From an uncultured Planctomycetia bacterium (GTDB lineage: Bacteria > Omnitrophota > Gorgyraeia > B26-G9), in the NCBI GenBank assembly GCA_964437495.1, contig CAYTGV010000011.1:3964-67963 (forward strand): a DNA stretch of 64,000 bases. The letters run 5' to 3'. The notes beneath the pieces were generated by a model that worked only from the letters and a program-made list of their open reading frames with translations, made no database searches and had not been told where the DNA came from. Below, one piece after another: positions 1 through 64,000 of the stretch (positions are counted from its first letter, which is position 1; every line of letters begins with the position of its first letter). The translations under genes were made by a program, and so were the position numbers.

Positions 1-571
1 ATATATCATCTACAACAATTATTCCATTATCTGCAAGTATTTCCTTTGTGATATTTAAATCCTGCAGGCAGCCTTTATAAGAATGATCCCCATCAACATG
101 AATCAGATCAAACCTCATATCTCCCACCAAGGTCTTAATATCTGTAATCTTCTGGCTGTCAGCATTAATTAGTTTAAACTTATCTGTTACTGATTTAATA
201 TTTCCAAATGCAATGCGCTCAGAGCCATTTTCATAGCTTTGATTATCAATGCCTATGGCAGCAATAAAAGTCTTTGCATCCTGAGCTCCTTTGACAAGAC
301 TTATCAAAGAATAACCGTACCTTACCCCTATCTCCAATATGTTTTTAGCTGCAAAATACCTGCCGTAAGAATAATAATAGTTATAATAGTCATCCATCCC
401 TGAGTTATTATAAGCCGTTAATCCGGTATCTCCTTCAATCAGATAATCCTTTATTTGAGGGAAGCTGTTTTCAATGAATTTACCATCTATTATATTTTTA
501 ATACAGTTATATCTCAGATTCATCAATTGAAGCTGTCCAAGACTACATAACTTTTTAAGCTTTTTTTTCAT
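1..571 (-). CDS. Class I SAM-dependent (O-)methyltransferase, partial; the C-terminus runs off the window start
   Basis: Manual translation of the minus strand from ATG at 569-571 is open to position 1 (MKKKLKKL...LEIGVRYGYS...DLIHVDGDHSYKG...IIVVDD). It has a LEIGxxxGYS motif I and a DxDxxxY motif typical of family-3 class I O-methyltransferases. It is absent from the ORF track only because it is partial. Confidence 0.6.
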   Translation of the reverse strand, partial: MKKKLKKLCSLGQLQLMNLRYNCIKNIIDGKFIENSFPQIKDYLIEGDTGLTAYNNSGMDDYYNYYYSYGRYFAAKNILEIGVRYGYSLISLVKGAQDAKTFIAAIGIDNQSYENGSERIAFGNIKSVTDKFKLINADSQKITDIKTLVGDMRFDLIHVDGDHSYKGCLQDLNITKEILADNGIIVVDDI

Positions 572-611
572 TAAAATTCCCTTTTTGGGTTCGAATCTTT
601 TTTTGTTAAAA

Positions 612-694
612 TGGGCGAGAAGGGATTCGAACCCTTACGACCGTTAAGCCAATGGATTTTAAGTCCATCGTGTATGCCATTCCACCACTCGCCC
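612..694 (-). tRNA. tRNA-Leu (anticodon UAA), with long variable arm
   Basis: The reverse complement reads GGGCGAGTGGTGGAATGGC...GGACTTAAAATCC...GGTTCGAATCCCTTCTCGCCCA. It has a 7-bp acceptor stem, a T-arm GGTTCGAATCC, an anticodon loop CTTAAAA and a long variable arm. CCA is not encoded. Confidence 0.85.
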
Positions 695-747
695 AAATTA
701 TCAAAATTTTATTATACCACAAAGCACCAGATCATTACTTAACTTTT

Positions 748-822
748 TTGGAGGCGGCGAGCGGATTCGAACCGCTGAATAGAGGTTTTGCAGACCTCTG
801 CCTTCCCACTTGGCTACGCCGC
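748..822 (-). tRNA. tRNA-Cys (anticodon GCA)
   Basis: The reverse complement reads GGCGGCGTAGCCAAGTGGGAAGGCAGAGGTCTGCAAAACCTC...GCGGTTCGAATCCGCTCGCCGCCTCCA. The anticodon loop is CTGCAAA, the discriminator is U, and CCA is encoded. Confidence 0.85.
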
Positions 823-914
823 CAAAACTTTATTAAAAATCAAGCACTTAAGAAGAAACAATTCCTAAGTGCTCAATTTAATGTAAAATTCAATTTAAAA
901 ATTCAAAGCTACTA

Positions 915-1373
915 TCAACCTCCCGGAATATATTCGACATGTCCATCTACAGAAAGCTTGTTTCGGCCCCCAGAATGAACAACTGTTGTATCCTCAACCA
1001 TAAAAGTACTTGAGACAGCTGTTATTGCCGGCTGAGTATATGTAAAATCTCCGCCAGAGGGGAGTCCGCCTAAATCACCTACTTGAGTACCTGTACTTGG
1101 ACAGATAAAAACTTTCAGATTGTCAATATAACTATCTTCCAGATTATCCTCATCATAAAGAATATCCAAATCAACAGGATAAGCATCATTATAATCAAGC
1201 CTGTATAATGCGATCGCTAGACCTATTTGCTTTAAGTTGTTCATACAGCTAGTTCTACGGCCCTGTTCCCTGGCCTTTCCCAATGCAGGCAGAAGAAATC
1301 CCGCTAAGATAACAATTATTGCAATTACTACAAGTAATTCAACAAGGGTAAAACCCTTTCTTTTTCTCAACAC
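915..1373 (-). CDS. Prepilin-type N-terminal cleavage/methylation domain protein with a C-terminal H-X9-DG motif (DUF1559-like pseudopilin)
   Basis: The N-terminus [26 protein letters not shown] is a class III signal/pilin-like helix. The C-terminus [16 protein letters not shown] fits H-X9-DG. Confidence 0.8.
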
Positions 1374-1376
1374 AAC

Positions 1377-2054
1377 TTACCTCCTTTTTTTGGGTTGCTT
1401 TAAAATATAACATAACTTATCCGCCCTGTCAAGAATAATTCTAGCCAGCCTTTCCTTACTGGTTTTAGCATGCTTTTGAACACCTTCCCTGTCAATCAAA
1501 AATGCCGTAACTTGTCTTTTACCAAAAGGAAGACTCTTTTTCGAATGCATATTTGCCACAATCAGGTCAAGATTCTTGCTTTTGAGCTTTTTAAGGCCGT
1601 TTTCAATCAGATTTTCTGTTTCCAGTGCAAAGCCAATAAGCACCTTATTTTTCTTTTTCCTACCCAACCCCTTCAAGATATCCGGATTTCTCACAAGCTT
1701 TATTTCCGGCACTCCTTTTTCCTTTTTAATCTTTCGATTAATTACCTTGGCAGGACGAAAATCAGCTACAGCCGCAGTACATATAATTATGTCAGCCCAG
1801 TCAAAGAATCTATCCGAGCAGTTCTTAAGCTCTCGAGCGCTGTTAAAACTAACTGTCTTTACCCCTGGGGGAGGTTTCAAATGAGTTGGCCCAGAAAGCA
1901 GTACCACATCATTACCGCGTCTTTTTGCACTCTGGGCAAGAAGATAGCCAATAGTACCTGTTGAAGAATTGGAAATAAAACGGATCGGATCAATAAATTC
2001 TCGGGTAGGTCCAGCTGTAATAAGAATATTGTGTTTTATCTGCCTTTTTTTCAT
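1377..2054 (-). CDS. coaB: Phosphopantothenate-cysteine ligase (CoaB domain), encoded separately from CoaC
   Basis: NILITAGPTREFIDPIRFISNSSTGTIGYLLA is a CoaB signature. Its ATG overlaps the TGA of the upstream coaC (ATGA). Confidence 0.8.
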   Translation of the reverse strand: MKKRQIKHNILITAGPTREFIDPIRFISNSSTGTIGYLLAQSAKRRGNDVVLLSGPTHLKPPPGVKTVSFNSARELKNCSDRFFDWADIIICTAAVADFRPAKVINRKIKKEKGVPEIKLVRNPDILKGLGRKKKNKVLIGFALETENLIENGLKKLKSKNLDLIVANMHSKKSLPFGKRQVTAFLIDREGVQKHAKTSKERLARIILDRADKLCYILKQPKKRR

Positions 2055-2593
2055 TTAAGCAATTCTTCGATTTTCTTGGCAATAGTCTCTACTTCAGCTA
2101 AATGTCCAACACCTTCTCTTCCGCAGGCAAGATCCCCTTTAATCGGCTCAACAATCTTATAGCCAAAACTCTTAAGCCTTAACAGATTGTCCTTTACTGT
2201 CGGATGAGCGTACATATTATCATTCATCGCTGGAGCAATGACCACCTTAGCTTTTGTGGCGGTAATCACACAACTTATTATATCATCGCAAAGACCATGA
2301 GCAAGTTTAGCTATAAAATTAGCTGTTGCCGGAACAACTGCGATCAGATCCAGACTATCAGCTAGGGCAATATGCTCAGGCTCCCACGACATTTCATCTG
2401 AGAACATCTCCATGGAAACCGGCCTTGCGGTCAATGTCCGGAAAGTAAGCGGCGTTACGAATTTTCCCGCATTGCTCGTCAACGCAGCTCTAAGGCCATA
2501 ACCTTTTTTTCTTAAAACCCTGATAAGCTCACAAGCCTTATAGGCGCTAATACCTCCTGTAACTCCTATAAGTATCTCTTTGTTTTTTTTCAT
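2051..2593 (-). CDS. coaC: Phosphopantothenoylcysteine decarboxylase (CoaC flavoprotein)
   Basis: ILIGVTGGISAYKACELIRVLRKKGY is an FMN-binding HFCD-family motif, and PAMNDNMY is also present. Confidence 0.8.
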   Translation of the reverse strand: MKKNKEILIGVTGGISAYKACELIRVLRKKGYGLRAALTSNAGKFVTPLTFRTLTARPVSMEMFSDEMSWEPEHIALADSLDLIAVVPATANFIAKLAHGLCDDIISCVITATKAKVVIAPAMNDNMYAHPTVKDNLLRLKSFGYKIVEPIKGDLACGREGVGHLAEVETIAKKIEELLK

Positions 2594-2598
2594 GCCTT

Positions 2599-2793
2599 TT
2601 ATTCTTCTATGCTAAATTCTATCTTGCCTTCTGAAATTTCTTCCAGAGCTATTGTAGAAAGTTTTTTGTTTACTGGATCAACCTTAGCTTTATAGCCTTC
2701 AGTCAGTTCCGCAGTTCTCTGTGAAGCCAGTATTACCAGTTTAAAGATACTTCCGGTCTGTTTTACAAGATCCTCTATCGGTATTTCAGTCAT
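2599..2793 (-). CDS. rpoZ: DNA-directed RNA polymerase subunit omega
   Basis: A 64-aa protein with the conserved KLVILASQRTAEL core, sitting in the gmk-rpoZ synteny. Confidence 0.8.
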   Translation of the reverse strand: MTEIPIEDLVKQTGSIFKLVILASQRTAELTEGYKAKVDPVNKKLSTIALEEISEGKIEFSIEE

Positions 2794-2805
2794 CAGATTC
2801 TCCTT

Positions 2806-3387
2806 CTAGGTTTTGCCTCGTTTGCATCTTGAAGCAATAAATATTGCCTTCAATTCTTCAAATGCTGTTTTCATATCATCATTAATCACTTCATAATCAT
2901 AATATTTCAGAAACGTCAGTTCTTTTTTTGCGATTTTTAACCTATTATTTATCGCCTTGACACTATCCGTTTTTCTTTTCTGAAGCCGCTTACGCAGATC
3001 TTTAATTGACGGAGGCACGATGAAAATAAAAATACATGCCCTCTTTATGTTCTTTCTAATCTGCATTGCCCCCTGGACATCAATAGTGAGCACTACATCC
3101 TTATTTTTATTTAAATTAATCTCTACAAATTTTCTGGGAGTTCCATAATACTCATCAAAAACTTTTGCATATTCAATAAACTCATTAGCTTTTATTCTCT
3201 CTTTGAATTCTTCTACTGTTACAAAAAAATAATCAACACCTTCCTTTTCACCTGGCCTCTTTTGGCGTGTTGTCATAGACACAGACCTCACTACTCCCCG
3301 AACACGCTTTATAATCTTTTCACAAAGAGTAGTTTTGCCTGCACCAGACGGAGCTGAAACAACAAATAATCTGCCTTTCTTATTCAT
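2806..3387 (-). CDS. gmk: Guanylate kinase
   Basis: GRLFVVSAPSGAGKTTL is a P-loop, and the length is typical of Gmk (193 aa). Confidence 0.9.
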   Translation of the reverse strand: MNKKGRLFVVSAPSGAGKTTLCEKIIKRVRGVVRSVSMTTRQKRPGEKEGVDYFFVTVEEFKERIKANEFIEYAKVFDEYYGTPRKFVEINLNKNKDVVLTIDVQGAMQIRKNIKRACIFIFIVPPSIKDLRKRLQKRKTDSVKAINNRLKIAKKELTFLKYYDYEVINDDMKTAFEELKAIFIASRCKRGKT

Positions 3388-3634
3388 TCCTGTCTTCTAT
3401 CCTTTGTGTTACAGTTTCAGGCTGAATACTTGAAAGAATAACATGATTGCTATCAGTAATAATTACCGCACGCGTGCTACGGCCGTTAGTAACATCAATA
3501 AGCTTGTTTTGACGTCTAGCCTCTTCTTTAAGCCTCTTAACCGGAGCAACATCAGCATTAACTACGGCGATGATACGTTTAAGTACAACAACATTATTAA
3601 AACCTACATTTACAAGATATCTATTACTCAGCAT
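3380..3634 (-). CDS. DUF370 / RemA-like small regulator
   Basis: An 84-aa protein between the yicC-family gene and gmk, as in the Bacillus yloC-remA-gmk-rpoZ cluster, with an NRYLVNVGFNN-type motif. Confidence 0.6.
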   Translation of the reverse strand: MLSNRYLVNVGFNNVVVLKRIIAVVNADVAPVKRLKEEARRQNKLIDVTNGRSTRAVIITDSNHVILSSIQPETVTQRIEDRNE

Positions 3635-4512
3635 TATTCTATGTTTTGCACCTGTTCTCTTATCTTTTCAACTTCACCTTTAACAAAAATCACTTCTTTA
3701 GAAATCTGAAAATCCGATGATTTTGCTCCCACGGTATTTATTTCTCTATGCAGCTCCTGCGCAATAAAATCAAGCATCTTCCCAACTTCATTTGAACTTT
3801 TTAATGTGCCTTTAAAGTTAACAAGATGCGCCGATATTCGAGTCAGCTCTTCGGAAATATCACAGTTTCTGGCAAAAAGAGCAACCTCTGAATCTATCCG
3901 TTCACGTCGCATTCCGTTCTTATCTTTATTCAGTCTGACTTTTCTTTTAAGCTTTTGCTTATATCGGTTTATTTCCCTAGGAAGAAAACCCTTAATTTTA
4001 ACTACAGATTTGCCGATATTCTTAAGGCGAAGCAATAGATCCCGACAAAGAGCATTCCCCTCATTTTGTCTCATTTTAACAAGGTTACTAAGTGCTTTAT
4101 TAAGAGCACTTAGCGTTGAACGTAATAAGACCTTTTTGTTTTCCTTTTTTGGTTCACTGATAATTACATCAGGAAAAGACATAAGCTGATTCAGGGTTAT
4201 ATCATCTTTGAGATTGAATTTCTTCTTTGCACTTTTTAAAAGAGCATAGTAGCGTTTTAATTTCTTTTCGTCGAGTTTAATATCCAGCGACTTGTCATAA
4301 GTCGTCTCAAAATTAACCCAAAGGTATAATTTCCCTCGCTTAATTTTCTTCCTTATTTCCTTCTTTATCTGCTCCTCTATAGGCTGCAGATTCTGAGGCA
4401 GTTTCAAGCTAAGCTCAGAAAACTTATGATTAAATGTTTTCAGCTCAACACTTATACGCGCGTCTTTAAAGTTGACCACGCCTTTACCAAAACCAGTCAT
4501 GCTTTTGATCAT
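3634..4512 (-). CDS. yicC: YicC/YloC family stress-induced protein (endoribonuclease-like)
   Basis: The N-terminus MIKSMTGFGKG and the ~290-aa length match the YicC family, and the synteny fits. Confidence 0.8.
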   Translation of the reverse strand: MIKSMTGFGKGVVNFKDARISVELKTFNHKFSELSLKLPQNLQPIEEQIKKEIRKKIKRGKLYLWVNFETTYDKSLDIKLDEKKLKRYYALLKSAKKKFNLKDDITLNQLMSFPDVIISEPKKENKKVLLRSTLSALNKALSNLVKMRQNEGNALCRDLLLRLKNIGKSVVKIKGFLPREINRYKQKLKRKVRLNKDKNGMRRERIDSEVALFARNCDISEELTRISAHLVNFKGTLKSSNEVGKMLDFIAQELHREINTVGAKSSDFQISKEVIFVKGEVEKIREQVQNIE

Positions 4513-4755
4513 TCATTCTCCTCTTAAGTTAAACATTAAGTTTACTGTAATTAACTGAAAATGTCAATATCTGGGCAAAAGCTTTATTTATATCAGCTTT
4601 ATCAAAAACAGTAAAAGTCCTCTGAATAAATATTTAAAATATATTCAAAACTCTTTTAAGAACCACTAAATTTAAATAGAGCACTTTCTAACTCCCCGCA
4701 CCCATAGCAATAATTGCCCTTGAAATAAATAAATTTTTTTATTTTTCCAAGTGAT

Positions 4756-5928
4756 TTACTTTTTTTCCGCTGGAATCAAAAAAACCAGAGGCAATCCCAG
4801 AAAAGAACACATCCCGGAAATAAAGAAGGCCTTTTCCAAACCAAATACATCGGAAATATACCCAAAAAACAACACAATAACAGAGCCAAAAAGAAAATTT
4901 ATGGTCATATATATCCCATTAGCAACCGAGGGATATTTAAAATTATTTTCCTGAATCAATGCCAATACAACAGGAGTACTGGAAAAAGAAACCAAACCTA
5001 ATAATATCACTACAGGAATAAGTGCGGATTTAATTCCCAGCAAAAAAAGTATCATGACCAAGGGAGAGCAGAAACTGATAATAAGCAGCAGCCGCCTTCT
5101 TCCGATTATGTCTGATATTACTCCGGTGATCAACACACCTATTATTGCCGCGGCCTGTAATATAGAAAGCGCCCCACCCGCCATCCACAAACTATATCCC
5201 TTAGAAGTCAAATATGTAGGTAAAAAGGCAGCTATTACTGATGCGGTAAATGATTTAATCAAAATAATTCCCACAAGAGCACTAATCAGAAATTTACCTT
5301 GACTAAGCGTTTTTGCGATTGTTTTTTTGAAATTATATTTTTTCGAACTATGACTGGGGATATTTTCATCTTTTAGCTTTAGTAATAAAATTATCGATAC
5401 TATTATACCCAAAGGCATCAATCTGTATATCCCCTCAAAACCCCAAAAACTTATTGCACCAACAACAATAATCGGCCCTATCGTTCTTGAGATCTCCCCG
5501 CCAATCTGAAAACAACTCATGCTCAAGCCAAGTTTTTGATCAGAAATTCTCTTAAGGATAACCGGTGCCGGTACATGAAAAAAAGAAGAACTCAATCCGG
5601 CAACAAGCAGCAAGATTGCAAGGCTTAAATAATTAGGGGCTTTTCCAATAAGTGACATCGCAATCGCGGTAATTGCCGGAGCTAGAGCAACAAAATACTT
5701 TAGCCCCCACACATCGGCAACATGGCCGATAAACGGATTAAATATGCTGGGTATCCGCAAAAGCACTCGAAGAAAAGCCGCAAAAGTATAAGTCAATGCG
5801 AACTTTTCAATTAAAAGAGGCAGAACCGGGGAAAGAAAACTAGTATAAATATCATGGATCAAATGCCCAAATGAAAGCAAATAGACCTTTATTTTTTTTG
5901 GTGTAAATAATTCAGTCAAATTCCTCAT
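4756..5928 (-). CDS. MFS transporter
   Basis: A 390-aa protein with roughly 12 predicted TM segments and an MFS-like GRRRLLL loop motif. Confidence 0.7.
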   Translation of the reverse strand: MRNLTELFTPKKIKVYLLSFGHLIHDIYTSFLSPVLPLLIEKFALTYTFAAFLRVLLRIPSIFNPFIGHVADVWGLKYFVALAPAITAIAMSLIGKAPNYLSLAILLLVAGLSSSFFHVPAPVILKRISDQKLGLSMSCFQIGGEISRTIGPIIVVGAISFWGFEGIYRLMPLGIIVSIILLLKLKDENIPSHSSKKYNFKKTIAKTLSQGKFLISALVGIILIKSFTASVIAAFLPTYLTSKGYSLWMAGGALSILQAAAIIGVLITGVISDIIGRRRLLLIISFCSPLVMILFLLGIKSALIPVVILLGLVSFSSTPVVLALIQENNFKYPSVANGIYMTINFLFGSVIVLFFGYISDVFGLEKAFFISGMCSFLGLPLVFLIPAEKK

Positions 5929-6062
5929 CTAAATTCATAACCTTTTTGAAATTGTTTTAAGCCTCAAGGGTTGAAATATAAAAATACCGTACTTTCAATA
6001 AATCCTTGGATTAAAGTATTGTGTTTTAAAAATTACTCTGTGACACAGGAAACGCTCTTTGA

Positions 6063-7055
6063 TTAATTGAAATTTTCCAATCTTTTCATAATCCCTTTTT
6101 CTTTTTCAATTATCATTCCCCTTCTAAAACTACTACTTGCCGCTGATTCCTTAATTTTTAATATCCGCCCAGAGTCTTTTACACTCATTCCTATTTTTTT
6201 CACTGCTAAATAAATAAAAACACTGCGAGCCTCTCTAACCTCCTTGGTCTTCATTTCTATCAAAGCTTCTTGCTCAACTTTATATATCTTGCTGATTTTG
6301 CGAAGCAATTCATTCGAATCCTTAAATTCTTTCGGCTCTAGTTCTTCTTGCTTACATCGTTCTAATATATCCGCTGCAAAATCCCCACTGCCTAAAATCC
6401 TTTCATCGCTAACTTGCAGATCTTCCTTGCGTATTTTCAATGCTTCTCCCCATCCTCCCACGCTTCGAATTAATCCACCGCCAAGTAAATGTTTATCTTC
6501 ATTACCTAAGCCTTCTTGTAAATATTCCTCATATGCTTTTAGCGCTGTTGATTTTTTTCTGCCGAAATATTCTAATACCTCTTTGCTATTGATCGCACTC
6601 TCTTCCTGCCTAGCCATAATTTCTCTATGCCCTGTCCACGCATATTCTTTTAGTTTTGATAAAGTAATAATATTAGCTTTCACAGGATTTAAATGTATAT
6701 ACCTGACCAGGGGTAAATAATATTCATCAGCTTCTATGACTATTGATTTATATCTATTTTGAAACAGGTATCCACTGCGCTTATTTCGTTTATTATAATT
6801 TATCGCATATCCGGTGAGTAATTTCCGCATAAAAACAGAAAGACTGGTCTGGCCAGTTTGGTAAAGCAAATGAAAATGATTATCCATAATACACCAAGCA
6901 TGGATTTGCAACCTTGATTCTTTTTGGATATCTTTCAGGCGAGATAAAAAATCCTGTTTATCTGTTTCTTTATGAAATATTTTCAGGCCTTCTATCCCCC
7001 GGCCCATTACATGATGATAACATCCCGGATAATCTAATCGTGCTTGTCTTGGCAT
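6063..7055 (-). CDS. IS200/IS605-like HUH transposase (RAYT/TnpA-like N-terminal domain) with a long C-terminal extension
   Basis: YHHVMGRGI and NHFHLLYQT (an HUH motif) with a downstream catalytic Tyr region (YIHLNPVKA). The 330-aa length suggests a fused C-terminal helix-turn-helix-type domain. Confidence 0.65.
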   Translation of the reverse strand: MPRQARLDYPGCYHHVMGRGIEGLKIFHKETDKQDFLSRLKDIQKESRLQIHAWCIMDNHFHLLYQTGQTSLSVFMRKLLTGYAINYNKRNKRSGYLFQNRYKSIVIEADEYYLPLVRYIHLNPVKANIITLSKLKEYAWTGHREIMARQEESAINSKEVLEYFGRKKSTALKAYEEYLQEGLGNEDKHLLGGGLIRSVGGWGEALKIRKEDLQVSDERILGSGDFAADILERCKQEELEPKEFKDSNELLRKISKIYKVEQEALIEMKTKEVREARSVFIYLAVKKIGMSVKDSGRILKIKESAASSSFRRGMIIEKEKGIMKRLENFN

Positions 7056-7094
7056 GTTTTATTTTTATCACACATTGCTTCCTTTGTCAACTTT

Positions 7095-7230
7095 TCAATT
7101 AATCAAACAACGTCCCCTTCAGCTCCTTTTTAATCAAACAACGTCCCCTTCAGCTCCTTTTGGTATTGTGTCCCCTTATTTCACACCACTACTTCCTCAA
7201 TTAATCAAACAACCTCCCTTTTAGTCTTAC
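7095..7230. repeat. Tandem direct repeats (AATCAAACAACGTCCCCTTCAGCTCCTTTT, two full copies and one divergent) immediately upstream of the transposase start
   Basis: Direct reading: ...aattaatcaaacaacgtccccttcagctccttttt aatcaaacaacgtccccttcagctccttttgg ... aattaatcaaacaacctcccttttag. Confidence 0.7.
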
Positions 7231-7376
7231 TTTTTAAAAGTCCTTTTGCCCTCTGGCCTTCAACAAACAAATGAAAACATAGCTAAAAACCACAACAAAA
7301 AAAATACTGTTAAGACACGCAAAAACAGGAATGCCTTTTTCTCCAAAAATACTTGCCAAGTTAATGAAATAAAAAA

Positions 7377-7640
7377 TTATAATAAAAAAACAGTTCCCAA
7401 AGCATTTTTTAGCTTTGCATTTACTTTATTGGTTTTCAATAAAACTAATAAAAATACATACAAACTAAATTCGACACCTCTTTTAAAAATCAGAATTTCA
7501 AAGTTAACATCTGTGGGTAAAAATATTTCACCGACAATATATTTCATGGAAATAAGCATTATACATAATGGGATTATAACCTGCACCAACCTTATTACAA
7601 ACAAAAACTTAACAATAGTCACTACACGTTTAACAATCAT
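7377..7640 (-). CDS. Small membrane protein; candidate immunity protein for the orphan RHS toxin tip
   Basis: An 87-aa hydrophobic protein with the RBS AAGGAGAG upstream, lying directly downstream of the orphan RHS C-terminal module. Confidence 0.4.
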   Translation of the reverse strand: MIVKRVVTIVKFLFVIRLVQVIIPLCIMLISMKYIVGEIFLPTDVNFEILIFKRGVEFSLYVFLLVLLKTNKVNAKLKNALGTVFLL

Positions 7641-7715
7641 GTTCTCTCCTTGGCTCTATTTCATTTAAAATCAATTACAAATCGATTACTACTCAATTTC
7701 CTGTTCTACTAATGG

Positions 7716-8459
7716 TTAAAATGCCACTGCTGCACCTAGGCAATGTTTGGCTACTTTTGCTTTTGGTTGACAATAATTCATACATCTGTCTCTCCACATT
7801 TGAAATTGAGTAAAATAATTCTCATTATACTGTCCATTCTTATTACATTTACGTGGCTCAGGTATTTCATGACAACATGAATTCCAAGCAGAAACAGCTT
7901 TAAAACATTTGTAAATAGCAAAACCAGATATTGCTAATCCCGCATAAACAATTAGGCCAACCCCTGAAATTTCTCCTTTAGGGTCACTTTTATTAACCGG
8001 ATTCCCCTCGACATACCCATAAAGATTAATCCCCCCAGCTACACCAATCGGATCCCGACTAATAAACCTCCCAACATCCGCATCATACCACCTAGCCCTA
8101 TAGTAATACAGGTTTGTATCACTATCTAACCAGCGCCCGGTGAACAGTATCTCATTTTCCAAAGAGCCTGTGCTGCTTTTTATTTTACCATAGACATCAT
8201 ATCCATACGTAGCTATTTTATTCCTAAAGCCGTCCGTTACCGCAACCACGCTTTGCAGGGCGTCCTGATGATAGTAATACGCTGATGAATAATCATCAAT
8301 AGCACATAATACCTCATCAATCTGCGGACCGTATATGATTTCCTTTATAAAGCCGTTTGACCCGTCATATTCAGCTATGCAATGGATACCATCGTAGATG
8401 TAGTATCGAGTATTGGGTATTGCGGATTGCGAGGCTAGATTCTTTTTAAAGCCCAGCAT
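7716..8459 (-). CDS. Orphan RHS C-terminal module (RHS core end DPxGL plus an alternative toxin tip)
   Basis: Residues 1-165 are nearly identical to the core region of the 9289..10584 ORF (YDGIHCIAEY...RARWY...DPIG...NLYGYV..NPVNKSDPKG), then the sequence diverges into a Cys-containing tip. Nucleotides 8163-8440 are near-identical to 9780-10057. Confidence 0.8.
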   Translation of the reverse strand: MLGFKKNLASQSAIPNTRYYIYDGIHCIAEYDGSNGFIKEIIYGPQIDEVLCAIDDYSSAYYYHQDALQSVVAVTDGFRNKIATYGYDVYGKIKSSTGSLENEILFTGRWLDSDTNLYYYRARWYDADVGRFISRDPIGVAGGINLYGYVEGNPVNKSDPKGEISGVGLIVYAGLAISGFAIYKCFKAVSAWNSCCHEIPEPRKCNKNGQYNENYFTQFQMWRDRCMNYCQPKAKVAKHCLGAAVAF

Positions 8460-8563
8460 GCCGTCTTCATAATAAGTGTATTCTATATTCTTGCCCAGGC
8501 TTGAGCCTGCTTTTATTAATCTGTTTTCAGAGTCCCAGGAATAATTCCAGGTGGTACCTTTTA

Positions 8564-8610
8564 AATTAAATAACCCAATTCTGACCCACGCGGTCAGAAT
8601 TGGGTTTTAT
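8564..8610 (-). terminator. Rho-independent terminator downstream of the 8698..9279 gene
   Basis: A perfect 13-bp stem cccaattctgacc/ggtcagaattggg, followed on the minus strand by a T-rich tract (tatttaattt). Confidence 0.6.
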
Positions 8611-8697
8611 GTAATCACTATGTGCTAGCCTTATTTTCTCTCTGTCAACTGTTTTCTGATTTTCTAGGCCTGACCACTTATTTCTCCCTAGTTTTCC

Positions 8698-9279
8698 CTA
8701 CTTTTCTTTATTTAAAGTCATTCCAGTGTTTTTTGACTGCTGTAAAGCAAAAATTATTTCTTTTTTTATTTTCGTACTAATATCCGTTTTAAGAAAAAAT
8801 TCTAGCAAATCAATCTCCTCTTTGTTTAGCAATCTTTTCTTAGCTGTTTTTAACGTCCTTATAATCAAGAACTCTCTGTTCTTATAGTCAGTTCTGGTAT
8901 TAACTGTGTTTTCATGCAATACCTTGTTTGCTTTATACGAAGCATAAATTTGAAAAACAGGCACAAGTAAACTAACAACTAAAACAAAAACAAACAATCT
9001 CATTCTTTCTTTTGCATCTGTTTCTCGCAAAAGTTTTTCAGACGGAAGCTTAATTATATTAAAATATGCTACTTCTACTCCACATAAAAATACCCCCCAA
9101 GAAAGAGCAATCCCATCAATTTTTTTAACATAAAAAAGCAATATGAACATACCCCAAACACACATTAAATGTATTAGTAACCGAAATTTTGTAATATTTT
9201 TGCTTTTCACAGTTTTATTAGAGATATAAAACGAATATATTAATAACAAAAATATCATTAAGAACATTACCTCCTCCAT
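8698..9279 (-). CDS. Membrane protein (about 4 TM plus a soluble tail); candidate immunity protein for the primary RHS toxin
   Basis: It starts 10 nt downstream of the RHS stop and has no recognisable domain. Its position is the classic one for an immunity gene. Confidence 0.45.
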   Translation of the reverse strand: MEEVMFLMIFLLLIYSFYISNKTVKSKNITKFRLLIHLMCVWGMFILLFYVKKIDGIALSWGVFLCGVEVAYFNIIKLPSEKLLRETDAKERMRLFVFVLVVSLLVPVFQIYASYKANKVLHENTVNTRTDYKNREFLIIRTLKTAKKRLLNKEEIDLLEFFLKTDISTKIKKEIIFALQQSKNTGMTLNKEK

Positions 9280-9288
9280 TTCTTAAAA

Positions 9289-10584
9289 TTAATCGCAACA
9301 ATTATCCAAAATAGGTTGACAACCTTCTAAAAGGCTTTGATACCACTCCAAATAAGATTTAATGCAAATCAACTCAGCTATAGCAAAAGAACTCGTGCAA
9401 GCTTTCCAGCAAATTTGACAGGAAATCTTATTAACACCACAAATTAAACCACAGGAAACACTGCAAACAAAATATTGTTTTGCCCCCCAAACTCCACAGT
9501 CATTAACTAAGCCCTTAGATAACTGTATCCCTGCTTGCGCTACGCAAATTTTATAACGCTTTAAGCATCCCGCTGTATACATCCCCTTTAGTCCTTTAGG
9601 GTCACTCTTATTAACCGGCCCGTTTCCCACATACCCATACAAATTAATCCCCCCATCGATACCTATCGGATCCCTTGAGATGAATCTGCCCGTACTGGGT
9701 TCGTACCACCTAGCCCTATAGTAATACAGCCCTGTATCTGAGTCTAACCATCTTCCCGTATACAGTATCTCATTTTCCAAAGAGCCTGTGTTGCTTTTTA
9801 TTTTACCATAGACATCATATCCATACGTAGCTATTTTATTCCTAAAGCCGTCCGTTACCGCAACCACGCTTTGCAGGGCGTCCTGATGATAGTAATACGC
9901 TGATGAATAATCATCAATAGCACATAATACCTCATCAATCTGCGGACCGTATATGATTTCCTTTATAAAGCCGTTTGACCCGTCATATTCAGCTATGCAA
10001 TGGATACCATCGTAGATGTAGTATCTAGTATCAGACGAAGATAGATTCTTTTTAAAGCCCAGCATGCCGTCTTCATAATAAGCATATGATATGTTTTTCC
10101 CCAAACTAGACGCCGCTTTTATTAATCTGTTTTCAGAGTCCCAGGAATAAGTCCAGGTGGTACCCCTTACAGAATTGCTAATCAGGTTTCCGTCTAAATC
10201 ATAATCATATACCGCGCTTGCCGTCGAATCCAATGTGATGTTCAGGCTTGTCTGCGTGATATTGCCGGCATAGTCAGCTGCCTCTAAAGTTATTTCATTT
10301 ACCCCAAAATCAAGCGCCAGGTCGTCTATAGTAAATGTATTGCCGCTGATGGTCGCTATATGATTATTCACAAAAACTGTATCAATATTAGCGTCATCCA
10401 ATATCCCTGAAAGAGATATAATATTGCCGCCTCCATAAATCGAGCTCTCTGAGCGATCCAGCTGATTTAACGTGTTAAACTGGGATGTGATAAATTCTGT
10501 ATTCAGGCTGAAATTAGTTCTATTTCCCAATCGATCAAAGGTATAAGCCTGAGTTGTCCCTTCAGGATAGCTGACATTTATCAG
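9289..10584 (-). CDS. RHS protein, C-terminal part (YD repeats, RHS core, Cys-rich toxin tip); in frame with 10585..13692 across a single TAG
   Basis: Reading the minus strand through TAG at 10585-10587 continues with LINVSYPEGTTQAYTFDRLGNRTNFSL (YD-repeat sequence). The track ORF starts at a TTG with no RBS. It contains the DPIGIDGGINLYGYVGNGPVNKSDPKGL core end and a roughly 95-aa Cys-rich tip. Confidence 0.75.
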   Translation of the reverse strand: MINVSYPEGTTQAYTFDRLGNRTNFSLNTEFITSQFNTLNQLDRSESSIYGGGNIISLSGILDDANIDTVFVNNHIATISGNTFTIDDLALDFGVNEITLEAADYAGNITQTSLNITLDSTASAVYDYDLDGNLISNSVRGTTWTYSWDSENRLIKAASSLGKNISYAYYEDGMLGFKKNLSSSDTRYYIYDGIHCIAEYDGSNGFIKEIIYGPQIDEVLCAIDDYSSAYYYHQDALQSVVAVTDGFRNKIATYGYDVYGKIKSNTGSLENEILYTGRWLDSDTGLYYYRARWYEPSTGRFISRDPIGIDGGINLYGYVGNGPVNKSDPKGLKGMYTAGCLKRYKICVAQAGIQLSKGLVNDCGVWGAKQYFVCSVSCGLICGVNKISCQICWKACTSSFAIAELICIKSYLEWYQSLLEGCQPILDNCCD

Positions 10585-13500
10585 CTAATTAATATTGTCA
10601 TAGCTATAGCTATGTATTCCCTGGCTATCAATTCTCTGCGTCCTGTTGCTATTTTTGTCATAGGCATAGTTAATCGTTGATACGCTGCCCGGTAAGCCCG
10701 GCTCTCCGGCAGCAATGCTTAGCAGCCTGTCAGCTTCATCATAAGTATAGGCAGTCTCTATATCATTCGGGTATTTCAAGCCAATCCGTCTGCCTTTATT
10801 ATCGTATGTGAAAGTAAATGCCTTAAGAGTTCCAGCTGTTTCAAAGGATATGTTGGATACCTGATTAAGATTGTTATAAGTATAATTAACCATTGTACCG
10901 GATGGATAGGTCATCTTTTTGCGATTGCCTAGAGCATCATATTCATACAAGACATGCAAATTACCAGGATAGCCAATATTAATAACCCTGCCTAAATCAT
11001 CATATACATATGTCCTTAGGCCCATAAGATCGGTTATTTGAGCAAGATTCCCTTGTTCATCATATTCGTATAAAATCTTTTGTTCGCCTGGCAAGGTTTT
11101 TTGAGTAAGCCTATTTAAGCCGTCATAACTGAAATTTGTATCCAGAGCACGAGAATTCGTCTTTTTAATTATATTACCGTTATTATCATATTCATAGAGC
11201 TCATACAAACCCATTGAATCAGTAGTTTTTATCAATCTGCTTTTGGAGTCATATTCAAACTGGGTTACATTAGCGTTGCCGTCAGTTATTGAAATACGGT
11301 TTCCAAGCACATCATATCTAAATATTGTCTGCGCCCCTAACACGTCGGCAATATTAATAAGCCTATTGTTTTTATCATATTGATAAGAAGTTGAATTAGC
11401 TTTAGGGTCTTTTACCTGTATTTTATTACCGCCTGCGTCATAACTTATCTCTATTTTTTCCGCTAGATGGTTAGATACCGCGGTTAATCTATTGGCCGCG
11501 TCATAGCTGTAATTTGTTTCATGGTTCAGCTTATCGATTTCTGTAATTATATTCCCGTTTGCATCGTAAACATATTCTATTGATTTACTATTCGCATCAG
11601 TCTCTAATATCTTTCTGCCTAGAGGATCATAGTCATATCTTGTAATATTGCCCAGCGCGTCGGTAATGCTTGATATATTATCACCGGAGCCGCATAGGAC
11701 ACAACCGGAAGTTGCGTCATAGGCATAAATAGTTTCATTCCCTAAGGGGTCTATAGTTTTTACCCTGCGGTTTCTCATGTCATATTCGTAATTCCATGTT
11801 CCATTAAGTTTATGTTCTGCAATAAGCCTGCCCATGGCATTATAATCATAGGTGATATCTATACCCTCAGGTAAATGTACTGCAATCCTACGGTTCATAG
11901 CGTCATAATCATAAGCGGTAATATTATTATTCGCGTCTTTATAGGAAATCATATTGCCATTTGCGTCATAGGTAAACTCTTCAGTATCTCCTGAGGAAAA
12001 TGTTTTAGAAAGCATCATCCCCAGTTTATTAAATTGATATGAAATAGTATTGCCAAGAGAATCAGTCTCACCTATAAGATTGCCAATACTGTCATAAGTA
12101 TACTGCCAGGTATTTCCCTGCGCGTCAGTTTTGGAAGCCATGGTTCCATTTTCATCATAACTAAAAGAACTGCTGTTTCCATTCGCGTCTGTTCTTGAGA
12201 CCATATTGCCAAACTGATCATAACTATAGCTAACCTTATTGCCAACAGGACAGGTTTCACTTTTTATCGAACCGCCCTCTATTTTCCTTGTCCAGGTATT
12301 GCCATTTTTGTCGATCTTAACTGACCATTTTGTATAATTCTCACCTTCAGCAGAAAGAATCCATTCTGTAGAATTACCCAATGGGTCAATTTCCTTCTGC
12401 AAACGGTTAAATTCATCATATACATAATTCCATTCATTACTATTTTCATCGATTACTTTAATCCGATTGCGATTGTCATCGTAAAAAAACTGCTTACTTT
12501 TCCCGTCAACGTATATCGCTTTATTTAACAACATTCTTGAATACTCATACACCGTGGTATTGCCGACTTTGTCAATATAAGTAGTCATTCCCAGGGTTTC
12601 ATCTGTGCTAAATCGCATAGTACCGCCTTCAGGATCAACCACTGACTCTACTCTAAGATTCCAATTCCATTCAGGGAAATGAATAGCAGATTCAAATGGC
12701 TTATTAAAATTATAAACAGTGGTATTGCCGCGTTTATCTGTAACATTAAAACTCTTCAGCAGCAAGTTCTCAGGTGTTTCTTCAAAAATAAAATCATAAT
12801 ACTGGCTATTGCCCACTGGATCTGTGACTTTATTTAAACTCGCCTGATAACCTTTATAAAGATTAAACTCAAGGTCATAATCATAACTTACAAATCTATT
12901 CGCGCTATCCTGTATTGATCCAATTAAGTAAATATTATCATGTCCGTTGTAGTATTCCTGCCAGTTGATTTGAATATATCTACCAGTTTCCGGCTCTATG
13001 ACTTTTACCGGTTTTTTTACTAATCCGCCTAATAAGTTGTCTTGAAATTCCCCGTATTCAAAATCTATCCTATTGCCATAACGGTCCACAATATATTGAA
13101 TATGATATATCCCCGTCTCAGCAGGCAAATCCGATGCTTCAAAAACATACTTTGAGCCAAATCTTAGCTGCCAAATAAAAGTACTGTCTACTTTGGTCAA
13201 ACCAGTAGTGCCACATTCAGGCCGGATATAAATATCACCAATCTTGATAAAATTGATCAGCTCCCCGTTTTCAGAAGTTAGCGTTGCTCCAACTTCTGTT
13301 TCTTCAAGACGCATTTCAACATTTGTCACCCAGCCTCTACCCAGGCTGCCTGATCGGCTTGATTGAGAAGAAAAAGATCTTTTGAAATTCAAGTATGTAA
13401 TGCCGGTCTTCTTGCCATTACCGCTTAATTCAAGATCGACTTCAGGAATAAATATTTTACCTCCTGTTATAGATACAGGATCTTGTATGTCAGAATTATC

Positions 13501-13692
13501 CTCCTCTTTATCATTATCCTCATCAGGAGGAGGCTTAAGCATTTCATCTCCATTTGGGCAAATCCCATTATCATCAGGACCATCAGCAGGTGTCTGACTG
13601 GCACAAATAGGTTCAATCAATAACAGATCGCCGGCAAAAAAAATAAAAGAAAATAACAAAATTAAAACAATAAAAAGTCTTCTTTTTCTCAT
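10585..13692 (-). CDS. RHS/YD-repeat protein, N-terminal part with signal peptide
   Basis: A 1035-aa protein with a signal peptide (MRKRRLFIVLILLFSFIFFAG) and dozens of YD repeats (xYxYDxxGNxxS). It ends at an in-frame TAG followed by more YD repeats. Confidence 0.85.
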   Translation of the reverse strand: MRKRRLFIVLILLFSFIFFAGDLLLIEPICASQTPADGPDDNGICPNGDEMLKPPPDEDNDKEEDNSDIQDPVSITGGKIFIPEVDLELSGNGKKTGITYLNFKRSFSSQSSRSGSLGRGWVTNVEMRLEETEVGATLTSENGELINFIKIGDIYIRPECGTTGLTKVDSTFIWQLRFGSKYVFEASDLPAETGIYHIQYIVDRYGNRIDFEYGEFQDNLLGGLVKKPVKVIEPETGRYIQINWQEYYNGHDNIYLIGSIQDSANRFVSYDYDLEFNLYKGYQASLNKVTDPVGNSQYYDFIFEETPENLLLKSFNVTDKRGNTTVYNFNKPFESAIHFPEWNWNLRVESVVDPEGGTMRFSTDETLGMTTYIDKVGNTTVYEYSRMLLNKAIYVDGKSKQFFYDDNRNRIKVIDENSNEWNYVYDEFNRLQKEIDPLGNSTEWILSAEGENYTKWSVKIDKNGNTWTRKIEGGSIKSETCPVGNKVSYSYDQFGNMVSRTDANGNSSSFSYDENGTMASKTDAQGNTWQYTYDSIGNLIGETDSLGNTISYQFNKLGMMLSKTFSSGDTEEFTYDANGNMISYKDANNNITAYDYDAMNRRIAVHLPEGIDITYDYNAMGRLIAEHKLNGTWNYEYDMRNRRVKTIDPLGNETIYAYDATSGCVLCGSGDNISSITDALGNITRYDYDPLGRKILETDANSKSIEYVYDANGNIITEIDKLNHETNYSYDAANRLTAVSNHLAEKIEISYDAGGNKIQVKDPKANSTSYQYDKNNRLINIADVLGAQTIFRYDVLGNRISITDGNANVTQFEYDSKSRLIKTTDSMGLYELYEYDNNGNIIKKTNSRALDTNFSYDGLNRLTQKTLPGEQKILYEYDEQGNLAQITDLMGLRTYVYDDLGRVINIGYPGNLHVLYEYDALGNRKKMTYPSGTMVNYTYNNLNQVSNISFETAGTLKAFTFTYDNKGRRIGLKYPNDIETAYTYDEADRLLSIAAGEPGLPGSVSTINYAYDKNSNRTQRIDSQGIHSYSYDNIN

Positions 13693-13693
13693 T

Positions 13694-14941
13694 TTATATT
13701 TTCCTTCCTTTTGAATCTAAAAGACTCGTCAATGTTTCTATGCTTTTTAACGCTATTTCCGCATCCACTTTAAATTTCGTCTCCGGATATCTGGATAACA
13801 AAGACTTATAAGTACTTATTGCTGATTGATAATCCGCTTGATCAACCTGCAGCCTGCCCAGATAAAACAATCCCTCTTCCCGCATTTCCTCCATACGCAT
13901 CACTTCTCTAAACTGCTTTTCCGCTTCTTTAAACATATCATAGTTTCGATAGATCTCACCAAGCTGAAGCTTTAACTCAGGCACCATTTCACCCTCAGCG
14001 ATCGCTTTTTTCGCGTAATTAATAGCCTGCATTTTATCTTTCTTTTTTCTTAGACACTGCAACGCTTTAACTTTATTTCCAACTTTAAGAAAATAATTAT
14101 GCGCTTTATCAAAGGCCCTTAGAGAAAAACACATATCACCCAGCGAATCATGATCATTTGCTTCTTTGAAATATTTAGCAGCCAATGCATAGTTTCCTTT
14201 TTTAAAATAAACCTTTCCTATCCCGCTTTTATTATTAGCTTGCTTGAAATATTTCAAAGCCAAATTATATTGTCCGCGGTTTAATGCCAATAAAGCCAGA
14301 CCGTCCACATCATTTTCTTCTTGAAAATATTTACGTGCTTTCTTAAATTGCCCCTCATTCAAAGCCACAAGTCCTAAACCGGAGTAATCCTTATTTCTAT
14401 TAAAATAATACTTGGCTTTCTGCCTATCTCCTTTATTGAAATAAGCCAGCCCTAATCCGGAGTAATCATTAGCCCTATCAAATATCTGAATTGCCTTGCG
14501 ATGCTGGCCCATTCCCATATAAGCATGTCCTGAAGCTGTGAATTCATTGCCATTTTTAAATTCTTCCAAAGCCTCCTTAAATCGATGCTGTGAGCATAAA
14601 ACTAATCCCACTCCAGCGTGATCATTTTCCTCTTTGAAATTTTTCAAAGCTTTCGCAAAGTCTCTTTTCTGAAGATAGACAAGCCCTAGGCCTTTTTTGT
14701 CTCCTATCTGCCTAAATCTTTCTTCAGCTTCACCATACATACGGCGCTTTAGAAAAAGCAGGCCTAAACCGCTTTTATTATTTGCTAAAGAAAATGCGTT
14801 TATTGCTTTATCATAATTACGCATTTTTAAATATCTATACCCCATGGCTGAATGCCCATGATCAAATGCCAGTAAAAATACTGTTGTGCCCAGTACTAAC
14901 ATCAAGGTTGACTTCCATAAAAATTCTTTGCGTACCTTCAT
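13694..14941 (-). CDS. Secreted protein with about ten 25-28 aa repeats (GLGLxxxxxxxxxAxxxFxxxND); TPR/Sel1-like
   Basis: An N-terminal hydrophobic segment and a repeated DYSGLGL...KA.KYF motif. It lies between the GT2 gene and the RHS gene on the same strand, with 1-nt spacing to the RHS gene. Confidence 0.5.
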   Translation of the reverse strand: MKVRKEFLWKSTLMLVLGTTVFLLAFDHGHSAMGYRYLKMRNYDKAINAFSLANNKSGLGLLFLKRRMYGEAEERFRQIGDKKGLGLVYLQKRDFAKALKNFKEENDHAGVGLVLCSQHRFKEALEEFKNGNEFTASGHAYMGMGQHRKAIQIFDRANDYSGLGLAYFNKGDRQKAKYYFNRNKDYSGLGLVALNEGQFKKARKYFQEENDVDGLALLALNRGQYNLALKYFKQANNKSGIGKVYFKKGNYALAAKYFKEANDHDSLGDMCFSLRAFDKAHNYFLKVGNKVKALQCLRKKKDKMQAINYAKKAIAEGEMVPELKLQLGEIYRNYDMFKEAEKQFREVMRMEEMREEGLFYLGRLQVDQADYQSAISTYKSLLSRYPETKFKVDAEIALKSIETLTSLLDSKGRKI

Positions 14942-14984
14942 AACTTTCTCCTTTTCAACTTTTCGAATATTAGCAGAATAATCA

Positions 14985-16673
14985 TCATAGATTTCGTAAA
15001 ATCGTAATACCTATAAAAAACATGATTGCAACAGTTAAGGCAAAAGGCACTGGTACTAAAGCTTTAACTATCTTCTTATCCCCCCAGGATATAACTAAAA
15101 GTGTAAGTACAAAAGCAGTACCTAATGAAACAAGCCAAAGATTATATGTAGCCAAAGCGAAAATAATCAAAAATATACCAACAAACATTTCACTTAGAAG
15201 CCAATACAGATTATTCTCTTTCTCATTTATATTATTGGTAACAGGAAAGTAGGTCTTTCCGGTGATCACATAAAGCATGATTTCCTTAGCAGAATCAAGC
15301 AAAATAGATAAATGCAAAAAAGATGACATAGCTACATAACGCAGCATTCGGGCGCGTTTATTCCACATATCAATTATCGCGGGAATTAAAGGAAAAAATA
15401 TAACCAAAAACATTACTAAATAAAAATCAAACACCCAAAACACATTATATCTGGTTTTCAAAATGACCTGTGCCAAATTATCATAAAATAACGGCGGTAC
15501 AAGAAATAAAGGCCCTCGCACCTGAGAAGCCGTATAATAAAAAGGCATAATAAAACTTGCCACACAAACTAGCATCAAAAACGGAATTGCCTGCAGCAAG
15601 GCAAACGCGGAAATAAAGATATCCGCTTTTTCAAACCAGGGCACACATTTTGCCCTAAGAATTTGCGGATAGAACTCAGTTAAATACTGGTAAGTACCTC
15701 TAACCCATTTTCTATTACGTTTGCGGAATTTTTCAATGTTTTGAGGAAATTCCTCACCACAAACCGTATCTTCATCTATAATACCGTAATATCCTATTCT
15801 GCGAGCTTCAGATGAAAAAGCAAGGTCCTCTGTAACAACCTCGGGGATACCACCTAACGCCTCAATTACAGACCGCTTTAATACAGCTCCATGCCCGTAC
15901 CACATCACAAAACCAAATTTATTTTTTAATGACATATAATGGCGCCAATGGATATCAACCATTGACTTCATCGTCCGCCCAAAAGATCCTTTTTGATCTT
16001 CAATCGCAGCCTGAACAGCCTGAACAAAAGCTATTTTCGGGCTTAATTGAAACTTAGGAATAAGCTTAATGAGAAAATCAACCGGAAGTTCTGTATCGGA
16101 GTCATTAACCGCGATATACTCAAAACGTTTTTCAACTTTATTTAATGCGTCGTTTATATTCCCTGCTTTAAAACCACGCTGCTTATTTCTCCTTAATACA
16201 CTAATAATTGATCGATTATGCGCTTGGAATAAATCGATTTTTTCTTTAATTTCTTTATTATCACTGTCATCGCAAATAAACACATGAAAATCCTCGTATT
16301 TCTGTCCAATACAGGTCAAACACGCTTTTTCATTAAAATCATTCCTGGTCATATAAAGAATCGCAACCGCTGGTAAAGACGCACGAAAAGTTTTTTTGCT
16401 TTCTATTGGCGTATGCAAAAAATATGAAAAAAATATATGAACAGAATGATAAAGCCCGTACAGCCACATCATATTAATCCCTAAAACAAAGATCACAACT
16501 GAAGCTTTAGCAATGAGCGGCTCATCGCCTATAAGTAATGCCAAGAGAATAGGATTAAAGTATAAGGCAATTAAAAACCAGCAAAATAAGATAGACAGAA
16601 TTAATAAGTCATTCTTATCTATATCTCCGTTCTCCGTAAACCTAATTGTCTTTAATACACGTTTAATATTCAT
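14985..16673 (-). CDS. Membrane-bound family 2 glycosyltransferase (processive beta-glycan synthase-like)
   Basis: N- and C-terminal TM segments flank a cytoplasmic GT-A domain with DxD (NDSDTE), a TED motif and RKWVRG (QxxRW-like). Confidence 0.7.
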   Translation of the reverse strand: MNIKRVLKTIRFTENGDIDKNDLLILSILFCWFLIALYFNPILLALLIGDEPLIAKASVVIFVLGINMMWLYGLYHSVHIFFSYFLHTPIESKKTFRASLPAVAILYMTRNDFNEKACLTCIGQKYEDFHVFICDDSDNKEIKEKIDLFQAHNRSIISVLRRNKQRGFKAGNINDALNKVEKRFEYIAVNDSDTELPVDFLIKLIPKFQLSPKIAFVQAVQAAIEDQKGSFGRTMKSMVDIHWRHYMSLKNKFGFVMWYGHGAVLKRSVIEALGGIPEVVTEDLAFSSEARRIGYYGIIDEDTVCGEEFPQNIEKFRKRNRKWVRGTYQYLTEFYPQILRAKCVPWFEKADIFISAFALLQAIPFLMLVCVASFIMPFYYTASQVRGPLFLVPPLFYDNLAQVILKTRYNVFWVFDFYLVMFLVIFFPLIPAIIDMWNKRARMLRYVAMSSFLHLSILLDSAKEIMLYVITGKTYFPVTNNINEKENNLYWLLSEMFVGIFLIIFALATYNLWLVSLGTAFVLTLLVISWGDKKIVKALVPVPFALTVAIMFFIGITILRNL

Positions 16674-16674
16674 A

Positions 16675-17373
16675 TCAGTTTGTTTTTCCTGTTACCACCG
16701 AGCCATCAAATGGAGAAAGAGTGAAAATTCCCGGCGCTTCTGTATCAAGAATAATCTGCGCGCTTTCAACCTGCTCTTCCTGTGTAACCTTATGCCTGAA
16801 TTTTACATATATTGTTTTTCCTCCGTCTTCATTTGATATATAAAAAATTATTGTTGGAGCATATCCCTGCCACTGGCAATTCGTAAACATGGGATCTTCG
16901 CTAACAGCTATCTCGTAAGACGTATTAGAATCAATTTCCAGAGTAATTTTATTATTGCTTGTATACTTTCCTTCTTTTATGGTGAAAGCGTTTTCGTAAC
17001 TCGATATAACGGTTATCCTTTTATACCCAGTTGCTAAAATCTTTTTCTTCCCTTTTTTACTTTTTCTGAACACCTTTACCTTAAGCCTTTGCTTTTCTGA
17101 TAATCCATCCACAAACACATTAAAAGCATATCTTCCTTTTGCTATTTTCATCAAAGATACTGCCCTGCCAGACTTCGGAAAAGAAGCCTTAATAATAAGT
17201 GACTTATTTTTAACCCATTTTCCATTCTTTGTAAGCTCTACATTAAATACAGCCTCTTCTCCGACCACATAGGTTTCCTTATTTGATGTTACTTTTACCA
17301 TCCAATCCGCGGCCTGTACTGCCTGCACTTGAATCAAAAATAACAATAGGAATAAACTCATTATTTTCTTCAC
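16675..17373 (-). CDS. Secreted hypothetical protein (signal peptide)
   Basis: MKKIMSLFLLLFLIQVQAVQA is a signal peptide. No recognisable catalytic motif. Confidence 0.5.
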   Translation of the reverse strand: MKKIMSLFLLLFLIQVQAVQAADWMVKVTSNKETYVVGEEAVFNVELTKNGKWVKNKSLIIKASFPKSGRAVSLMKIAKGRYAFNVFVDGLSEKQRLKVKVFRKSKKGKKKILATGYKRITVISSYENAFTIKEGKYTSNNKITLEIDSNTSYEIAVSEDPMFTNCQWQGYAPTIIFYISNEDGGKTIYVKFRHKVTQEEQVESAQIILDTEAPGIFTLSPFDGSVVTGKTN

Positions 17374-17404
17374 AGTCCCTCCTTAATTTTACCTGAAAAA
17401 TAAA

Positions 17405-17432
17405 AAAAACAGCCTTTGGGCTGCTTAAACTG
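17405..17432 (-). terminator. Rho-independent terminator after pyrF
   Basis: The minus strand reads aagcagcccaaaggctg followed by tttttttt. Confidence 0.5.
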
Positions 17433-17638
17433 TTTTTATAATATTTTTTTAATAGAGTATTGTATTTTATAACTCATAGAATACTCTCACTTTACTCAAA
17501 GCACTAAAATCAGTTAAATATTCAAATACCATGTGTATAAAAATATACCCTATTTTTTTGATTCTGTAAAGAGCCAGCATAGCCATGAAAAGTTTCTTGC
17601 CTATATCACCTTATCTCACAAGCACTTGCAAAATCGGC

Positions 17639-18355
17639 TTAGGTGGGATTATCTAGCTCAGCAAGAATATCCTTTGCTGATTGCAGCGGGTCACTGTGGG
17701 ATATTATGGGTCTGCCGACAACAATATAATCTGCTCCCCATAGGGCCGCATCTGTTGGCGTAACTATACGTTTTTGATCATCAACTGAGGCGCTTTTGGG
17801 TCTAACTCCAGGAACAACTAAAATAAAATCCCTGCCGATAACCCGGCGCAATAATTTAATTTCCTTGCCGGAGCAAACCACACCGTCAAGCTTAGCGGAT
17901 TTACAAAGTTTTGCCAGATGAATAACCTCATTCTTAACGCTTCTGATAACACCAACCCTGTTGAGCTGCTGACGGTCCATACTAGTCAGCACAGTCACGC
18001 CCAAAACAATTGGCTTTTTCTTTAAATCCTGAGCTTCTTTATTTACTTCCTGCATTAAAGTAGAAAGCATCACATTTCCACCAATAGCATGCACATTGAA
18101 CATAAACACACCAAGCCGCATAGAACTTACTGCCGCTTTAGCCACTGTATTGGGAATATCATGAAATTTAAGATCAAGAAAAACATCTCTTTTATAGCTA
18201 TGTACCATTTCAACAACGCTTGGACCGCAGGCCGTAAATAGCTGCATGCCGATTTTAAAATATTTTACAGCTGGCGATAATTTTTTTACTAAAACTTCAG
18301 CATCATTGATCCCCGGCACATCCAAAGCTACTATCAATTCTGTTTTCTTTTTCAT
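17639..18355 (-). CDS. pyrF: Orotidine 5'-phosphate decarboxylase
   Basis: ELIVALDVP...KFHDIPNTV are conserved OMPdecase motifs. Confidence 0.9.
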   Translation of the reverse strand: MKKKTELIVALDVPGINDAEVLVKKLSPAVKYFKIGMQLFTACGPSVVEMVHSYKRDVFLDLKFHDIPNTVAKAAVSSMRLGVFMFNVHAIGGNVMLSTLMQEVNKEAQDLKKKPIVLGVTVLTSMDRQQLNRVGVIRSVKNEVIHLAKLCKSAKLDGVVCSGKEIKLLRRVIGRDFILVVPGVRPKSASVDDQKRIVTPTDAALWGADYIVVGRPIISHSDPLQSAKDILAELDNPT

Positions 18356-18365
18356 TATTTATCCT

Positions 18366-19310
18366 TTAGACTTTAAACAATCCAATAAGCGTATTAATTT
18401 TTTTTATTTTCTTTTTTTTGCAGTAATTTCTAATCCCCTCTATTACCTGCATGGAAACTCCCGGATTCACAAAGTTAGCAGTACCCACACTAATCGCTGT
18501 TGCTCCGGCAATCATAAATTCAATCGCATCATCAGCATTCATTATTCCCCCCATGCCGATAATCGGGATATTTACAGCAGTAGCCACATCATATGTCATC
18601 TTGACAGCTATCGGTTTTATTGCCGGGCCACTCAACCCCCCGCTCACATTTGCTAAGCAAGGCCTGCATGTATTAATATCAATCGCCATAGCCGAAAAAG
18701 TGTTTACCAGACTTAAGACATCCGCCCCTGCCGATTCAGCTGCAATTGCAATTTCGGTGATATCCGTGACATTCGGGCTTAACTTTGCAATAAGCACTGT
18801 ATTGGTTTTTTTCGCAACCGTATTTACAAGCGTATACGTATCACCTGCAACTTGTGCAAAAATCCTTGCCTTGGTTTTGTCCGTTTTATTTAATTTCGCG
18901 TATTTTATATTAGGACATGAAAGATTCAGCTCGATTGCCTCAACGCCTGCATCTTCTAATTTATTTACGCAGTAAATAAACTCATCACTTGAGTTGGCGC
19001 TGACACTTACAATTATCTTTGTACCGATTTTTTTCAATTTCGGAAGTTTAACTTTTAAAAAATTATCCAGGCCTTCGTTTTGCAATCCTATAGCATTTAA
19101 CATTCCTGATGATGTTTCTGCCAGGCGCGGCATTGCATTGCCAAGCCTGGGCTCCTTTGTGATCGTTTTAGTGATGATCGCCCCCAAATCACTTAATTTC
19201 ACCAGGTCCTTGAACTCCTCAGCATAACCAAATGTTCCTGAGGCTACAGTCACCGGATTTTTCAGTTTTAATTTTCCTAATTTTACACTTAAATCCATAT
19301 TGTCATCCAT
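18366..19310 (-). CDS. pyrD: Dihydroorotate dehydrogenase catalytic subunit (class 1B)
   Basis: NPVTVASGTFGY and IIGMGGI are motifs of the TIM-barrel DHODH, and it is adjacent to pyrK. Confidence 0.9.
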   Translation of the reverse strand: MDDNMDLSVKLGKLKLKNPVTVASGTFGYAEEFKDLVKLSDLGAIITKTITKEPRLGNAMPRLAETSSGMLNAIGLQNEGLDNFLKVKLPKLKKIGTKIIVSVSANSSDEFIYCVNKLEDAGVEAIELNLSCPNIKYAKLNKTDKTKARIFAQVAGDTYTLVNTVAKKTNTVLIAKLSPNVTDITEIAIAAESAGADVLSLVNTFSAMAIDINTCRPCLANVSGGLSGPAIKPIAVKMTYDVATAVNIPIIGMGGIMNADDAIEFMIAGATAISVGTANFVNPGVSMQVIEGIRNYCKKKKIKKINTLIGLFKV

Positions 19311-19666
19311 TATTTAAAAAATATTAACTTTAGGCTTATTAAAAGCAAAAAAATCCCAAACATCCTCTTAAGCATAAGCGGCGAGATACGCCCAACAAGT
19401 AGTGAGCCGAGATATCCCCCAAAGAAAAAACCTACAGCTATAAGAGCAGCCGGCAGGATTTTTACATGCCCCTGATTATAATAATTCCAGGCAGCCAGCA
19501 ATCCAATAGGCGGAATCATCGCTGCCAAAGTAGTTCCCTGTGCCTGATGCTGTGTGAACCCAGCGAGAAAAACCAGGCAGGGTATCATTATTACCGCCCC
19601 GCCTATTCCGAAAAAACCGCCGCATATTCCAGACGCAAGACCGATCAGCACAAAACCTGCGTTCAT
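19310..19666 (-). CDS. Half-size TSUP (TauE/SafE, DUF81) family 4-TM membrane protein
   Basis: A 118-aa protein with a GGFFGIGGAVIMIP motif. Canonical TSUPs are 8-TM proteins of about 250 aa. Confidence 0.6.
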   Translation of the reverse strand: MNAGFVLIGLASGICGGFFGIGGAVIMIPCLVFLAGFTQHQAQGTTLAAMIPPIGLLAAWNYYNQGHVKILPAALIAVGFFFGGYLGSLLVGRISPLMLKRMFGIFLLLISLKLIFFK

Positions 19667-19669
19667 AGC

Positions 19670-20494
19670 TTATTCCTCCCAAACTACTTCATTAATATCA
19701 AAAACCGGACCGTCTTTACAGATACGTTTATAAACTATTTCTTTAGCATCTCCAATAGAAGAACTTCTTGTTTTCACAACACATCCAAGACACGCGCCTA
19801 ATCCGCAGCCCATCATCCCATCCAAGGAAACTTGGCCTTTTAGATCATACTTTGAAGCCACATCACGCAAGGCCTTTAACATCGGCTTTGGCCCGCAGGC
19901 AAAAATATAGGGTTTAGGTTTTAGTGATTGGGACTTGGATAGATATTGTTTAAGCATATCAGATACATAACCTTTAAACCCCAGGGATCCATCATCAGTA
20001 GATATCTTTATACCACAACCGAGGTTTTTCAGTTCATCGATACAAACAAGTTCTGTTTTTTTATCAGTACCGACAAAAACAGTAATCCTTCTTTTTTTAT
20101 TTAAAAGATACTTAGCTAAGAACACAAAAGGCGCAATGCCCATGCCACCTGCAACAAAAATAAGCGGATCTATCGAATTTTTAAAATATTTGAGCTCAAA
20201 GCCATTGCCTAAAGGCCCCAAGACATCCACTGTTTCTCCCACTGCCATCTCTTTAAGTAAAGAAGTTCCCTTGCCGACAACCTTATATACAATACCCACA
20301 TTAGTTTTATTTACTATCCGGTTTACGCTCAGAGGCCTGCGTAGCAGCGGATCTGTAATACCAAGAAGACTCAAATGAAGAAACTGTCCAGGTACAATCA
20401 ATCTTGTCAATTTTGGGATTTTTAGCTCCAGATAATACACAGACGGAGTAAGTTTTTGATTTTTAACTATCTTTGCTTTTAGATCATATATCAT
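19670..20494 (-). CDS. pyrK: Dihydroorotate dehydrogenase electron-transfer subunit
   Basis: An FAD/NAD-binding ferredoxin-reductase fold (RPLSV, GGMGIAP) with a C-terminal Cys cluster (CGLGACLGC). Confidence 0.85.
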   Translation of the reverse strand: MIYDLKAKIVKNQKLTPSVYYLELKIPKLTRLIVPGQFLHLSLLGITDPLLRRPLSVNRIVNKTNVGIVYKVVGKGTSLLKEMAVGETVDVLGPLGNGFELKYFKNSIDPLIFVAGGMGIAPFVFLAKYLLNKKRRITVFVGTDKKTELVCIDELKNLGCGIKISTDDGSLGFKGYVSDMLKQYLSKSQSLKPKPYIFACGPKPMLKALRDVASKYDLKGQVSLDGMMGCGLGACLGCVVKTRSSSIGDAKEIVYKRICKDGPVFDINEVVWEE

Positions 20495-20585
20495 TAAATG
20501 CTCCGCATTGAGTATCGGGTATTGGGCAATAATTAAGCGTTATTTGATATATTTGCATTTATTAACAGTTCTTTTTACTTTTTAC

Positions 20586-21416
20586 TTATTGTTGGCATTT
20601 AGGGCAGAAATAAGTGCCCCTGCCTCCTAGTTTAATTCTCTGAATACTTTTTTTGCAAACTAGACATGGCTCGCCTTTTCGTCCGTAAACATAAAAATTA
20701 TCAGAGAATGTTCCCTTATTACCATGTCCGTCTCGGTAATTATTAAAAGAAGAACCACGGCATTTTATTGCTTTTCTAAGCAGCGCTTTAATATTTTTAA
20801 ATAATAATTTTACTTGCCCGGCACTCAAATCGCAGGCGCTTCTTGCCGGATCTATTTTGGAAATAAATAATACCTCTGCCGCATAAATATTGCCGATACC
20901 CGCAATAAACCTCTGATCAAGTAAAAGAGGCTTAATCTTTGCCGAGCGCCCGCAAATATCCTTGATAAAATTATTCAGCTTAAAATCTTTACTTAAAGGC
21001 TCAGGACCCATATTTTTAACCACATTCAAGTCCTGGATATTCCGAACCACCCTAAGTTCCCCCAAGGTTCTTTGATCATTGTAACATAAATAAAATCCGT
21101 TTGATAATTTAAAACTTACCCGGCTTTTCGAATCATTCCCTCCATATACCAGCTGTCCAGTCATACGCAAGTGTACACTTAAATAATAAACATCTCTTTG
21201 AGCTGTAAGGATCTCAATAGCAAGCAGCTTGCCTCTTCTGATTATCTTCCTGATTTTGGAGCCTTTTAAAAGTGATCTGAACTTTTTCAAACAAGGCTCT
21301 TTTACAACACTCGTTCTATGAATAGTGACATCAATTATCTTTTTATTTAAAATCACTTTTTCTAAATCACTTTTTATCGTCTCTACTTCCGGTAATTCAG
21401 GCAAATCATTCTCCAA
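20586..21416 (-). CDS. mutM: Formamidopyrimidine-DNA glycosylase (Fpg/Nei family)
   Basis: An N-terminal PELPEVE (catalytic Pro2/Glu3) and a C-terminal zinc finger (CxxC...CxxC). Confidence 0.85.
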   Translation of the reverse strand: MENDLPELPEVETIKSDLEKVILNKKIIDVTIHRTSVVKEPCLKKFRSLLKGSKIRKIIRRGKLLAIEILTAQRDVYYLSVHLRMTGQLVYGGNDSKSRVSFKLSNGFYLCYNDQRTLGELRVVRNIQDLNVVKNMGPEPLSKDFKLNNFIKDICGRSAKIKPLLLDQRFIAGIGNIYAAEVLFISKIDPARSACDLSAGQVKLLFKNIKALLRKAIKCRGSSFNNYRDGHGNKGTFSDNFYVYGRKGEPCLVCKKSIQRIKLGGRGTYFCPKCQQ

Positions 21417-21466
21417 GTTAAAAATAAAAATAGTTTTCGCAATCCTAAGACAAAACTAAGTTATGT

Positions 21467-21868
21467 TCAACCTTTAATTATTTTAACATATACTTTTCTT
21501 GCACGCGGACCGTCGAATTCGCAAAAATAAATTCCCTGCCAGGTGCCGAACACCAAATTGCCAGCCTCAATAATTATACTTTGGGAAAACCCCATAATAG
21601 ACGCCTTGATATGGGCAGCGGAATTTCCCTCAGCATGCGCATATGCATCGACATGGGGAACGATCTTATCCAGCTCTTTTAAAATATCCCCTCTAACGTT
21701 TGGGTCGGCATTTTCATTAATAATTATGCCTGCTGTAGTATGCGGCACAAATACCGTGCAGATACCGCTAATAATTCCACTTTTAGAAATTATAGCCCTT
21801 ATGACCTTTGTTATATCTATAAACTCTGCCAACTTAGATGTCTTTACTGAAAATGTTTCCATACTCAA
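21467..21868 (-). CDS. YjbQ/UPF0047 family (secondary thiamine-phosphate synthase-like)
   Basis: GICTVFVPHTTAGIIINENADPNVRGD is characteristic of YjbQ. Confidence 0.8.
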   Translation of the reverse strand: MSMETFSVKTSKLAEFIDITKVIRAIISKSGIISGICTVFVPHTTAGIIINENADPNVRGDILKELDKIVPHVDAYAHAEGNSAAHIKASIMGFSQSIIIEAGNLVFGTWQGIYFCEFDGPRARKVYVKIIKG

Positions 21869-22335
21869 ACCTTTAATCCTAAAATTTTAACTATCTTCTT
21901 CTGCACATCTTTAACAGATTTTGCTTTTACTATCCCAGGGATATCCCATGTATTTAAGCCGACAATTGGTTTTTTTTCGCTTAAGGCAAAACCGATCTCG
22001 GACAGCGTTCCTTCTTTTCCGGCAAAGGCGATCACCAGATCAGATGCCCCGGCAACAAGAGTGTTGCGCGTATACCCCAGGCCGGTTGCAATAGGAATAT
22101 CAATATACGGATTCGCATCCTGCTTACTCTTCCCCGGAAGTATACCTACAGTTAAGCCTCCCGCGTCTTTTGCCCCGCTTGCGGCAGCCTCCATGACCCC
22201 ACCCAATCCTCCGCAAACCAGCACAGCATTAAGCTCGGCTATCATTTTACCTGCATCATATGCGAGCTTTGCGGTCTTTTTATCAGCCTTGTGGCCTCCG
22301 ATAACTGATATTAATATCTTTTTTCTACTTCCCAT
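21865..22335 (-). CDS. TIGR00725/LOG-family Rossmann-fold protein
   Basis: KILISVIGG...VLVCGGLGGVMEAAASGA...GILPG. Confidence 0.7.
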   Translation of the reverse strand: MGSRKKILISVIGGHKADKKTAKLAYDAGKMIAELNAVLVCGGLGGVMEAAASGAKDAGGLTVGILPGKSKQDANPYIDIPIATGLGYTRNTLVAGASDLVIAFAGKEGTLSEIGFALSEKKPIVGLNTWDIPGIVKAKSVKDVQKKIVKILGLKV

Positions 22336-22341
22336 TCAGCT

Positions 22342-22836
22342 TTACCTTGCCTTTGATATTATATCTTTTATACACGATTTGACTTTGCCCTCATCTGCAG
22401 CATCATTTTGCTGAATAAGAAATTGTTTGACCTCTTGGGCGCCTTTGAGCACAGAACTCTGCGCCATTTCTTTCATACAATGCTCCTTGCCAACTCCGCT
22501 GCCGTAAGTTGCAAAAACAATAATCTCTTTGGACTTAAAATCACCGCATTTATTAATAAATGTTCTTAACGCAGGCGCCATTCCTAATGCCCAGACAGGA
22601 GTTCCTAAAGCAATCAAGTCATAACCTTTGATATCCAAGGTTATATCTTCCTTGATCTGCGCCTGTTTTTTCTTCAAAGATCTCAGACATTGTCTAACAA
22701 AAGAAGCAGACTCATCCAAAGCAACAAGTTCAATCAAATCGACCTGATAATTGGCTGCAAGTTCCTGCTGTAAAACTGCAGCTACTTTTCTTGTATTGCC
22801 GGAATATGAATAGAAAAATACTGCTGCCCTTTTCAT
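22342..22836 (-). CDS. Flavodoxin-like protein
   Basis: The N-terminus AAVFFYSYSGNTRKVA is a flavodoxin FMN-binding loop. Confidence 0.7.
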   Translation of the reverse strand: MKRAAVFFYSYSGNTRKVAAVLQQELAANYQVDLIELVALDESASFVRQCLRSLKKKQAQIKEDITLDIKGYDLIALGTPVWALGMAPALRTFINKCGDFKSKEIIVFATYGSGVGKEHCMKEMAQSSVLKGAQEVKQFLIQQNDAADEGKVKSCIKDIISKAR

Positions 22837-22876
22837 AGCTTATATCCCCTAATTATTTTTTTCTTCTTTGTGTTTT

Positions 22877-24169
22877 TTAAAAAAAACTTAATTGCTTTTC
22901 ATTATCCGCTAATTCTGCTGGTTTTTTATTTTTAGCCTTTTTGGACTTCTCAGGATCAACTCTTGCCTTTTTTGGTTTACCAAAAATACTTACTGTCCCA
23001 TACTGTCCATCAAAGCCTGGATTAATCACACATTCATTGCGACGAACTTTTAAAATACCTTCTGCTATTTTCTCAGGCAGGGCACTAAAAAGCTCTTTTC
23101 CTTTTTTATGCATTAAAATATCAAATTCTGTTCCTAACTTTGATAAGGCATCATCATAGGCTTTAGCAACTCTTTTTGAGGTTTTCCCAACATCTAAAGC
23201 ATCTGATATGATTTCATCAAGCGGTATAAGATTCTTAAACGGAATAGCCCCCTTAGGGATAAAACCCTCTTTTCTATCTGCAAGAGCATCGACCCGGTTC
23301 ATAACACCTACAGTCACCGGTCGCATACATTCCGGACACAGGCCATTGTTTTTCTTCGTCTCGGCAGGTGAAAATCTTACTTTACACTTGCGATGTCCGT
23401 CAAAATGGTATTTGCCTTCTTCCGGAAAAAATTCAATTGTGTACAAAAACTTTTTATTATCTTTTTTCTTTAATACATCCATTATCTCGAAATATGACAA
23501 TTCACAATCAAAGACATTAGCTTCCCTGCCTATTTTTTGCGGAGAATGACAATCTGAATTAGAGATTAAGGTATATTTATCCAATGCGCTAAGCCGCCAA
23601 TTCATTGCCGGATCAGAGGATAATCCTGTTTCTAAGGCATAGATATTCTTTGCCTGTTCTTCAAAGCAATCTTCTAATAGATCAAACCCTGATTTTGAGC
23701 CAAATAAGCTAAACCAGGGAGTCCAGATATGTGCCGGAACTAACATACAGTTGGGATCAATATCAAAAACAATTCTTGCAAGCTTTGCCGCATCAAGACC
23801 AAGGATTGGTCTGCCATCCGAGTGAAGATTGCCGATCTTAGACAGAGCCTTATTTATTTTATCAACTGTTTTAAAGCTTGGTGCAAAAATGAGGTTGTGG
23901 ATTCTATAACATCTGTTGTTTTTAGAATAAATACTGCTAACCTCAGCAGTAAGCATAAAATGCACATCATTGTATTTAAATAATCCGTTACCTGCAGATT
24001 CAAGCATGGATTTCAGATGCTCAAGCCAGAGAGGATGCGTAAAATCTCCTGTACCGAGCAGATCAATTCCTTTTATCTTTGCCCATTTACTTAAATTAGG
24101 CAAATCCATATGCGGAGAAGTCCCCCTGCTGTACTTGGAATGAATATGGAGATCTGCAATAAATTTCAT
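22877..24169 (-). CDS. PHP-domain nuclease with a zinc ribbon, EndoQ-like
   Basis: The N-terminus MKFIADLHIHSKYSRG is a PHP metal-binding HxH. An internal HRKCKVRF...CPEC forms a Zn finger. The 430-aa length and architecture match endonuclease Q. Confidence 0.55.
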   Translation of the reverse strand: MKFIADLHIHSKYSRGTSPHMDLPNLSKWAKIKGIDLLGTGDFTHPLWLEHLKSMLESAGNGLFKYNDVHFMLTAEVSSIYSKNNRCYRIHNLIFAPSFKTVDKINKALSKIGNLHSDGRPILGLDAAKLARIVFDIDPNCMLVPAHIWTPWFSLFGSKSGFDLLEDCFEEQAKNIYALETGLSSDPAMNWRLSALDKYTLISNSDCHSPQKIGREANVFDCELSYFEIMDVLKKKDNKKFLYTIEFFPEEGKYHFDGHRKCKVRFSPAETKKNNGLCPECMRPVTVGVMNRVDALADRKEGFIPKGAIPFKNLIPLDEIISDALDVGKTSKRVAKAYDDALSKLGTEFDILMHKKGKELFSALPEKIAEGILKVRRNECVINPGFDGQYGTVSIFGKPKKARVDPEKSKKAKNKKPAELADNEKQLSFF

Positions 24170-24211
24170 AAAAACCTATTCTAAGTCTTCTCTTTTAAGA
24201 CCTGCGTTCAA

Positions 24212-25487
24212 TTAAGCAGCAAAGACTTTTTTACCACCCACTATTGTAAGAACTACGCGGCCTTTTAAGGTCTTCCCGATAAAGGGGGAATTTTTTGATT
24301 TTGAAAGAATATTGTGCAAGGATACTTTCCACTCTTGGTTTGGATCAAATATAGTAATATCCGCCTCGCCACCGACTGAGATATACCCTTTATCAATATT
24401 TATTATTTTACAAGGATTATAAGACATCTTTTCCATCAATTGGTTCAAAGAAAGTATTCCCTTTTCAACAAGATTGGTTATGCCAAGAGCCAGTGCGGTC
24501 TCAAATCCAATAATACCAAAAGGAGCGCAATCAAACTCTACATCCTTTTCTGCTTGGGCATGAGGAGCATGGTCTGTAGCGATACAATCTATAGTCCCGT
24601 CTTTTAAACCATCATGGATAGCTTTAAGATCATCAATATCACGCAAAGGCGGATTTACTTTTGCATTTGTATCATAATCAACAAGTGACTCAACCGTAAG
24701 GCTGAAATGATGCGGCGTACATTCACAGGTTACATTTACTTTACTTTTCTTTGCATCTCTGATCAAATTCACTGATTCCCGGCAACTGACATGCGCAATA
24801 TGCAAATGCGCTCCTGTATAACGCGCAAGCTCAATATCCCGGCCGATCATACTTATCTCTGCAACACGCGTAATCCCCTTAAGGCCTAACTTTGTTGACA
24901 TATAGCATTCATGCATTACACCGCCGGCTGAAAGCTCTGTATCCTCACTATGCGCTATTACCGGAAGATCAAGCATACCTGCATACTCTAAAGCCCGGCG
25001 CATTATTTCTGAATTGCTTACCGGGTTTCCATCATCTGAAATAGCCACAACTCCCACATCCTTGAGGTCACTTATTTCAGATAATTCCACGCCTTTAGAG
25101 CCTTTGGTTATCGCTCCAATAACAAGCACATTTATCAATCCTGCTTTTTTGCTCTGAGCGAGTATAAACTCTACAACTCCCTGATTATCTATAACCGGCT
25201 TTGTATTTGGCATACAGCATACAGTTGTGAAACCTCCGGCTGCAGCTGCACGACTGCCGCTTAAAACAGTTTCCTTATATTCAAATCCCGGCTCACGTAA
25301 ATGAGCATGCACATCAACAAATCCAGGCGTTGCTACTAATCCCTTAGCATCAAAGACATCCGCGTCATTATCTTTTATATTATTATCTATTTTCGCGATT
25401 TTGTTACCTTCGATAAGAATATCGAGTATATCATCTGTCTTTGATTTCGGATCGATAACCCTTGCATTTTTTATAAGCAATTTCATA

Positions 25488-25507
<20 letters not shown>
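24212..25507 (-). CDS. pyrC: Dihydroorotase
   Basis: [10 protein letters not shown] and DHAPH are metal-binding motifs. The protein is 431 aa. Confidence 0.9.
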
Positions 25508-26992
<1,485 letters not shown>

Positions 26993-27090
26993 TTATAAAC
27001 TCCTTATCAATTAATAAAAAAAACCTACCCTTTTGATGGATTTCTCACACAAAATAAGCAGGTTTTGAATTTCATTTTATTCTCCTTACT

Positions 27091-27104
27091 AGCCTCTCAG
27101 GACT
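27091..27104 (-). promoter_or_regulatory. PyrR-binding RNA motif in the pyrR leader
   Basis: The minus strand reads AGUCCUGAGAGGCU, matching the PyrR-binding loop consensus ARUCCNGNGAGGYU. It lies about 100 nt upstream of the pyrR start. Confidence 0.65.
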
Positions 27105-27237
27105 AATTTAAAGGTTTATTTCATAAAAATATATCACATAAGATATCCTTTGTCAAGTAGAATCAATGAATATCTATAGTTTCAATCTATTTCTCACGCA
27201 ATCATTAATAACAACTTTTCCTCATATTGATGGAGAT

Positions 27238-29298
27238 TTATCTGTTTTTTTCATTGCCTGATAAAACCAGCACCCTCATTACCTCTCTCAGCATCTCTTT
27301 TTCTTTATCCTTCATTCCTTTACGTTTATAAAATCCAGCCAGATTATAGTAGGCTTCCAGGTACTCGCCATTAAGTTCTATGGCTTTTAAATAACACTTA
27401 TTGGCATCATCAAATCTCTCGAGTTTTTCATAAACTACGCCAAGATGATTAAAGGCCGGAGAAAAGGAATCATCAATAGTCACTGCCTTTTGCAATATTT
27501 CAAGAGCCTCGACAAATTGTTTTTTTGCTATATAAGCTGCTCCCATATTTGTCATTGTCGCCACGTCTTCAGGGTCAATCTCCAGGGCTTTGCTATAATA
27601 TTGCATTGCTGCGTCAATTTTATTCCCTCTAGCAAGAGCAATCCCAATATTTGAATATGCCGCCGAATCATCCGGATCTATCTCGATCGTTTCCTGGAAT
27701 TTAGCAATTGCTTTATCATATTGCCTGCCCTCTAAATATAAAACCCCCTGATTATATACTGCATCCAGGTTGGCAGGATCCAGCTTCTGAGCGCTAATGA
27801 ATGATTTCAATGCCTTTTGCGTCTGCCCCTTATAGCTGAAGGCATTGCCCAGATTAAACAGCCAGCGTGATTTATTATCCTCATCGACATCAAATAATCT
27901 TGAGTTAACAAAAACAAACATCATAAATAAAAATATCAAAGACAAAGAAAATATCTTATAATTTTTGCGTTTTATTTTCCCAAACAACCAGACTATAGCA
28001 TATGAGGCAAATATGATAAAAATCGGGACAACCGCTATGCGATAGCGGCTGACTACAAAAAAAATGATCATGAGTAAAAACTGCGATAAAATAAACAGAT
28101 TAAGCAATATTACCGATTTATCTTTTTTAAAAGACACGGCTATCCCAAGCAGCGCCAAAGGACAGATGATCCCAAAGGGGAACGAAATAAATCCTCTGGA
28201 AAAAACAAGCATCTGAAGTAAAGGCGACCATATCTTAAAGAAATAAATACTCTGATTCTCTGGGATCTCATAAGCATTAAAAAAGTAATAGCATTTCCGC
28301 ACAAGCAGCTTAACCCATGTGAGGGGATTACTTACCACAAACTGAACAGCTCTAGAGGTCCAAAAATCAGAGACCTCAGACGGCTTCATTTTTCTGCCCT
28401 GAATCCTCTCAGCCACCTTGATCGAAGATACCCATACATTATCTTTCCATCCGCGATAGGAATAATCCCTTGATGGAGGTATCGCTGTCTTACCGTCAGC
28501 ATGTGCATTATTTCCTATATAAAGATTTATTCCCCCGGTTGAAGAAAGCAGCACAAAGTCCCCGCCTTGCATAACATTGCGCAAGGCAAAAGGGGTAAGA
28601 ATCAGCACTACGCCGATTGTAGTAATAACCAGGGTTAAGAATCTTCCATATTTAAAGATCTTAGATCCAATAGAGTGTTTTTTGTTGTAAATATATATCC
28701 AGATAAGCATTAAAGGAAAGAATAAAATAGCATTGGCACTTATCTGCAGAGCTAAACTAAAAATCACACCGCAGCCAAGCCATTTAGACATCTTAGGCTT
28801 ATCTATGGTATAAAGCAGTGCTAAAAGCAGTCCGATATTAAAAAATAAACTCAGACCTACATTCAGCAACTGTGCGTCAAAATAAATAAATACACCGTAT
28901 ACACTGCATATACACGCAGAAATTATCCCGACATTTCGGCTAAAAACCTTTTTCCCCAGACAATAGACTAAAATACAGTTAAAGGCACCAAGAAACATTT
29001 GAACAACTCTGGCAGCTGTAAATCCGCTGCCCAAAAATTTAAAAATAATTGCCAAAAAATATACATATAAAGGCACACGCGGGGTTACAACCCCCTTGAT
29101 CATCCAGTCTCCAGCTGCTATACGCTTAGCAAACAAATAGTGCGAAAGCGCGTCTATTACCGGGCTATCATAAAAAGGATTCTGCTTAAACTGATACAAA
29201 TATATAAGTCTAAGGAAAAAAGCCAGTAAAAAAATAGCCCCAATCCAGAGAATATCCTTAAATCTTTCATTGTTCTTAGTCTTATCTATTAAGTTCAT
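27238..29298 (-). CDS. GT39/ArnT-like membrane glycosyltransferase fused to C-terminal TPR repeats
   Basis: About 11 TM helices in the N-terminal 450 aa are followed by 5-6 TPR repeats (AxxYxxxGxAY pattern). Confidence 0.7.
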   Translation of the reverse strand: MNLIDKTKNNERFKDILWIGAIFLLAFFLRLIYLYQFKQNPFYDSPVIDALSHYLFAKRIAAGDWMIKGVVTPRVPLYVYFLAIIFKFLGSGFTAARVVQMFLGAFNCILVYCLGKKVFSRNVGIISACICSVYGVFIYFDAQLLNVGLSLFFNIGLLLALLYTIDKPKMSKWLGCGVIFSLALQISANAILFFPLMLIWIYIYNKKHSIGSKIFKYGRFLTLVITTIGVVLILTPFALRNVMQGGDFVLLSSTGGINLYIGNNAHADGKTAIPPSRDYSYRGWKDNVWVSSIKVAERIQGRKMKPSEVSDFWTSRAVQFVVSNPLTWVKLLVRKCYYFFNAYEIPENQSIYFFKIWSPLLQMLVFSRGFISFPFGIICPLALLGIAVSFKKDKSVILLNLFILSQFLLMIIFFVVSRYRIAVVPIFIIFASYAIVWLFGKIKRKNYKIFSLSLIFLFMMFVFVNSRLFDVDEDNKSRWLFNLGNAFSYKGQTQKALKSFISAQKLDPANLDAVYNQGVLYLEGRQYDKAIAKFQETIEIDPDDSAAYSNIGIALARGNKIDAAMQYYSKALEIDPEDVATMTNMGAAYIAKKQFVEALEILQKAVTIDDSFSPAFNHLGVVYEKLERFDDANKCYLKAIELNGEYLEAYYNLAGFYKRKGMKDKEKEMLREVMRVLVLSGNEKNR

Positions 29299-30791
29299 AT
29301 TTTCAATTCCGGCTTAATAAATTTATTTAAAATTACCCTGATAATAAATAGCGGCTTCTTAAATATAAATCTATTATAAATCTTGAAGAATTTAAATGGA
29401 TTTCTTAAAATTAATTTCAAATTGTATTTCCAATACCATTTCCTGCGTAAATCCTCAAGAAATCTCTGGTCGAAGTTTTCTGTCTTAAAACTGGACTTAA
29501 AATAATCGAGAAAAGTGGGATTGCCACTCAAATACCCCTTTTCAACACACTGTCTATAGAGCTCTGTTCCGGGAAGAGGATTAGCCAGAAAAAGTGATAC
29601 GCGGTCCAGACGGATCTTTTCCATAAACCTGAGTGTATTATAAATACTTTGTTTTGTTTCCTGGGGAAAGCCTATAATAAAAAAACCGTAAGTATTAATG
29701 CCCAGGCTTGAAATCATCCTTGCCGTCTGCATGGTTTTATTAAGATCTATCGGCTTTTTAATAATATCCCTAAGCGTATTTTGATCTCCGCTTTCAATGG
29801 CCAGAGTGATTTCATAACAACCGCTTTCTTTCATTAATTCCACCAACTCCTGGTCTAATGTCTGAGCGGCAATGCCGTTTGGCGTATTCCAGGTGAAGTC
29901 AAATTTTCTATTAATCATGCCTTGAAATATTTTTTTTGTCCTTTCCCTGTCCAAGGTAAGATTATCATCAAAAAACTTAAGTTCTCTAATACCCAATGCT
30001 TTAAGCTTCTCCATTTCATCAAGTACATTTTCCACAGTTCTCATTCGATACTTTCTGCCCCAGTAAACTGATGAACTGCAAAAAGTACATTCATAGGGAC
30101 AGCCTCGAGAGGTTATTAGGCTCATTGAAGGGCTTTGTCTACTGATCAATCCCATCGGCAGATCTATTTTGAAATACTTTTCAAGCTTAAACATTTCACG
30201 CGCTGGAATAGGGATATCATCTATATCGGCAATAAAGCTCTTTTTAGGATTAACCTTTATCTGGCCATTACTTTTAAAAGCAAGCCCTTCAATATTTTCA
30301 AAGGAACTCCCTTGTTTTAAACTATCCAACAAGATCTTTAATGTCCTCTCCCCTTCGCTTAAAACAATAAAATCAAGCCCTTTACAGCTATCCATACACT
30401 CCTGCGCCAGAAAGCTTGGATGAGTACCGCCAATAACAGTTATAATATCTTCAGAAACTACTTTTATGCTTTTGCAAATTTCAGCCACGATCTCAAACTG
30501 ACTGGAATACAGGCACGAAATACCAACAACATCTGGAGAAAATTCTCTTATTCTGTTTATTATCTGGGGAACACTGAGTCCGTAACACCTAAAGCCGTCA
30601 TGTATAGTACGCTCAAACTCATAACCTTCAAGCGCTGCATCCAGCAATTTAATATCATAATCATTGCGCAAATATGCCCCCAGATAACCTATCCCCAGCG
30701 GAGGCATTATCTGTTTCGGGCTCTCCAGAGAAAAGGCAACTGGAGGGAATATAAGCATTACTTTTTTAATTTTTCTATGTGCCTGTATCAT
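29295..30791 (-). CDS. B12-binding domain radical SAM protein (class B)
   Basis: A CxxxCxxC motif (SRGCPYECTFCSS) preceded by a cobalamin-binding Rossmann region. It overlaps its paralog by 4 nt. Confidence 0.8.
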   Translation of the reverse strand: MIQAHRKIKKVMLIFPPVAFSLESPKQIMPPLGIGYLGAYLRNDYDIKLLDAALEGYEFERTIHDGFRCYGLSVPQIINRIREFSPDVVGISCLYSSQFEIVAEICKSIKVVSEDIITVIGGTHPSFLAQECMDSCKGLDFIVLSEGERTLKILLDSLKQGSSFENIEGLAFKSNGQIKVNPKKSFIADIDDIPIPAREMFKLEKYFKIDLPMGLISRQSPSMSLITSRGCPYECTFCSSSVYWGRKYRMRTVENVLDEMEKLKALGIRELKFFDDNLTLDRERTKKIFQGMINRKFDFTWNTPNGIAAQTLDQELVELMKESGCYEITLAIESGDQNTLRDIIKKPIDLNKTMQTARMISSLGINTYGFFIIGFPQETKQSIYNTLRFMEKIRLDRVSLFLANPLPGTELYRQCVEKGYLSGNPTFLDYFKSSFKTENFDQRFLEDLRRKWYWKYNLKLILRNPFKFFKIYNRFIFKKPLFIIRVILNKFIKPELKI

Positions 30792-32284
30792 CTGTTTATT
30801 ATTCTCATTATATCTACCCAGATCATCTGAAAACTCCTTACGGGATGCCTGAGAATAATGCCTAAGTATTTCTTAAAAAAACGCACAGGATGACGAAACA
30901 TCTGTCCGATATTATAAAAAACAAATTGATAGATCACCATTTTTTCTATCTCTTTTGAGCTAAAATCTTCAGTATCAATATGAGCCAGGCCATATTCAAT
31001 ATTTTCAAAATCGAAATCATCTTTTATGTACCCTTTTTTAATACAGGTTTCATATAATTCAGATCCAGGCGTAGGATTAGCCATAAAGAACCAGGCGCTA
31101 TCCAAGTCCATTTCCCAGGCAAAATCAAAAGTTCTTTTGATCTGTTCCTTTGTTTCTCCGGGGAAACCTGAAATAAAAAAGGAATTCACCTGTAGGCGAA
31201 TTTGCTTCATTTTCATTACCAGCTTTTTTGCCTTTTCCAGGTTCAGGGGCTTTTTTATAATTTTATTAAGGACCTCCTGATCCCCGCTCTCAAAAGCAAC
31301 TGTTAATTCATAGCAACCGCTTCTTTTCATTAATACAAGCATCCGTTCATCAAGTGTCCATATGGCAATGCCATTCGGGGTACTCCATTGTATATCTAGA
31401 TTTCTTTCGATAAGCCCTTTAAATATTCTTTCAGCTCTTGCTTTATCCTGTGTCAGATTATCATCAATAAACTGTATCTCTTTAAAATTATATTTACGAA
31501 CTAAAAACTCTATCTCATCAAGCACATTGCCGCTTGAACGCATACGGTATTGCCTGCCCCAGTAATTTTTAGAAGAGCAAAAAACACAGTTTGCCACACA
31601 GCCTCGACTTGTAAGCACGGGAGCGATCTTTCTGCTTTTCGAGGTTATAGAAAAAGGTATATTTTTTTTAGCATAAAAATCAAGCGGAAACAGCTCTAGA
31701 GCAGGAAAAGGCAGCTCATCCAGATTTTCAATATATTCAGTTTTAGGATTTATTTTAAAAAAACCGTTTTCGCGATAAGCCAGACCGTTTATAGATTTGG
31801 GATCTTCCCCAAGATTTATTTTAACAAGCAGGTCTTTGAATGACCTTTCCCCTTCGCTCAAAACTATAAAGTCGATTTCTTTATGATCTCTCATTATACG
31901 ATCAGCTAGAAATGTGGGATGTGTGCCTCCGGTTACCGTAATGATACTTTTATTCAGCTTTTTGATCATCGCACACAGCTGCAAAACTTCCGGAAAGTGA
32001 AACGAGGAAATACAGGTAATGCCTACAACATCTGGAGAAAATTCTTTGATCTTATCTAAAATTTCATCCGGCTTCAGGCCAAAATATTCCCATTTACTGT
32101 TTTTTGGAGCATAATTTTTAAATGCAGCCCGGCCGTCAACTACCTTAACCTGAAAATCATCTTTGAGGACAGCAGCAAGATAAGCCAATCCCATCGGGAG
32201 CTCACATCTTTGAAAATGACCTTTCAATACCTTGCCAGGTGGAAAAACAAGCATTACTTTTTTTATCTTCCTTGATAATGACAC
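30788..32284 (-). CDS. B12-binding domain radical SAM protein (class B), tandem paralog
   Basis: SRGCVANCVFCSS. Its N-terminus KIKKVMLVFPP is nearly identical to the downstream paralog. Confidence 0.8.
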   Translation of the reverse strand: MSLSRKIKKVMLVFPPGKVLKGHFQRCELPMGLAYLAAVLKDDFQVKVVDGRAAFKNYAPKNSKWEYFGLKPDEILDKIKEFSPDVVGITCISSFHFPEVLQLCAMIKKLNKSIITVTGGTHPTFLADRIMRDHKEIDFIVLSEGERSFKDLLVKINLGEDPKSINGLAYRENGFFKINPKTEYIENLDELPFPALELFPLDFYAKKNIPFSITSKSRKIAPVLTSRGCVANCVFCSSKNYWGRQYRMRSSGNVLDEIEFLVRKYNFKEIQFIDDNLTQDKARAERIFKGLIERNLDIQWSTPNGIAIWTLDERMLVLMKRSGCYELTVAFESGDQEVLNKIIKKPLNLEKAKKLVMKMKQIRLQVNSFFISGFPGETKEQIKRTFDFAWEMDLDSAWFFMANPTPGSELYETCIKKGYIKDDFDFENIEYGLAHIDTEDFSSKEIEKMVIYQFVFYNIGQMFRHPVRFFKKYLGIILRHPVRSFQMIWVDIMRIINR

Positions 32285-32410
32285 TAAATACCCCTTTTAT
32301 TTTTATTGAATTATTATATAATTTTAACACATAAATTCACTTCTTACAAACACAAACATACATGATTTGACATGCCTGCGCATAAATGTTAGACTAAGTA
32401 TTAATTAATT

Positions 32411-33829
32411 ATGAATATTGCACTAATTCGTCCCCCAAAAATAAGCGGCGCTTTTGAGGAATTTTTTATCCAAGAGCCAATTAATCTAGTTTATCTTGCC
32501 ACATATCTTAGAGCTCGAGGATATAATGGCATAATCATTGATTTTGAAGTCGAGCCATTCAACGAATACTATCTCTCCTCTATTTTAGCTAAGCATTCCA
32601 TTGGACTTGTCGGGATCACAGCCATGACTCCGACTATTAATAATGCCCACGAAGTCGCTCTCTTGGTCAAAAAATACCGCAAAGATATCCCCGTAGTTGT
32701 TGGCGGGCCTCATGTATCGGCAATACCTGAGATTTCAATGCGTGAATTTCCGGCATTTAATTATTGTGTTATTGGCGAAGGTGAAAATCCTTTACTTGAT
32801 TTATGCGATAAAATATCAAATCAGGCTCCGGTTATTAATATTAAAGGACTTGCCGGAAGAAATAACAAGGAAATTTTCGTAAACACCCCATTGGATTATA
32901 TTCAAGACCTGGACACTCTGCCAATGCCTGATCGAAGTCTTTTAAAGCGTGATCTATACTCCCACGCATACGCAGCTGGAATAAACAAAGGAAAAAAAAG
33001 AGCCACAGTTGTCTTTACCTCACGCGGCTGCTCACAGAAATGCTCTTTTTGCGCCGTAGAGAAAACCACCGGAGATATTGTTAGATTTAGGAGTACAGCT
33101 AATGTAATCGCTGAGCTGAAGGACTGCCGTGATAGATTTGGATATAATCATATTACTTTTGAAGACACAAACCTGACATTAAATCGCAAAAGATTCATTG
33201 ATATCTGCCAGGGGCTTAAGGCCTTGAATCTAACCTGGGATTGCCAAACCAAAGTCAGCATGGTTGATGAAGATTTGATCAGAATAATGAAACATTGCGG
33301 CTGTCTGAAAATAGCCTACGGGGTAGAATCAGGAAGCCCTAAGATCCTTAAGCTTATAAAAAAGAATATCACTATTGAGCAGATCAAAAAAGCATTTAAG
33401 CTCACGCATAAGGCTAAAATAATTGCCTGTGCTTTCTTTATTCTCGGATCTCACCCAGAGGAAAATGCCGATGATATTGCCCTAACAGAAAAAATCATAC
33501 ATATTATCATGCCTGATGTTTTCCAGCTTGGGATAATATGTCCATATCCGGGCACAGAGACTTTTCGGATTATGAAAAAAGAGGGTTTGATAACTGATAT
33601 TGATTGGAAAAAATTCAACTTCATGCACGCAAGCCAGCCATGGGGAACCAAATATTTAAGCTCAAGAGATTTGATTAGATTTCAAAAGAGAATTTACCTG
33701 CGATATATTTTTAGTCCGGCTTTTCTATGGTCCTTATTACTAAAAATGCTTAATCCGACCCAGGCAAAAGATATAATCAAACTTGGTTTTTATATGCTTA
33801 AATATCTAATCATCGAAAAACGCCGCTGA
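32411..33829 (+). CDS. B12-binding domain radical SAM protein (class B)
   Basis: SRGCSQKCSFCAV, with the N-terminal B12-binding region. Confidence 0.8.
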   Translation: MNIALIRPPKISGAFEEFFIQEPINLVYLATYLRARGYNGIIIDFEVEPFNEYYLSSILAKHSIGLVGITAMTPTINNAHEVALLVKKYRKDIPVVVGGPHVSAIPEISMREFPAFNYCVIGEGENPLLDLCDKISNQAPVINIKGLAGRNNKEIFVNTPLDYIQDLDTLPMPDRSLLKRDLYSHAYAAGINKGKKRATVVFTSRGCSQKCSFCAVEKTTGDIVRFRSTANVIAELKDCRDRFGYNHITFEDTNLTLNRKRFIDICQGLKALNLTWDCQTKVSMVDEDLIRIMKHCGCLKIAYGVESGSPKILKLIKKNITIEQIKKAFKLTHKAKIIACAFFILGSHPEENADDIALTEKIIHIIMPDVFQLGIICPYPGTETFRIMKKEGLITDIDWKKFNFMHASQPWGTKYLSSRDLIRFQKRIYLRYIFSPAFLWSLLLKMLNPTQAKDIIKLGFYMLKYLIIEKRR

Positions 33830-34574
33830 GCTTGGCATGTAATTCCTTGCCGATAAGCTGCAAATAACCTTGAATTGTCTCTTTGATATTCATTTTACTC
33901 TTACCCGTACGCAGATCAAAACGCAGATCAATAGGAACCTCTTCTAATTTTATCCCCAACGGCTTTAACTTTATAAGTATTTCCGCCATACAGGAAAAAC
34001 CCTTCTGCATAAGAAATCTGTCCTTGTAAAAATCAAGTGCTCTTTTTAAAACAAATATTTTATAAGCCCGAAAAAATGTTGTATAATCTCTTGCCCCTTT
34101 TATGGGAAAAATCAAGCGCAACATTGCATTAATGCCATCACTTAAAAAAGCGCGCATAAAAGGCAGGTTAACACATTTGCTGTTCTTATGATAACGAGAA
34201 GCTATCGCTACATCATTGCCTTCATCCAGAGCATCAATAAGCAGGTTAAATGTCTGGGCTTTATGTGTTTGGTCACAGTCCATGGATATCATGATATCAT
34301 CATTTTCAGAATGCCGGCAGATCCATTCTATTCCCTGGCGGAAAACCGCGTCCACTCCCCTATTTTCATCAAAAGATAAAATTTGAAGAGGAAATAAATC
34401 CCGAACAGATTCAAGCACCTTTAGGGTATTATCAATGCTGCCGTCATTGACAACCAAGACGCGGTATAACACCTTACGGCTATCAAGAACCTGTCTAATC
34501 TCATCCAATATCGCTTTAACATTTTTCTCTTCATTATAAGCCGGAAGTAGAACAAAAATCATGTGCAGCACCAT
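33810..34574 (-). CDS. Family 2 glycosyltransferase (dolichyl/polyprenyl-phosphate sugar synthase-like)
   Basis: An N-terminal LLPAYNEE...VVNDGSID...MDCD pattern of DPM/GtrB-type GT2 enzymes. Confidence 0.75.
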   Translation of the reverse strand: MVLHMIFVLLPAYNEEKNVKAILDEIRQVLDSRKVLYRVLVVNDGSIDNTLKVLESVRDLFPLQILSFDENRGVDAVFRQGIEWICRHSENDDIMISMDCDQTHKAQTFNLLIDALDEGNDVAIASRYHKNSKCVNLPFMRAFLSDGINAMLRLIFPIKGARDYTTFFRAYKIFVLKRALDFYKDRFLMQKGFSCMAEILIKLKPLGIKLEEVPIDLRFDLRTGKSKMNIKETIQGYLQLIGKELHAKLSGVFR

Positions 34575-34644
34575 CCCTTTTTTGCTTTTTTCTTGTTTAT
34601 GTAAAATGAAAGAACCTGATTATACCGATTGAAAACCATTTAAC

Positions 34645-35550
34645 TTAATTAAGCATGTCCCCATTTTTTTTAATTAGCTCAATTGTATTCAAAAGCTTAA
34701 ATTCAGATTTCAGTTTTTTTATCATATATTCACAGATATTTTTTCTTTTTTCTAAACTTTTGAATAAGGGCAGCTTTAAATCATATTTATTTATATCCAC
34801 AAGATCCATCCCATGGAATACATAGTTTAAAGTCATTTGTCTTTTCTTAAACGCTCTTATCCCCCAATCGAAAAGCCATTTCCCGCAGATAAAAACATAA
34901 GTACTGTGCATAGGCAGTCGCAGACCAGGCAGAACACTTATTGGTATTTCATACAATTTACCATCACCTTCTTTTGCCATATTTTTTACATTCGGCTTAT
35001 ATGGGCAAAGCGGCGCGTTCGCAAATCTAATATTGCTGCCGGCGATATCTACCGGTTTGCCTCCTAAAACAGAATGCGCACAGTTCAGAGCTAAAGAATT
35101 GATAAAAGAAGGCAATACAGAGCTGTCATAGGTATATCCCAAATCCTCAAGTATTTTCAGGACCCGCTCATTTATACTAAAAGTCGGAGCTCTAAACCCC
35201 TCTACTTTTTTGCCGCTAATACGCTCTAATATATCATGGCTGTTTTTGATCTCATCAATAAGGCTTGCCTCTTCCAAATCTTTAAAATTAAGCGGATGAC
35301 TCATGCTGTGGTTGGCGATTTCATGCCCCTGGTCCGCAATCTGCTTGATGATCTTTGCATGTTCAGGCACAAGCGCGTCAGAGCCGATCACAAAAAACGT
35401 GGCCTTAATGTCATTCCTTGCAAAAATATCCAGGAAACGCTGAACTCCCTGACTGTAAACAGGATCAGGGGTATTTTCCACAGGGGTCTGATTCAAATAT
35501 CTCCGATAGGTCCACAAGCTGTCCAAATCAACCTGTATAGTCGATATCAT
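34645..35550 (-). CDS. Polysaccharide deacetylase (CE4) family protein
   Basis: TFFVIG...HSMSHP are NodB-type motifs. Confidence 0.7.
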   Translation of the reverse strand: MISTIQVDLDSLWTYRRYLNQTPVENTPDPVYSQGVQRFLDIFARNDIKATFFVIGSDALVPEHAKIIKQIADQGHEIANHSMSHPLNFKDLEEASLIDEIKNSHDILERISGKKVEGFRAPTFSINERVLKILEDLGYTYDSSVLPSFINSLALNCAHSVLGGKPVDIAGSNIRFANAPLCPYKPNVKNMAKEGDGKLYEIPISVLPGLRLPMHSTYVFICGKWLFDWGIRAFKKRQMTLNYVFHGMDLVDINKYDLKLPLFKSLEKRKNICEYMIKKLKSEFKLLNTIELIKKNGDMLN

Positions 35551-36803
35551 CGGTTGCCCCTTTCTATAATCTTTTTAAAAACAAGCTCTGCCTTCAAAGC
35601 CTGGGTATTGATTGTTTTAAGTAAATGCCGCTCATACATTGCCTCCGGCATATAAAATCCTTCGGCATTTTCTTTAAAAGAAACAACCTTATCAATAAAA
35701 AAATTACTCAGCACCGGCTCAATAAATTTGTCCTGAAAAAACTTTTTTTCAACAATCTGAGTCGGATCAAAATCCGCGTCAATATTATTTAATACCCTAA
35801 GGCAATCATCAAAGATTATCTCCTGGTCCTGTTCGTTTATACTATTAGCGCGCCGGTAGACAGGATAATATACAACATTCTCACCACTAAGCGCCGATGT
35901 ATCAATAATTACTCTGCTCATGGCGTCCCCTTGCTGATTAATAAATAACCAGTATCCAGGCCGAAGAGGTCTTCTAAGTTTTAAAACATAGCAGCCCACG
36001 TTTAAATAATCTGTTTGAGGTATATTCAGCTCATTCTTTAGCTCATCATCGCATAATTGCCCGATCTCTTTTAATGAGCTACAGCCAATAACACAATCAA
36101 ATTCCGCAAAAGATGTATTATCATACAACAACCATTTATTATCGGACTTATGTACGATTCTATTAATCGTCCTGCCTAACATTATCTTTGCACCTGTGCT
36201 GCGGATTCTATTAATCAAGGCCTTTACAATCGCCTCTATCCCGCCGTTTAAAACACCTATTTCATTGTGTTTTCCTTCATTTATCCTTGCCCAAAGATAA
36301 CTGGCGCTAACATCATCATAGTTTTGAAATTTAAATTTCAACATCCCCTTAAAATAACGCTCAAACACATTCTTTGTACAATTATCCTCGACCCAGGAAG
36401 ATGCGCTATGTTTATTAAACTGAACCCCTTGTTTTGCAATACTTGCCTTGGACAAAAAAACAGCCAATTTAATCTTCTCAATAATATTTACTCCCGGCAG
36501 AGAGAACAGGCTTAGAGGCCGGCTCATATCGAAAAACTGACCATTGATAATACTTGCCTGTTTTGCCTTTTTCCACTTAAGGCTATTTCCCAATCCTAGC
36601 TCATTAATAACCCTGATTATTTCTAAATCCCTTTTTGAAAAAAAGTGATTATATCTTTCGATCTGCACTTTATCTAAACTGGCAGAAGAACACAGTCCTC
36701 CCGCATAATCCTGCTTTTCAAAAACACTGACTTCAAACCTGGGTGAAAGCCTGTAAGCACACATCAATCCGCTTATGCCAGCGCCTATTATAGCGATCCT
36801 CAT
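35547..36803 (-). CDS. FAD-dependent oxidoreductase (amine oxidase/phytoene desaturase-like)
   Basis: The N-terminus MRIAIIGAGISGLMCAY is a GxGxxG dinucleotide-binding fold. Confidence 0.7.
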   Translation of the reverse strand: MRIAIIGAGISGLMCAYRLSPRFEVSVFEKQDYAGGLCSSASLDKVQIERYNHFFSKRDLEIIRVINELGLGNSLKWKKAKQASIINGQFFDMSRPLSLFSLPGVNIIEKIKLAVFLSKASIAKQGVQFNKHSASSWVEDNCTKNVFERYFKGMLKFKFQNYDDVSASYLWARINEGKHNEIGVLNGGIEAIVKALINRIRSTGAKIMLGRTINRIVHKSDNKWLLYDNTSFAEFDCVIGCSSLKEIGQLCDDELKNELNIPQTDYLNVGCYVLKLRRPLRPGYWLFINQQGDAMSRVIIDTSALSGENVVYYPVYRRANSINEQDQEIIFDDCLRVLNNIDADFDPTQIVEKKFFQDKFIEPVLSNFFIDKVVSFKENAEGFYMPEAMYERHLLKTINTQALKAELVFKKIIERGNR

Positions 36804-38200
36804 GATTTAACTCTTCCTTTTAATTGATCCCTGCAAATAGACCAGAATATCCGCACAGCAACCCGCAGTCTGCTTAGAGAGTTTATCCTAAGCAGCCTCT
36901 TCCAGATATATCCAGGACGAAAATAAAAAACACGCATTGCAATATTGCGCAGCTGCCATATTCTGGCTTTACTTATAAACTCACTTTCAATAACAGGAAA
37001 CTCCGTACGATCAAATTTATAAATATTTTTAAGTTCCGGATCTTTTTTTTCAAGATCCGTCCTTATCTGGCTGCCGAAATCAGGAACAAAAACAGAAAAT
37101 GCGGCATAATCGCAATTCAGATCACAGGCAAAATCAATGGTCATTTTAATGCTCGCCTCATCTTCCTGGGGCAACCCGATAATAAAAAAACCTATTGTTT
37201 CTAAGCCCTCTCTTTGACATAATCCGAATGCATTGCGTATGGTTTTAGCATCAATACACTTAGAAAGTGCGGCAAGCACCTTTTCATTCTGCGACTCCAC
37301 TCCAAATTGAATAGTATGGCATCCTGCATTTTTCATAACCCGGGCCAGTTCCGCGTCAAAGCAATCAACCCTGCTCAGGCAATCCCAGCTAAGATCCAGT
37401 CCCTCTTTGATCATCGCCCTGCAGATATTCAGGCAATGGCCTTTATCAGCAGTAAAAGTAAAATCAGGAAAGTGAACCTCCTTTATCCCCAATTTCTTTA
37501 TTGCCTTTAGCTCAATCATTAAATTATCTATATCTCTTTTCTGATAAGGGATTGAGGCACTTGAGCAGAATTTACAGTTAAAAGGACATCCGCTTGAGAT
37601 CAGCACACAAGTGAGGGGTGATTTTCTTGCCTGAGGCAGACGGTATTTATCAAGCGGAAATAATTCATGCCTAGCAATCGGATAGGAAAAAAAATCTCTT
37701 TGACTCTCCGAAGATAACGGAGTTTGAATAAGCTCCCCGGCCTTATGCCATATACCTTCTAAAGGGCCGCCCTTTCCTTTAATATACTCGACTACCCCGC
37801 TTTTAGTATAATCTACAATAATCGCGTCTATAAACCAAAATTCTCTTAGATATTTCGGGGTATCATGACGGAGAAACCCTCCGTTAAGAATGATTTTTAC
37901 ATTACATTCTTTTTTTAATTTTTCAAATAAAAGAAAATCCTCATCTTTACTTGCTGATGAGGTTAATGCGCAAACAGCCCTAAATGCTGATTTTTTTACA
38001 ATTTGCAAAACTTGATCTGCTGAAATATTATCAGCAATAGCATCGATTACCTCAATTTTGAAATGGCTGCTTAGGATGCCGCTTAAAACAAGCAGATCAA
38101 TCGCCGGCCAATAATAATCAGCCTTGGCAGATGAACTGCAATATTGGTCCCTAAGATACTTATTTTCCCCTGGCGGATTTAAAAGCAATATTTTATTCAT
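36800..38200 (-). CDS. B12-binding domain radical SAM protein (class B)
   Basis: SSGCPFNCKFCSS. This is the fourth paralog in the cluster. Confidence 0.8.
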   Translation of the reverse strand: MNKILLLNPPGENKYLRDQYCSSSAKADYYWPAIDLLVLSGILSSHFKIEVIDAIADNISADQVLQIVKKSAFRAVCALTSSASKDEDFLLFEKLKKECNVKIILNGGFLRHDTPKYLREFWFIDAIIVDYTKSGVVEYIKGKGGPLEGIWHKAGELIQTPLSSESQRDFFSYPIARHELFPLDKYRLPQARKSPLTCVLISSGCPFNCKFCSSASIPYQKRDIDNLMIELKAIKKLGIKEVHFPDFTFTADKGHCLNICRAMIKEGLDLSWDCLSRVDCFDAELARVMKNAGCHTIQFGVESQNEKVLAALSKCIDAKTIRNAFGLCQREGLETIGFFIIGLPQEDEASIKMTIDFACDLNCDYAAFSVFVPDFGSQIRTDLEKKDPELKNIYKFDRTEFPVIESEFISKARIWQLRNIAMRVFYFRPGYIWKRLLRINSLSRLRVAVRIFWSICRDQLKGRVKS

Positions 38201-38716
38201 TATCGTATGAGTATAACATAAGCAGACTTAGGGAGCAAATCACCTTCTAAAAATCCGACAGGCAATTCCCCTTCGCTAAAGCTATGGAGAACAGATAGAC
38301 GGTCACTTGCTTCGCTCCTTGAGACGAAGGACGAAAAAGCTTAAACAAGTAATAATCATTACTTTCAAAAACTAGTGTCCAGAAAACAATCTACAGCGGA
38401 TGGGAAAACTATTATTGCGGATTTAATCAGTTCTTGTTACATGGATGTTATAATCAACTGATTACCTCGGAGTTTTACAGAGATGTAAAATAAGAATGCC
38501 CCCGGATCATCTTCGAAGCTCAATGTGGCGAGCCTCGCCATGCTTTTTGGCGGGAGTAAAAAAAATTTTATATACGCACTCGTATAGGCATCATTGATTG
38601 TTTTCAAAAGCATTTTTTCACTCCGAACTTCCCTTAAAAACATAATTGATTACACATAAATCTACTTGAAGAGTTTAGCTTCTTGCTTTAATAGTTAAGT
38701 TAAGCTATAATCATTT

Positions 38717-40189
38717 TTGGAGGAAATAATGGCTTTTAAACAGAGATTATTACAAAAACAAGTTCAGAAAATGATCATGTCGATGAAAATGCAGCAGTCG
38801 ATGCAGATTCTACAGCTGCCTATTGTCGAGATCAACCAGTTGATCGCCAATGAATTGGCAATAAATCCGGTGCTTGAGGATTCTTTAGTAGCCTCAAACA
38901 AAGAAGTTAATGATTCGCAGAAAATAAGTCCTGAAGAACAGCAAGCCAAGGAAAACAAGGCCATTGATAATTCATTAAATGATACCCCGCGCATCCGAGA
39001 AGAAAAAAATATTAAATTCGAAGCAGACTGGCTGGAGCATGATAATATCTGGTTTTCAGATTTTTTTGATAAAAGCAAGGTAAATGCTTCTATTGATAGG
39101 CATAATTTTCAGGAAACTCTAATTACAAAATCATCGACTTTACCTGAGGAGCTGATGCGGCAATACCGAATGATGAATCTCAATGAAGAGCATATTGAGA
39201 TCGCTGAACAAATAATCGGCAATATTGCTGAAAACGGATATCTTACTGCCAGCATTGAAGAGATCTCTGCTTCCTCCGGGTTTCCCGAGGAATTGATAAA
39301 AAACGTGCTGAAAAAGGTGCAATCTCTGGAACCAGCAGGAATTGCTGCGCGTGATCTCAAAGAATGCCTTATCTTACAGCTAAAGCGTCAGAACAAAGAA
39401 GATTCAAATGAGGCAATAATAATTAAGAACTTCCTAAACGAGCTTGCCGCAAAAAAATACATACTAATCAGCAAAGCACTTAAGATTTCCTTACCTCAAG
39501 TTAAAAAATATGCCAAAAATATAAGCAATCTGGATCCTAAGCCATGCCGTAATTATGCCGCAGGCGCACTATGCATTGTACCTGATGTCATCTTAGAGAA
39601 GGCACCAGGCGGGTATGAAATTATCATCAACGCTAAAAACCTGCCTCAGCTGTCAATATCTCAGGTGTATAGGAAAATTCTTAAAGACAAAAACTGCCCG
39701 GAAGAAGCAATGAAATTCATTAAAGAGAAGCTGAAAAACGCGGAAAGTCTTATCAGCGGATTAAGTCAGCGCAATCAGACTTTAGAGCGAGTAACAAAAT
39801 GCATTATTTCATATCAGGGAGAATTTATTGAAAACGGAATATTTAACTTAAAACCACTGAAGCTAAAAGAGATAGCGGAAAAATTAGAAGTCCACCCTTC
39901 TACTATCAGCCGCACTGTGGCTAATAAATATATCCAGACCCCCTACGGCACATTTGCCCTGAAAAATTTCTTTTCTCAGGCAATTGTATCTGAGAGCGGA
40001 ACGCTTTCAAATCAAAAAGTCAAAGCAACTCTTGAAGAATTAATCAAAACAGAACCCGAGAATAAGCCGTACAGTGATCAGGAAATCGAAAATATCCTAA
40101 AATCCAAAGGAATGAACATCTCAAGAAGAACGGTAACAAAATACCGTAACGCGTTAAAAATCCCCCCCGCCCACTTACGGAGAAAATAA
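38717..40189 (+). CDS. rpoN: RNA polymerase sigma-54 factor
   Basis: A Gln-rich region I, an HTH, and a C-terminal RpoN box (RRTVTKYR). Confidence 0.9.
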   Translation: MEEIMAFKQRLLQKQVQKMIMSMKMQQSMQILQLPIVEINQLIANELAINPVLEDSLVASNKEVNDSQKISPEEQQAKENKAIDNSLNDTPRIREEKNIKFEADWLEHDNIWFSDFFDKSKVNASIDRHNFQETLITKSSTLPEELMRQYRMMNLNEEHIEIAEQIIGNIAENGYLTASIEEISASSGFPEELIKNVLKKVQSLEPAGIAARDLKECLILQLKRQNKEDSNEAIIIKNFLNELAAKKYILISKALKISLPQVKKYAKNISNLDPKPCRNYAAGALCIVPDVILEKAPGGYEIIINAKNLPQLSISQVYRKILKDKNCPEEAMKFIKEKLKNAESLISGLSQRNQTLERVTKCIISYQGEFIENGIFNLKPLKLKEIAEKLEVHPSTISRTVANKYIQTPYGTFALKNFFSQAIVSESGTLSNQKVKATLEELIKTEPENKPYSDQEIENILKSKGMNISRRTVTKYRNALKIPPAHLRRK

Positions 40190-41434
40190 ATTCCAATAAC
40201 CAATATTACTTGACCACGAAACCTTTATTTTATCTGAGTTGATGTCAGCGATCTTTTTTTTGTTCTGACCGCTGCAATCCATAACCCACAGCTGCGACTT
40301 ATTATCTTTCTCCTCAAGCGGAAGGACAAAGCTAAGCAATTCTCCATTATTTATCCATACCGGATGCTGCGCCGCACTAAGCACCTTTATTTCTTCACTG
40401 CCATCAGCATTCATAATTGTAATACCATCTAAAATAAACGCGATCCTATTATCCTGCGACCAGTCAAGCAATCCTGTTTTAGCATCATCAAAAGACATCT
40501 TGCGTAATTCTGATGAGTAAATATCTCCGATCCAGACATTTTCAGTACCGGTAAAAGCAATTTTCGTCCCGCCCGGAGACCAGGCAAAGTTCTCTTTACA
40601 TTTGAGTTCATCTGTAGTCAATTTTTTCATATCTTTACCGTCATTATTCATAATCCAGATTTGACCTGCTCTTAAAAAAGCCAAATACAATCCATCCGGA
40701 GACCAGCTTAAATGCTTAATTTTAGTAAGCTCATAAAAAGCCGTCAATTGAGTAATTACCTCGGTTTCTAAGTCTAGGATATAAACATTATCACTGCCTG
40801 CTGAATTTGAACCGATAAAAGCAATTTTTTTTGAAAGAGTATTGCAAGCAGGCTTCGTAGCTTTATAGGTTTCCTCATCATAAGAAAGCTTTTCCTTATT
40901 CTTGCCGCTTGTATCAATTTTCCAGATACTTCCCTCAAAATCATATATTATAGTTTTATTATCCGCAGACCAGACCGGATTATCTCCTTTAACGCCTAGC
41001 TCCTGAACATTAGCATTAATACTGACAATATTGATATCGCCTCCAGGTGAGACAAATACACCTTCGGCCGGGGTATTAAAATAAGTCAGAGAAATAGGAA
41101 TACCTTTAATTGTTTTAAGCTCAGGATTAAAGCTTATGAAATAAGAAGTAGAAGGCAGCAAAGATTTATGCGGTGAAAAAACAAGTGTATTATCCTGCCA
41201 CTTAAAACCTCCCGAGACAACCGGGAAAATATGAAAATTCTTTTCCACAGACTTTTTATCCATAGCGCAGTTAAAGGTGATCGATATTTTAGTCTGAGTA
41301 TCGACATCAACCGCACCGTAAGCAGGTTCGATTTTTTCAATCTCTGGTATTGCCCGCTGGGCAAAACATGCGCTTAGGGGCAGACAAATAGATATAGTTA
41401 AAAATAATATAAGTGTTTTATGACTAAACTTCAT
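40175..41434 (-). CDS. TolB-like periplasmic beta-propeller protein with an N-terminal Ig-like domain
   Basis: A signal peptide and multiple PD40/WD40-like segments (SWSPDG..LAF). It converges on rpoN with a 15-nt overlap. Confidence 0.6.
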   Translation of the reverse strand: MKFSHKTLILFLTISICLPLSACFAQRAIPEIEKIEPAYGAVDVDTQTKISITFNCAMDKKSVEKNFHIFPVVSGGFKWQDNTLVFSPHKSLLPSTSYFISFNPELKTIKGIPISLTYFNTPAEGVFVSPGGDINIVSINANVQELGVKGDNPVWSADNKTIIYDFEGSIWKIDTSGKNKEKLSYDEETYKATKPACNTLSKKIAFIGSNSAGSDNVYILDLETEVITQLTAFYELTKIKHLSWSPDGLYLAFLRAGQIWIMNNDGKDMKKLTTDELKCKENFAWSPGGTKIAFTGTENVWIGDIYSSELRKMSFDDAKTGLLDWSQDNRIAFILDGITIMNADGSEEIKVLSAAQHPVWINNGELLSFVLPLEEKDNKSQLWVMDCSGQNKKKIADINSDKIKVSWSSNIGYWNLFSP

Positions 41435-41490
41435 TAAGTCTCCTAATAAAAAATACGTTTCGAGGATTCAGGCACATAATATTCATATTG

Positions 41491-42915
41491 TCATTTTATT
41501 TTACGTACCTGCATTATATTTGAAGAACAAAGAAGGTTATCTTTACTAAGCACAAAAACTACGTTGTCATCTTTTTTAACCATTCCGTTCTTTTTGGCAA
41601 TCTTAATAGTTTCAGTCAAAGTCTGCTCAATATTAGAAAAACTTTTAACAAGCATCGGATATATGCCCCAGATCATTATCAGCTTTCTAAATACGCCTTT
41701 ATCCCGGGTGATCGCCAACACCATACACTGGGGGCGTCGCCGGCTGAGCATTGTGATTGCCCGCACATTGTCTGCATTCACTATTATTGCTTTGGCATAT
41801 ATGCTGTCTGCTAAAGTAACTGCCGCCGTAGCAAAAGAATCAATAAGATCCTCATTTTTGTCTGTAATAAACTTTATATCCCTAGGCAAGCGCTTTAAAT
41901 GCTCTTCGCTTTTTTTCGCGATTTCTACCATGATCTTAATTGTTTTTAAAGGAAATTTCCCGATTGCTGTTTCCTCTGAAAGCATCAAGGCATCGCTTCC
42001 GTCTATAACCGCATTAGCGATATCACTTACTTCAGCTCTTGTCGGCTGAGGATTAGTGACCATTGATTCAAGGATCTGAGTCGCAGTAATAACCGGCCGG
42101 CCCAAAGCATTGCATTTTTTGATGATTTCTTTCTGCAAAAAAGGCACTTCCTTAAGATCCGCCTCAATGCCTAGATCTCCCCTGGCGACCATTACCGCAT
42201 CGCTTGAGGCAATAATAGAATCCATATTCTTGATCGCAACTTTGCGTTCAAATTTAGCAATAACCGAAACTGCCTTGCCTTTTTTCTTAATATATTTTTT
42301 AACTTTCAGGATATCCGCTACGCTCTGCACAAAAGAAACCGCGACAAAATCAACCTCCGCCGCTAATCCGTAATCAAGGAATTTCAGATCACGCGGTGTA
42401 ACAGGGCTTAGGGAAAGCATGCGATCAGGACAGCTTACGCCTTTTTTAGGATATATCCTGCCCCCTGAGATAACCGAACATATTACTTCTTCTTTTGTCT
42501 TAGACTCAACCTTGAGCGTCAACAACCCATCATTGAGATAAACCGTATCTTTTTTCTTCAACCCTCTGACAAAGGCAGGATGATTTACTGATACGCCTTC
42601 ACTTGTTCCAATTATTTTCCTGGTAGTTAAAAAGAAAAAGCTTCCCTCAGTCAACTCGACATAATCTTCTTTTAATTCACCAATACGAATTTTAGGACCC
42701 GGTAAATCCTGCATTATCGCCACAGGCATATTCAATCGCTCCGCTATGCCTCTAAGCATCTTTATCTGCTTTACATGAACCTCAGGACTGCCATGAGAAA
42801 AATTAAACCTGGCTACATCCATGCCTGAGAGTATCATATTTTTTAATATCTTCGGGTCACTACAGGCAGGGCCTATTGTGCAAATAACCTTTGTATTATT
42901 CCAGTACTGCTTCAT
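41491..42915 (-). CDS. pyk: Pyruvate kinase
   Basis: TKVICTIGPA, MVARGDLG and other conserved motifs. The protein is 474 aa. Confidence 0.9.
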   Translation of the reverse strand: MKQYWNNTKVICTIGPACSDPKILKNMILSGMDVARFNFSHGSPEVHVKQIKMLRGIAERLNMPVAIMQDLPGPKIRIGELKEDYVELTEGSFFFLTTRKIIGTSEGVSVNHPAFVRGLKKKDTVYLNDGLLTLKVESKTKEEVICSVISGGRIYPKKGVSCPDRMLSLSPVTPRDLKFLDYGLAAEVDFVAVSFVQSVADILKVKKYIKKKGKAVSVIAKFERKVAIKNMDSIIASSDAVMVARGDLGIEADLKEVPFLQKEIIKKCNALGRPVITATQILESMVTNPQPTRAEVSDIANAVIDGSDALMLSEETAIGKFPLKTIKIMVEIAKKSEEHLKRLPRDIKFITDKNEDLIDSFATAAVTLADSIYAKAIIVNADNVRAITMLSRRRPQCMVLAITRDKGVFRKLIMIWGIYPMLVKSFSNIEQTLTETIKIAKKNGMVKKDDNVVFVLSKDNLLCSSNIMQVRKIK

Positions 42916-43274
42916 ACTTTTCCTTTTGTGTTACGCCAATGCGCATATGCAAAGTCAAGAATTCTCTGTTTGTCTTCTTGATCAATATCAAGGATTCTGA
43001 TGCCAGCATCATAGTTATAAGTCCACCCCTGTTCCCCATCTTTAATCCATACAGCTTCGCCCTTGGCAAAGACGGGTATGATACTTCCCGGAATCCAGAT
43101 TTCAATTTTCATTATTGCGCCGAGGTCTACCTTGCGATTAATACAGGCCTTAAGCCCTTCGCGGCTGAAATTAGTGAGCATAATCAGCCCTTTTTTACCC
43201 TCTTCGGTCTGAAAGGTTCCTTCAAGGAAAGCTCCAAGACGCATAAATCTTCTTTTATCTTCTGCAGAACTCAT
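42912..43274 (-). CDS. PilZ domain protein
   Basis: The c-di-GMP-binding motifs RRFMR and NFSREGL (RxxxR ... N/DxSxxG) are present. Confidence 0.7.
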   Translation of the reverse strand: MSSAEDKRRFMRLGAFLEGTFQTEEGKKGLIMLTNFSREGLKACINRKVDLGAIMKIEIWIPGSIIPVFAKGEAVWIKDGEQGWTYNYDAGIRILDIDQEDKQRILDFAYAHWRNTKGKV

Positions 43275-43499
43275 CTTTTGTCTCCTGGTTATCAGTCCAT
43301 GAATATAAGTAAATGATTAACCCCTATTGTATCATAAGACTGGATAATTTCAAGGAATAGAGAAAGTGGAGAGTTTGGGCAGGAAAAAGACACAAGACAC
43401 AGGTCACAAGTCACAAGTTTCAATTTGACCAACAATCTATTCTCTCCCCTTTTGGAATTTTTAGCTAAATTTCTTTGGTTTAGGTTTGAGTGTAGTTAT

Positions 43500-43830
43500 G
43501 GGGCGATGCCTGCCCCCGATGAAACGTCCCCCAGCCTTCATTTCCTTTTGTCGTCTAAAGGAAACGAAGCAAAGGCCCCGACTAAAAGCATGCGGGATAA
43601 ATTCAACCATGCAACTTACCTCAAAAAAAATCTGTAAGTTACGGTTTCATTTTAAAACTCGCCCCCAAAGAAACCGCGATGATTTTCTAATGGTTTACTC
43701 ACTGCGACTTCATCCCGCAAAAGGCGGGATTCGCCGCCAATTCGGCAGTCCTGCCTCATGGCGTTCCGCCGTCCTGGCTGCATCTTCGTTCCTAAACCAA
43801 AGAAAAGTCTATCGCTCATTTCAAAGGGGG
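43500..43830 (-). ncRNA. Copy A of a repeated ~230-330 nt structured-RNA-like element (unknown class). It is inverted relative to copies B and C and flanked by GTCACAAG-type direct repeats
   Basis: The reverse complement aligns with copies B and C. The shared 3' block is gcuggggga-cg-N-aucgggggcaggcaucgcccc, and the hairpin cuucguuucc/ggaaaugaag matches B. ORFs 43425..43637 and 43486..43836 overlap it and are judged spurious. Confidence 0.5.
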
Positions 43831-43956
43831 ATTTGAAAAACCGAAAAAAGTCACCAAGTCACAAGGTCACATGTCACAACTTAAAAATAGAACCATCCCT
43901 TTTTTTTCTTTTTTTAAAAATAAAAAATAATAAAGAAGCTCATTGATATAATATTA

Positions 43957-44052
43957 ACTAAAAACTAGTCGCTGTCCCTAGTTTCAAGTTCGAGATCACC
44001 TACTGGGGTGAACTTCTTCGCGCGCTCCCACCAGTTAGGTGGAATGAGTTGT
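43957..44052 (-). repeat. attC-like site (distal-most; R' end degenerate)
   Basis: acctactggggtgaacttcttcgcgcgctcccaccagttaggt is an imperfect palindrome homologous to the site at 48644..48718. It has ...gagttGTTATAAg at the ORF-proximal end. Confidence 0.55.
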
Positions 44053-44990
44053 TATAAGTTTAAATTTTCTATTTGCTCAATAGGCACGCCGTTTATTTTC
44101 CAAACAGGCTCTAATGCGTCAATTAAACCACAGTTAAAGTTTATAGAGCCGTTTTTTTCAAAATGCAAATTTATGCAGTCAGTTCCTTTATCCGTTCTTG
44201 AATAGGTTGCTTTTGAACCGTTTGAAAAATGAACACTGAAACCGTATAATCCTTTTTCCTCATTATTTAATAATTCTAGTATCTCATATTGAGGCCATTT
44301 ATGAAATTTTTTAGCTTTGCCACAAAAATTAAGGTATTCTTTATGCCACGATATTAATGCTCCATAAAAATTAAAGCAATTAGATATTAGTACGCTTATT
44401 TCTTCAAGTGGTATTTGTTGTGCAGGGCCTCCTTCAGTCCATCTATAATACTCAGAGGAAAATATATAATCTGAATGGAAAAAAGAATTTCTGACCTTGT
44501 TATTAAAAAAAGAATCAAAATATTCTATCAACAAAGTTTCTTTTGTTTTTGTTGCAAGTTCTTTTATATAATCTATTTTTCGCTTAGCACTTGGAGGAAT
44601 ATAGCCAAGTATTTGTTTTTTATTAGATCGTGATAAATGACCAAAGGGTCTAATATGATAATGTTCGCCAGCAATAATTCTTAATATATTAGTGAGTAAT
44701 TCGTGAGGAGCTGTCATTTCAATTGCTTGACAATATATTAATAAACCGATCCTCCAATGACCGTTTTTCGAAGGAGCATCTTTCGCTTTTTTCAAAAGCC
44801 AATTGTAATCTTCAAATGATTTTTGCGATTCTTCGAAAGAATCCCAGTCAGCGTCTTGGCACCCACCAACTCTCAAAAGAGAACATATTGTGTCAAAAGC
44901 ATTTTTTTCAAAAGCTTTGCGTGCTAACGAACAAAAATATTCGAAAAATTTTTCTTTTTCTATGAATTTCAATTCTTTTAAATCATTCAT
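44052..44990 (-). CDS. Cassette ORF, hypothetical protein (312 aa)
   Basis: Long ORF with attC-like sites on both sides. No recognisable motif. Confidence 0.6.
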   Translation of the reverse strand: MNDLKELKFIEKEKFFEYFCSLARKAFEKNAFDTICSLLRVGGCQDADWDSFEESQKSFEDYNWLLKKAKDAPSKNGHWRIGLLIYCQAIEMTAPHELLTNILRIIAGEHYHIRPFGHLSRSNKKQILGYIPPSAKRKIDYIKELATKTKETLLIEYFDSFFNNKVRNSFFHSDYIFSSEYYRWTEGGPAQQIPLEEISVLISNCFNFYGALISWHKEYLNFCGKAKKFHKWPQYEILELLNNEEKGLYGFSVHFSNGSKATYSRTDKGTDCINLHFEKNGSINFNCGLIDALEPVWKINGVPIEQIENLNL

Positions 44991-44998
44991 TTTTTTAC

Positions 44999-45124
44999 TT
45001 ATAACGTTTGAGCTCAGGCAACTTAGCTAATAGCCAATAGTCGATGGCTAATAGTTATCTTGCTTCATGTTTTTTACTATTGACCATCAGCTATGAGCCA
45101 TAGGCCATTCTGTTTGCTTGAAGC
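44999..45124 (-). repeat. attC-like site, family 1 (...GTTTGAGCTCAGGCAACTTAGCTRATAGCCAATAGTCGATGGCTAATAG...GACCATYAGCTAT...)
   Basis: TTATAAC at one end and GTTATAC at the other. The internal inverted repeat is ctaatagccaatagt / actattgaccatcag. Further copies lie at 51892..52003, 52290..52390, 53085..53265, 54868..55002, 55705..55870 and 56440..56590, with a partial copy at 50085..50250. Confidence 0.6.
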
Positions 45125-45130
45125 GAATTG

Positions 45131-45586
45131 TTATACTTTCTTATTATAATATAATCTAAATTTCTCAATAACTAAAATATATATTTGAGAGGGTTTCATC
45201 CCCTTGGTAATTGCAGAATCATAATCTTTGGGTGTTTTTATGTCCATAATTTTACCATCATTAAATTTTTCATGCCATTTTGATTTTTCACTTACTATTA
45301 TAGATTTATTTGAGTCTTCATACTGATCTGATGTGATATCAATAATAACACTATCCAGAACAATCCATTCATGCGAAGAACCATTATACATAGCGCCACA
45401 AAATCTTTTTGGCTTTAATCCGAACTCATTTTTTAGGCAATTTCCTAAAAATAATGTAGCCCAGCTACAACAACCACTAGGAAAATGCGGAAGAAAGCCA
45501 GGAGCATTATCTAGATTTATATTTTCAATAGACTTTCTGAATAATTGTGCTATTTTTAATAATTCTTTTTTATTAATTTTTTTCAT
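45131..45586 (-). CDS. Cassette ORF, hypothetical protein (151 aa)
   Basis: ORF with GTTATAC, then ctgaataa, then ATG upstream. Confidence 0.55.
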   Translation of the reverse strand: MKKINKKELLKIAQLFRKSIENINLDNAPGFLPHFPSGCCSWATLFLGNCLKNEFGLKPKRFCGAMYNGSSHEWIVLDSVIIDITSDQYEDSNKSIIVSEKSKWHEKFNDGKIMDIKTPKDYDSAITKGMKPSQIYILVIEKFRLYYNKKV

Positions 45587-45589
45587 TTA

Positions 45590-45678
45590 TTCAGAGTATA
45601 ACATCGACATCACCCGCCGGTAGACGCGACGCAAAGCGGCACGGGTAACGGTCCGGGGAATGAAGTCATTATATGTTT
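45590..45678 (-). repeat. attC-like site, short GC-rich family
   Basis: gtataacatcgacatcacccgccggtagacgcgacgcaaagcggcacgggtaacggtccgggg is an imperfect palindrome with a TATAAC end. Confidence 0.45.
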
Positions 45679-46689
45679 TTATCCCAACTTTAGTATTTTT
45701 ATATTTGAAAGTTTAGCTGGTCCACATTCATTAAAAAATCCAAATCTTAAATCTCTTTCAAATTCTGCAAAAAGATCTTTTCCATTACCACTATCATCTT
45801 GAATTATTAACTTTGCACCATCAACATAAAAATCAAATATTTTACTTGCAACATCAATCTTAACTTCAATAGCAAAAGAGTTTTTAACTTTTACTAATTT
45901 TTCGGGGACACAATTCAAAATTTTTGGCCAATAAAATTTTTGAGTGCAATGCAAAACACTATTTGGGGTTCCCGGAGCACCACGATTATCAAGTCGTAAC
46001 ATTTTAAAGTTGCCATCATCGACATAGTTAAAAACAAAATTAACTAAAGAATCTTTAGGTAACGATAAATCAAAAGCTAAATGCAAAAAAGTGCTAATCT
46101 TGTTTTTGAATATTAAAAAAGAATGAACTCTCGTTCTATCAATATTAAGATTCAGAACAAGATTAGAATCATAGTCTGGATTTCCAGCTAATTTATTTAA
46201 TATAAATTTCTCAATAATTATATTCTTCGATAGTGCGCTAAGTGTAGCATTAAGCAATCCCAGAGCCATCTGAGCATGCCCAAGATCAATGGGCCACCCC
46301 TTTTTTGCCTGTTTTTGAGGATGAATAAAATTTCTATAATCTTTAAATAGATTATAAATCAGCTTAAATTCATCTATTTCGGGAAGCAAGTCAACATCCT
46401 TTAAAAGAATATATAATTCGCTAATTGTAAGACTGTTAAATTTCTTTAATTTTTGATTAACTCCTTCTTTTGGGTATTTAGGAGAATTTTTTAATTCAGT
46501 TTTATAAATATCAGCTAAATATATAAAAATCCCTTCAATTGTGCTAATTGATAAAAAAATAGTACTATAATTAGCATTAACTATAAAAACTCTTTCTAAT
46601 TCTTGAAGTCTTCCACGCAATACAGCTCTTAACTCAACATCATTTATAAAATTAAGTTCTTGCTTTGTGATTTCAGTTTTGTATTCCAT
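45679..46689 (-). CDS. Cassette ORF, hypothetical protein (336 aa) with a DYRNFIHPQK motif (possible HEPN-like Rx4-6H)
   Basis: It shares the motif DYRNF[IV]HP.K with the unrelated cassette protein 46860..47684. Confidence 0.55.
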   Translation of the reverse strand: MEYKTEITKQELNFINDVELRAVLRGRLQELERVFIVNANYSTIFLSISTIEGIFIYLADIYKTELKNSPKYPKEGVNQKLKKFNSLTISELYILLKDVDLLPEIDEFKLIYNLFKDYRNFIHPQKQAKKGWPIDLGHAQMALGLLNATLSALSKNIIIEKFILNKLAGNPDYDSNLVLNLNIDRTRVHSFLIFKNKISTFLHLAFDLSLPKDSLVNFVFNYVDDGNFKMLRLDNRGAPGTPNSVLHCTQKFYWPKILNCVPEKLVKVKNSFAIEVKIDVASKIFDFYVDGAKLIIQDDSGNGKDLFAEFERDLRFGFFNECGPAKLSNIKILKLG

Positions 46690-46705
46690 TTAATTCCTTG
46701 TTTTC

Positions 46706-46882
46706 ATATAACGTTTGAACTCAGCTACTAAGTTGAGCTCCACCTGTCCCGCCGTTTTGTGGCGAGATTTGCGCTTGCCTCGCCAGGCTTTTTGGCGGGC
46801 GCACCCTCCAGCCTGAGAGATTTTTTAAATTCCTCAGGTTCTCGCACTCTTTAAGAGGGTTACCTGTAGTGATTTGTTAGTC
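46706..46882 (-). repeat. attC-like site, family 2 (GC-rich palindromic core ...cccgccgttttgtggcgag...ctcgccaggctttttggcgggcg...)
   Basis: CATATAAC-GTTTGAACTCAGC at one end and gatttGTTAGtc at the other. A related site lies at 48079..48191. Confidence 0.55.
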
Positions 46883-47684
46883 TACTTTTTTTTGTTAAAT
46901 TTTTTTCAAAATAATTACAAATACTATCCAGAGCCCCTTTAGCCATGAATGCTTCTGGTTCATCACATGAATGTTCTTCCTTTATTTCTTTTTTGGGATG
47001 AACGAAATTGCGATAGTCACGAAGAACCTGATCAATTGTATTCGCTTTTTTATCTGGCAGGATTGAAATATCAGTTGCAACTTCAATCAAATCTTTTAAC
47101 ACCCATTCATCTTTCAAAATATCTTTTACTTTTTTATGCTTATCTCTAGGTGCTTTTAAGCTAGCCATAGCTTTTTTTCTAATTTTACTTTTTGAACACA
47201 ATAAATCATATAATATTGCTTCTAAAATACTTCCTGCAATAATAACACAGCTTTTCCATGCTCTGCTAGGCAGTAAAATCACAGATAATTCCTTATAGTC
47301 TCTTTCAACTATATTGCGCAATTTTTTGTCCGAAATATAAGGAAAACAACGCTGTTCAGCAAAACTACCTTCACCCCCATAATTTTCAAGGATGTCGATT
47401 AATTTCTGTATTGTTGAATAAAGGTCTAAGCCAGGGTAAAGGAGAGGAAGAGTAAGAATAGAGTCTGATGTTTTTTTAGTATATCTTCTTATAACCACTC
47501 TTATACTTACAAACTCATATTGCCATTTGGGAAGAAAATCTCTAGGATCAAGGCGATTGATTTCTTCAGTAAGAGCTGTAAGTAATTCATGTACGTTTGC
47601 AGTTGTTTCATCATTCCTTTTTTTTTGCAAAGTTAAAGATTTCCTCTGTATCTCTGTACATAGTTTTTTTAAATAGCCAACCAT
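46860..47684 (-). CDS. Cassette ORF, hypothetical protein (274 aa) with a RDYRNFVHPKK motif (possible HEPN-like)
   Basis: The motif is shared with 45679..46689. The start is preceded by GTTAGAC. Confidence 0.55.
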   Translation of the reverse strand: MVGYLKKLCTEIQRKSLTLQKKRNDETTANVHELLTALTEEINRLDPRDFLPKWQYEFVSIRVVIRRYTKKTSDSILTLPLLYPGLDLYSTIQKLIDILENYGGEGSFAEQRCFPYISDKKLRNIVERDYKELSVILLPSRAWKSCVIIAGSILEAILYDLLCSKSKIRKKAMASLKAPRDKHKKVKDILKDEWVLKDLIEVATDISILPDKKANTIDQVLRDYRNFVHPKKEIKEEHSCDEPEAFMAKGALDSICNYFEKNLTKKSRLTNHYR

Positions 47685-47701
47685 ATTAATATTATTCCTT
47701 T

Positions 47702-47893
47702 GTCTAACAGGTTAATATACGAACTTCGCATTTTAAATACAGCGTAGAGCGTCTAATTTATCCCGCCGTTCTTTAGCGGGAGCGCTTAGCGAATTCAAAC
47801 TACCCCCTCATCCCTAAACCCTATTCCCTGCGTTTCTATCCCCTTTTCGCGCACATGCACCTACCGCGCACGCACCTACGAGGTGAATTTTAA
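47702..47893 (-). repeat. attC-like site, family X (long; contains atacagcgtatagcgtctaatttatcccgccgttctttggcgggagcgcttagcgaat)
   Basis: Three copies (47702..47893, 49374..49560, 58740..58985) share more than 85% identity over about 120 nt, including the hairpin cccgcc-gttcttt-ggcggg. The R'-like ends GTTAGAC/GTTAGAT abut the downstream ORF starts. Confidence 0.55.
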
Positions 47894-48058
47894 TTATTTA
47901 TCTTTATCTACTGTATTTATATCGCAAGGAACTACAGCTCCACATTTAGGACATTTAGTAGGGATGCCCTTAATCTGAATATGCAAACCTTCTTCATGTT
48001 GAATAGGGGATTCAAATCTATTATTGCATTCGGGACAAGACAAGTATCTCTTAGACAT
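47894..48058 (-). CDS. Cassette ORF, 54-aa zinc-ribbon protein (absent from the ORF track; below the length cutoff)
   Basis: The minus strand reads ggaggaacta ATG and encodes MSKRYLSCPECNNRFESPIQHEEGLHIQIKGIPTKCPKCGAVVPCDINTVDKDK*. It has two CPxC pairs and a strong RBS, and sits exactly between two attC-like sites. Confidence 0.6.
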   Translation of the reverse strand: MSKRYLSCPECNNRFESPIQHEEGLHIQIKGIPTKCPKCGAVVPCDINTVDKDK

Positions 48059-48195
48059 TAGTTCCTCCTTTATTGCTGTATAACATTTGAGCTCAGCTAC
48101 TGGCTTGAACTACTTTTGCGCACACCCTCCAGCCTAAGAAATCTCAGGTTCTCGCCCTCTTTCGAGGGTTAGCTGAAGTAATTTGTTATCTGTTT

Positions 48196-48630
48196 TTATT
48201 CTTTTTCTTCTAGAACTTTTTGCACAACACCTTCAGATATTACTATTTCTTCTCCTGTAACACTGATAAATTGAAAGGTTTTAGTATTAATCAATATAGT
48301 TTCTATTGCCAATGGGAGTGTCCTGGTAAGACATATAACCTTATCTTTTGTCCCAGTTGGAAGGCCAGAGTAAATATATGAGATTGTATATTTATCATTA
48401 ATTTTGTCTAATTTGGTTTGGTCGGAAGGATTTGTTTGTTCGATTATGCGTGCTAGTTGAAATGTTTCATTTATTTTTATTCTATGCACGAATAAGTTTG
48501 GATTTTTCTCTGGAATTATTTCCCCATTTTTATATATACCAACATTTTGCTCAGTTAAAACTAATGTTTCTGTAGCTAAGGCGTTAGAGCATATAAAAAG
48601 AAAACCAAGTAATAAAATTAGTTTTTTCAT
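48196..48630 (-). CDS. Cassette ORF, secreted or lipoprotein (144 aa)
   Basis: The signal peptide is MKKLILLLGFLFICSNALA. GTTATATG, then aaaggaaa, then ATG lie upstream. Confidence 0.6.
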   Translation of the reverse strand: MKKLILLLGFLFICSNALATETLVLTEQNVGIYKNGEIIPEKNPNLFVHRIKINETFQLARIIEQTNPSDQTKLDKINDKYTISYIYSGLPTGTKDKVICLTRTLPLAIETILINTKTFQFISVTGEEIVISEGVVQKVLEEKE

Positions 48631-48643
48631 TTATTTTCCTTTC

Positions 48644-48718
48644 ATATAACATTCAAACTCACCTACTGGGGTGAACTTCTTTGCACGCTCCCACCAGTTA
48701 GGTGAAAGAGTTGTTAGA
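48644..48718 (-). repeat. attC-like site (short palindrome acctactggggtgaac...cccaccagttaggt)
   Basis: CATATAAC and GTTAGAG ends. It is homologous to the site at 43957..44052. Confidence 0.55.
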
Positions 48719-48720
48719 GA

Positions 48721-49374
48721 TTATTTGTCGAAATTTATTTTAATATTTTTATAACCCAGCTTTTCGAATATATTACACAAACTTGAAAATGCTTGTCTAT
48801 CATTATGTATTAAATGAGGTCCTACATCAAGAAAAGCTCTACTAATCATATAATAAAAATCGCTGCCAAACAATAAGAGCTCTTTCATAACTGCATGACT
48901 AGGCAAGGAATTTCGTTTAGCTTGGTATTCTGCATGAGCAATTACTTTGTTTCGGACATAATCGTATTGTGAAAAACAAATCTTATGTTTTGAATAAAAG
49001 TTTTTGCAGATAACTTCTAGTGTTTCAATGTAATTATCTTTCTCACTATTGTTCTCATATTTTTCTATAAATTCATTAACGTATTCATAATATTTTGGTT
49101 GAACATCATTGCTTTTTATAAAGTTTAAAATTGCGGGAATGGAGTTCAGTTGATAATCTTTTTCTGGTTCAAAAATTTTACAAATATTAATTACGCAAGA
49201 CTCTAAAAGAACCATCTGAATGTGAACAAAAAATCTTTTTCCTATTCCAATAGTGTTTATATTGTCTGCGTTTAAGCCGAGTAGCTTTTCTGAATCAATG
49301 CTTTGCTTAAGTGAAAAAAGTATTTTTGCTAATTCTTTATTTCTCTCATCTAATTTTTTCATCATTTTTTTCAT
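48721..49374 (-). CDS. Cassette ORF, hypothetical protein (217 aa) with a possible HEPN-type Rx4-6H motif (RNKVIAH)
   Basis: ORF with GTTAGATGaaaaaa then ATG upstream. The motif assignment is tentative. Confidence 0.5.
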   Translation of the reverse strand: MKKMMKKLDERNKELAKILFSLKQSIDSEKLLGLNADNINTIGIGKRFFVHIQMVLLESCVINICKIFEPEKDYQLNSIPAILNFIKSNDVQPKYYEYVNEFIEKYENNSEKDNYIETLEVICKNFYSKHKICFSQYDYVRNKVIAHAEYQAKRNSLPSHAVMKELLLFGSDFYYMISRAFLDVGPHLIHNDRQAFSSLCNIFEKLGYKNIKINFDK

Positions 49375-49582
49375 CTAACATTTAATATACGCAATTCGCA
49401 TTTTAAATACAGCGTATAGCGTTTAATTTATCCCGCCGTTCTTTGGCGGGAGCGTTTAGCGAATAACAAATCCAAAACTACCCCCTCATCCCTAACCGCT
49501 GCTTTTAACTAGTAATTCATAATTCACGTGTGCCCTTTAGGGTTTAACTCATAACTATGTTTCCCTATTCTCTGCTTTTCTG

Positions 49583-49814
49583 TCTCCCCTTTGAAACCAA
49601 GCATTATGTTTTTCTTTAAGTTAGGCGTTTGGGCGAAGACAGGATGTCGAAGCGCCGTAAGGCAGGATTGCCTTTTCGGCGGTTTACCCATGAGACTAAC
49701 TTATTAGAAAAACAATGCTGTTTCTCAGGGGCGGTTTTCCTTTGCTTCGTTTCCTTTAGACGCCAAAAGGAAATGAAGGCTGGGGGACGCTTTATCTGGG
49801 GCAGGCATCGCCCC
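49583..49814 (+). ncRNA. Copy B of the repeated structured-RNA-like element, embedded inside a composite attC region
   Basis: It aligns with copy C. The helix gcgccg...cggcg (B) versus gugccg...cggca (C) shows a compensatory change. The hairpin cuucguuucc/ggaaaugaag (with a G.U pair on this strand) versus cauacuuucu/agaaaguaug in C also shows compensatory changes. The conserved 3' end is gcugggggacgc..aucgggggcaggcaucgcccc. The overlapping 72-aa ORF 49629..49847 is judged spurious. Confidence 0.5.
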
Positions 49815-50256
49815 TTAATCCCACATAAATCCCCTGCCGCTTTCTAAAAATAAAAAAAGACAATCCCCTCAATCTCTTGAGAAAATCGCCTTAAAATTAA
49901 ACTTTTTGTATGCACTCATTAATTCTACTCCTTTGTAGCCTTATGAGTTTGTCAAAACCATATTAATTTAGGTTACATCTTTCTCTTACACAAGTCAATG
50001 AAAAATCAAACAGGGAAAACTGCCCCATTTTAATGAACTTTTATGTTTTTTCTCTCCACTTTTAATATATTCTATATAGTCGATAACCAATAGTCTATGG
50101 CTAATAGTTATTTTATCTTTAATCTGCTTCTTCACTCATCACTAATAATTCATAATTTGTAACTATTTGGACCATTAGCTATGAGCTATAAGCCATTTCA
50201 TTTGCCTGCCTGTCCCGCCGCTTTTTGGCGGGGAAGCGATTTGTTAGGGGTTTTAT

Positions 50257-50622
50257 CTATAGATCATTACGTAAATTTGTTAGTTTTCTTTCTAAAACTG
50301 CAAGTTCTCGTAATGTATTCTCTTTAAGTTCAGTGTTTTTATTATCAACCTCACTAAAATCTATGTTTTTATAAGTATTTCTCAGGAAAATGAATTTTTC
50401 CAGCCAAACATTTAAATCCTGCCGTTCGGTTTCTTCACCCTCATTTATAAATATTTCCATACCATCAGTCAATTCTTTCCAGTAAACCTTTACTATTGAA
50501 AACACAGCATCTGGACTTTCGTCTTCATTAATATCAAGGCGAGTTGTCCATAACATAACTTCATTTAATTCAATTATGTCTAACAAAGAATCAACTACTT
50601 CCTTAATAATATCTCTACTCAT
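50257..50622 (-). CDS. Cassette ORF, hypothetical protein (121 aa)
   Basis: RBS AAGGAG. A TTGACA-N16-TAAAAT promoter-like sequence lies about 60 nt upstream on the minus strand. Confidence 0.55.
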   Translation of the reverse strand: MSRDIIKEVVDSLLDIIELNEVMLWTTRLDINEDESPDAVFSIVKVYWKELTDGMEIFINEGEETERQDLNVWLEKFIFLRNTYKNIDFSEVDNKNTELKENTLRELAVLERKLTNLRNDL

Positions 50623-50944
50623 AATTACTCCTTACCAATTTTATTCACACCTGATTTACTGTAATAAATTGTGCACCTTTAGGTAGACTAGGCATTCAAA
50701 TTTCACAACCTGAATGTCAGACCTTGATTTTAGACATTTTTTGTCAATTGTCAAGGTTTGCCCCCAGGTAATTTAGCCGATGGCTAATAGTTATTTTATT
50801 TTTAATCTGCTTGTTCACTTATAACTAATAATTCACTTGTGCCCTTTAGGGTCTTTGGGCTATTAGCTATGCCTGTCCGCTGTGCTTTGTAGCGAAAGCC
50901 ATTAGCCATTCTGATTGCCTGAAGCGATTTGTTATAATCTTAAT

Positions 50945-51310
50945 TTATTCAATAGTTTTTTTAAGTTTTTTATCTAATTCTTCTATTTTTTTGTTCATTT
51001 TAATAAGCAAAAAGAACACTGCAGCCATGATGCCAAAGAAAAGCCCCATCAAAAACCAAAGAGCACTTCGCTTGCGCAATCCTTCCTTTTTAGCTAATGA
51101 TGACAACCAAATTCCTATTGCAAGATGGGCTAATATTGAGGATACAAAAAGAATAATCGAAAGGCTTTGAGTTTGCATGGTTATTGTTTGTACAATTTGT
51201 GGCCCATATAATATTTTAACAATAAGATTTCCTCCAGCAGAAGCTAATCCAAGAACAAAGCTCAAAACCAAGATTATAAATAAAGATTTTTCTAATTTTA
51301 TTTCATTCAT
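50945..51310 (-). CDS. Cassette ORF, small 3-TM membrane protein (121 aa)
   Basis: Hydrophobic segments are present, with an attC-like palindrome immediately downstream of the start side. Confidence 0.5.
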   Translation of the reverse strand: MNEIKLEKSLFIILVLSFVLGLASAGGNLIVKILYGPQIVQTITMQTQSLSIILFVSSILAHLAIGIWLSSLAKKEGLRKRSALWFLMGLFFGIMAAVFFLLIKMNKKIEELDKKLKKTIE

Positions 51311-51328
51311 TTTATTCTCCTTTTTTAG

Positions 51329-51397
51329 TTATAACTTTCAAGCTCACCTGCCGAAAACGCGCAACGTTTTTCGGTCAGGTGGAGCGTTTTGTTAGAT
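51329..51397 (-). repeat. attC-like site (near-perfect palindrome cacctgccgaaaacg-cgcaa-cgtttttcggtcaggtg)
   Basis: GTTATAAC and GTTAGAT ends flank a 15-bp stem. Confidence 0.6.
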
Positions 51398-51410
51398 GTT
51401 TTTATTTTAA

Positions 51411-51869
51411 CTATTCTTTGCTGTTTTTTAAATCTTTCTCAATGATATTTAGAATTCTTTTTTCGCTCCGGCCAAAATTTGGCATTTTAATAAAAAATCG
51501 TATTGTTCGATCTATACTTATTTCTGTTTGATTTTCACCTAGAGATTTTATTGTGAAAATACTTTCTTCCCCACCAATTTGATAATACCGTGCTTCAAAC
51601 TTCAATTTTTTGTTTGGAATATATTCTTCAGTTTCAATCCAATAAAGAGTTCCTTTGTCTAAAAAATCTGGACCCCATACTTCCGGATGTTCTTTAATAC
51701 AGGAGGTGACATCAATCTTAAATTTTTCGGCGAGGTAACCTGTAACCTCCGAAAAGGAATAATCGATAATTTTAATACTTGGTACTTTTGTAGGTTTCGC
51801 CAATGTAAAAATAAGGATAAAGGTAAAGATAGTTAAATATCCGAATAGTATTTTTTTAGATTTGCTCAT
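51411..51869 (-). CDS. Cassette ORF, secreted protein (152 aa)
   Basis: An N-terminal signal-anchor is present and CTCAAACGTTAGATG lies upstream. Confidence 0.55.
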   Translation of the reverse strand: MSKSKKILFGYLTIFTFILIFTLAKPTKVPSIKIIDYSFSEVTGYLAEKFKIDVTSCIKEHPEVWGPDFLDKGTLYWIETEEYIPNKKLKFEARYYQIGGEESIFTIKSLGENQTEISIDRTIRFFIKMPNFGRSEKRILNIIEKDLKNSKE

Positions 51870-52006
51870 ATTAGTTCTTTCTTATTTTATCATCTAACGT
51901 TTGAGCTCAGGCAACTTAGCTGATAGCCAATAGTATATGGCTAATAGTATTTTGCTCTATGTTTTTTACTAATGACCATTAGCTATAAGCTATAAGCCAT
52001 AAGCCA

Positions 52007-52285
52007 TTATGATTTTATTATCGTCCATATTCCTATAATAATAACCCCCAGGCCTGCTATCCAGGATAGCAGTTTAGGATTAACATATTTTAAAATAACA
52101 TTTCCTAGCAATACGGCTATTCCTGAAGCTACAACAAGAGCTAATGCTGCTGCCAAAAATACAATTATTTTATTATTTTCTTTATTGGTTGCAAAAAGAA
52201 GCGTAGCTAATTGAGTTTTATCACCCATTTCAGCAAATAAAACTGTTATAAATATTGTTAAGAATATTTTTAGGGTCATTTTCAT
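52007..52285 (-). CDS. Cassette ORF, half-size UPF0016 (GDT1/TMEM165/MneA-like) membrane protein
   Basis: A single E-x-G-D-K-[TS] motif (AEMGDKTQLAT) in a 92-aa, 3-TM protein. Confidence 0.6.
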   Translation of the reverse strand: MKMTLKIFLTIFITVLFAEMGDKTQLATLLFATNKENNKIIVFLAAALALVVASGIAVLLGNVILKYVNPKLLSWIAGLGVIIIGIWTIIKS

Positions 52286-52392
52286 CTTTCCTTATAACGT
52301 TGTTTAGCTAATAGCCAACAGTCGATGGCTAATAGTATTTTGCTCTATGTTTTTTTACTATTGACCATTTTAAAATGTCACCGTCCCCTTTT

Positions 52393-52869
52393 TTATATCT
52401 CTCCTTTAAGCTGTTTTTGTTCTACCAAAAATCGATTTAACAGATTAGCAAATCCATGCGCATCTTTTTGACTAAAAGGAGATGGGCCTTTAGTCGGCAT
52501 ACCGTTATCGCGCATCTCTTGCATTAGATTGCGCATTGATAAATAAGATTTAATATTATCCTCGCTGAATAAATTTCCCCGATGATCCATAGCATAAGCT
52601 TTTTTAGTAATAACACTATCCGCCAAAGGAATATCTGCAGTTATAACCACATCACCTTCTTTGACCATTTCCACAATTCGCTCATCAGCCTCATCAGGTC
52701 CTGCCTCAACTATAAGATAAGTTATAAACTCTGATTTACCAATATTGATCCGTTTGTTTGATACAACAACACTCGGGAGAGAAAATCGTTTAATCGCTCT
52801 AAATAAAATTTCCTTTATCCGATTAGGAAAAGCATCGCCATCAAGGTATAGAGTCATCTTCATTAACAT
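52393..52869 (-). CDS. Cassette ORF, YaiI/UPF0178 (DUF188) family protein
   Basis: LYLDGDAFPNRIKEIL...GDVVITADIPLA...MRNLMQEMRDNG parallels E. coli YaiI (IWVDADACPNVIKEIL...GDLVITADIPLA). Confidence 0.7.
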   Translation of the reverse strand: MLMKMTLYLDGDAFPNRIKEILFRAIKRFSLPSVVVSNKRINIGKSEFITYLIVEAGPDEADERIVEMVKEGDVVITADIPLADSVITKKAYAMDHRGNLFSEDNIKSYLSMRNLMQEMRDNGMPTKGPSPFSQKDAHGFANLLNRFLVEQKQLKGEI

Positions 52870-53054
52870 ATCTGTTTAACCCTTCCGACAGCGCCGTCAA
52901 TCAATCTAACTTTTATCCCATGCGAATGCACAGAAGAATTTGTCAATATATCCTGAACAATCCCCTCGGTTAACTTACCGCTTTTTTGATCTTGTTTTAA
53001 TACTATTTTAACCTTCAAGCCTTGCTTTATATTTACTCTTTCATTTCCACTCAA
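52863..53054 (-). CDS. Cassette ORF, YwbE (DUF2196) family small protein
   Basis: A 63-aa protein with VKIVLKQDQKSGKLTEGIVQDILTNS...HGIKVRL, matching the YwbE signature. It shares a cassette with the YaiI gene and overlaps it by 7 nt. Confidence 0.6.
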   Translation of the reverse strand: MSGNERVNIKQGLKVKIVLKQDQKSGKLTEGIVQDILTNSSVHSHGIKVRLIDGAVGRVKQIC

Positions 53055-53270
53055 AATAATAATAGTTTCCTTTCTAAAACATTAAAATAAACCATGACAT
53101 CTCAGGCAATTTAGCTGATGGCTAATGGTCGATAGTCAATTGCTAACAGATATTGCAATTTTGTTTTTTGTTTATTGTTTTTCACTATTAGCCATTAGCT
53201 ATGCCTGTCCGCTGTGCTTTGTGGCGGAAGCTATTGACCATTGTAAAATGTCACTCTCCCCTTTTATCTC

Positions 53271-54749
53271 TTAGAATTTTCTGTAGAAAAATATGCATAT
53301 CTTCTTTAGCAGGGCATTATTCATCTTATTCATTATCCAAGTTTCCGCGATACGCTTAGATAAAAACCCCATAGTCGGAAATGAATGTGCCAGAAAAAGA
53401 ATATTAAGCAAGTTGATCTTTTTTTGAATTATAAGTGCCCATTCATTTATCATTTCACCTGAGCCCTCACCGATAATACTCACCCCATATACTTTTCCCA
53501 AAGGGCTGGCAAAAACCTTTATAAAACCAACCGCGATATTCTCCGCGATCGCAGCACCGTAATCCTCGTATTTAACAATAAGCGTTTCATACTTTATTCC
53601 TTTAGCTTTAAGTTCTTTTTCCATCATACCCACATAAGAAACCTGCGGTTCAGTAAAAGCTGTCCAGGGTATCACATAATTTCTGTATTGAAACAGCGAA
53701 AAAGGGCTAACAGCATTCATTATCGAAAACATTCCCTGATGCATTGCCACATGTGAAAGCATTATACCGCCATTACAATCTCCCACTGCATAAATATTCT
53801 TATTGCTTGTCCTGTATTTTGCATCAACCTTGATACCGTTCTTATCATATCCAACCCCGGCATTTTCAAGTTTTAAAGCATGAAGATCAATATTTCTCCC
53901 CGAACAGAGCAATAATTTTTCAGATTTTATACAAAGCCCGTCATCAGTGCGCAAAACAATCTGCCCCTCCTGATTGTTTACGCTGATAATCTTTTTTAAG
54001 TTGTAAACATCAATTCCTTCCTTTTTAAAGACTTCTTCAAGTACATTCCCAGCTTGTTTATCGCCAAAAGGTATAAGATGTTCATCCATTTGCACAATAC
54101 TACACTTAGTCCCAAGCCGAGTAAACGCCTGAGCCATCTCACAGCCCATAACACTGCCGCCGATTATAGTCATACTTTTAGGAGCTTCCTTTAAATCAAA
54201 AATATTTAGATTGGTTAGAAAATCTATATCAGAAATACCTTTTATTGGCGGAATTTGAGGCTCTGTGCCAACAGCAATAAAGATTCTCTGAGCAGTTAAA
54301 GTATCATCTCCCACTTTAACAGTATGCGCGTCTATAAAACTGGCATCTCCTTTTTCTAATATAAGCTTAACCTTATCAAACATTTTTATTGTCTTTTTAT
54401 TACATATGAAATCAAGATATTCAGCTATTTCTTTAGAAGGAAATTTTACTCGCAAATCCGGCTCTTTAATCACTCCTATTTGGCTGAGTTTTGAAAGCGA
54501 ATGCCTTAGCTTAGCGATTCTGAGCAGTGCTTTGCTAGGTATGCATCCTACATTCATACACTCTCCGCCAATTTTATTTTTTTCAATAGCGCATACTTTT
54601 AATCCCATTTCCGCGCCCATAATAGAAACAGCCATCCCGGCAGGTCCTAACCCAATACAGATTAGATCAAAATCATATTTCATGTATTCTCCTTGATCTT
54701 CCTTTTTCCAAACAACACTCTTGCATTCATTAAACCCGCAATTACTCAA
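53271..54749 (-). CDS. Cassette ORF, pyridine nucleotide-disulfide oxidoreductase (dihydrolipoamide dehydrogenase/mercuric reductase family)
   Basis: A redox-active disulfide GGECMNVGCIPSK, FAD- and NAD-binding GxGxxG motifs, and an extended hydrophobic C-terminal tail. Confidence 0.75.
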   Translation of the reverse strand: MSNCGFNECKSVVWKKEDQGEYMKYDFDLICIGLGPAGMAVSIMGAEMGLKVCAIEKNKIGGECMNVGCIPSKALLRIAKLRHSLSKLSQIGVIKEPDLRVKFPSKEIAEYLDFICNKKTIKMFDKVKLILEKGDASFIDAHTVKVGDDTLTAQRIFIAVGTEPQIPPIKGISDIDFLTNLNIFDLKEAPKSMTIIGGSVMGCEMAQAFTRLGTKCSIVQMDEHLIPFGDKQAGNVLEEVFKKEGIDVYNLKKIISVNNQEGQIVLRTDDGLCIKSEKLLLCSGRNIDLHALKLENAGVGYDKNGIKVDAKYRTSNKNIYAVGDCNGGIMLSHVAMHQGMFSIMNAVSPFSLFQYRNYVIPWTAFTEPQVSYVGMMEKELKAKGIKYETLIVKYEDYGAAIAENIAVGFIKVFASPLGKVYGVSIIGEGSGEMINEWALIIQKKINLLNILFLAHSFPTMGFLSKRIAETWIMNKMNNALLKKICIFFYRKF

Positions 54750-55019
54750 ACCAATATATACATGTCTCTTGCAGATCTTTTGTCAATGCAATACTATTTT
54801 TGTCTCAGTCAGGTGTAAATTCTGCTTTTTCAGTAATGTTTGACTTTTTTTATCCCCTTTTTCACTATATGACGTTTGAGCTGCCAGTTTAGCTAACTGC
54901 CAATAGTCGATGGCTAATAGTGGTTTGCTCTATATTTTTTTACTATTTACCATTAGCTATAAACCATGAGCCATTATATTTACCTAAAGTAATTTGTTAG
55001 ATGTTTATATATTTTAAAA

Positions 55020-55364
55020 TTAATCTTCTACAAAAATTGTTTTCTTTATCGGATTAGGTGCTTTTACTACCAAAAACTTCAATGGATTTTGACTTTCATT
55101 GTACCAACAATGCACAATATCTTTCGGACTATCTATTAAAGTATTTTTTGAAACTTTTTGTTTTTCTTCTCCGATCTCAACAATTCCTTCTCCTTCCAGT
55201 ACATAAAAGACAACATCAACAGGTGTTATGTGACGCTTTAATGATTGACCTGGAATTAGCGTGATTACTGTAATCATGACTGCTTCTTTATTGTATAGAT
55301 TTCTAACGTCCACGTTGTGCGCATTATTCATTATTTGAGTTTCATCTAATTTTTTTATTATCAT
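55020..55364 (-). CDS. Cassette ORF, cupin-domain protein
   Basis: A 114-aa protein with a cupin-like G(x)5HxH-type segment (LIPGQSLKRHITPVDV...). Confidence 0.45.
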   Translation of the reverse strand: MIIKKLDETQIMNNAHNVDVRNLYNKEAVMITVITLIPGQSLKRHITPVDVVFYVLEGEGIVEIGEEKQKVSKNTLIDSPKDIVHCWYNESQNPLKFLVVKAPNPIKKTIFVED

Positions 55365-55422
55365 TTTATCTCCATTGTTATTATTAATAATTTTAATTCT
55401 TTTATTACCGATTAAAAAGCAC

Positions 55423-55680
55423 TCAACCCACCATCTTCATAATCCCCACATAAGCACCAAAACCAATACCCCAGGAAATTGCTACCCAAAAGATTAGTTT
55501 TGTTTCGGCTAGAATATCTTTCCAATATTCCCCTCTACACATTGAAAAAATATTTGGGATGAGCCAAAATTTTATACAACGCAAAAATTCTTCTTTGTCT
55601 CCGAAAAAGGGTTTCCATAGAAGATAGGCTAGGCCGACTCCTACTATAGTTCCCACACTCTTACTAATAATAGCTATCAT
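55423..55680 (-). CDS. Cassette ORF, small membrane protein (85 aa)
   Basis: Two hydrophobic helices, in the same cassette as the cupin gene. Confidence 0.4.
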   Translation of the reverse strand: MIAIISKSVGTIVGVGLAYLLWKPFFGDKEEFLRCIKFWLIPNIFSMCRGEYWKDILAETKLIFWVAISWGIGFGAYVGIMKMVG

Positions 55681-56000
55681 ATACTCTCCGTTTCATGGAT
55701 TCCTATAACATTTGAGCTCAGGCAACTTAGCTGATAGCCAATAGTCGATGGCTGATAGTTATGTTGCTCTATGTTTTTTACTATTCACCATTAGCTATGC
55801 CTATCCGCTGTGATTTGTAGCGGAAGCCATTAGCTATACGCTATTGACCATTTTAAAATGTCGCTGTCCCCTTTAATACACGTTTGATTTTATATATAAC
55901 GTTTAAGCTCAGGCAAAAATCAGCGCATAGAAAATTCAGACATAGTAATCGCTGTCTCTTTTCCCCTCACTAAATCAAGAACAGTTCAGTCTAATCTCTT

Positions 56001-56414
56001 TTATTGTTTTTTCTCTCTTAAATATAAAACTAACACACAAACTCCATGGATTACAAAAGCCGGTGCAAATAAAAGGCCTATAAAGTATCCATTAGTGCTT
56101 ATTCCGGAAGCAAATGCCCAGATGTATATTGCTGATACACCTAAACTAGCAATCGCATCTACCAATTTATAATTATCTTTCTTATAGTATAAAGGCAAAG
56201 CGCCTAATGCTGCATAAATAGCTCCGTTAAAAATCAGAGTTATCGTTTCCTTCTGGGATATGCCAAGTTTAAAAATATTTTGTATCCCAAATAATAAGCC
56301 CAAAAAACCTAAAAGAAGTAAAGGAAAATGGTAGTACATAGCAATATTGGGATTGAATTTCTCAAGAACATGTCCGAGAGTTCTATTTTCATTTGTAGTT
56401 TTGTTTTCTTCCAT
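56001..56414 (-). CDS. Cassette ORF, 4-TM membrane protein (137 aa)
   Basis: Hydrophobic profile only. Confidence 0.5.
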   Translation of the reverse strand: MEENKTTNENRTLGHVLEKFNPNIAMYYHFPLLLLGFLGLLFGIQNIFKLGISQKETITLIFNGAIYAALGALPLYYKKDNYKLVDAIASLGVSAIYIWAFASGISTNGYFIGLLFAPAFVIHGVCVLVLYLREKKQ

Positions 56415-56607
56415 GTCTTACTCTCCATTTTCTTTATATAACGTTTGAGCTCAGGCAAATTAGCTGATAGCCAATAGTCGATGGCTAATAGTTATTTTAT
56501 TTTTAAACTGCTTCTTCACTCATAACTAATAATTCATGTGTGCCCTTTAGGGTATAACTCATAACTATGTTTACCTATCCCCTGCTTTTCTCTCACCCTT
56601 TTAAAAC

Positions 56608-56637
56608 ATAATATGCCATTTCCATGAATTTTGTCAA
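56608..56637 (-). promoter_or_regulatory. Near-consensus sigma-70 promoter (TTGACA-N18-TATTAT) reading into the downstream cassettes
   Basis: The minus strand reads TTGACAaaattcatggaaatggcaTATTAT. An almost identical copy lies at 60182..60211. Confidence 0.55.
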
Positions 56638-56728
56638 TTTTATATTATTTTTGTCTTTTTATCCCCTTTTGGAATTTTTAGCTATATTTCATTGTTTTAG
56701 GGGAATGGATGGAGTAGAGGCGAAGGAA

Positions 56729-58561
56729 TTAAATGCTTTGGTCAATTTTTGTTTTGTTTTGAACCTGAAAAATTTTTATCCCAGCGGCAAGAAATGAAAT
56801 TGAGGCGAGATTTGCTAGGTTTTTGCTGTTTAGCTCTTCTTGCACCCATTCTGTTTGATTAACAGAGGATCCTAAAAAAGTATGTAAAAGTCTAGCGGAA
56901 ATAGAACGTTCTTTGGCTTGGGTTGTAAAATTAGGAGATTTAGCAAGAGAAATGACTTTTATTTTTTCTTGGATAGATAAGTCATTATAGAAATTATTTA
57001 TAACCTGTAGTAATTGTTCAAATCTCTGATTGCTGGTTGTGTATGCAGGCAATTCGGCTTTTCTTGATAGAAACGGCTCTTTAGTTCCTAAGAAATCTTG
57101 ATCTACATCTAAAATTATATCTTGATCTTCATCTGCAAGTTTTTTAAGTTTTATTGCATCCTTGGGAGATACTAAATGAACCTCTACTTTTCTTACATTA
57201 GTGAATTTTGCATTTTCGCCTTCCCATTCTTCTTTGATATACCCTTTTTCATAACTTCCAAAAACGTTGTTTCCATCTAAAGATACAGAAACAAAAGTAT
57301 CTTTGCCTCTAAACATTGCTTTTCCAATAAGAATTTCATATTTTTTGTTATATTCTGGAACGTAGTCTACGTTGCTGGATTCATTTGCTTCTTCAGGGAC
57401 AACCCAAATTATTTTATCGATTATCCCAGCATAAACAGCTGGAATAATGAAACCATCGATGTCAGATTTTTGGGTAATGCGTCCTAACATTTCATTATTA
57501 AAATTTCCGTTCAAAAAAGCATCTAAAAAATCATTATTTAATCTGTAAGAAGCTAAATCTCGATGGGCATCAAAGTGAAATAAGGTTCTTTTTTTTGTTT
57601 TAGGACCTAACTCCTTCATCCAAGCATATAATGCCCAATAATGAGCATAGCCTATATAAACCGGAATATCGGTAGAAGTAATTGCTCTGGGTTTAGAGAT
57701 ATTGTTAAAAAGATCTAGCTCATAAAAAAAATCAGCATTCTCAAACTGATCTTGGATTACTGAATATGTGTTTTGATCAAAAATCAATGGGTATGTGCCT
57801 GCATCAAACCAAGTTACATATTTTTCTTTATTATCTTTATTGGCATATAATTCAAAAATTTTGTTTGCACGGCTTAATCTAGAAAACATGATGTCTAAAT
57901 ATGATATTAAATCTGTTTCACCTTTAATTGTTAAAGATTCTTTTAATTTCATAAAATGCATTTGCTGTTCATTATAAATTTTTGATGCCATTAACCAATC
58001 ACTACTATTCAAAGAATTGAGGAATAATTTCCAAATGGGATCATTTGTATCAAGGGTGATATCCGCATTTTTTAATAAAGAGTTTAAATGATTACCTACT
58101 GTCATTTTAGAATATCGAAGCTTATCTATAAATTTTTTTTCTTCTTGTTTTTTGAGAATTAATTCAGGATTAGCTTTTTTTACATATAATCCTGCATTGG
58201 CAATGCCTGGAGGAACTAAGGCATAAGTTATGGCGGCTCCAGTTAATATTCCCAAACCTTTGATAAATTTTCTTCTTCCAATAGAGATGTCTGAGTTTGC
58301 ATTTTTTGAATCATCAGAAATAATAAATCTTTTGATAAATGATTTTATATATTCAGCAAATTTTTTATTTTGGGGAGTTTTAGCTATCTCTATTGTATCT
58401 TTAAAGTATTCTTTTAAGTTTATATTGTTTAATTGTAAATGCGGGGCAAGGTGATTATTAAGTTCTATACAATAAGCCAAATCACCCAGAAGAAACATAT
58501 TAATTAAGAATAAAATGCAAAGTTGTTTCATTAGTTTATTTATTCTAATCTTAAGTTTCAT
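56729..58561 (-). CDS. Cassette ORF, large hypothetical protein (610 aa) with an internal twin-arginine-like segment (RRKFIKGLGILTGAA)
   Basis: Long ORF. The true start may be internal. No catalytic motif recognised. Confidence 0.55.
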   Translation of the reverse strand: MKLKIRINKLMKQLCILFLINMFLLGDLAYCIELNNHLAPHLQLNNINLKEYFKDTIEIAKTPQNKKFAEYIKSFIKRFIISDDSKNANSDISIGRRKFIKGLGILTGAAITYALVPPGIANAGLYVKKANPELILKKQEEKKFIDKLRYSKMTVGNHLNSLLKNADITLDTNDPIWKLFLNSLNSSDWLMASKIYNEQQMHFMKLKESLTIKGETDLISYLDIMFSRLSRANKIFELYANKDNKEKYVTWFDAGTYPLIFDQNTYSVIQDQFENADFFYELDLFNNISKPRAITSTDIPVYIGYAHYWALYAWMKELGPKTKKRTLFHFDAHRDLASYRLNNDFLDAFLNGNFNNEMLGRITQKSDIDGFIIPAVYAGIIDKIIWVVPEEANESSNVDYVPEYNKKYEILIGKAMFRGKDTFVSVSLDGNNVFGSYEKGYIKEEWEGENAKFTNVRKVEVHLVSPKDAIKLKKLADEDQDIILDVDQDFLGTKEPFLSRKAELPAYTTSNQRFEQLLQVINNFYNDLSIQEKIKVISLAKSPNFTTQAKERSISARLLHTFLGSSVNQTEWVQEELNSKNLANLASISFLAAGIKIFQVQNKTKIDQSI

Positions 58562-58992
58562 AAGTAATCAGTTTTCCTATTAACTAAATTATAAGTATCA
58601 ATTAAATTATACCTTATAACGTAGATATTATACAAATTAGTTAGCGTAATTTATTGATTTAATTGTTAGCTAAAACTATAGCTGGAAAGGCAATAAAAAT
58701 TAAGATTAGTAAATATTTATTTATGATTTATTTTCTTAAAATAACAATTAATATACATAGTATGTGTTAAATACAGCGTATAGCGTCTAATTTATCCCGC
58801 CGTTCTTTGGCGGGAGCGCTTAGCAAATCCAAAACTATCCCCTCATCCCTAACCGCTGCTTTTAACTCGTAATTCATAATTCACGTGTGCCCTTTAGGGT
58901 ATTTGGGCCATTAGCTATGCCTGTCCGCTGTGCTTTGTAGCGAAAGCCATTATGTTTGCCTGTAGCGAATTGTTAAAAATGTTTTAAAATAG

Positions 58993-60039
58993 TTAATTTT
59001 TATTTTCTATCAAATTTTTTAATTCTTTAGCAAGTAAAGACTGTCCCAATTTATTTAAATGACAATAATCAAGAAAAAATTTCTGTGTGTTCGCAGGGTT
59101 GTTATTAACTTGTTTTAGGAAATAATCATCCAGATTTAAAATATTTAAGTTATCTAACCCTATTAAGTTTTGTTTAATCATCGATTGAAGTTGCGGAGTA
59201 ATGAGAAATCTTCTTTTTATCCAATTTTTTTCGATTATATCTCTAGTGATATTAATATCTTTCGGCATTTCTATATTCAATTGGTCGTATTTTTTCATAT
59301 GGTTCCAATTGTGTGTATAGTTTATTGGGGGAATAACATAAATAAAATTTGTTTGAGGGTTATCATTTATTATACTTCTTAGTTCTCTTAGTCTCATTTT
59401 ATAAAATGAATTTTGCAATGAAATATAGAATTTGTTTAAATAAGGCCAAGAATCTTTCCCTCCACCTTTTATTATCGCAAAGGGAAATCGATGAGGATGC
59501 TTTGATTGGCATATTTTGTCGTATAAAGTATTTATTGTATTATGAGTTGTGTGTGAAAAAAAACTGATTTGAGAAAAGATTTTGGGTAAAAAGTATCGAA
59601 TGAGAAAAACTGCACAATTAGAATGTTCACTACGGTTTAGTAGTTCTAAATATTCATTATTACCAGAAAAAATAACGCAATTTTCAATATCATTTGTTCT
59701 TAAGGAGTTATATAAATAGTAATTTATTTCTGAGAGAGGAATCCCAATGTTTGAATCATTAATGATGGTACTTTTGGGGAAATAACTTGCTAGCAATTCA
59801 GAATATCTATCGTTAATATTTTCTAACCCCGCTCCTTTTGAAGCTGAGCCTCCAAGACAAAGAATATCAATCTTCTTACCAAAATCATGCACCTCAGGCA
59901 ATTTAAAAGATACTTCTCTTAGTACATAAAATCTTTTCCCCCGCCCTATAGTAATCCGAGTTATTAACTCAACAGCGCTTAGAATAATAATGAGGGTAAA
60001 AAATACAACATATAGTTTGTGGAGAATATTTTTTTTCAA
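58993..60039 (-). CDS. Cassette ORF, membrane-anchored hypothetical protein (348 aa), possibly SGNH/GDSL-like
   Basis: An N-terminal TM helix. ILCLGGSASKG weakly resembles GDS(L) block I. Confidence 0.45.
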   Translation of the reverse strand: MKKNILHKLYVVFFTLIIILSAVELITRITIGRGKRFYVLREVSFKLPEVHDFGKKIDILCLGGSASKGAGLENINDRYSELLASYFPKSTIINDSNIGIPLSEINYYLYNSLRTNDIENCVIFSGNNEYLELLNRSEHSNCAVFLIRYFLPKIFSQISFFSHTTHNTINTLYDKICQSKHPHRFPFAIIKGGGKDSWPYLNKFYISLQNSFYKMRLRELRSIINDNPQTNFIYVIPPINYTHNWNHMKKYDQLNIEMPKDINITRDIIEKNWIKRRFLITPQLQSMIKQNLIGLDNLNILNLDDYFLKQVNNNPANTQKFFLDYCHLNKLGQSLLAKELKNLIENKN

Positions 60040-60181
60040 GATTTTAATTTCTTATTTTTAACAATTAATATACATAGTATGTGTTTGCTTGAAGGTATTC
60101 TTAATCTTGCCCTGAATATGGTTAAAATTGCCTACTTTAACTTTAATATTTATCTATTTTATCAATAATATCATATTATCC

Positions 60182-60211
60182 ATAATATGTCATTTCTATG
60201 AATTTTGTCAA
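60182..60211 (-). promoter_or_regulatory. Near-consensus sigma-70 promoter (TTGACA-N18-TATTAT) at the proximal end of the cassette array, Pc-like
   Basis: The minus strand reads TTGACAaaattcatagaaatgacaTATTAT, reading towards the first cassette (58993..60039). Confidence 0.55.
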
Positions 60212-60233
60212 TTTTATATTATTTTTGTCTTTT

Positions 60234-60497
60234 TCTCCCCTTTTGGAATTTTAGCTATATTTCTTTTTTTTAGGGGGATGGACGAAAACAGGATGTTGGA
60301 GTGCCGTAAGGCAAGACTGCCTTTTCGGCAATGGATTTTCGAGACTTCAGACTCGGAAATTCATCCAGACACCTAAACCATTAGAAATATGCAAAAATTC
60401 CTTAGGGGTGGGTTTTCTTTGCATACTTTCTTTTAGCCACCGAAAGAAAGTATGGCTGGGGGACGCAACATCGGGGGCAGGCATCGCCCCCCCCCCC
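60234..60497 (+). ncRNA. Copy C of the repeated structured-RNA-like element, at the proximal boundary of the array; it ends in an 11-nt C tract
   Basis: See copy B. It has compensatory hairpins relative to A and B and a conserved 3' block. ORFs 60128..60376 and 60347..60556 overlap it and are judged spurious. Confidence 0.5.
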
Positions 60498-60721
60498 TTA
60501 CTATAAAATGAGTTAACGGAAATGGTGGGCAGCCTAAGACGCTTAGGCGCGAGCATCGCCCTTTTCCTTTTTACTTGCGTTTCTAAACGCTGATCGCTAA
60601 CCCTAATTGCTCTTTGCTATCAACCGCCAAGCTGAGAAAGCATCTGTTGTGCTTTCCGCCCCATTGGCGAATCCGGCGCAACACTTATCATCTTCCTCAA
60701 CTGTTCAATTGCTTTTGACTG

Positions 60722-61066
60722 CTATCCTGAATTGAAATATATTCCTCCAAGATTCCAAAGGGCATCGAGATTTTTTGGAGACAATCCAAGAGACTTTTCA
60801 AGTGCTGGCTTTGCTTTGGAGGACTGGTTTCGCTCTGCATAGTAACTCCCAAGATTAGACCAGGCCATAGCATCTTTATCATCCAATTCAACGGCCCGTT
60901 TAAAGTTTTGCTCAGCTTCAACACTTTTCCCTTGTTTTAGAAAAGCAACTCCCTTGTTTGTGTAAGCAGCTGATGTCGGCTTTATTTCTAGAGCCTGATT
61001 TAATGTCTCAATCGCAAGATCATAATTTCCCTGCACCCCATAAGCAAAGCCTAAAGATTCAAGCAC
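60722..61066 (-). CDS. TPR repeat protein
   Basis: LGFAYGVQGNYDLAIETLNQALEIKP is a canonical TPR motif. The gene is in frame with 61091..61528 across a TGA and continues in frame for about 33 codons after a TAG. Confidence 0.6.
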   Translation of the reverse strand: MLESLGFAYGVQGNYDLAIETLNQALEIKPTSAAYTNKGVAFLKQGKSVEAEQNFKRAVELDDKDAMAWSNLGSYYAERNQSSKAKPALEKSLGLSPKNLDALWNLGGIYFNSG

Positions 61067-61090
61067 AACATTATTGTTTCCATCAACAGA

Positions 61091-61528
61091 TCAAGCTTGT
61101 TCAAAATATTCTCTAAACTTCGAAATATTGCTATCCCCTTTTGGTGAATGCAGCATGCCATTAAGCATAAGAATATTTATATTGTCCGGCTGATTTTCTA
61201 AAAGATTTTCAGCCCATAATTCAACATCCCTCATTGCCTGTTTATCAGAGTAGGGAAAATCATATTCACTTAGCATCTGGTTCGTATGATCACCCAAAAC
61301 AATAGCAGCCATGTCAGCAACATATTGCACAGATGCATTCCCCGCATCCTGAGCCACAAGCTCTCTCGCTCTATTTAGCGCGGATTGCCAATCCCCGTTT
61401 TTAATCAGCTCGACAACTCCCGTTAACGGCTCGACAACGCCTTTCTCTTCTTGCGCATAAAGAGACTGCATTGTTCCAAAACAAAACAATCCCAAGATAA
61501 AAATTACCACATAAATTCTATTCATCAT
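61091..61528 (-). CDS. Secreted hypothetical protein (signal peptide)
   Basis: MMNRIYVVIFILGLFCFGTMQSLYA is a signal peptide. Confidence 0.5.
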   Translation of the reverse strand: MMNRIYVVIFILGLFCFGTMQSLYAQEEKGVVEPLTGVVELIKNGDWQSALNRARELVAQDAGNASVQYVADMAAIVLGDHTNQMLSEYDFPYSDKQAMRDVELWAENLLENQPDNINILMLNGMLHSPKGDSNISKFREYFEQA

Positions 61529-61562
61529 ATAATTTCCTCTTCCTTGTCATATAACCCCACAA

Positions 61563-62234
61563 CTACTTATCAATTTTTAAACCTTGTAAATAAAAGGCAT
61601 CCATTGAAACACAATGCGCTATGGGCTGTTTTTTGCCATTATGAGTAATACCCTCCAGCTTAAAACGCACACCAGATACGATGATCGTATCTCCTTCCTT
61701 TATCTGTTTTGAAATTTCCTTGATCGTATTCCTAGCCGGCAGTATTCCTATGGGAAATTTAGCTGAATTTAAGTGCTTTACATCAGCGATTATCTGCCGT
61801 GCCGCTGACTTGTCCCCTTTCACCTCTATTCTTCCGCCTCCGACATTCAGACTTTTTATTGCCCTGATAGCGCTCTGATCTTTTGCCGAAACAATTTCTA
61901 ATGTCCTTGAGTAGGCATCATCAGGTGAGGGTTTATGCTCAGAGTTATAACTTAGCATATTTGTAAGAAAAACAGTATATTTTTCATTTCTGAGCATTGT
62001 TTTCTTTTCATATGTGTAAACATATGCGCCACGGGATAATTTTATGCTGTTTTTCGAAGTAGGTATAGCGATATCAGTTGAGAGATTATTCAAATCAATC
62101 CCCTCATCTGGAGCAAAACTATCCGCTGCCTCTTCAGAGTACCTATCCTTATCCTGTGTAGGCGCATTATAACATGAGGCCAAAACGCCAACAAACATAA
62201 ATATAGACATAATATAAACTATCTTATTGCCCAC
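61563..62234 (-). CDS. Lipoprotein, hypothetical
   Basis: MSIFMFVGVLASC is lipobox-like. No domain assigned. Confidence 0.45.
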   Translation of the reverse strand: MGNKIVYIMSIFMFVGVLASCYNAPTQDKDRYSEEAADSFAPDEGIDLNNLSTDIAIPTSKNSIKLSRGAYVYTYEKKTMLRNEKYTVFLTNMLSYNSEHKPSPDDAYSRTLEIVSAKDQSAIRAIKSLNVGGGRIEVKGDKSAARQIIADVKHLNSAKFPIGILPARNTIKEISKQIKEGDTIIVSGVRFKLEGITHNGKKQPIAHCVSMDAFYLQGLKIDK

Positions 62235-62350
62235 ACTGCTGTCTCCCTTTCTTTTTTAAACATTCTCGCATCACTGTTTTTTCCAGCTTCCACAACCATA
62301 AACCAGTATCCTTCTATATAACTTTTTCCTAATCTACACTCCCTGTTTCT

Positions 62351-62788
62351 CTACATCTCAAGCCTGTTCAATGCCCGATATCCAAAACCCATGGAAATAA
62401 AAATAGTAGCCGTGCTGAAAACACAGACAAAAACAGAGGCCCCAATTATCAGCATATTGAAAAATTCCTGGCTGATCTGCTCTGTAACTAATAGGTGAAA
62501 CGGCAGGCCCAGAGCCATAACATCTACCGCAATATAAAAAAGGCATAAGACAAGCGCCAGCGTACCACCGAAACCGGAAACTATCTGAGCTGGATTATCC
62601 TCTTTAAAATTAGGGAAAAGCACTCCCAATCCAATGCACAGACTCGTAAGCGTTAAACACATTAAGATCACCACCAGCGAAGACAAAAACATCAAAGTCG
62701 CGGAAACATTGAGCATGAAATTTGAGGGAGTTATTAAGAGCAGGCTGATGCACAAAGCCCATGGGTGAGTTATTAAAATATATTCCAA
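62351..62788 (-). CDS. Membrane protein (4 TM), possibly the C-terminal part of a frameshifted gene that also includes 62610..62963
   Basis: Two overlapping minus-strand ORFs in different frames, both hydrophobic. Confidence 0.35.
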   Translation of the reverse strand: MEYILITHPWALCISLLLITPSNFMLNVSATLMFLSSLVVILMCLTLTSLCIGLGVLFPNFKEDNPAQIVSGFGGTLALVLCLFYIAVDVMALGLPFHLLVTEQISQEFFNMLIIGASVFVCVFSTATIFISMGFGYRALNRLEM

Positions 62789-63053
62789 GCCATTGATCAG
62801 ATATGAGCGTATTTTTAGACAAGAATGGTCTATAAGCCGTGAGTCTGTTCTTTGTTATTACCTGGCTAAAGATAAGCCAGCCCATCATCACTATCCAAAA
62901 GACACTGATAAGTATTATTGACGCTTTTTTAAGCTTTCTATTATCATCCATGAATTCACTCAAATATAAAACAAAGTTTATTTACACACAAAGCAAAGAC
63001 TTTATCTGCCCTTGAATACATAGTCTCAAGTTGAGATATAACTAAAGCAAACT

Positions 63054-63368
63054 TTAGAATTCTTCAAGATCATTTTTTGATATAATGCGCAGAAATTTCA
63101 CACCCATATCAAATTTACTATTTTTGCTATCTTTGGCTTTTTTAAGCCAAACCACCTCACCCTGAGCATAATAGGGATTCGGGGACCTTGGAACATTGAC
63201 TTCAATATTTAATTTTGATCCAATATCCAGGCGCATACCAGTAGTAATCCGCAATCCTCCGGCGGAAATATTTTCAGCCTGTGTCACCTCAATATTTTTA
63301 GCATCCTGCGCTCTCTGCCGTAAAGCAATCGACTCTTGCAAACGACTTGATTTTCTTTTCTCCTGCAA
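63054..63368 (-). CDS. PilZ domain protein
   Basis: RLQESIALRQR ... NISAGGL matches the PilZ RxxxR / DxSxxG motifs. Confidence 0.6.
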   Translation of the reverse strand: MQEKRKSSRLQESIALRQRAQDAKNIEVTQAENISAGGLRITTGMRLDIGSKLNIEVNVPRSPNPYYAQGEVVWLKKAKDSKNSKFDMGVKFLRIISKNDLEEF

Positions 63369-63402
63369 AATACATTCCTCCTTTCAAGAATAACTTTATA
63401 TA

Positions 63403-63969
63403 TTAAATTTTACTTTGATATACAATTTTTGTCAAAGGCATATAGGTCATTGTTACCGCCTCCAACACTGGCATTTCCTGATAGTCACTTGCTGCATTGC
63501 TATATCCTGAATAAATATAGGCTCGATACTCAATATTCGGATTTGTTCCGCCGCTTATCGGACCGCCGGAAACTTCAAAAGCACTGCCTGGATGTAGAGC
63601 CCCAGGACCAGGGATAGCAGAAAAATTCTCTCCAGCTGAAAAATTTGTAGTTAAGAATATCTTTTCGTCAGTGGCCAGGGCATTTTCAGAAAGAAATGCC
63701 TCAGCTGATATTGTCCCCCACTCAATATTATTCACAGTAAAAGTGTTCGAAGAATAAACGCCCTGCTCTGGGATAATACGCATATTATCTAAATCAAACA
63801 GGTTTCCCATACCAACAACTTTAATTGTTCTGTTCTGCCAGTCTTTTAAAGGCTCTATACCTGTATCAATATCAAGTGGCGTCAGTCCCGGCGCATAGAT
63901 AGTTGCATCAAGATCTCTCTGGTTCTTAGACTTTAGCCGAATCGTTTTATCGGAATAATAATTAGTCAT
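63403..63969 (-). CDS. Hypothetical protein
   Basis: ORF only. Confidence 0.4.
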   Translation of the reverse strand: MTNYYSDKTIRLKSKNQRDLDATIYAPGLTPLDIDTGIEPLKDWQNRTIKVVGMGNLFDLDNMRIIPEQGVYSSNTFTVNNIEWGTISAEAFLSENALATDEKIFLTTNFSAGENFSAIPGPGALHPGSAFEVSGGPISGGTNPNIEYRAYIYSGYSNAASDYQEMPVLEAVTMTYMPLTKIVYQSKI

Positions 63970-64000
63970 GAGAAAATGTTTTGTTCCGGCAACCGGCGGA

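What the first reader, a model, noticed from the sequence alone, without database searches (positions are those of the whole stretch)
7377..10180. Orphan RHS C-terminal module with a ~280-bp recombination tract and paired immunity candidates
The ORF 7716..8459 repeats the last ~165 aa of the RHS core almost exactly, and nucleotides 8163-8440 are near-identical to 9780-10057, with weaker homology out to ~8560/10180. It then encodes a different C-terminal tip. Each tip is followed by a small membrane protein (8698..9279 and 7377..7640). This is the polymorphic-toxin arrangement in which homologous recombination can swap the active toxin tip. Both tips lack a recognisable domain: tip 1 is Cys-rich (about 18 Cys in 95 aa) and tip 2 has a predicted TM segment.
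Basis: partly seen in the sequence, partly recalled or inferred. Interest (0 to 1): 0.55.

Follow-up and report, generated by a model that had tools for sequence, protein, structure and literature searches.

The report
RHS toxin locus with orphan module
This is a textbook bacterial "polymorphic toxin" locus: a big RHS toxin gene followed by a spare, start-less toxin tip, each tip paired with a small membrane immunity gene. Two things are unusual: the main gene carries a premature stop codon, and both tips belong to tiny, uncharacterised cysteine-rich families.

Summary
On the minus strand, a 585-bp piece of RHS core (7974-8558) repeats the 3' core of the main RHS gene (9592-10164). Identity is about 88% overall, and a central 264-bp tract (8144-8407) has one mismatch. 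Each copy ends in the Rhs core domain (TIGR03696; DPxG-x19-DPxG) and continues into an unrelated tip. Each tip is followed by a predicted membrane protein.

Both tip/immunity pairs recur together in other metagenomic contigs, and all four genes show dN/dS below 1. So even the 87-aa ORF 7377..7640 is a real gene. No tip or immunity protein matches Pfam, NCBIfam, PADLOC, PDB sequences or PDB folds.

- Tip 1 has 13 Cys, not 18. They are arranged mirror-symmetrically, which suggests a cysteine-laddered helical hairpin.
- The main RHS gene is interrupted by an in-frame TAG at 10585-10587, present in several independent assemblies. Delivery is therefore probably off at present.
- A strong terminator-like hairpin separates immunity gene 1 from the orphan.
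- Immunity gene 1 lacks about 71 C-terminal residues relative to its only full-length homologue.

Verdict: a new member of a well-known kind (Rhs main plus orphan CT/immunity). Modest interest.

The parts
10588..13692 (-). Main RHS gene, N-terminal 1035 codons. It has a Sec-type signal peptide, DUF6531 and 14 RHS/YD repeats.
   Evidence: Pfam RHS_repeat E 5e-92 with 14 stretches, DUF6531 E 3e-12. TIGR01643 E 1.5e-70. Hydrophobic N-terminus, KD 2.81. The start lies 1 nt after the stop of the upstream TPR gene.
10585..10587 (-). In-frame TAG that interrupts the RHS gene (NIN*LIN). It is one C-to-T change away from CAG (Gln).
   Evidence: The same 1035-aa product is called in NCBI, JGI, ENA and Logan assemblies. 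It is the only in-frame TAG between two long ORFs in the window. No suppressor tRNA is present in the window.
9589..10584 (-). Main RHS gene, C-terminal core (332 codons). It contains an Ig-like insert (about 10228-10413), a last RHS repeat and the Rhs core domain ending in DPKGL.
   Evidence: TIGR03696 E 1.9e-26 at residues 256-332. Glucodextran_B-like E 5e-6, just below the Pfam cut-off. The motif DPIG-x19-DPKG can be read directly.
9592..10164 (-). Main-gene copy of the repeat shared with the orphan.
9289..9588 (-). Tip 1: 99 aa plus stop, 13 Cys, predicted all-helical, with a mirror-symmetric Cys pattern.
   Evidence: Only 2 homologues in 5.8 billion proteins. AF2 pLDDT 77 with 4-5 helices. 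No PDB fold or sequence match. Cys mirror pattern reached by 8 of 5000 random placements. dN/dS 0.15 versus L001.
8698..9267 (-). Immunity candidate 1: 189 aa from the ATG at 9267 (an alternative ATG lies at 9279). It has 3-4 TM segments and a short soluble tail. It lacks about 71 C-terminal residues present in the L001 homologue.
   Evidence: A GGAGGAGG sequence lies upstream. TM segments. A homologue lies downstream of the tip 1 homologue in L001 (266 aa) and L002. DNA homology to L001 stops at window 8710. dN/dS 0.25.
8572..8606 (-). Terminator-like hairpin (15-bp stem, 7 G-C pairs, T-rich tail) between immunity gene 1 and the orphan.
   Evidence: Folding z-score -4.4.
7974..8558 (-). Orphan RHS core fragment: 195 codons, no start codon before the ATG at 8459, Rhs core domain ending in DPKG(E).
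   Evidence: TIGR03696 E 1.1e-26. Alignment to the main gene.
8144..8407 (-). 264-bp tract with a single mismatch to 9762-10025. It is the likely recombination or gene-conversion substrate and footprint.
   Evidence: The only two differences between the window and the JGI and ENA assemblies (9853 and 9862, both synonymous) lie in the main copy of this tract. At both sites the window carries the orphan allele.
7716..7973 (-). Tip 2: 85 aa plus stop, an N-terminal TM helix followed by a 7-Cys helical domain.
   Evidence: TM segment. Homologues P0005, P0007 and P0011 all sit at RHS core ends with DPxGE/K. AF2 pLDDT 67.5. No PDB match. dN/dS 0.27.
7377..7640 (-). Immunity candidate 2: 87 aa, 2 TM segments.
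   Evidence: An AAGGAGA sequence lies 6 nt upstream of the ATG. It is 51% identical to the ORF downstream of the tip 2 homologue in L018 and L028. dN/dS 0.55. The exact sequence is found in 6 contigs from JGI, ENA and Logan.

Best explanation
This is an Rhs/YD-repeat polymorphic toxin locus in the chromosome of an uncultured bacterium. The taxon is probably Omnitrophota or another PVC lineage, judging from the closest relative and from a DUF1559 pilin-like gene.

The locus reads, on the minus strand: TPR gene, RHS main gene ending in tip 1, immunity 1, terminator, orphan core fragment ending in tip 2, immunity 2.

Mechanism inferred by analogy with solved Rhs proteins:
- The Sec-exported RHS shell encloses its C-terminal tip.
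- The DPxG-x19-DPxG aspartyl protease cuts the tip free after DPKGL.
- The tip intoxicates neighbouring cells. The producer is protected by the membrane protein encoded just downstream.

The orphan has no start codon, signal peptide or shell, and it sits behind a terminator. It is therefore a silent spare. A RecA-type crossover anywhere in the 585-bp in-frame homology would delete 1606 or 1618 bp (tip 1 plus immunity 1) and fuse the shell to tip 2. The 264-bp near-perfect tract is the most likely site. The lack of synonymous differences in that tract shows that the two copies have already exchanged sequence.

Both tips are small, helical and cysteine-rich, and both are paired with integral membrane immunity proteins. 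I therefore infer that they act on the target cell's membrane, by pore formation or depolarisation, rather than as enzymes. Tip 1 would be a helical hairpin cross-braced by 6-7 Cys-Cys rungs. Tip 2 would be a TM helix plus a small Cys-stabilised helical head.

As sequenced, the main gene carries an in-frame TAG at codon 1036. Delivery is thus most likely switched off in this population unless the codon is read through or reverts. The immunity genes can still protect.

Shown: the anatomy, the homology, the synteny conservation and the purifying selection. Inferred: secretion, cleavage, toxicity, immunity, the membrane target and the disulfides.
For: - RHS repeats, DUF6531 and the Rhs core domain are present in both copies.
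- The DPxG-x19-DPxG motif is present in both copies. It is the same motif as in Tse5, where both Asp residues are catalytic (PMC10684867).
- The repeat and its mosaic identity are documented.
- The tips are unrelated to each other.
- Tip 1 and immunity 1 co-occur in L001 and L002. Tip 2 and immunity 2 co-occur in L018 and L028, and a possible distant pair is in L029.
- In those loci the modules are also orphans, preceded by stop codons or by a degenerate core.
- dN/dS is below 1 for all four genes.
- TM predictions are and the terminator.
- The arrangement is identical in the JGI contig L015. The ENA and Logan contigs L016 and L017 span the immunity 1/orphan junction.
- Cys mirror symmetry: the one Cys pair missing from the window tip is exactly a mirrored pair. 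The AF2 loop lies at the symmetry centre.
- Precedent for main/orphan recombination over 522 bp at 95% identity: PMC3967940.
Against: - The main gene has a premature TAG in every assembly that covers it. The system may be a decaying relic.
- No recombinant (main core fused to tip 2) contig was found. Short-read assemblies simply break inside the perfect tract.
- The two SNPs that suggest gene conversion could instead come from assembler mixing of the two copies.
- The orphan ends in DPKGE rather than DPxGL, so cleavage of a chimera is unproven.
- Tip 1 has no segment hydrophobic enough to score as a TM helix (maximum KD 1.38).
- The AF2 models rest on only 3-4 sequences (pLDDT 77 and 67.5).
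- No secretion machinery (T6SS or T7SS) is present in the 64-kb window. Export rests on a predicted signal peptide.
Confidence: 0.85

Rival explanations
1. This is a defunct locus. The RHS gene is a pseudogene killed by the TAG, and the orphan is a leftover of an earlier C-terminal displacement. Only the immunity genes, if anything, are still useful, as protection against toxins fired by relatives. Nothing is swapped or delivered.
For: - The TAG at 10585-10587 is present in NCBI, JGI, ENA and Logan assemblies.
- Immunity gene 1 is C-terminally shorter than its L001 homologue.
- In L018 the orphan core carries an in-frame TGA, which shows that such fragments do decay.
Against: - Apart from the single TAG, both halves of the 1467-codon frame are intact, with no second stop or frameshift. 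The lesion is therefore recent or tolerated.
- Tips and immunity genes are under purifying selection across loci.
- The near-perfect tract shows recent exchange between the copies.
- A single T-to-C reversion restores the gene.
Confidence: 0.35
2. The orphan is expressed on its own from the internal ATG at 8459. It would act inside the producer as a toxin-antitoxin-like pair together with the 87-aa protein, as reported for the Salmonella orphan Rhs element.
For: - An ORF of 247 aa starts at ATG 8459.
- The upstream terminator makes the orphan a separate transcription unit.
- A weak promoter-like match lies at 8497..8469.
- Precedent: PMC7043789 (listed; title and abstract only were read).
Against: - There is no Shine-Dalgarno sequence before ATG 8459. 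That Met is simply a conserved internal residue of the core.
- Promoter-like matches in the region are no more frequent than in shuffled sequence (15 found versus 14.2 expected).
- The homologous frame is open for 33 codons upstream of the ATG, which is typical of a truncated fragment.
Confidence: 0.1
3. The duplication is an assembly artefact. Two strain variants of one RHS 3' end would have been stitched in tandem.
For: Short-read assemblies break inside the identical tract. The window differs from two other assemblies at two sites within it.
Against: - The unique junction from immunity 1 through the 150-nt spacer into the orphan is spanned by the ENA contig L016, the Logan contig L017 and the JGI contig L015.
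- The orphan/tip 2/immunity 2/transposase junction is spanned by L025 and L026.
- The same orphan architecture occurs in unrelated loci.
Confidence: 0.02
4. The tips are not toxins. They would be cysteine-rich anchoring, adhesion or metal-binding modules displayed by the RHS protein, and the downstream membrane proteins would be partners or receptors rather than immunity factors.
For: - No toxin domain was detected.
- Dense CxxxC and CxxC spacing could bind metal.
- Tip 2 starts with a TM helix that could act as an anchor.
Against: - The position directly after the self-cleaving DPxG motif, the hypervariability, the orphan cassettes and the tight tip/partner co-variation are the signature of polymorphic toxin/immunity pairs (PMC3482391, listed; title and abstract only were read).
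- In L001 the next orphan tip in the array is PLA2-like, which is a toxin type, although the match is sub-threshold (Pfam E 0.019).
Confidence: 0.08

Closest known systems
Salmonella Typhimurium LT2 rhs-main / rhs-CT-orphan locus (STM0291/STM0292) and the E. coli and Dickeya orphan rhs-CT/rhsI modules
   Same: - A full-length rhs gene with its immunity gene is followed directly by a 5'-truncated core fragment carrying a different tip and its own immunity gene.
- Several hundred bp of core homology are shared: 522 bp at 95% in LT2 (PMC3967940), and 585 bp at 88% with a 264-bp tract at 99.6% here.
- A crossover gives an in-frame chimera and deletes the main tip and its immunity gene.
   Different: - This RHS has a Sec-type signal peptide, and no PAAR, VgrG or T6SS genes lie nearby.
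- The main gene is interrupted by a TAG.
- The identity is mosaic rather than uniform.
- The orphan ends in DPKGE rather than DPxGL.
- The host is an uncultured, probably Omnitrophota-like bacterium.
- Recombination has not been observed here, only inferred.
Tse5 (PA2684) of Pseudomonas aeruginosa, an Rhs protein whose C-terminal tip is a pore-forming, membrane-depolarising toxin
   Same: - An Rhs shell with a DPXG-X19-DPXG aspartyl protease plug (PMC10684867). The spacing is the same here.
- A small non-enzymatic helical tip that is proposed to insert into membranes.
   Different: - No sequence or fold similarity was detected.
- Tse5-CT is about 16 kDa and is not reported as Cys-rich. The tips here are 9-11 kDa with 7-13 Cys.
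- Tse5 is delivered by a T6SS.
- The membrane activity of the present tips is inference only.
WapA-type Sec-secreted YD/RHS toxins of Gram-positive bacteria (from my own knowledge; not tested here)
   Same: An RHS/YD-repeat toxin with an N-terminal signal peptide, a polymorphic C-terminal tip, a downstream immunity gene and no T6SS.
   Different: The WapA tips I know of are tRNases with cytoplasmic immunity proteins. Here the tips are Cys-rich helical peptides with membrane immunity proteins. The host is probably diderm.
Alpha-hairpinin / Cs-alpha/alpha peptides: helix-loop-helix antimicrobial peptides with a CX3C...CX3C motif and two disulfides (PMC7191063, listed; title and abstract only were read)
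   Same: Tip 1 has CX3CX3C on one arm and CX2CX3C on the other arm of a predicted helix-loop-helix. All of its Cys residues are mirror-paired about the loop.
   Different: - Tip 1 has 6-7 putative rungs over about 90 residues, compared with 2 over about 30-40 residues.
- It is bacterial and fused to an RHS shell.
- There is no sequence homology, and the disulfides are unproven.

Membership tests
Rhs/YD-repeat polymorphic toxin (main gene) | Multiple RHS/YD repeats that form the shell | tested here: met
   Pfam RHS_repeat E 5e-92 with 14 stretches. TIGR01643 E 1.5e-70.
Rhs/YD-repeat polymorphic toxin (main gene) | RHS repeat-associated core domain with the DPxG-x18/19-DPxG(L) aspartyl autoprotease motif at the core/tip border | tested here: met
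   TIGR03696 92.4 bits against a cut-off of 32.5. DPIG-x19-DPKGL can be read. The motif definition is from PMC10684867. The cleavage itself cannot be tested here.
Rhs/YD-repeat polymorphic toxin (main gene) | Variable C-terminal tip followed by a cognate immunity gene | tested here: met
   Tip 1 and the downstream membrane protein co-occur in three loci. Toxicity and immunity cannot be tested with these tools.
Rhs/YD-repeat polymorphic toxin (main gene) | An uninterrupted reading frame from the delivery domain to the tip | tested here: not met
   An in-frame TAG lies at 10585-10587. It is reproduced in several assemblies.
Rhs/YD-repeat polymorphic toxin (main gene) | A dedicated delivery route (PAAR/VgrG-T6SS, or a Sec signal peptide as in WapA) | tested here: inconclusive
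   No PAAR, VgrG or T6SS domains are present in the RHS or in the window. The N-terminus is hydrophobic and signal-peptide-like. No signal-peptide predictor was available.
Orphan rhs-CT/rhsI module | [quoted passage not shown] | tested here: met
   The homologous frame opens at 8558 with no start codon before 8459. It lies 140 nt after the immunity 1 stop codon and behind a terminator.
Orphan rhs-CT/rhsI module | Core homology to the main gene that is long and similar enough for homologous recombination, and in frame | tested here: met
   585 bp at about 88% identity, including a 234-bp perfect run. The only indel is 12 nt and in frame.
Orphan rhs-CT/rhsI module | A tip distinct from the main tip, with its own immunity gene | tested here: met
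   hhalign aligns only the core end. Tip 2 and the 87-aa ORF are conserved together in L018 and L028.
Orphan rhs-CT/rhsI module | Actual recombination between the main gene and the orphan | tested here: inconclusive
   There are no synonymous differences in 87 codons, against 16 synonymous changes in the next 56 codons. The window's main copy carries orphan alleles at 9853 and 9862 where the JGI and ENA assemblies do not. No deletion-junction contig was found.
Pore-forming Rhs tips (Tse5-CT-like) | Sequence or fold similarity to a characterised membrane-inserting tip | tested here: not met
Pore-forming Rhs tips (Tse5-CT-like) | Hydrophobic or amphipathic helices, and an integral-membrane immunity protein | tested here: inconclusive
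   Tip 2 has a TM helix (KD 1.98). Tip 1 has none above 1.6. Both immunity candidates are multi-TM. Membrane activity cannot be tested here.
Alpha-hairpinin-like Cys-braced helical hairpin (tip 1) | Helix-loop-helix with Cys residues mirrored across the loop (CX3C...CX3C) | tested here: met
   6 of 6 possible pairs are mirrored (7 of 7 in the homologues). Random placements reach this in 8 of 5000 trials for the window and 1-3 of 5000 for the homologues. AF2 places helices on both sides of a loop at the symmetry centre.
Alpha-hairpinin-like Cys-braced helical hairpin (tip 1) | Disulfide bonds between the mirrored Cys residues | not testable with these tools
   The only support is indirect. The window tip lacks exactly one mirrored pair (positions 26 and 79 of the tip) that both homologues have.

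The most novel reading that the evidence does not exclude
Tip 1, and perhaps tip 2, would represent a previously undescribed class of RHS cargo. It would not be an enzyme. It would be a roughly 100-residue helical hairpin stapled by 6-7 mirrored Cys-Cys rungs that attacks the target membrane and is neutralised by a dedicated 4-TM immunity protein. That would make it a bacterial, shell-delivered analogue of the disulfide-braced alpha-hairpinin antimicrobial peptides. It would be used by Sec-secreted RHS proteins in Omnitrophota-like bacteria that lack a T6SS.
Probability: 0.3. Interest if true: 0.5.

Novelty: new member of a known kind. Interest (0 to 1): 0.3.

Why it matters
The locus adds a clean example of the Rhs main/orphan cassette system in a poorly studied, uncultured lineage. 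It defines two very small toxin/immunity families with no known domain. Each has only two to four relatives in billions of proteins.

If the cysteine-ladder hairpin is a real membrane toxin, it broadens the known repertoire of RHS cargo beyond enzymes. It would also offer a compact, very stable antimicrobial scaffold.

The fixed nonsense codon shows how such loci can be silenced while immunity is retained. Otherwise the architecture and the proposed swapping mechanism are textbook.

Tried and rejected
- **Stop-codon reassignment or readthrough as a genome-wide feature.** Rejected. The RHS TAG is the only in-frame TAG between long ORFs in 64 kb, and another gene ends in TAG. No suppressor tRNA is present in the window.
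- **Assembly artefact.** Rejected on the evidence of independent contigs that span the unique junctions.
- **The two tips, or the two immunity proteins, being remote homologues of each other.** For the tips, hhalign aligns only the shared core end. The immunity proteins were not compared by profile, but they differ in size and topology.
- **Known domains.** Pfam, NCBIfam and PADLOC give nothing for the tips or the immunity proteins. PDB sequence searches give nothing. Foldseek against the PDB gives nothing with E below 1.
- **Close relatives in species-representative genomes.** Only distant RHS proteins were found, at 41% identity or less.
- **Phage origin.** No relatives of either tip were found in viral contigs.
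- **Which copy is ancestral (C-terminal displacement direction).** I compared core ends with L001, L002, L018 and L028. The identities do not discriminate between the copies.
- **A conserved cassette boundary upstream of the orphan.** There is no DNA similarity between the window and L028 upstream of the core fragment.
- **REP-like hairpins in the 31-nt repeats next to the Y1 transposase-like gene.** No stable structure was found.
- **Other copies of the core, tips or immunity genes, or a remnant of the missing immunity 1 C-terminus, elsewhere in the window.** None were found.
- **A distant immunity 2 homologue in L029.** The ORF has the same position, size and 2-TM layout and shares an EFSLY motif. 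BLASTP support is weak (E 0.035), so it is not counted as evidence.

Full report
**Anatomy**

All relevant genes are on the minus strand. A 1467-codon RHS reading frame runs from 13692 to 9289. Its start lies one base after the stop of an upstream TPR gene (13694..14941), and a family-2 glycosyltransferase gene (14985..16673) lies further upstream.

The N-terminal 1035 codons contain:
- a hydrophobic, signal-peptide-like N-terminus;
- DUF6531;
- 14 RHS/YD repeats (Pfam E 5e-92; TIGR01643 E 1.5e-70).

The C-terminal 431 codons contain an Ig-like insert, a last repeat and the RHS repeat-associated core domain (TIGR03696, 92 bits against a cut-off of 32.5). That domain ends in DPIG-x19-DPKGL. The same DPXG-X19-DPXG aspartyl-protease motif has two catalytic Asp residues in Tse5 that release the tip (PMC10684867).

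After DPKGL comes tip 1 (99 aa). Twenty-one bases after its stop codon comes a membrane protein of 189 aa (8698..9267; an alternative ATG lies at 9279).

**The repeat**

Orphan 7974-8558 aligns with main 9592-10164, with 67 substitutions and one in-frame 12-nt indel.

The identity is mosaic. A 234-bp perfect run (8174-8407) extends to 264 bp (8144-8407) with a single mismatch. It is flanked by segments of 78% and 89% identity. Inside the tract, 87 codons show no synonymous difference. The next 56 codons have 16 synonymous and 10 non-synonymous changed codons. With divergence spread evenly, such a run would have a probability of about 1e-10 (my arithmetic). The tract is therefore a footprint of recent exchange between the copies and not of protein-level constraint.

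The orphan frame is open and homologous from 8558, but it has no start codon before the conserved internal Met at 8459. It carries a complete core domain (TIGR03696, E 1.1e-26) ending in DPKGE. It continues into tip 2 (85 aa), which is unrelated to tip 1.

Between the immunity 1 stop and the orphan lies a 15-bp-stem, terminator-like hairpin (8572-8606; z = -4.4). The orphan is therefore a start-less fragment insulated from upstream transcription.

The tract is 8144-8407, not 8163-8440. Tip 1 has 13 Cys, not about 18. The core copy is 88% identical in protein over its last 102 residues, not near-exact throughout.

**Is it an assembly artefact?**

No. A JGI contig (L015) has the whole arrangement with only two base differences over 13.7 kb. 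An ENA contig (L016) and a Logan contig (L017) span the unique junction from immunity 1 into the orphan. L025 and L026 span the stretch from the orphan through tip 2 and immunity 2 to the transposase-like gene. Short-read assemblies break exactly inside the perfect tract, as expected for a true repeat.

The two differences between the window and L015/L016 (9853 and 9862) are synonymous third-position changes in the main copy. At both sites the window carries the orphan's allele. This fits gene conversion segregating in the population. It could also come from an assembler threading orphan k-mers into the main copy.

**Are the tips and small ORFs real, and what are they?**

Tip 1 has only two homologues among 5.8 billion proteins (84% and 72% identity). 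One is from a Candidatus Omnitrophica MAG (L001) and the other from an ENA contig (L002). In both, the next gene is a homologue of the window's immunity 1.

Tip 2 found nothing through the word index. An exhaustive phmmer search gave P0005 (61% identity), P0007 and P0011. All three sit directly after an RHS core end of the form DPxGE or DPxGK. A metagenome scan added L028.

In L018 and L028 the tip 2 homologue is followed by an ORF 51% identical to 7377..7640. That ORF also has an AAGGAGA Shine-Dalgarno sequence. The downstream ORF in L029 may be a more distant relative, but support is weak.

dN/dS values:

| Gene | dN/dS |
|---|---|
| Tip 1 | 0.15 |
| Immunity 1 | 0.25 |
| Tip 2 | 0.27 |
| Immunity 2 | 0.55 |

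In the related loci these modules are themselves orphans. They are preceded by stop codons or by a degenerate core. L001 carries an array with a second orphan tip that is PLA2-like at sub-threshold level.

**Structural inference for the tips**

The 13 Cys of tip 1 are mirror-symmetric about residue 53 of the tip. The pairs are 50/57, 46/60, 42/64, 31/75, 15/90 and 8/98. Both homologues have one further pair (26/79), and it is exactly this mirrored pair that the window tip lacks.

Random placement of the same number of Cys reaches this symmetry in 8 of 5000 trials for the window and in 1-3 of 5000 for the homologues. The AF2 model puts its central loop at the same position.

I read tip 1 as a long helical hairpin cross-braced by 6-7 Cys-Cys rungs. 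This resembles an enlarged alpha-hairpinin motif, but the disulfides are unproven.

Tip 2 is a TM helix (KD 1.98) followed by a small helical domain. Its invariant pattern is C..CC.EIP.P..C..Y..MW..RC.NYC..K.

Both immunity candidates are integral membrane proteins. On that basis I infer membrane-directed, non-enzymatic toxins. Tse5-CT is the closest functional analogue. This step is inference, with a confidence of about 0.4.

1. The RHS frame contains a TAG at 10585-10587 (NIN*LIN, one transition away from CAG). The resulting 1035-aa product is called identically in NCBI, JGI, ENA and Logan assemblies. It is the only such in-frame TAG in the window. Nothing suggests recoding. The stop lies upstream of the recombination tract, so neither tip 1 nor a recombinant tip 2 can be delivered unless the codon reverts or is read through. 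Everything else in the frame is intact, so the lesion looks recent.
2. Immunity 1 is about 71 residues shorter at its C-terminus than its L001 homologue. DNA homology ends at 8710, just before the spacer and the orphan. No remnant of the missing part is present in the window.
3. The locus sits in an ordinary chromosomal neighbourhood. Pyrimidine biosynthesis genes lie upstream. An MFS transporter, yicC, remA, gmk, rpoZ and coaBC lie downstream. No T6SS or T7SS genes are present in the 64-kb window.

**Mechanism and comparison**

The best-supported account is the classical Rhs polymorphic-toxin system with an orphan CT/immunity cassette. The Salmonella LT2 main/orphan pair recombines over 522 bp at 95% identity (PMC3967940). 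Here any crossover within the 585-bp in-frame homology would delete 1606 or 1618 bp and fuse the shell to tip 2.

Differences from the paradigm are:
- a predicted Sec signal instead of T6SS adaptors;
- mosaic identity;
- a DPKGE border on the orphan;
- the nonsense codon;
- two tiny uncharacterised Cys-rich tip families.

Membership of the Rhs family and of the orphan-module class is met on every sequence feature tested, except for an intact main reading frame.

**Verdict**

This is a new member of a known kind. Interest is modest (0.3). The cysteine-ladder tip and the silenced main gene are the only points beyond the textbook.

Noticed in passing
window 10585-10587 (minus strand): A single in-frame TAG splits the RHS gene into 1035 and 431 codons. 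It is present in NCBI, JGI, ENA and Logan assemblies. It sits at the base of a small 7-bp palindrome (10568-10587).
   Followed up: yes
window 7099-7160 and 7201-7231: A perfect tandem pair of a 31-nt unit (TTAATCAAACAACGTCCCCTTCAGCTCCTTT) plus a degenerate third copy. They lie between immunity gene 2 and a RAYT-like Y1 transposase gene with a DnaA-C HTH (6063..7055, below the NCBIfam cut-off). The core AGGGGACGTT also occurs in repeats that flank a tip 2-type orphan in the unrelated contig L020 (161-197 and 968-1004 direct; 1080-1100 inverted). No hairpin is predicted. This could be a cassette boundary or a binding site.
   Followed up: partly
L001 1-2785 (Candidatus Omnitrophica MAG GCA_022013205.1): An orphan array. 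It holds a tip 1-like fragment with only about 33 core residues, a 266-aa immunity homologue, a DUF2283 gene, a second orphan starting at DPEGL with a PLA2-like motif (Pfam Phospholip_A2_1 E 0.019, sub-threshold), and a TM ORF. A 198-nt direct repeat (55-252 and 1768-1965) corresponds to the two core remnants.
   Followed up: partly
window 8698-8710 versus L001 1147-1363: The window's immunity 1 protein ends about 71 residues before its L001 homologue, which continues with a weakly HEAT-like domain. DNA homology stops at 8710, next to the spacer that precedes the orphan. This may be a scar of the event that joined the two modules.
   Followed up: partly
window ~10228-10413 (minus strand): An Ig-like, Glucodextran_B-like segment (Pfam E 5e-6, 26.7 bits against a cut-off of 27) is inserted in the RHS shell shortly before the core domain.
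   Followed up: no
L018 1-120: The orphan core fragment that precedes the tip 2 homologue has an in-frame TGA where the core has a conserved Trp (GR*LDS). The same module in L028 is intact. This shows decay of untranslated orphan core sequence.
   Followed up: partly
window 29295-33829 and 36800-38200: A cluster of four radical SAM genes, three of them with a detected B12-binding domain, lies together with GT2, polysaccharide deacetylase and amine-oxidase genes. A PMT_2/TPR protein gene (27238..29298) lies next to it.
   Followed up: no
window 611-823 and 915-1373: tRNA-Leu(TAA) and tRNA-Cys(GCA) lie next to a prepilin-type N-methyl/DUF1559 protein gene. From my own knowledge, that family is typical of Planctomycetota/PVC genomes, which is consistent with an Omnitrophota-like host.
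   Followed up: no

What the first reader, a model, noticed from the sequence alone, without database searches (positions are those of the whole stretch)
9289..13692. RHS toxin gene interrupted by a single in-frame TAG
The 1035-aa RHS ORF ends ...SYSYDNIN at TAG (10585-10587). The same frame then continues without interruption as LINVSYPEGTTQAYTFDRLGNRTNFSL... through more YD repeats, the RHS core (DPIG...PVNKSDPKGL) and a Cys-rich toxin tip, for about 1467 aa in total. The downstream ORF has only a TTG and no RBS. Standard stop usage elsewhere (TAG ends gmk, TGA ends pyk and pyrR) argues against an alternative genetic code. This is therefore either a fresh nonsense mutation that inactivates the toxin while keeping its immunity gene, a sequencing or assembly error, or programmed amber read-through.
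Basis: seen in the sequence. Interest (0 to 1): 0.6.

Follow-up and report, generated by a model that had tools for sequence, protein, structure and literature searches.

The report
Nonsense-mutated RHS toxin gene
A large bacterial toxin gene (RHS type) in an uncultured Omnitrophota bacterium is cut short by one C-to-T change that turned a glutamine codon into a stop codon, which is an ordinary way for such toxin genes to be switched off.

Summary
On the minus strand, a 1035-codon RHS ORF (13692→10588) ends at TAG (10585-10587). The same frame then runs 431 more codons to TAA (9289-9291). That downstream part holds the RHS-associated core domain, the PVNKSDPKGL cleavage motif and a 100-aa toxin tip with 13 Cys.

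The TAG replaces a glutamine codon. The nearest homologs read AAT CAG CTG where the window reads AAT TAG CTG. A syntenic locus in another metagenome scaffold carries the same four-gene operon with one intact 1505-aa RHS ORF and CAA at that column. Of 104 homologs spanning the junction, 103 have a sense residue there (R 81, Q 10), one has a gap, and none stops.

The TAG allele is the only allele seen, on five contigs from different assemblies, one of which differs by two SNPs. A one-off error is therefore unlikely.

TAG ends 7 of 52 ORFs in the window, including gmk. The window has no tRNA(CUA) and no pyl genes. The stop is not conserved. The downstream TTG has no Shine-Dalgarno sequence.

Best reading: a recent CAG→TAG nonsense mutation disabled the main rhs gene, while the immunity genes and a silent orphan toxin module remain. 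This is ordinary.

The parts
16675..17373 (-). 232-aa gene with no family assignment; first gene of the conserved four-gene operon
   Evidence: 33% identical to the 288-aa first gene of the syntenic locus L004. Only a weak YtkA-like Pfam hit.
14985..16673 (-). Family-2 glycosyltransferase, 562 aa; second operon gene
   Evidence: Pfam Glyco_trans_2_3 4.4e-18. 59% identical to the L004 GT2 in the same position.
13694..14941 (-). TPR-repeat protein, 415 aa; third operon gene. Its TAA lies one base before the RHS ATG.
   Evidence: Pfam TPR_2 3e-30. 54% identical to the L004 412-aa gene. Junction sequence ...TAAAATG.
10588..13692 (-). RHS main gene, N-terminal 1035 codons: hydrophobic signal-like N-terminus, DUF6531 and YD-repeat shell
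   Evidence: PF05593 RHS_repeat 5e-92 in 14 stretches; DUF6531 3e-12. TIGR01643 1.5e-70. Aligns to residues 1-1022 of the intact L004 RHS.
10585..10587 (-). In-frame TAG (codon 1036), derived from a Gln codon
   Evidence: Window reads AAT TAG CTG ATA AAT GTC; nearest homologs read AAT CAG CTG ATC AAT GTA; L004 ortholog has CAA. Homolog column: R 81, Q 10, other sense 12, gap 1.
9289..10584 (-). RHS main gene, C-terminal 431 codons plus TAA: last YD repeats, Ig-like insert, RHS core and toxin tip. Not translated unless the TAG is read through.
   Evidence: Translation. Aligns to L004 RHS residues 1024-1346 at 52% identity. Glucodextran_B-like hit of 26.7 bits at residues 58-119, just below the Pfam cutoff of 27.
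9589..9819 (-). RHS-associated core domain, ending in the PVNKSDPKGL motif
   Evidence: TIGR03696 at 92.4 bits (cutoff 32.5), residues 256-332 of the downstream part. Motif read in the translation.
9292..9591 (-). 100-aa C-terminal toxin tip with 13 Cys and no known family
   Evidence: Cys count. No Pfam hit at E<=0.1.
8698..9279 (-). Putative cognate immunity gene (193 aa; 189 aa from the second ATG, which follows GGAGGAGG). Hydrophobic, membrane-protein-like; ends in TAG.
   Evidence: ORF. Sequence and SD. No family hit. JGI gene call of 189 aa. The membrane character is my reading of the sequence.
8572..8606 (-). Perfect 15-bp inverted repeat (terminator-like) between the immunity gene and the orphan module
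   Evidence: scan_promoters_terminators.
7716..8558 (-). Orphan RHS C-terminal module: ORF 7716-8459 (247 aa), with homology to the main gene's core from 8558, and a different toxin tip
   Evidence: 87% aa identity to main-gene residues 1175-1367. TIGR03696 93.4 bits. Stops and unrelated sequence upstream.
9792..10025 (-). 234-nt tract of the main gene identical to the orphan module (recent gene conversion). It lies 560 nt downstream of the TAG.
   Evidence: Nucleotide alignment of main gene against orphan. The L002 contig breaks inside it, at 9885.
7377..7640 (-). 87-aa ORF after the orphan module; putative orphan immunity gene
   Evidence: ORF list. Gene called in L001. No family hit. The role is inferred from position only.
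6063..7055 (-). Y1 (IS200/REP-associated-like) transposase with a DnaA_C-type HTH, flanking the rhs array
   Evidence: Pfam Y1_Tnp 2.9e-11. NF047646 8e-19, below its cutoff. A 74% identical homolog sits next to rhs orphan modules in L006/L007.

Best explanation
This is the main rhs (YD-repeat polymorphic toxin) gene of an uncultured Omnitrophota bacterium. It has suffered a single C-to-T transition that changed Gln codon 1036 (CAG) to the amber stop TAG. Translation therefore ends after 1035 residues, inside the YD-repeat shell. The product lacks the last repeats, the Ig-like insert, the RHS core with its self-cleavage motif, and the Cys-rich toxin tip, so the locus can no longer make a loaded toxin. 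The downstream 431 codons are still intact because the mutation is evolutionarily recent. The immunity gene has its own ribosome-binding site and can still be expressed. The TAG lies about 420 nt upstream of the region shared with the orphan module, so swapping in the orphan toxin by recombination would not repair the gene. Shown: the TAG, the Gln ancestry, the intact syntenic ortholog, the position of the core domain behind the stop, and normal use of TAG as a stop. Inferred: loss of toxin function, continued immunity expression, and recency.
For: The TAG and the open 431-codon continuation are in the sequence. The nearest homologs read CAG and the syntenic ortholog reads CAA at this codon. 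L004 carries the same operon (33%, 59% and 54% identity for the three upstream genes) with one uninterrupted 1505-aa RHS whose residues 1-1022 and 1024-1346 align to the two window parts. Of 104 junction-spanning homologs, 103 have a sense residue and one has a gap. The Rhs_assc_core domain and toxin lie behind the stop. The exact truncated product is on five contigs from NCBI, JGI, ENA and Logan, and no intact allele is in the protein collection; the next-best junction homolog is 66% identical. L001 differs by 2 SNPs yet keeps TAG. TAG terminates 7 of 52 ORFs in the window, including gmk (profile-complete) and the immunity gene. There is no SD before the TTG at 10530. Pseudogenisation of rhs genes by nonsense mutations with retained immunity genes is documented (PMC5727410; bioRxiv 10.1101/2025.05.08.652813).
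Against: No reads could be inspected, and the five contigs may derive from overlapping sample sets. Population-level fixation is therefore inferred from assemblies only. The downstream part shows no decay at all and keeps every conserved column, which also fits continued use through read-through. The +4 base is C; to my knowledge this is a weak termination context in E. coli, and I did not check it here. No expression data are available. The rest of the genome could not be searched for a suppressor tRNA.
Confidence: 0.8

Rival explanations
1. Leaky, unprogrammed read-through. The TAG is real, but a small fraction of ribosomes read it with a near-cognate tRNA. If that tRNA were tRNA-Gln, the ancestral residue would be restored. 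The cell would then still make a low dose of full-length toxin, and selection would still act on the downstream part.
For: The downstream 431 codons are fully intact with all conserved columns kept. The two SNPs that separate L001 from the window both fall in the downstream part and are both synonymous, though n=2 is not significant. The +4 base is C. An 8-bp hairpin starts at the TAG. That near-cognate tRNA-Gln can read UAG is from my own knowledge and was not tested.
Against: The stop is absent from every homolog, so nothing points to an evolved mechanism. The hairpin is not conserved in the nearest homologs, and it contains the stop codon rather than lying 3' of it. Intactness is equally expected for a recent mutation and for silent orphan modules, which also stay open.
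Confidence: 0.1
2. Sequencing, consensus or assembly artefact. The true gene has CAG, and the TAG comes from an error or a minority allele promoted into the consensus.
For: Only assemblies were seen, not reads. All carriers are nearly identical (99.99-100%) and may come from related samples. The locus contains repeats that break assemblies.
Against: The same TAG is present in five contigs of different lengths from at least four assemblies by different pipelines, including one with a distinct consensus. No intact allele is present among 15 billion proteins. The TAG lies 560 nt away from the 234-nt identical tract and about 420 nt from the edge of the main/orphan repeat, so a repeat-induced misjoin is not the cause.
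Confidence: 0.05
3. Programmed recoding. The TAG is decoded as an amino acid (pyrrolysine, or Gln through a suppressor tRNA of the cell or of an infecting TAG-recoded phage), so the gene encodes a regulated 1467-aa toxin.
For: The TAG sits at a position that is Gln in the nearest homologs. TAG-to-Gln recoding exists in some phages (my own knowledge). Only 64 kb of the genome could be examined.
Against: There is one TAG among 1467 codons, against 41 ordinary Gln codons. TAG is not depleted as a terminator (7 of 52) and ends profile-complete genes such as gmk. The window has no tRNA(CUA) and no pyl or methylamine methyltransferase genes among the ORFs scanned. No paper in the library links pyrrolysine to Omnitrophota. 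No other long gene in the window has an in-frame TAG.
Confidence: 0.02
4. A genuine two-gene arrangement. The downstream ORF is translated on its own from TTG 10530 as a 413-aa protein carrying the core and toxin.
For: Gene callers annotate a 413-aa ORF. Close relatives have free-standing modules of 327-551 aa of similar extent.
Against: No SD and no promoter-like signal beyond background precede the TTG. The TTG encodes the Leu of a conserved DRLGNR repeat motif. The relatives' short modules are orphan modules preceded by stops and unrelated DNA, not halves of a split gene. The syntenic ortholog is a single ORF.
Confidence: 0.03

Closest known systems
rhs loci with a main gene followed by orphan C-terminal modules (C-terminal displacement; enterobacterial rhs, Snodgrassella alvi rhs arrays: PMC5727410 and the works it cites, Jackson 2009 and Koskiniemi 2014)
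   Same: A large main gene with a YD-repeat shell, the RHS core ending in PxxxxDPxGL, a variable toxin tip and a small downstream immunity gene. It is followed by an orphan module that shares the core (87% aa identity, with a 234-nt identical tract) but has a different tip and its own small downstream ORF.
   Different: The host is an uncultured Omnitrophota bacterium. No PAAR, VgrG or T7SS-type delivery domain was found; the N-terminus instead looks like a secretion signal, followed by DUF6531. The gene sits in a conserved operon with a GT2 glycosyltransferase and a TPR protein. The toxin tip has no known family.
rhs genes pseudogenised by nonsense mutations with retained immunity genes (S. 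alvi rhs3 and rhs2, PMC5727410; 'Rhs pseudogenes' in plant pathogens, bioRxiv 10.1101/2025.05.08.652813)
   Same: A premature stop inside an otherwise recognisable rhs gene, with the immunity gene kept downstream.
   Different: There is only one lesion and no further decay, so this is an early stage. The stop lies upstream of the main/orphan recombination region, so it silences the whole array.
Amber (UAG) recoding: pyrrolysine insertion, or suppressor-tRNA or TAG-to-Gln recoding
   Same: An in-frame TAG followed by a long conserved reading frame, with the TAG at a Gln position.
   Different: The stop is not conserved, occurs only once, is not accompanied by recoding machinery in the window, and TAG serves as an ordinary terminator nearby.

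Membership tests
RHS / YD-repeat polymorphic toxin | Many YD (RHS) repeats forming the shell | tested here: met
   PF05593 5e-92 in 14 stretches. TIGR01643 1.5e-70 in 8 stretches.
RHS / YD-repeat polymorphic toxin | RHS-associated core domain ending in the PxxxxDPxGL self-cleavage motif, followed by a variable toxin tip | tested here: met
   TIGR03696 at 92.4 bits against a cutoff of 32.5; PVNKSDPKGL followed by a 100-aa tip. All of it lies downstream of the TAG.
RHS / YD-repeat polymorphic toxin | Shell, core and toxin encoded in one continuous reading frame | tested here: not met
   TAG at codon 1036. The syntenic ortholog in L004 is continuous at 1505 aa. The gene therefore counts as a disrupted member.
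RHS / YD-repeat polymorphic toxin | Cognate immunity gene immediately downstream | tested here: inconclusive
   A 189/193-aa hydrophobic ORF with a strong SD lies 10 nt after the TAA. It has no family hit. Immunity function cannot be tested here.
RHS / YD-repeat polymorphic toxin | Orphan C-terminal modules sharing the core region | tested here: met
   The 7716-8558 module is 87% identical to main-gene residues 1175-1367 and has a distinct tip.
RHS / YD-repeat polymorphic toxin | Recognised delivery domain (PAAR/VgrG-binding for T6SS, LXG/WXG for T7SS, etc.) | tested here: not met
   Pfam and NCBIfam find only DUF6531 and repeats in the N-terminal part. A signal-peptide-like N-terminus is seen by eye only.
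Programmed stop-codon read-through or recoding (pyrrolysine or suppressor) | The stop codon is conserved at the same position in homologs | tested here: not met
   Of 104 homologs, 103 have a sense residue and one has a gap. The nearest have CAG or CAA.
Programmed stop-codon read-through or recoding (pyrrolysine or suppressor) | Decoding machinery in the genome (tRNA-CUA, pylTSBCD) and other genes with in-frame TAG | tested here: inconclusive
   None in the 64-kb window. The rest of the genome is not available.
Programmed stop-codon read-through or recoding (pyrrolysine or suppressor) | A conserved stimulatory RNA structure 3' of the stop | tested here: not met
   A hairpin exists (8 bp; 81-nt region z = -3.3). 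It includes the stop codon itself, and its arms are not present in the nearest homologs.
Independent downstream gene (two-gene arrangement) | Start codon with a ribosome-binding site, and homologs that begin there | tested here: not met
   TTG with no SD. The orphan modules of relatives begin at scattered points 80 aa upstream to 65 aa downstream of the TAG column, after unrelated DNA.

The most novel reading that the evidence does not exclude
The amber codon is not a dead end but a throttle. It sits at a Gln position with C as the next base and at the foot of a hairpin. It might be read at low or conditional efficiency, either by near-cognate tRNA-Gln or by a suppressor tRNA supplied by a TAG-recoded phage. 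This Omnitrophota cell would then make its toxin only rarely or only under particular conditions, while always making immunity protein.
Probability: 0.04. Interest if true: 0.6.

Novelty: new member of a known kind. Interest (0 to 1): 0.13.

Why it matters
It matters little beyond annotation. The two gene calls (1035 aa and 413 aa) should be merged and flagged as one disrupted rhs gene, not treated as two proteins. The locus documents an early stage of toxin loss with immunity retained in an uncultured Omnitrophota population. It also shows that these bacteria carry classic main-plus-orphan rhs arrays, here in a conserved operon with a glycosyltransferase and a TPR protein. If read-through were demonstrated it would be a more interesting case of toxin dosage control, but nothing here points that way.

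Tried and rejected
(1) Are the nearest homologs also split here? The best hits were all short (327-551 aa) and start near the junction. Their contigs show stops and unrelated DNA upstream, so they are orphan C-terminal modules, some near contig ends. They read through the TAG column with CAG. Rejected.

(2) Exact-pattern scan of metagenome contigs with N at the first base of the codon, to find CAG alleles: 0 hits. Even the TAG contigs are absent, so that collection does not hold this population. Uninformative.

(3) Protein-guided scans of genome contigs and metagenome contigs found no relative closer than 33% and 67% identity respectively. No sister genome was available for dN/dS on the downstream part.

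(4) The listing of cluster members gave no organism names and no longer cluster member. P0122 differs from P0001 only in how the TTG start is written.

(5) Pyrrolysine or an alternative code: no tRNA(CUA), no pyl genes among about 50 scanned ORFs, normal TAG stop usage, and no literature link. Rejected as far as 64 kb allows.

(6) A hairpin at the TAG as a read-through signal: not conserved. Set aside.

(7) Misassembly at a repeat: the 234-nt identical main/orphan tract starts 560 nt from the TAG. Rejected.

(8) Searches for the sample identifiers in the literature found nothing. The two Omnitrophota genome papers do not mention Rhs, toxins or stop codons.

(9) Structure prediction was not run, because it would not bear on the question.


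Full report
OBSERVATION

The feature is on the minus strand. The ORF listing gives a 1035-aa ORF at 13692→10585 (ATG start) and a 413-aa TTG-start ORF at 10530→9289. Translating 13692→9289 in one frame yields 1468 codons with exactly two stops. One is the internal TAG at codon 1036 (window 10585-10587, CTA on the + strand). The other is the terminal TAA at 9289-9291.

Before the stop...IDSQGIHSYSYDNIN*. After it: LINVSYPEGTTQAYTFDRLGNRTNFSL..., then ...RFISRDPIGIDGGINLYGYVGNGPVNKSDPKGL, then a 100-aa tail with 13 Cys.

From the gene's base composition, the chance of 431 consecutive open codons is about 5e-15. The downstream part also has strong homology to RHS proteins.

WHAT THE GENE IS

The upstream 1035 residues carry DUF6531 and 14 RHS-repeat matches (PF05593, 5e-92; TIGR01643, 1.5e-70).

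The RHS-associated core domain (TIGR03696, 92.4 bits against a cutoff of 32.5) lies at residues 256-332 of the downstream part, behind the stop. A weak Ig-like (Glucodextran_B) segment at residues 58-119 is also downstream. The 100-aa tip matches no Pfam family. The 1035-aa ORF alone is therefore an RHS shell fragment without core, cleavage site or toxin.

THE LOCUS

- Upstream genes. On the same strand and tightly packed lie a 232-aa gene, a GT2 glycosyltransferase (562 aa) and a TPR protein (415 aa). The TPR gene's TAA is one base from the RHS ATG.
- Immunity candidate. A 189/193-aa hydrophobic ORF with a GGAGGAGG ribosome-binding site follows 10 nt after the TAA.
- Inverted repeat. A perfect 15-bp terminator-like repeat lies at 8572-8606.
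- Orphan module. The region 7716-8558 is 87% identical in protein to main-gene residues 1175-1367. It has its own TIGR03696 hit and a different tip, and is preceded by stops and unrelated sequence.
- Further downstream are an 87-aa ORF and a Y1 transposase.
- Gene conversion. A 234-nt tract (9792-10025) is identical between the main gene and the orphan module, which shows recent gene conversion. One assembly (L002) breaks inside it.

This is the classic main-gene-plus-orphan architecture described for rhs loci (PMC5727410).

ORGANISM AND GENETIC CODE

The window's pyruvate kinase has its best named relatives (78% down to 48% identity) almost exclusively in MAGs labelled Candidatus Omnitrophota or Omnitrophica. 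The nearest RHS relatives carry the same label.

The window is ordinary bacterial chromosome. It encodes coaC/coaB, gmk, yicC, pyrF/D/K/C/B/R, fpg, rpoN, pyk and a cluster of B12-radical-SAM genes.

Of the 52 long minus-strand ORFs, 31 end in TAA, 14 in TGA and 7 in TAG. The TAG-terminated ones include gmk, whose match covers the whole guanylate-kinase profile, and the immunity candidate. No other pair of long same-frame ORFs on the coding strand is separated by a TAG. ARAGORN finds only tRNA-Leu(UAA) and tRNA-Cys(GCA). None of about 50 ORFs scanned is a pyl gene or a methylamine methyltransferase. A full-text search found no paper connecting pyrrolysine with Omnitrophota. Within the limits of 64 kb, the code is standard and TAG is a working terminator.

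WHAT STOOD AT THE TAG

A junction-spanning query first gave a puzzling picture. After the window's own 413-aa ORF, the closest hits (50-66% identity) were all short proteins (327-551 aa) that begin within about 80 residues of the junction.

Their contigs resolve this. P0002 and P0005 are preceded in frame by stops and non-homologous DNA. P0004 is the second RHS-like gene of its locus. All are orphan C-terminal modules, not halves of split genes. Those that reach the junction column read through it:
- P0002 and P0005 have ...YAYDQINQLINV..., encoded AAT CAG CTG ATC AAT GTA.
- The window has AAT TAG CTG ATA AAT GTC.

The locus around P0004 (L004, a 627-kb scaffold) is syntenic with the window. 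It has a 288-aa gene, a GT2 (59% identical), a 412-aa TPR gene (54%) and then one uninterrupted 1505-aa RHS gene. The window's two parts align to residues 1-1022 and 1024-1346 of that protein. Residue 1023 is Gln, encoded CAA.

Across 104 homologs whose alignment spans the junction collinearly, the column holds R 81, Q 10, K 3, H 2, T 2, N 2, E 2, L 1 and one gap. None terminates.

The gene itself uses CAG for 24 of its 41 Gln codons. The simplest history is a single C→T transition, CAG→TAG.

IS THE TAG REAL?

The exact 1035-aa product is recorded on five contigs drawn from NCBI, JGI, ENA and Logan assemblies. Their lengths differ (70.5, 69.7, 65.5 and 62.0 kb, and one of 20-50 kb).
- L002 is identical to the window over 13.8 kb.
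- L001 differs at two positions in 18 kb (9862 and 9853, both synonymous third positions in the downstream part) and still has the TAG.

No intact allele exists in the protein collection. The 1035-aa protein is alone in its 90% cluster, and the best junction-spanning relative is 66% identical.

The TAG is 560 nt from the identical main/orphan tract, so a repeat-driven misjoin is not the cause.

I could not look at reads, and the samples may be related. "Fixed in the sampled population" is therefore an inference from assemblies. The two public-collection scans meant to find variant alleles returned nothing close.

MECHANISM AND CONSEQUENCES

Shown: translation by the standard code stops inside the shell, 332 residues before the end of the core domain.

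Inferred from what is established for RHS toxins: the shell must close around the toxin, and the core's aspartyl protease motif releases the toxin. The truncated product therefore cannot deliver anything.

The downstream TTG has no Shine-Dalgarno sequence and encodes the Leu of a DRLGNR repeat motif. Independent expression is therefore unlikely.

The homology shared with the orphan module starts at 10164, about 420 nt downstream of the TAG. C-terminal displacement would therefore not remove the stop. The whole array is offensively silent until the stop reverts.

The immunity genes keep their own translation signals. This matches the pattern of toxin lost and immunity kept reported for Snodgrassella rhs loci, where rhs genes with nonsense mutations are described (PMC5727410). 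It also fits the high frequency of rhs pseudogenes in plant pathogens.

The mutation is recent. The downstream part has no second lesion and keeps every invariant and near-invariant column of the family alignment.

RIVALS

- Leaky read-through cannot be excluded. The next base is C, and an 8-bp hairpin (UAGCUGAU-AAAU-GUCAGCUA) begins at the stop (81-nt context z = -3.3). However, the hairpin arms are not present in the nearest homologs, and the stop is not conserved anywhere.
- Programmed recoding fails its conservation test, and its machinery is not seen.
- An artefact is unlikely for the reasons given above.
- A true two-gene arrangement lacks start signals and is contradicted by the intact syntenic ortholog.

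COMPARISON AND NOVELTY

The locus is a member of the RHS family by repeats, core domain, tip, immunity position and orphan module. It fails only the "one continuous frame" criterion, which makes it a disrupted member. It lacks any recognised T6SS or T7SS delivery domain.

The unfamiliar aspects are the Omnitrophota host, the conserved 232-aa/GT2/TPR/RHS operon and an unclassified Cys-rich tip. These are side observations, not part of the finding. The in-frame TAG itself is a commonplace nonsense mutation.

VERDICT

The interpretation as a fresh nonsense mutation is supported, while error and programmed read-through are disfavoured. Interest is low (0.13). The practical consequence is to annotate one disrupted rhs gene rather than two proteins.

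Noticed in passing
window 13694-17373 (-) and L004 520-8869: The RHS gene is the last gene of a conserved four-gene operon: a small unknown protein, a GT2 glycosyltransferase, a TPR protein and RHS. The operon is shared with a distant relative at 33%, 59%, 54% and 43-52% identity. The RHS has a signal-like N-terminus and no T6SS or T7SS delivery domain. The operon partners might take part in its export or surface attachment.
   Followed up: partly
window 9792-10025 vs about 8185-8420 (-): A 234-nt tract is perfectly identical between the main rhs gene and the orphan module, flanked by DNA of about 80% identity. This indicates recent gene conversion. It also coincides with an assembly break in one contig (L002 ends at 9885).
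   Followed up: yes
window 10568-10587 (sense strand: UAGCUGAU-AAAU-GUCAGCUA): An 8-bp hairpin begins exactly at the in-frame TAG. The C-to-T change adds its outermost pair. The surrounding 81 nt fold with z = -3.3, but the arms are not conserved in the nearest homologs.
   Followed up: partly
window 8572-8606 (-): A perfect 15-bp inverted repeat (AACCCAATTCTGACC...GGTCAGAATTGGGTT) followed by a T-rich tail lies between the immunity gene and the start of orphan homology. It is likely a terminator that keeps the orphan module silent, or a REP-like element related to the nearby Y1 transposase.
   Followed up: no
window 6063-7055 (-); L006 6415-7386; L007 6459-7430: A Y1 (IS200/REP-associated-like) transposase fused to a DnaA_C-type HTH flanks the rhs array. 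A 74% identical copy sits beside rhs orphan modules in another Omnitrophota MAG. This suggests a recurring association of this element with rhs arrays.
   Followed up: partly
window 62351-62788 (-): A 145-aa ORF matches only the last 138 positions of the 542-position ABC_tran_2 family (PF16949, 5e-28). Upstream in frame are several stops and then a separate small PilZ-domain ORF (63057-63383). It looks like the remnant of a truncated gene, so gene decay occurs elsewhere in this window.
   Followed up: partly
window 1377-2593 (-): The normally fused CoaBC is encoded as two ORFs overlapping by 4 nt. CoaC (2051-2593) matches profile positions 2-178, and CoaB (1377-2054) matches 186-389. Each scores just under the equivalog cutoff.
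   Followed up: no
window 29295-38200: A cluster of four B12-binding radical SAM genes (three on the minus strand, one on the plus strand) lies with a glycosyltransferase, a polysaccharide deacetylase and an FAD oxidoreductase. All rSAM hits are far below equivalog cutoffs, so the pathway is uncharacterised.
   Followed up: no
window 44000-60000: A low-GC stretch (29-35% against about 38% elsewhere) is full of small ORFs without family hits. One is an AbiU2-type HEPN protein (48721-49374). A 610-aa UPF0489/peptide-arginase-like protein lies at 56729-58561. This may be an island of defence or accessory genes.
   Followed up: no
L001 13831 and 13840 (window 9862, 9853): The only two differences between the JGI contig and the window in 18 kb lie 9 nt apart inside the gene-conversion tract of the downstream RHS part. 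Both are synonymous, and neither matches the orphan copy.
   Followed up: partly

Follow-up and report, generated by a model that had tools for sequence, protein, structure and literature searches.

Candidate genes of an undescribed two-domain small RNA family at the edges of a cassette-bearing island in Omnitrophota

We examined a 64,000-nucleotide stretch of an Omnitrophota chromosome (hereafter the window) and found in it three diverged copies of a strongly base-paired element of ~235-340 nt. We consider it somewhat probable (roughly 0.55) that these copies are paralogous genes of an undescribed family of two-domain structured small RNAs, independently transcribed and serving as island-terminal modules. 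The copies and their parts, in window positions, are as follows.

43500..43835, minus strand: copy A, an A-type paralogue (nhmmer score 222.6; 3′-domain CM 103 bits)
43576..43653, minus strand: 78-nt two-hairpin expansion between the 5′ and 3′ domains of copy A
49583..49814, plus strand: copy B, a B-type paralogue (nhmmer score 240.1; 3′-domain CM 105.6 bits)
60234..60490, plus strand: copy C, a C-type paralogue (nhmmer score 212.9; 3′-domain CM 82.6 bits)
43440..43485, plus strand: truncated C-type 5′ fragment, the first ~45 nt (89% to C over 45 nt)
56607..56714, plus strand: truncated copy, a duplicate of the region upstream of C with the first ~55 nt of C (93-96% identical)
43394..43420: heptamer repeats to the left of the A unit, reading (TTGTGAC)n on the minus strand
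43849..43880: the same heptamer repeats, right of the A unit

An earlier sequence-only reading of the window had placed three copies here, and all were recovered with refined coordinates. Copy A runs from the 5′ domain through the 78-nt expansion to the 3′ domain and the terminal hairpin P12; copy B is the shortest complete form and lies antisense to the cassette genes; copy C has an extra hairpin (P9) within its junction, and a C-run directly 3′ of it reaches 60497. The 37-nt 3′ block that had been singled out as conserved, GGCTGGGGGACG-N4-ATC-K-GGGGCAGGCATCGCCCC, has exactly three matches in the window, one per copy and without mismatch, and none in 100 shuffles. The reading had missed the expansion of A, the two truncated fragments and a promoter upstream of C. 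The 43440-43485 fragment abuts the 3′ end of copy A on the opposite strand; the 5′ fragments decay gradually and lack a clean G|TT crossover end. We noted another degenerate 5′ start at 56590-56607. The expansion segment of copy A is shared with L009, also breaks up the E-type copy of L038 and lies ahead of the 3′-domain-only copy of L007, and its second hairpin is similar to an attC module of the array. Repeats of the (TTGTGAC)n type also lie beside the A-type copies of L010 and L038.

The element folds into two domains. The 5′ domain (~155-185 nt) has a long interrupted closing helix (5′ CCCCU.. with ..AGGGG) leading to a multi-helix junction, from which project a short hairpin, a longer one (GCGCCG-UAA-GGCA...UGCC-UUUU-CGGCG) and, optionally, a third. 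The 3′ domain (~80 nt) consists of a 13-bp hairpin, a nearly invariant single-stranded block, GGCUGGGGGACG-N4-AUC-N, and P12 (GGGGC-AGGCAYM-GCCCC). Folded singly, B (z = -6.15) and C (z = -5.80) greatly exceeded their shuffles in stability, and RNAalifold on 11 copies gave 67 pairs, with compensatory double changes in 25. When 13 sequences were compared, 95.6% of the cells of 60 consensus pairs were paired, double-sided compensatory changes fell at 20 pairs compared with 11.1±1.9 in shuffled controls (0/500 reached 20) and ≤8 in slid controls, and the covariation score was 0.275 compared with 0.112; these counts are inflated by relatedness, as all sequences come from one narrow clade. The two helices in which compensatory changes had first been seen, gcgccg/cggcg in B with gugccg/cggca in C and cgcc/ggcg in A, and cuucguuucc/ggaaaugaag in A and B with cauacuuucu/agaaaguaug in C, proved real, and once homologues were added they were among ~10 helices that co-vary. 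The strand, which is the one first given, was assigned because of G-U pairs (2-5 per copy in consensus helices, with one U-G pair invariant) and folding energy, which in 12 of 13 copies favors the sense strand over the antisense by 10-27 kcal/mol. No small open reading frame holds its position, start codon or frame from copy to copy, and an AUG inside the 3′ hairpin shifts frame among them, with a stop after 5 codons in the E-type (read directly), in agreement with the earlier view that the region does not encode protein. The data thus support a conserved, strand-specific nucleic acid structure that is not protein-coding.

An exact-pattern scan on the 3′ block, which recovered sequences confined to a narrow clade, revealed 10 further distinct full copies and several partial ones in public contigs of Candidatus Omnitrophota, the narrow clade of which is the only place from which the family is so far known. 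We found no matches in plasmids, phages or viral contigs and nothing matching the element in the literature. None of the copies matched a family in Rfam 15 at the gathering threshold or at E≤10, so the initial failure to match known RNAs by eye held up in a systematic search; the partial match of copy A to RAGATH-7-assoc (E = 1.4) is at chance level. These results support the conclusion that the element belongs to no described RNA family. Some copies are rearranged, with the 5′ domain joined directly to the terminator (L038) or the 5′ strand joined to the 3′ domain (L008), and 3′ domains stand alone in L001 and L007. As a counterpoint to an RNA gene, the module-shuffled copies look more like a recombining DNA element. 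We also noted that contig breaks are frequent beside copies.

Signals for transcription were sought around the copies, and two features flank copy C.

60182..60211, minus strand: strong sigma-70-type promoter (TTGACA-18-TATTAT, 11/12), divergent from C, directed into the array
60491..60572, plus strand: 3′ extension of C, closing with a P12-like hairpin that has an inserted stem (60527-60561), then UUUUCCUUUUU

Positions 60527-60572 probably form the intrinsic terminator of copy C. A hairpin and U-run lie 3′ of C and of the L002, L004, L006a and L038 copies; A and B have no U-run after P12. A simple scan for sigma-70 consensus promoters gave nothing immediately upstream of A, B or C. By eye, L038 has a TTGACA/TATAAT pair ~110 nt upstream, its spacer of only 15 nt being why the scan did not list it, and L003a has a similarly placed TTGGCA/TAATCT pair; three CTTGTATAAA-type repeats precede the position of this promoter-like pair in L038, L003a and L006a. 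The duplicate at 56607..56714 also carries the array-directed promoter, and a similar divergent promoter-like sequence was seen by eye upstream of the L009 copy. On our reading of the ORF maps, the downstream neighbor is convergent in ~9 of 13 copies and the upstream neighbor divergent in ~8 of 11. We infer that each copy is its own transcription unit.

Most of the DNA between copies A and C is a cassette array, within which copy B lies.

43975..60040 (about), minus strand: integron-type cassette array, attC sites between unrelated small genes, GC 0.29-0.36
49544..50162: ORF-less insert of ~620 nt splitting a composite attC, as judged against the uninterrupted attC at about 58740-58990 and against 50623-50944
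49847..50097, minus strand: small convergent unit with a promoter-like site and a terminator

The attC sites of the array have R'' [A/T]TCTAAC and R' GTTATA/GTTAGA just before start codons, and an integrase was not found in the window. A and C thus stand at the two ends of the array in opposite orientation, and B within a composite attC, essentially as the sequence-only reading had described them. The insert that parts the two attC halves holds a 39-nt leader, copy B, the convergent small unit (promoter-like site 50097->50069; 16-bp hairpin and T-run terminator 49892->49857) and attC-like modules, and the convergent unit is kept beside the L011 copy (73% over 154 nt). Arrays of attC sites also accompany the element in L005, L006, L007 and L011; the majority of copies elsewhere lie outside attC sites.

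The proposal that B occupies the position of attC-targeting elements holds insofar as B is an antisense insert in an attC, the orientation that group IIC-attC introns are reported to take relative to cassette genes (PMC3001079). It fails on the defining features: the element lacks the 5′/3′ consensus, domain V and reverse transcriptase of a group IIC-attC intron and the DEDD transposase of IS1111-attC, is too short (235-340 nt versus >600 nt or >1300 nt) and, unlike these elements, mostly occurs outside attC. The further proposal of a non-coding cassette suits B at best. ORF-less integron cassettes may bear promoters or RNAs (PMC6557892), and B resembles them in lying within an ORF-less segment between attC modules, as does the module upstream of C, together with its duplicate at 56607-56714, in having a strong array-directed promoter. 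However, A, C and most homologues, including the copies adjacent to uvrA and in HTH_17 islands, are not attC-bounded, and the element is more than a promoter, forming a conserved structured RNA family. Overall, the earlier interpretation was supported in part.

It had also missed that, by comparison with related genomes, everything from 43.3 to 62.3 kb, including A and C, is inserted DNA: set against L017 and L019, the window has ~19 kb (43286-62333) separating the ABC permease gene from that of PilZ. Likewise, the site preceding uvrA holds the RNA in L003, L010 and L038/L039 but not in L035 (89% UvrA identity), L036 or L037, and close relatives have neither RNA nor island at matching sites. 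The RNA genes are accessory, appearing and disappearing together with cassette arrays and with variable islands rich in defense or toxin-antitoxin genes, whose edges they tend to occupy. In the window, A(-) and C(+) are two different paralogues with their 3′ ends outward; in L003, L006 and L038, an E-type copy divergent from an HTH_17 gene is followed by variable cargo and then an A- or B-type copy, again with 3′ ends outward. Three of these four paired loci are one island family and therefore amount, with the window, to effectively two independent observations, and the outward pairing is not universal, as the copies listed on contig Ga0307991_1000359 are all on the same strand.

Two known arrangements invite comparison. 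Like tRNA and tmRNA genes that anchor islands, the element is a small structured RNA gene where conserved genes give way to a variable island, with a partial copy at the far side (the 43440-43485 5′ fragment, direct with respect to complete C). Unlike them, the RNA is itself accessory, close relatives lacking it along with the island; the variable DNA adjoins the gene's 5′ side, paired copies are inverted rather than direct, and there is no integrase. The pdif (Xer) modules of Acinetobacter plasmids, and other cassettes that lack a recombinase and lie between oppositely oriented sites, carry cargo, including toxin-antitoxin pairs, between inverted related sites, with the enzyme acting in trans. 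The islands described here are likewise variable cargo bounded by two inverted related sites, but the sites are 240-nt structured RNA genes instead of 28-bp protein-binding sites, and we found no evidence of Xer involvement.

Such behavior raises the question of whether the element is itself mobile. A non-autonomous mobile element (MITE-, SINE- or miniature-IS-like, or perhaps the RNA-bearing termini of an IS110/IS1111-type or different element that has its enzyme gene elsewhere) that inserts into attC and intergenic regions, its structure being needed for mobility as RNA or single-stranded DNA, is in our view an unlikely explanation. It would suit a multi-copy element that is present or absent at the same uvrA site in close relatives, the position of B inside an attC-splitting insert, the end of similarity among copies ≤~10 nt from P12 (the right junction at uvrA comes directly after P12), the contig breaks and an internal-deletion derivative (L008 3600-3745) that retains both termini. 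Single copies, however, show neither target-site duplications nor terminal inverted repeats; the left boundary of the inserted DNA varies between loci; none of ~15 loci encodes a transposase, recombinase or reverse transcriptase, inside the element or beside it; and the internal loops are conserved and not programmable, unlike those of bridge or seek RNAs. Further, the copies are not the product of a recent transposition burst, because those within one genome are only ~60-70% alike and their stems are compensated.

Sites of the attC type are conserved in structure and not in sequence, a property that the element shares. It could accordingly be an oversized attI/attC-like or pseudo-attC site, acting as single-stranded DNA for an integron integrase or another structure-specific recombinase, which would explain why cassettes and islands accumulate beside it; we regard this as rather improbable. 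The close association with attC arrays in the window, L005, L006, L007 and L011, the truncated copies at junctions and the location of C in the place and orientation of intI beside a Pc-like promoter speak for it, and a multistem candidate attC has been discussed (PMC5737381). Yet the element has neither R''/R' (RYYYAAC...GTTRRRY) terminal pairing nor a simple bulged attC hairpin, the R''/R' motif order is reversed in one helix of B-type copies, the 5′ fragments fade without a G|TT crossover, and no attC lies near the uvrA or HTH_17-island copies. Its features are those of RNA: an invariant U-G pair, frequent G-U, a multi-helix junction, long invariant unpaired blocks and downstream terminators. 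The same difficulty in separating RNA from single-stranded DNA attends orphan motifs of mobile DNA and integron regions that comparative genomics has uncovered, such as the multistem DUF1874 motif of consecutive intergenic regions (Weinberg et al. 2017, PMC5737381), which are similarly defined only by covariation and have several stems, conserved loops and cassette-like or mobile neighborhoods. The element differs in matching no Rfam 15 model by sequence or structure, in occupying array ends and one internal position rather than every intergenic region, and in having its own terminators.

A guide or scaffold RNA of a trans-encoded RNA-guided enzyme, omega-RNA-like, with the variable 3′ flank as guide and the outward-reading copies targeting or protecting island flanks, is very improbable: the conserved scaffold does stop abruptly before unrelated sequence in every copy and does point outward at island ends, but TnpB, IscB, Cas and IS110 genes are absent from all loci, no integrase or nuclease is linked, the HEARO and IS605-orfB RNA models are unmatched, and several copies have a terminator only after a 40-80-nt tail while others have a U-run right after P12, leaving no guide. 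We give still less credence to a new class of self-cleaving ribozyme riding in mobile DNA, which the element resembles only generically as a compact, conserved, multi-copy RNA in such DNA, the chance-level RAGATH-7-assoc hit aside; no ribozyme family matched any copy at E≤10, 235-340 nt is much larger than known small self-cleavers, and there is no mark of a cleavage site. The least credible reading, already disfavored, makes the element a cis-regulatory leader, riboswitch or type I toxin mRNA. In its favor, 225 nt separate A from the PilZ/pyruvate kinase operon downstream, the L003 and L010 copies precede uvrA by ~100 nt and are oriented like it, short hydrophobic ORFs can be traced through the T-rich 5′ leader, and a predicted convergent small transcript adjoins B and the L011 copy. 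Against it, PilZ and uvrA have their own promoters downstream of the element, with the same promoters in element-less relatives, most copies point toward the 3′ end of a convergent neighbor, and no ORF keeps its position, start codon or frame.

If the copies are small RNA genes, each would be read outward from the island side, and its transcript would end at P12 or at the P12-like hairpin and U-run 40-80 nt beyond. The product would act as RNA, most probably as a protein-binding scaffold, with the invariant 3′ block and the junction as its functional core and the co-varying stems serving only as structure. The arrangement hints that the RNA genes may be terminal modules of islands rather than random passengers, each such module perhaps combining an RNA gene with an inward- or outward-facing promoter. 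Such modules may also serve as landing or recombination points, which would account for the truncated copies at junctions.

A common architecture is visible at all three places where the sequence-only reading had claimed copies of a structured RNA-like element. It starts with UCUCCCCUUU and continues as a long interrupted helix, the 3′ strand of which ends in AGGGG(C/U)GG, followed by a GC-rich junction region, a 13-bp hairpin, and the block GGCUGGGGGACG-N4-AUC-N-GGGGCAGGCAUCGCCCC. We refer to the closing helix and junction as the 5′ domain and to the 13-bp hairpin, the near-invariant block, and the terminal hairpin P12 as the 3′ domain. Among copies, the element measures 232–339 nt and has UCUCCCC as its 5′ end. 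Exactly three occurrences of the 37-nt block were counted in the window and none in 100 shuffles of it, and the stability of the fold exceeds that of shuffled controls for B (z = −6.15) and C (z = −5.80). The copies and the pieces that accompany them are as follows.

43440–43485, plus strand: truncated 5′ piece, abutting the 3′ end of A on the other strand
43500–43835, minus strand: copy A (37-nt block at 43500–43536)
43576–43653: 78-nt two-hairpin expansion of copy A, between its two domains
49583–49814, plus strand: copy B (37-nt block at 49778–49814)
56607–56714, plus strand: truncated 5′ piece, 93–96% identical to the upstream region of C and the first ~55 nt of C
60234–60490, plus strand: copy C (37-nt block at 60454–60490)
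60527–60572: terminator-like hairpin of C, P12-like with an inserted stem

We took a census of homologues by an exact-pattern scan on the 3′ block in species-representative genomes, which yielded six loci, all in Candidatus Omnitrophota MAGs (JAKLQT01, JAZDHG01), and in JGI metagenomes, which yielded seven loci in Ga0307991 and Ga0307992; contig Ga0307992_1000065 is the window itself. A profile made from the first alignment then recovered copies overlooked by the pattern scan, and, as two or more variant types had escaped the scan, the census gives a minimum. The E-type variant is the second copy in each of the loci L003 and L006 and has a 3′ block shortened to GGCUGGGG-UYUAA-GGGGCGGMACAGCCCC, and copies found by profile search at loci L001 and L007 consist of the 3′ domain only. 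Further, locus L008 holds an internal-deletion copy (3600–3745, plus strand), in which the 5′ strand is joined to the 3′ domain, and at locus L038 (7317–7540) the 5′ domain is joined straight to a P12-like terminator. We note that the internal-deletion copy directly adjoins a tRNA gene (3400–3490, minus strand).

RNAalifold predicted 67 pairs from the 11 full copies, 25 of them with compensatory double changes. When 13 copies were aligned, 95.6% of the 779 cells in 60 pairs were paired, a count inflated by shared ancestry because a single narrow clade supplied all sequences, so that distinct pair types and slid controls are the sounder measures. Two-sided changes were seen at 20 pairs in the 13 copies, compared with 11.1 ± 1.9 when partners were shuffled (0 of 500 shuffles reached 20) and with 8 or fewer when partners were moved by one to three columns; the covariation score was 0.275 versus 0.112. 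Both helices that had been picked out by eye for their compensatory changes belong to the co-varying set of this alignment. The strand proposed for the RNA was also borne out, both by G-U pairs, of which the consensus helices hold two to five per copy (one U-G being invariant), and by folding energy, as the sense strand folds better than the antisense strand by 10–27 kcal/mol in 12 of 13 copies. The covariance model covers the 3′ domain only. Pairing of the 13-bp hairpin's loop (..CGCC../..CACC..) with the linker GGGGCGG/GGGGUGG as a pseudoknot is not established, as a pair is broken in four copies; one compensatory change is seen for it, in C-type copies. We conclude that the element is a strand-specific, two-domain, co-varying structure and that its copies form a family of diverged paralogues.

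One AUG alone recurs among the copies, in the 3′ strand of the 13-bp hairpin, where it co-varies as part of the stem; it changes frame in L008 and in L006a, the A/B-type copy of L006, and is followed by a stop five codons later in E-type copies. The short hydrophobic ORFs that can be read through the T-rich leader start at different places and vary in length. The small ORFs of the 3′ block and the 5′ leader were discarded, as neither frame nor start is conserved. With respect to known RNA classes, of which tmRNA, RNase P, SRP, hammerhead, and group II domain V had not been matched by eye, Rfam gave the same answer: at gathering level, the sole matches in the whole window were two tRNA genes (612–694 and 752–823, minus strand), unrelated to the element. 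Rfam 15 (4227 models, including riboswitches, ribozymes, tmRNA, 6S, SRP, RNase P, HEARO, IS605-orfB, group II intron, and RAGATH motifs) returned nothing consistent at E ≤ 10 on A, C, or the copies of loci L007, L009, and L011. A RAGATH-7-assoc match on A (18.3 bits versus a threshold of 88.5; E = 1.4) is at chance level and absent from the other copies. No real match was found in plasmids and phages by blastn in distant mode with B, or in viral contigs by three pattern scans, the seven matches from one of which agree with the pattern itself only. A full-text literature search found no description of the element.

Terminator-like 3′ ends are present in the RNA family: a hairpin and U-rich run lie 40–80 nt past P12 in C and in the copies of loci L002 and L004, and a U-run directly follows P12 in L006a and the P12-like hairpin in L038. 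By reading of ORF maps, the upstream neighbour is divergent in ~8 of 11 copies and the downstream neighbour convergent in ~9 of 13. No consensus sigma-70 promoter was found directly upstream of A, B, or C. The best upstream candidate, at L038, is ~110 nt away, and a leader is therefore implied; a weaker pair is present in L003a, the A/B-type copy of L003.

The cassette array (43975–60040) has a GC content of 0.29–0.36 versus 0.38–0.41 in its flanks and contains small unrelated minus-strand genes spaced by repeats that are canonical attC sites, with, on the gene strand, an [A/T]TCTAAC-like R″ start and a GTTATA/GTTAGA R′ end right before the next start codon. Its cargo comprises HEPN_AbiU2, DUF188, a cupin, a pyridine-nucleotide disulphide oxidoreductase, and many family-less proteins. 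Because no integrase was found among the window ORFs scanned (nor a transposase, RT, or TnpB), we describe the array as integrase-less. The copies are placed relative to the array as follows.

Copy A: ~150 nt past the last attC, oriented like the array genes
Copy B: within the array, antisense to the array genes
Copy C: ~195 nt upstream of the first array gene, on the opposite strand
49544–50162 (619 nt): ORF-less segment with B, separating the halves of an attC that is intact at ~58740–58990
60211→60182: promoter match TTGACA-18-TATTAT, the best in the region, just upstream of C but on the opposite strand, reading into the array

Based on this strand and position and on the array-directed promoter beside it, C has the place and orientation of intI in a classical integron. 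The segment with B, which may be an ORF-less gene cassette (a unit with attC recombination sites at its bounds and no credible ORF), lies between attC modules, with GTTA-type junctions and mosaic boundaries; this does not hold for A and C. The same segment contains a convergent small unit with a 16-bp hairpin and T-run terminator, which is conserved beside the L011 copy.

Several further features of the array were noted. A palindrome, GTGCCCTTTAGGG(T), recurs in long composite attC sites (49530–49545, 50835–50850, 56540–56555, and 58885–58900), and the left-hand and right-hand portions of these sites are re-assorted at it; two of its four occurrences are next to the leader of a B-type RNA copy. 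Three cassette proteins look HEPN-RNase-like (45679–46689, 46860–47684, and 48721–49374), one being HEPN_AbiU2 by Pfam and the other two having a DYRNF(I/V)HP motif by eye, and for this reason the array appears rich in defence or abortive-infection genes. A 511-nt stretch (47685–48195, minus strand) has a 54-codon zinc-ribbon-like ORF (MSKRYLSCPECNNRF...CPKCGAVVPC...) with its own attC on either side and is an extra small cassette, under the ORF length cut-off used. Finally, the insertion point of a ~78-nt two-hairpin module (..ACCGUAACUUAC..GGUAAGUU.. then AAUUUAUCCCGC..) differs from one RNA copy to another (43576–43653 in the window, ~385–462 in L009, 5090–5165 on the minus strand in L038, and ~1475–1497 in L007), and the module may itself be a small mobile insertion; its second hairpin is similar to a module that recurs in the attC sites of the array (47757–47778, 49427–49448, and 58791–58812).

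Two related genomes share the PilZ/pyruvate kinase/sigma-54 neighbourhood of the window (PilZ is 69% identical), and each has an ABC permease gene at a distance of ~100 nt from PilZ. Compared with these, the window has ~19 kb extra (43286–62333), which consists of A, the array, C, and three further genes, and, beside this insert, a deletion with remnants at 62333–62960. The remnants are a transglutaminase-like N terminus fused to an ABC permease C terminus, and the relatives have ~3.3 kb of intact genes (Transglut_core, ABC_tran, and ABC_tran_2) at the equivalent place. Upstream of uvrA, the RNA is present with an island at L003 and L038/L039 and also present at locus L010, which has the RNA, a heptamer-repeat array, and a solitary P12-like hairpin only; it is absent from three close relatives, L035 (89% UvrA identity), L036, and L037. 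The uvrA promoter region is alignable in all uvrA loci compared, and the extra DNA of L003 stops ~10 nt or less from P12. The RNA element is thus accessory and tied to islands and arrays. A role as PilZ or uvrA leader was rejected, as both genes keep their own promoters, used also in element-free relatives.

Two further kinds of small sequence feature were seen. Heptamer repeats (TTGTGAC/GACTTGT type) accompany A-type copies at three loci; they might bind a protein, be a tract prone to slippage, or serve as an insertion target. In addition, a ~95-nt hairpin-rich element (GAGnGUGGGUGGAnACAUCC ... ACCACCUACCCUCG then a U-run) is conserved upstream of uvrA both where the RNA family is present and where it is lacking; Rfam gave no match to it at E ≤ 1, and it may be another unclassified small RNA. 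Their positions are as follows.

Window 43394–43420 and 43849–43880: heptamer repeats, on both sides of the A unit
L010 6375–6520: heptamer repeats, ~20 units upstream of the copy in the opposite orientation
L038 7640–7720: heptamer repeats, a 15-nt variant downstream of the copy
L010 6278–6372, L036 ~7755–7855, and possibly L037 ~7690–7790: ~95-nt hairpin-rich element

One plan is common to the islands of L003 and L006 (same MAG) and L038/L039 (another MAG and an ENA assembly): an E-type copy is followed by a divergent HTH_17 (excisionase-family) gene, variable cargo, and an A/B-type copy on the other strand, such that the 3′ ends of both RNA copies face outward. The cargo consists of 375-aa and 78-aa proteins in L003, 148-aa and 170-aa proteins in L006, and HicAB and DUF6941 in L038; AbiEii and HTH_3 lie just outside the E-type end of the L038 island, the E-type copy of which is broken up by insertions. 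A conserved ~200-nt stretch before the A/B-type copy of all three HTH_17 islands has three CTTGTATAAA-type direct repeats (L003 ~1985–2100, minus strand; L006 6480–6600; L038 7090–7215), which look like a candidate operator for the HTH_17 protein of the island. After the repeats, we see a sigma-70-like promoter pair, TTGACA(15)TATAAT in L038 and TTGGCA(17)TAATCT in L003a, and no clear pair in L006a. The outward-facing arrangement is found again in the window, with A and C around the array; it is not universal, the copies listed for contig Ga0307991_1000359 being all on the same strand. Because the three HTH_17 islands are one family, two independent instances of paired ends are counted, and Ga0307991_1000962 (L011 and L007) was left out of the inverted-pair count, as the positions of its loci on the contig were not established.

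HTH_17, which lies beside the E-type copy in L003, L006, and L038, was rejected as a general partner of the RNA, as the window has no such gene. At the loci of its closest homologues in other lineages (L022–L027), no RNA copy was found by nhmmer or the 3′-domain covariance model. A Pfam analysis of the genes beside 10 copies gave unrelated families only, with no conserved protein neighbour. No enzyme gene is linked to the RNA element.

The reading that we favour, with a probability of about 0.55, is that the copies are independently transcribed small RNA genes that act as RNA, probably as a protein-binding scaffold, and that are at the same time terminal modules of islands. Each copy would be transcribed as its own small gene, the invariant junction and the 3′ block would form the functional surface, and an RNA gene with its promoter would make up an island end rather than random cargo. 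Most of the doubt in this joint reading attaches to the terminal-module clause and to the biochemical role.

A non-autonomous mobile element would account for the presence/absence polymorphism, the sharp 3′ boundary, and the existence of a deletion derivative, but we consider it unlikely, as the copies have diverged from each other, show neither duplications nor terminal inverted repeats (TIRs), and have no enzyme gene. MITEs have TIRs, a target-site duplication, and many near-identical copies, whereas single copies of the element lack TIR and duplication, its copies within a genome are 60–70% identical, and only the A unit is repeat-flanked, by heptamer arrays and not by a fixed-length duplication. 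Slightly less likely again is a structured single-stranded DNA recombination site, or pseudo-attC. The linkage to attC arrays and the truncated copies at junctions fit such a site; the G-U pairs, junction architecture, and terminators do not, and some loci are attC-free. An attC is a single imperfect hairpin of 55–150 nt with extrahelical bases, in which a terminal R″ (RYYYAAC) pairs with R′ (GTTRRRY); the sites of the array itself fit this description, whereas the element is a two-domain multi-junction fold with no terminal R″/R′ pair.

More speculative, and distinctly improbable in our view, is the idea that the paired outward RNA genes are the functional ends of an unknown recombinase-less cassette or island element, the RNA or folded DNA strand of which would direct or scaffold integration, excision, or exchange of cargo. 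Such an element would parallel the integron platform on an RNA basis, with RNA gene, divergent promoter, and insertion point standing for intI, Pc, and attI, and the small HTH_17 as sole conserved protein partner. That the island entered a resident RNA gene within its 5′ part is kept as no more than a possibility. It agrees with the direct 5′ fragment at 43440–43485, but comparison with relatives places C itself within the inserted DNA, and the fragments decay gradually. Where tRNA or tmRNA anchors an island, the housekeeping RNA is kept in island-free relatives, a direct partial repeat lies at the far end, and an integrase is present; a direct 5′ partial repeat relative to C does exist here, but relatives lacking the island lack the RNA too, and there is no integrase, which sets the element apart from such anchors.

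We give poor prospects to a guide RNA for an enzyme in trans. IS110/IS1111 elements have a DEDD (RuvC-like) transposase beside an RNA, two internal loops of which vary with target and donor, and in OMEGA systems the RNA overlaps or adjoins tnpB or iscB at a transposon end and takes its guide from the flank. No transposase domain was found in the window ORFs scanned or in genes beside the copies (L001–L011, L038/L039), and the internal loops of the element are conserved across different contexts, unlike those of bridge or seek RNA. Likewise, no OrfB_IS605, HNH, or RuvC protein was found near copies, and the HEARO and IS605-orfB models gave no match; a variable 3′ flank is present, as for an omega RNA, but several copies terminate at P12, which separates the element from that class. 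A new self-cleaving ribozyme class, the mark of which would be site-specific self-scission, is very improbable. Class C group II introns are six-domain ribozymes that measure 600 nt or more, have GUGYG at the 5′ end and a catalytic domain V, and in most cases encode an RT, and the element, at 232–339 nt with 5′ UCUCCCC, is not one of them; the Intron_gpII and group-II-D1D4 models gave no match, no RT domain was found in neighbouring ORFs, and insertion into attC antisense to cassette genes, as in group IIC, is seen for B only, A, C, and most homologues lying outside attC. A leader, riboswitch, or type I toxin is hardly credible. A type I toxin mRNA or small-protein gene would keep a small ORF in frame together with its start codon and ribosome-binding site, and none such was found.

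By position, the element resembles ORF-less or promoter cassettes and attC-inserting elements, and, by analogy, its nearest counterparts in working would be the orphan structured RNA motifs that comparative genomics has revealed in association with mobile DNA. Because the defining features of every family tested failed, we rate both the RNA family and its genomic arrangement as new. The claim of novelty concerns these two, and the function of the element could prove ordinary, e.g. that of a regulatory small RNA carried as cargo. If our reading is true, the element is a new ~240-nt bacterial RNA family, in which more than 20 pairs co-vary and a multi-helix junction is combined with long single-stranded blocks of invariant sequence, in what is, to our knowledge, a phylum without cultured model organisms; RNAs of comparable architecture have often proved to be ribozymes, riboswitches, or ribonucleoprotein cores. 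What is unusual is that different paralogues face outward at the ends of islands rich in defence and toxin-antitoxin genes, and of an integrase-less array, with no recombinase in sight. The finding would thus bear on how cassettes and small defence islands are moved and expressed in uncultivated bacteria that have no integrase beside the array.
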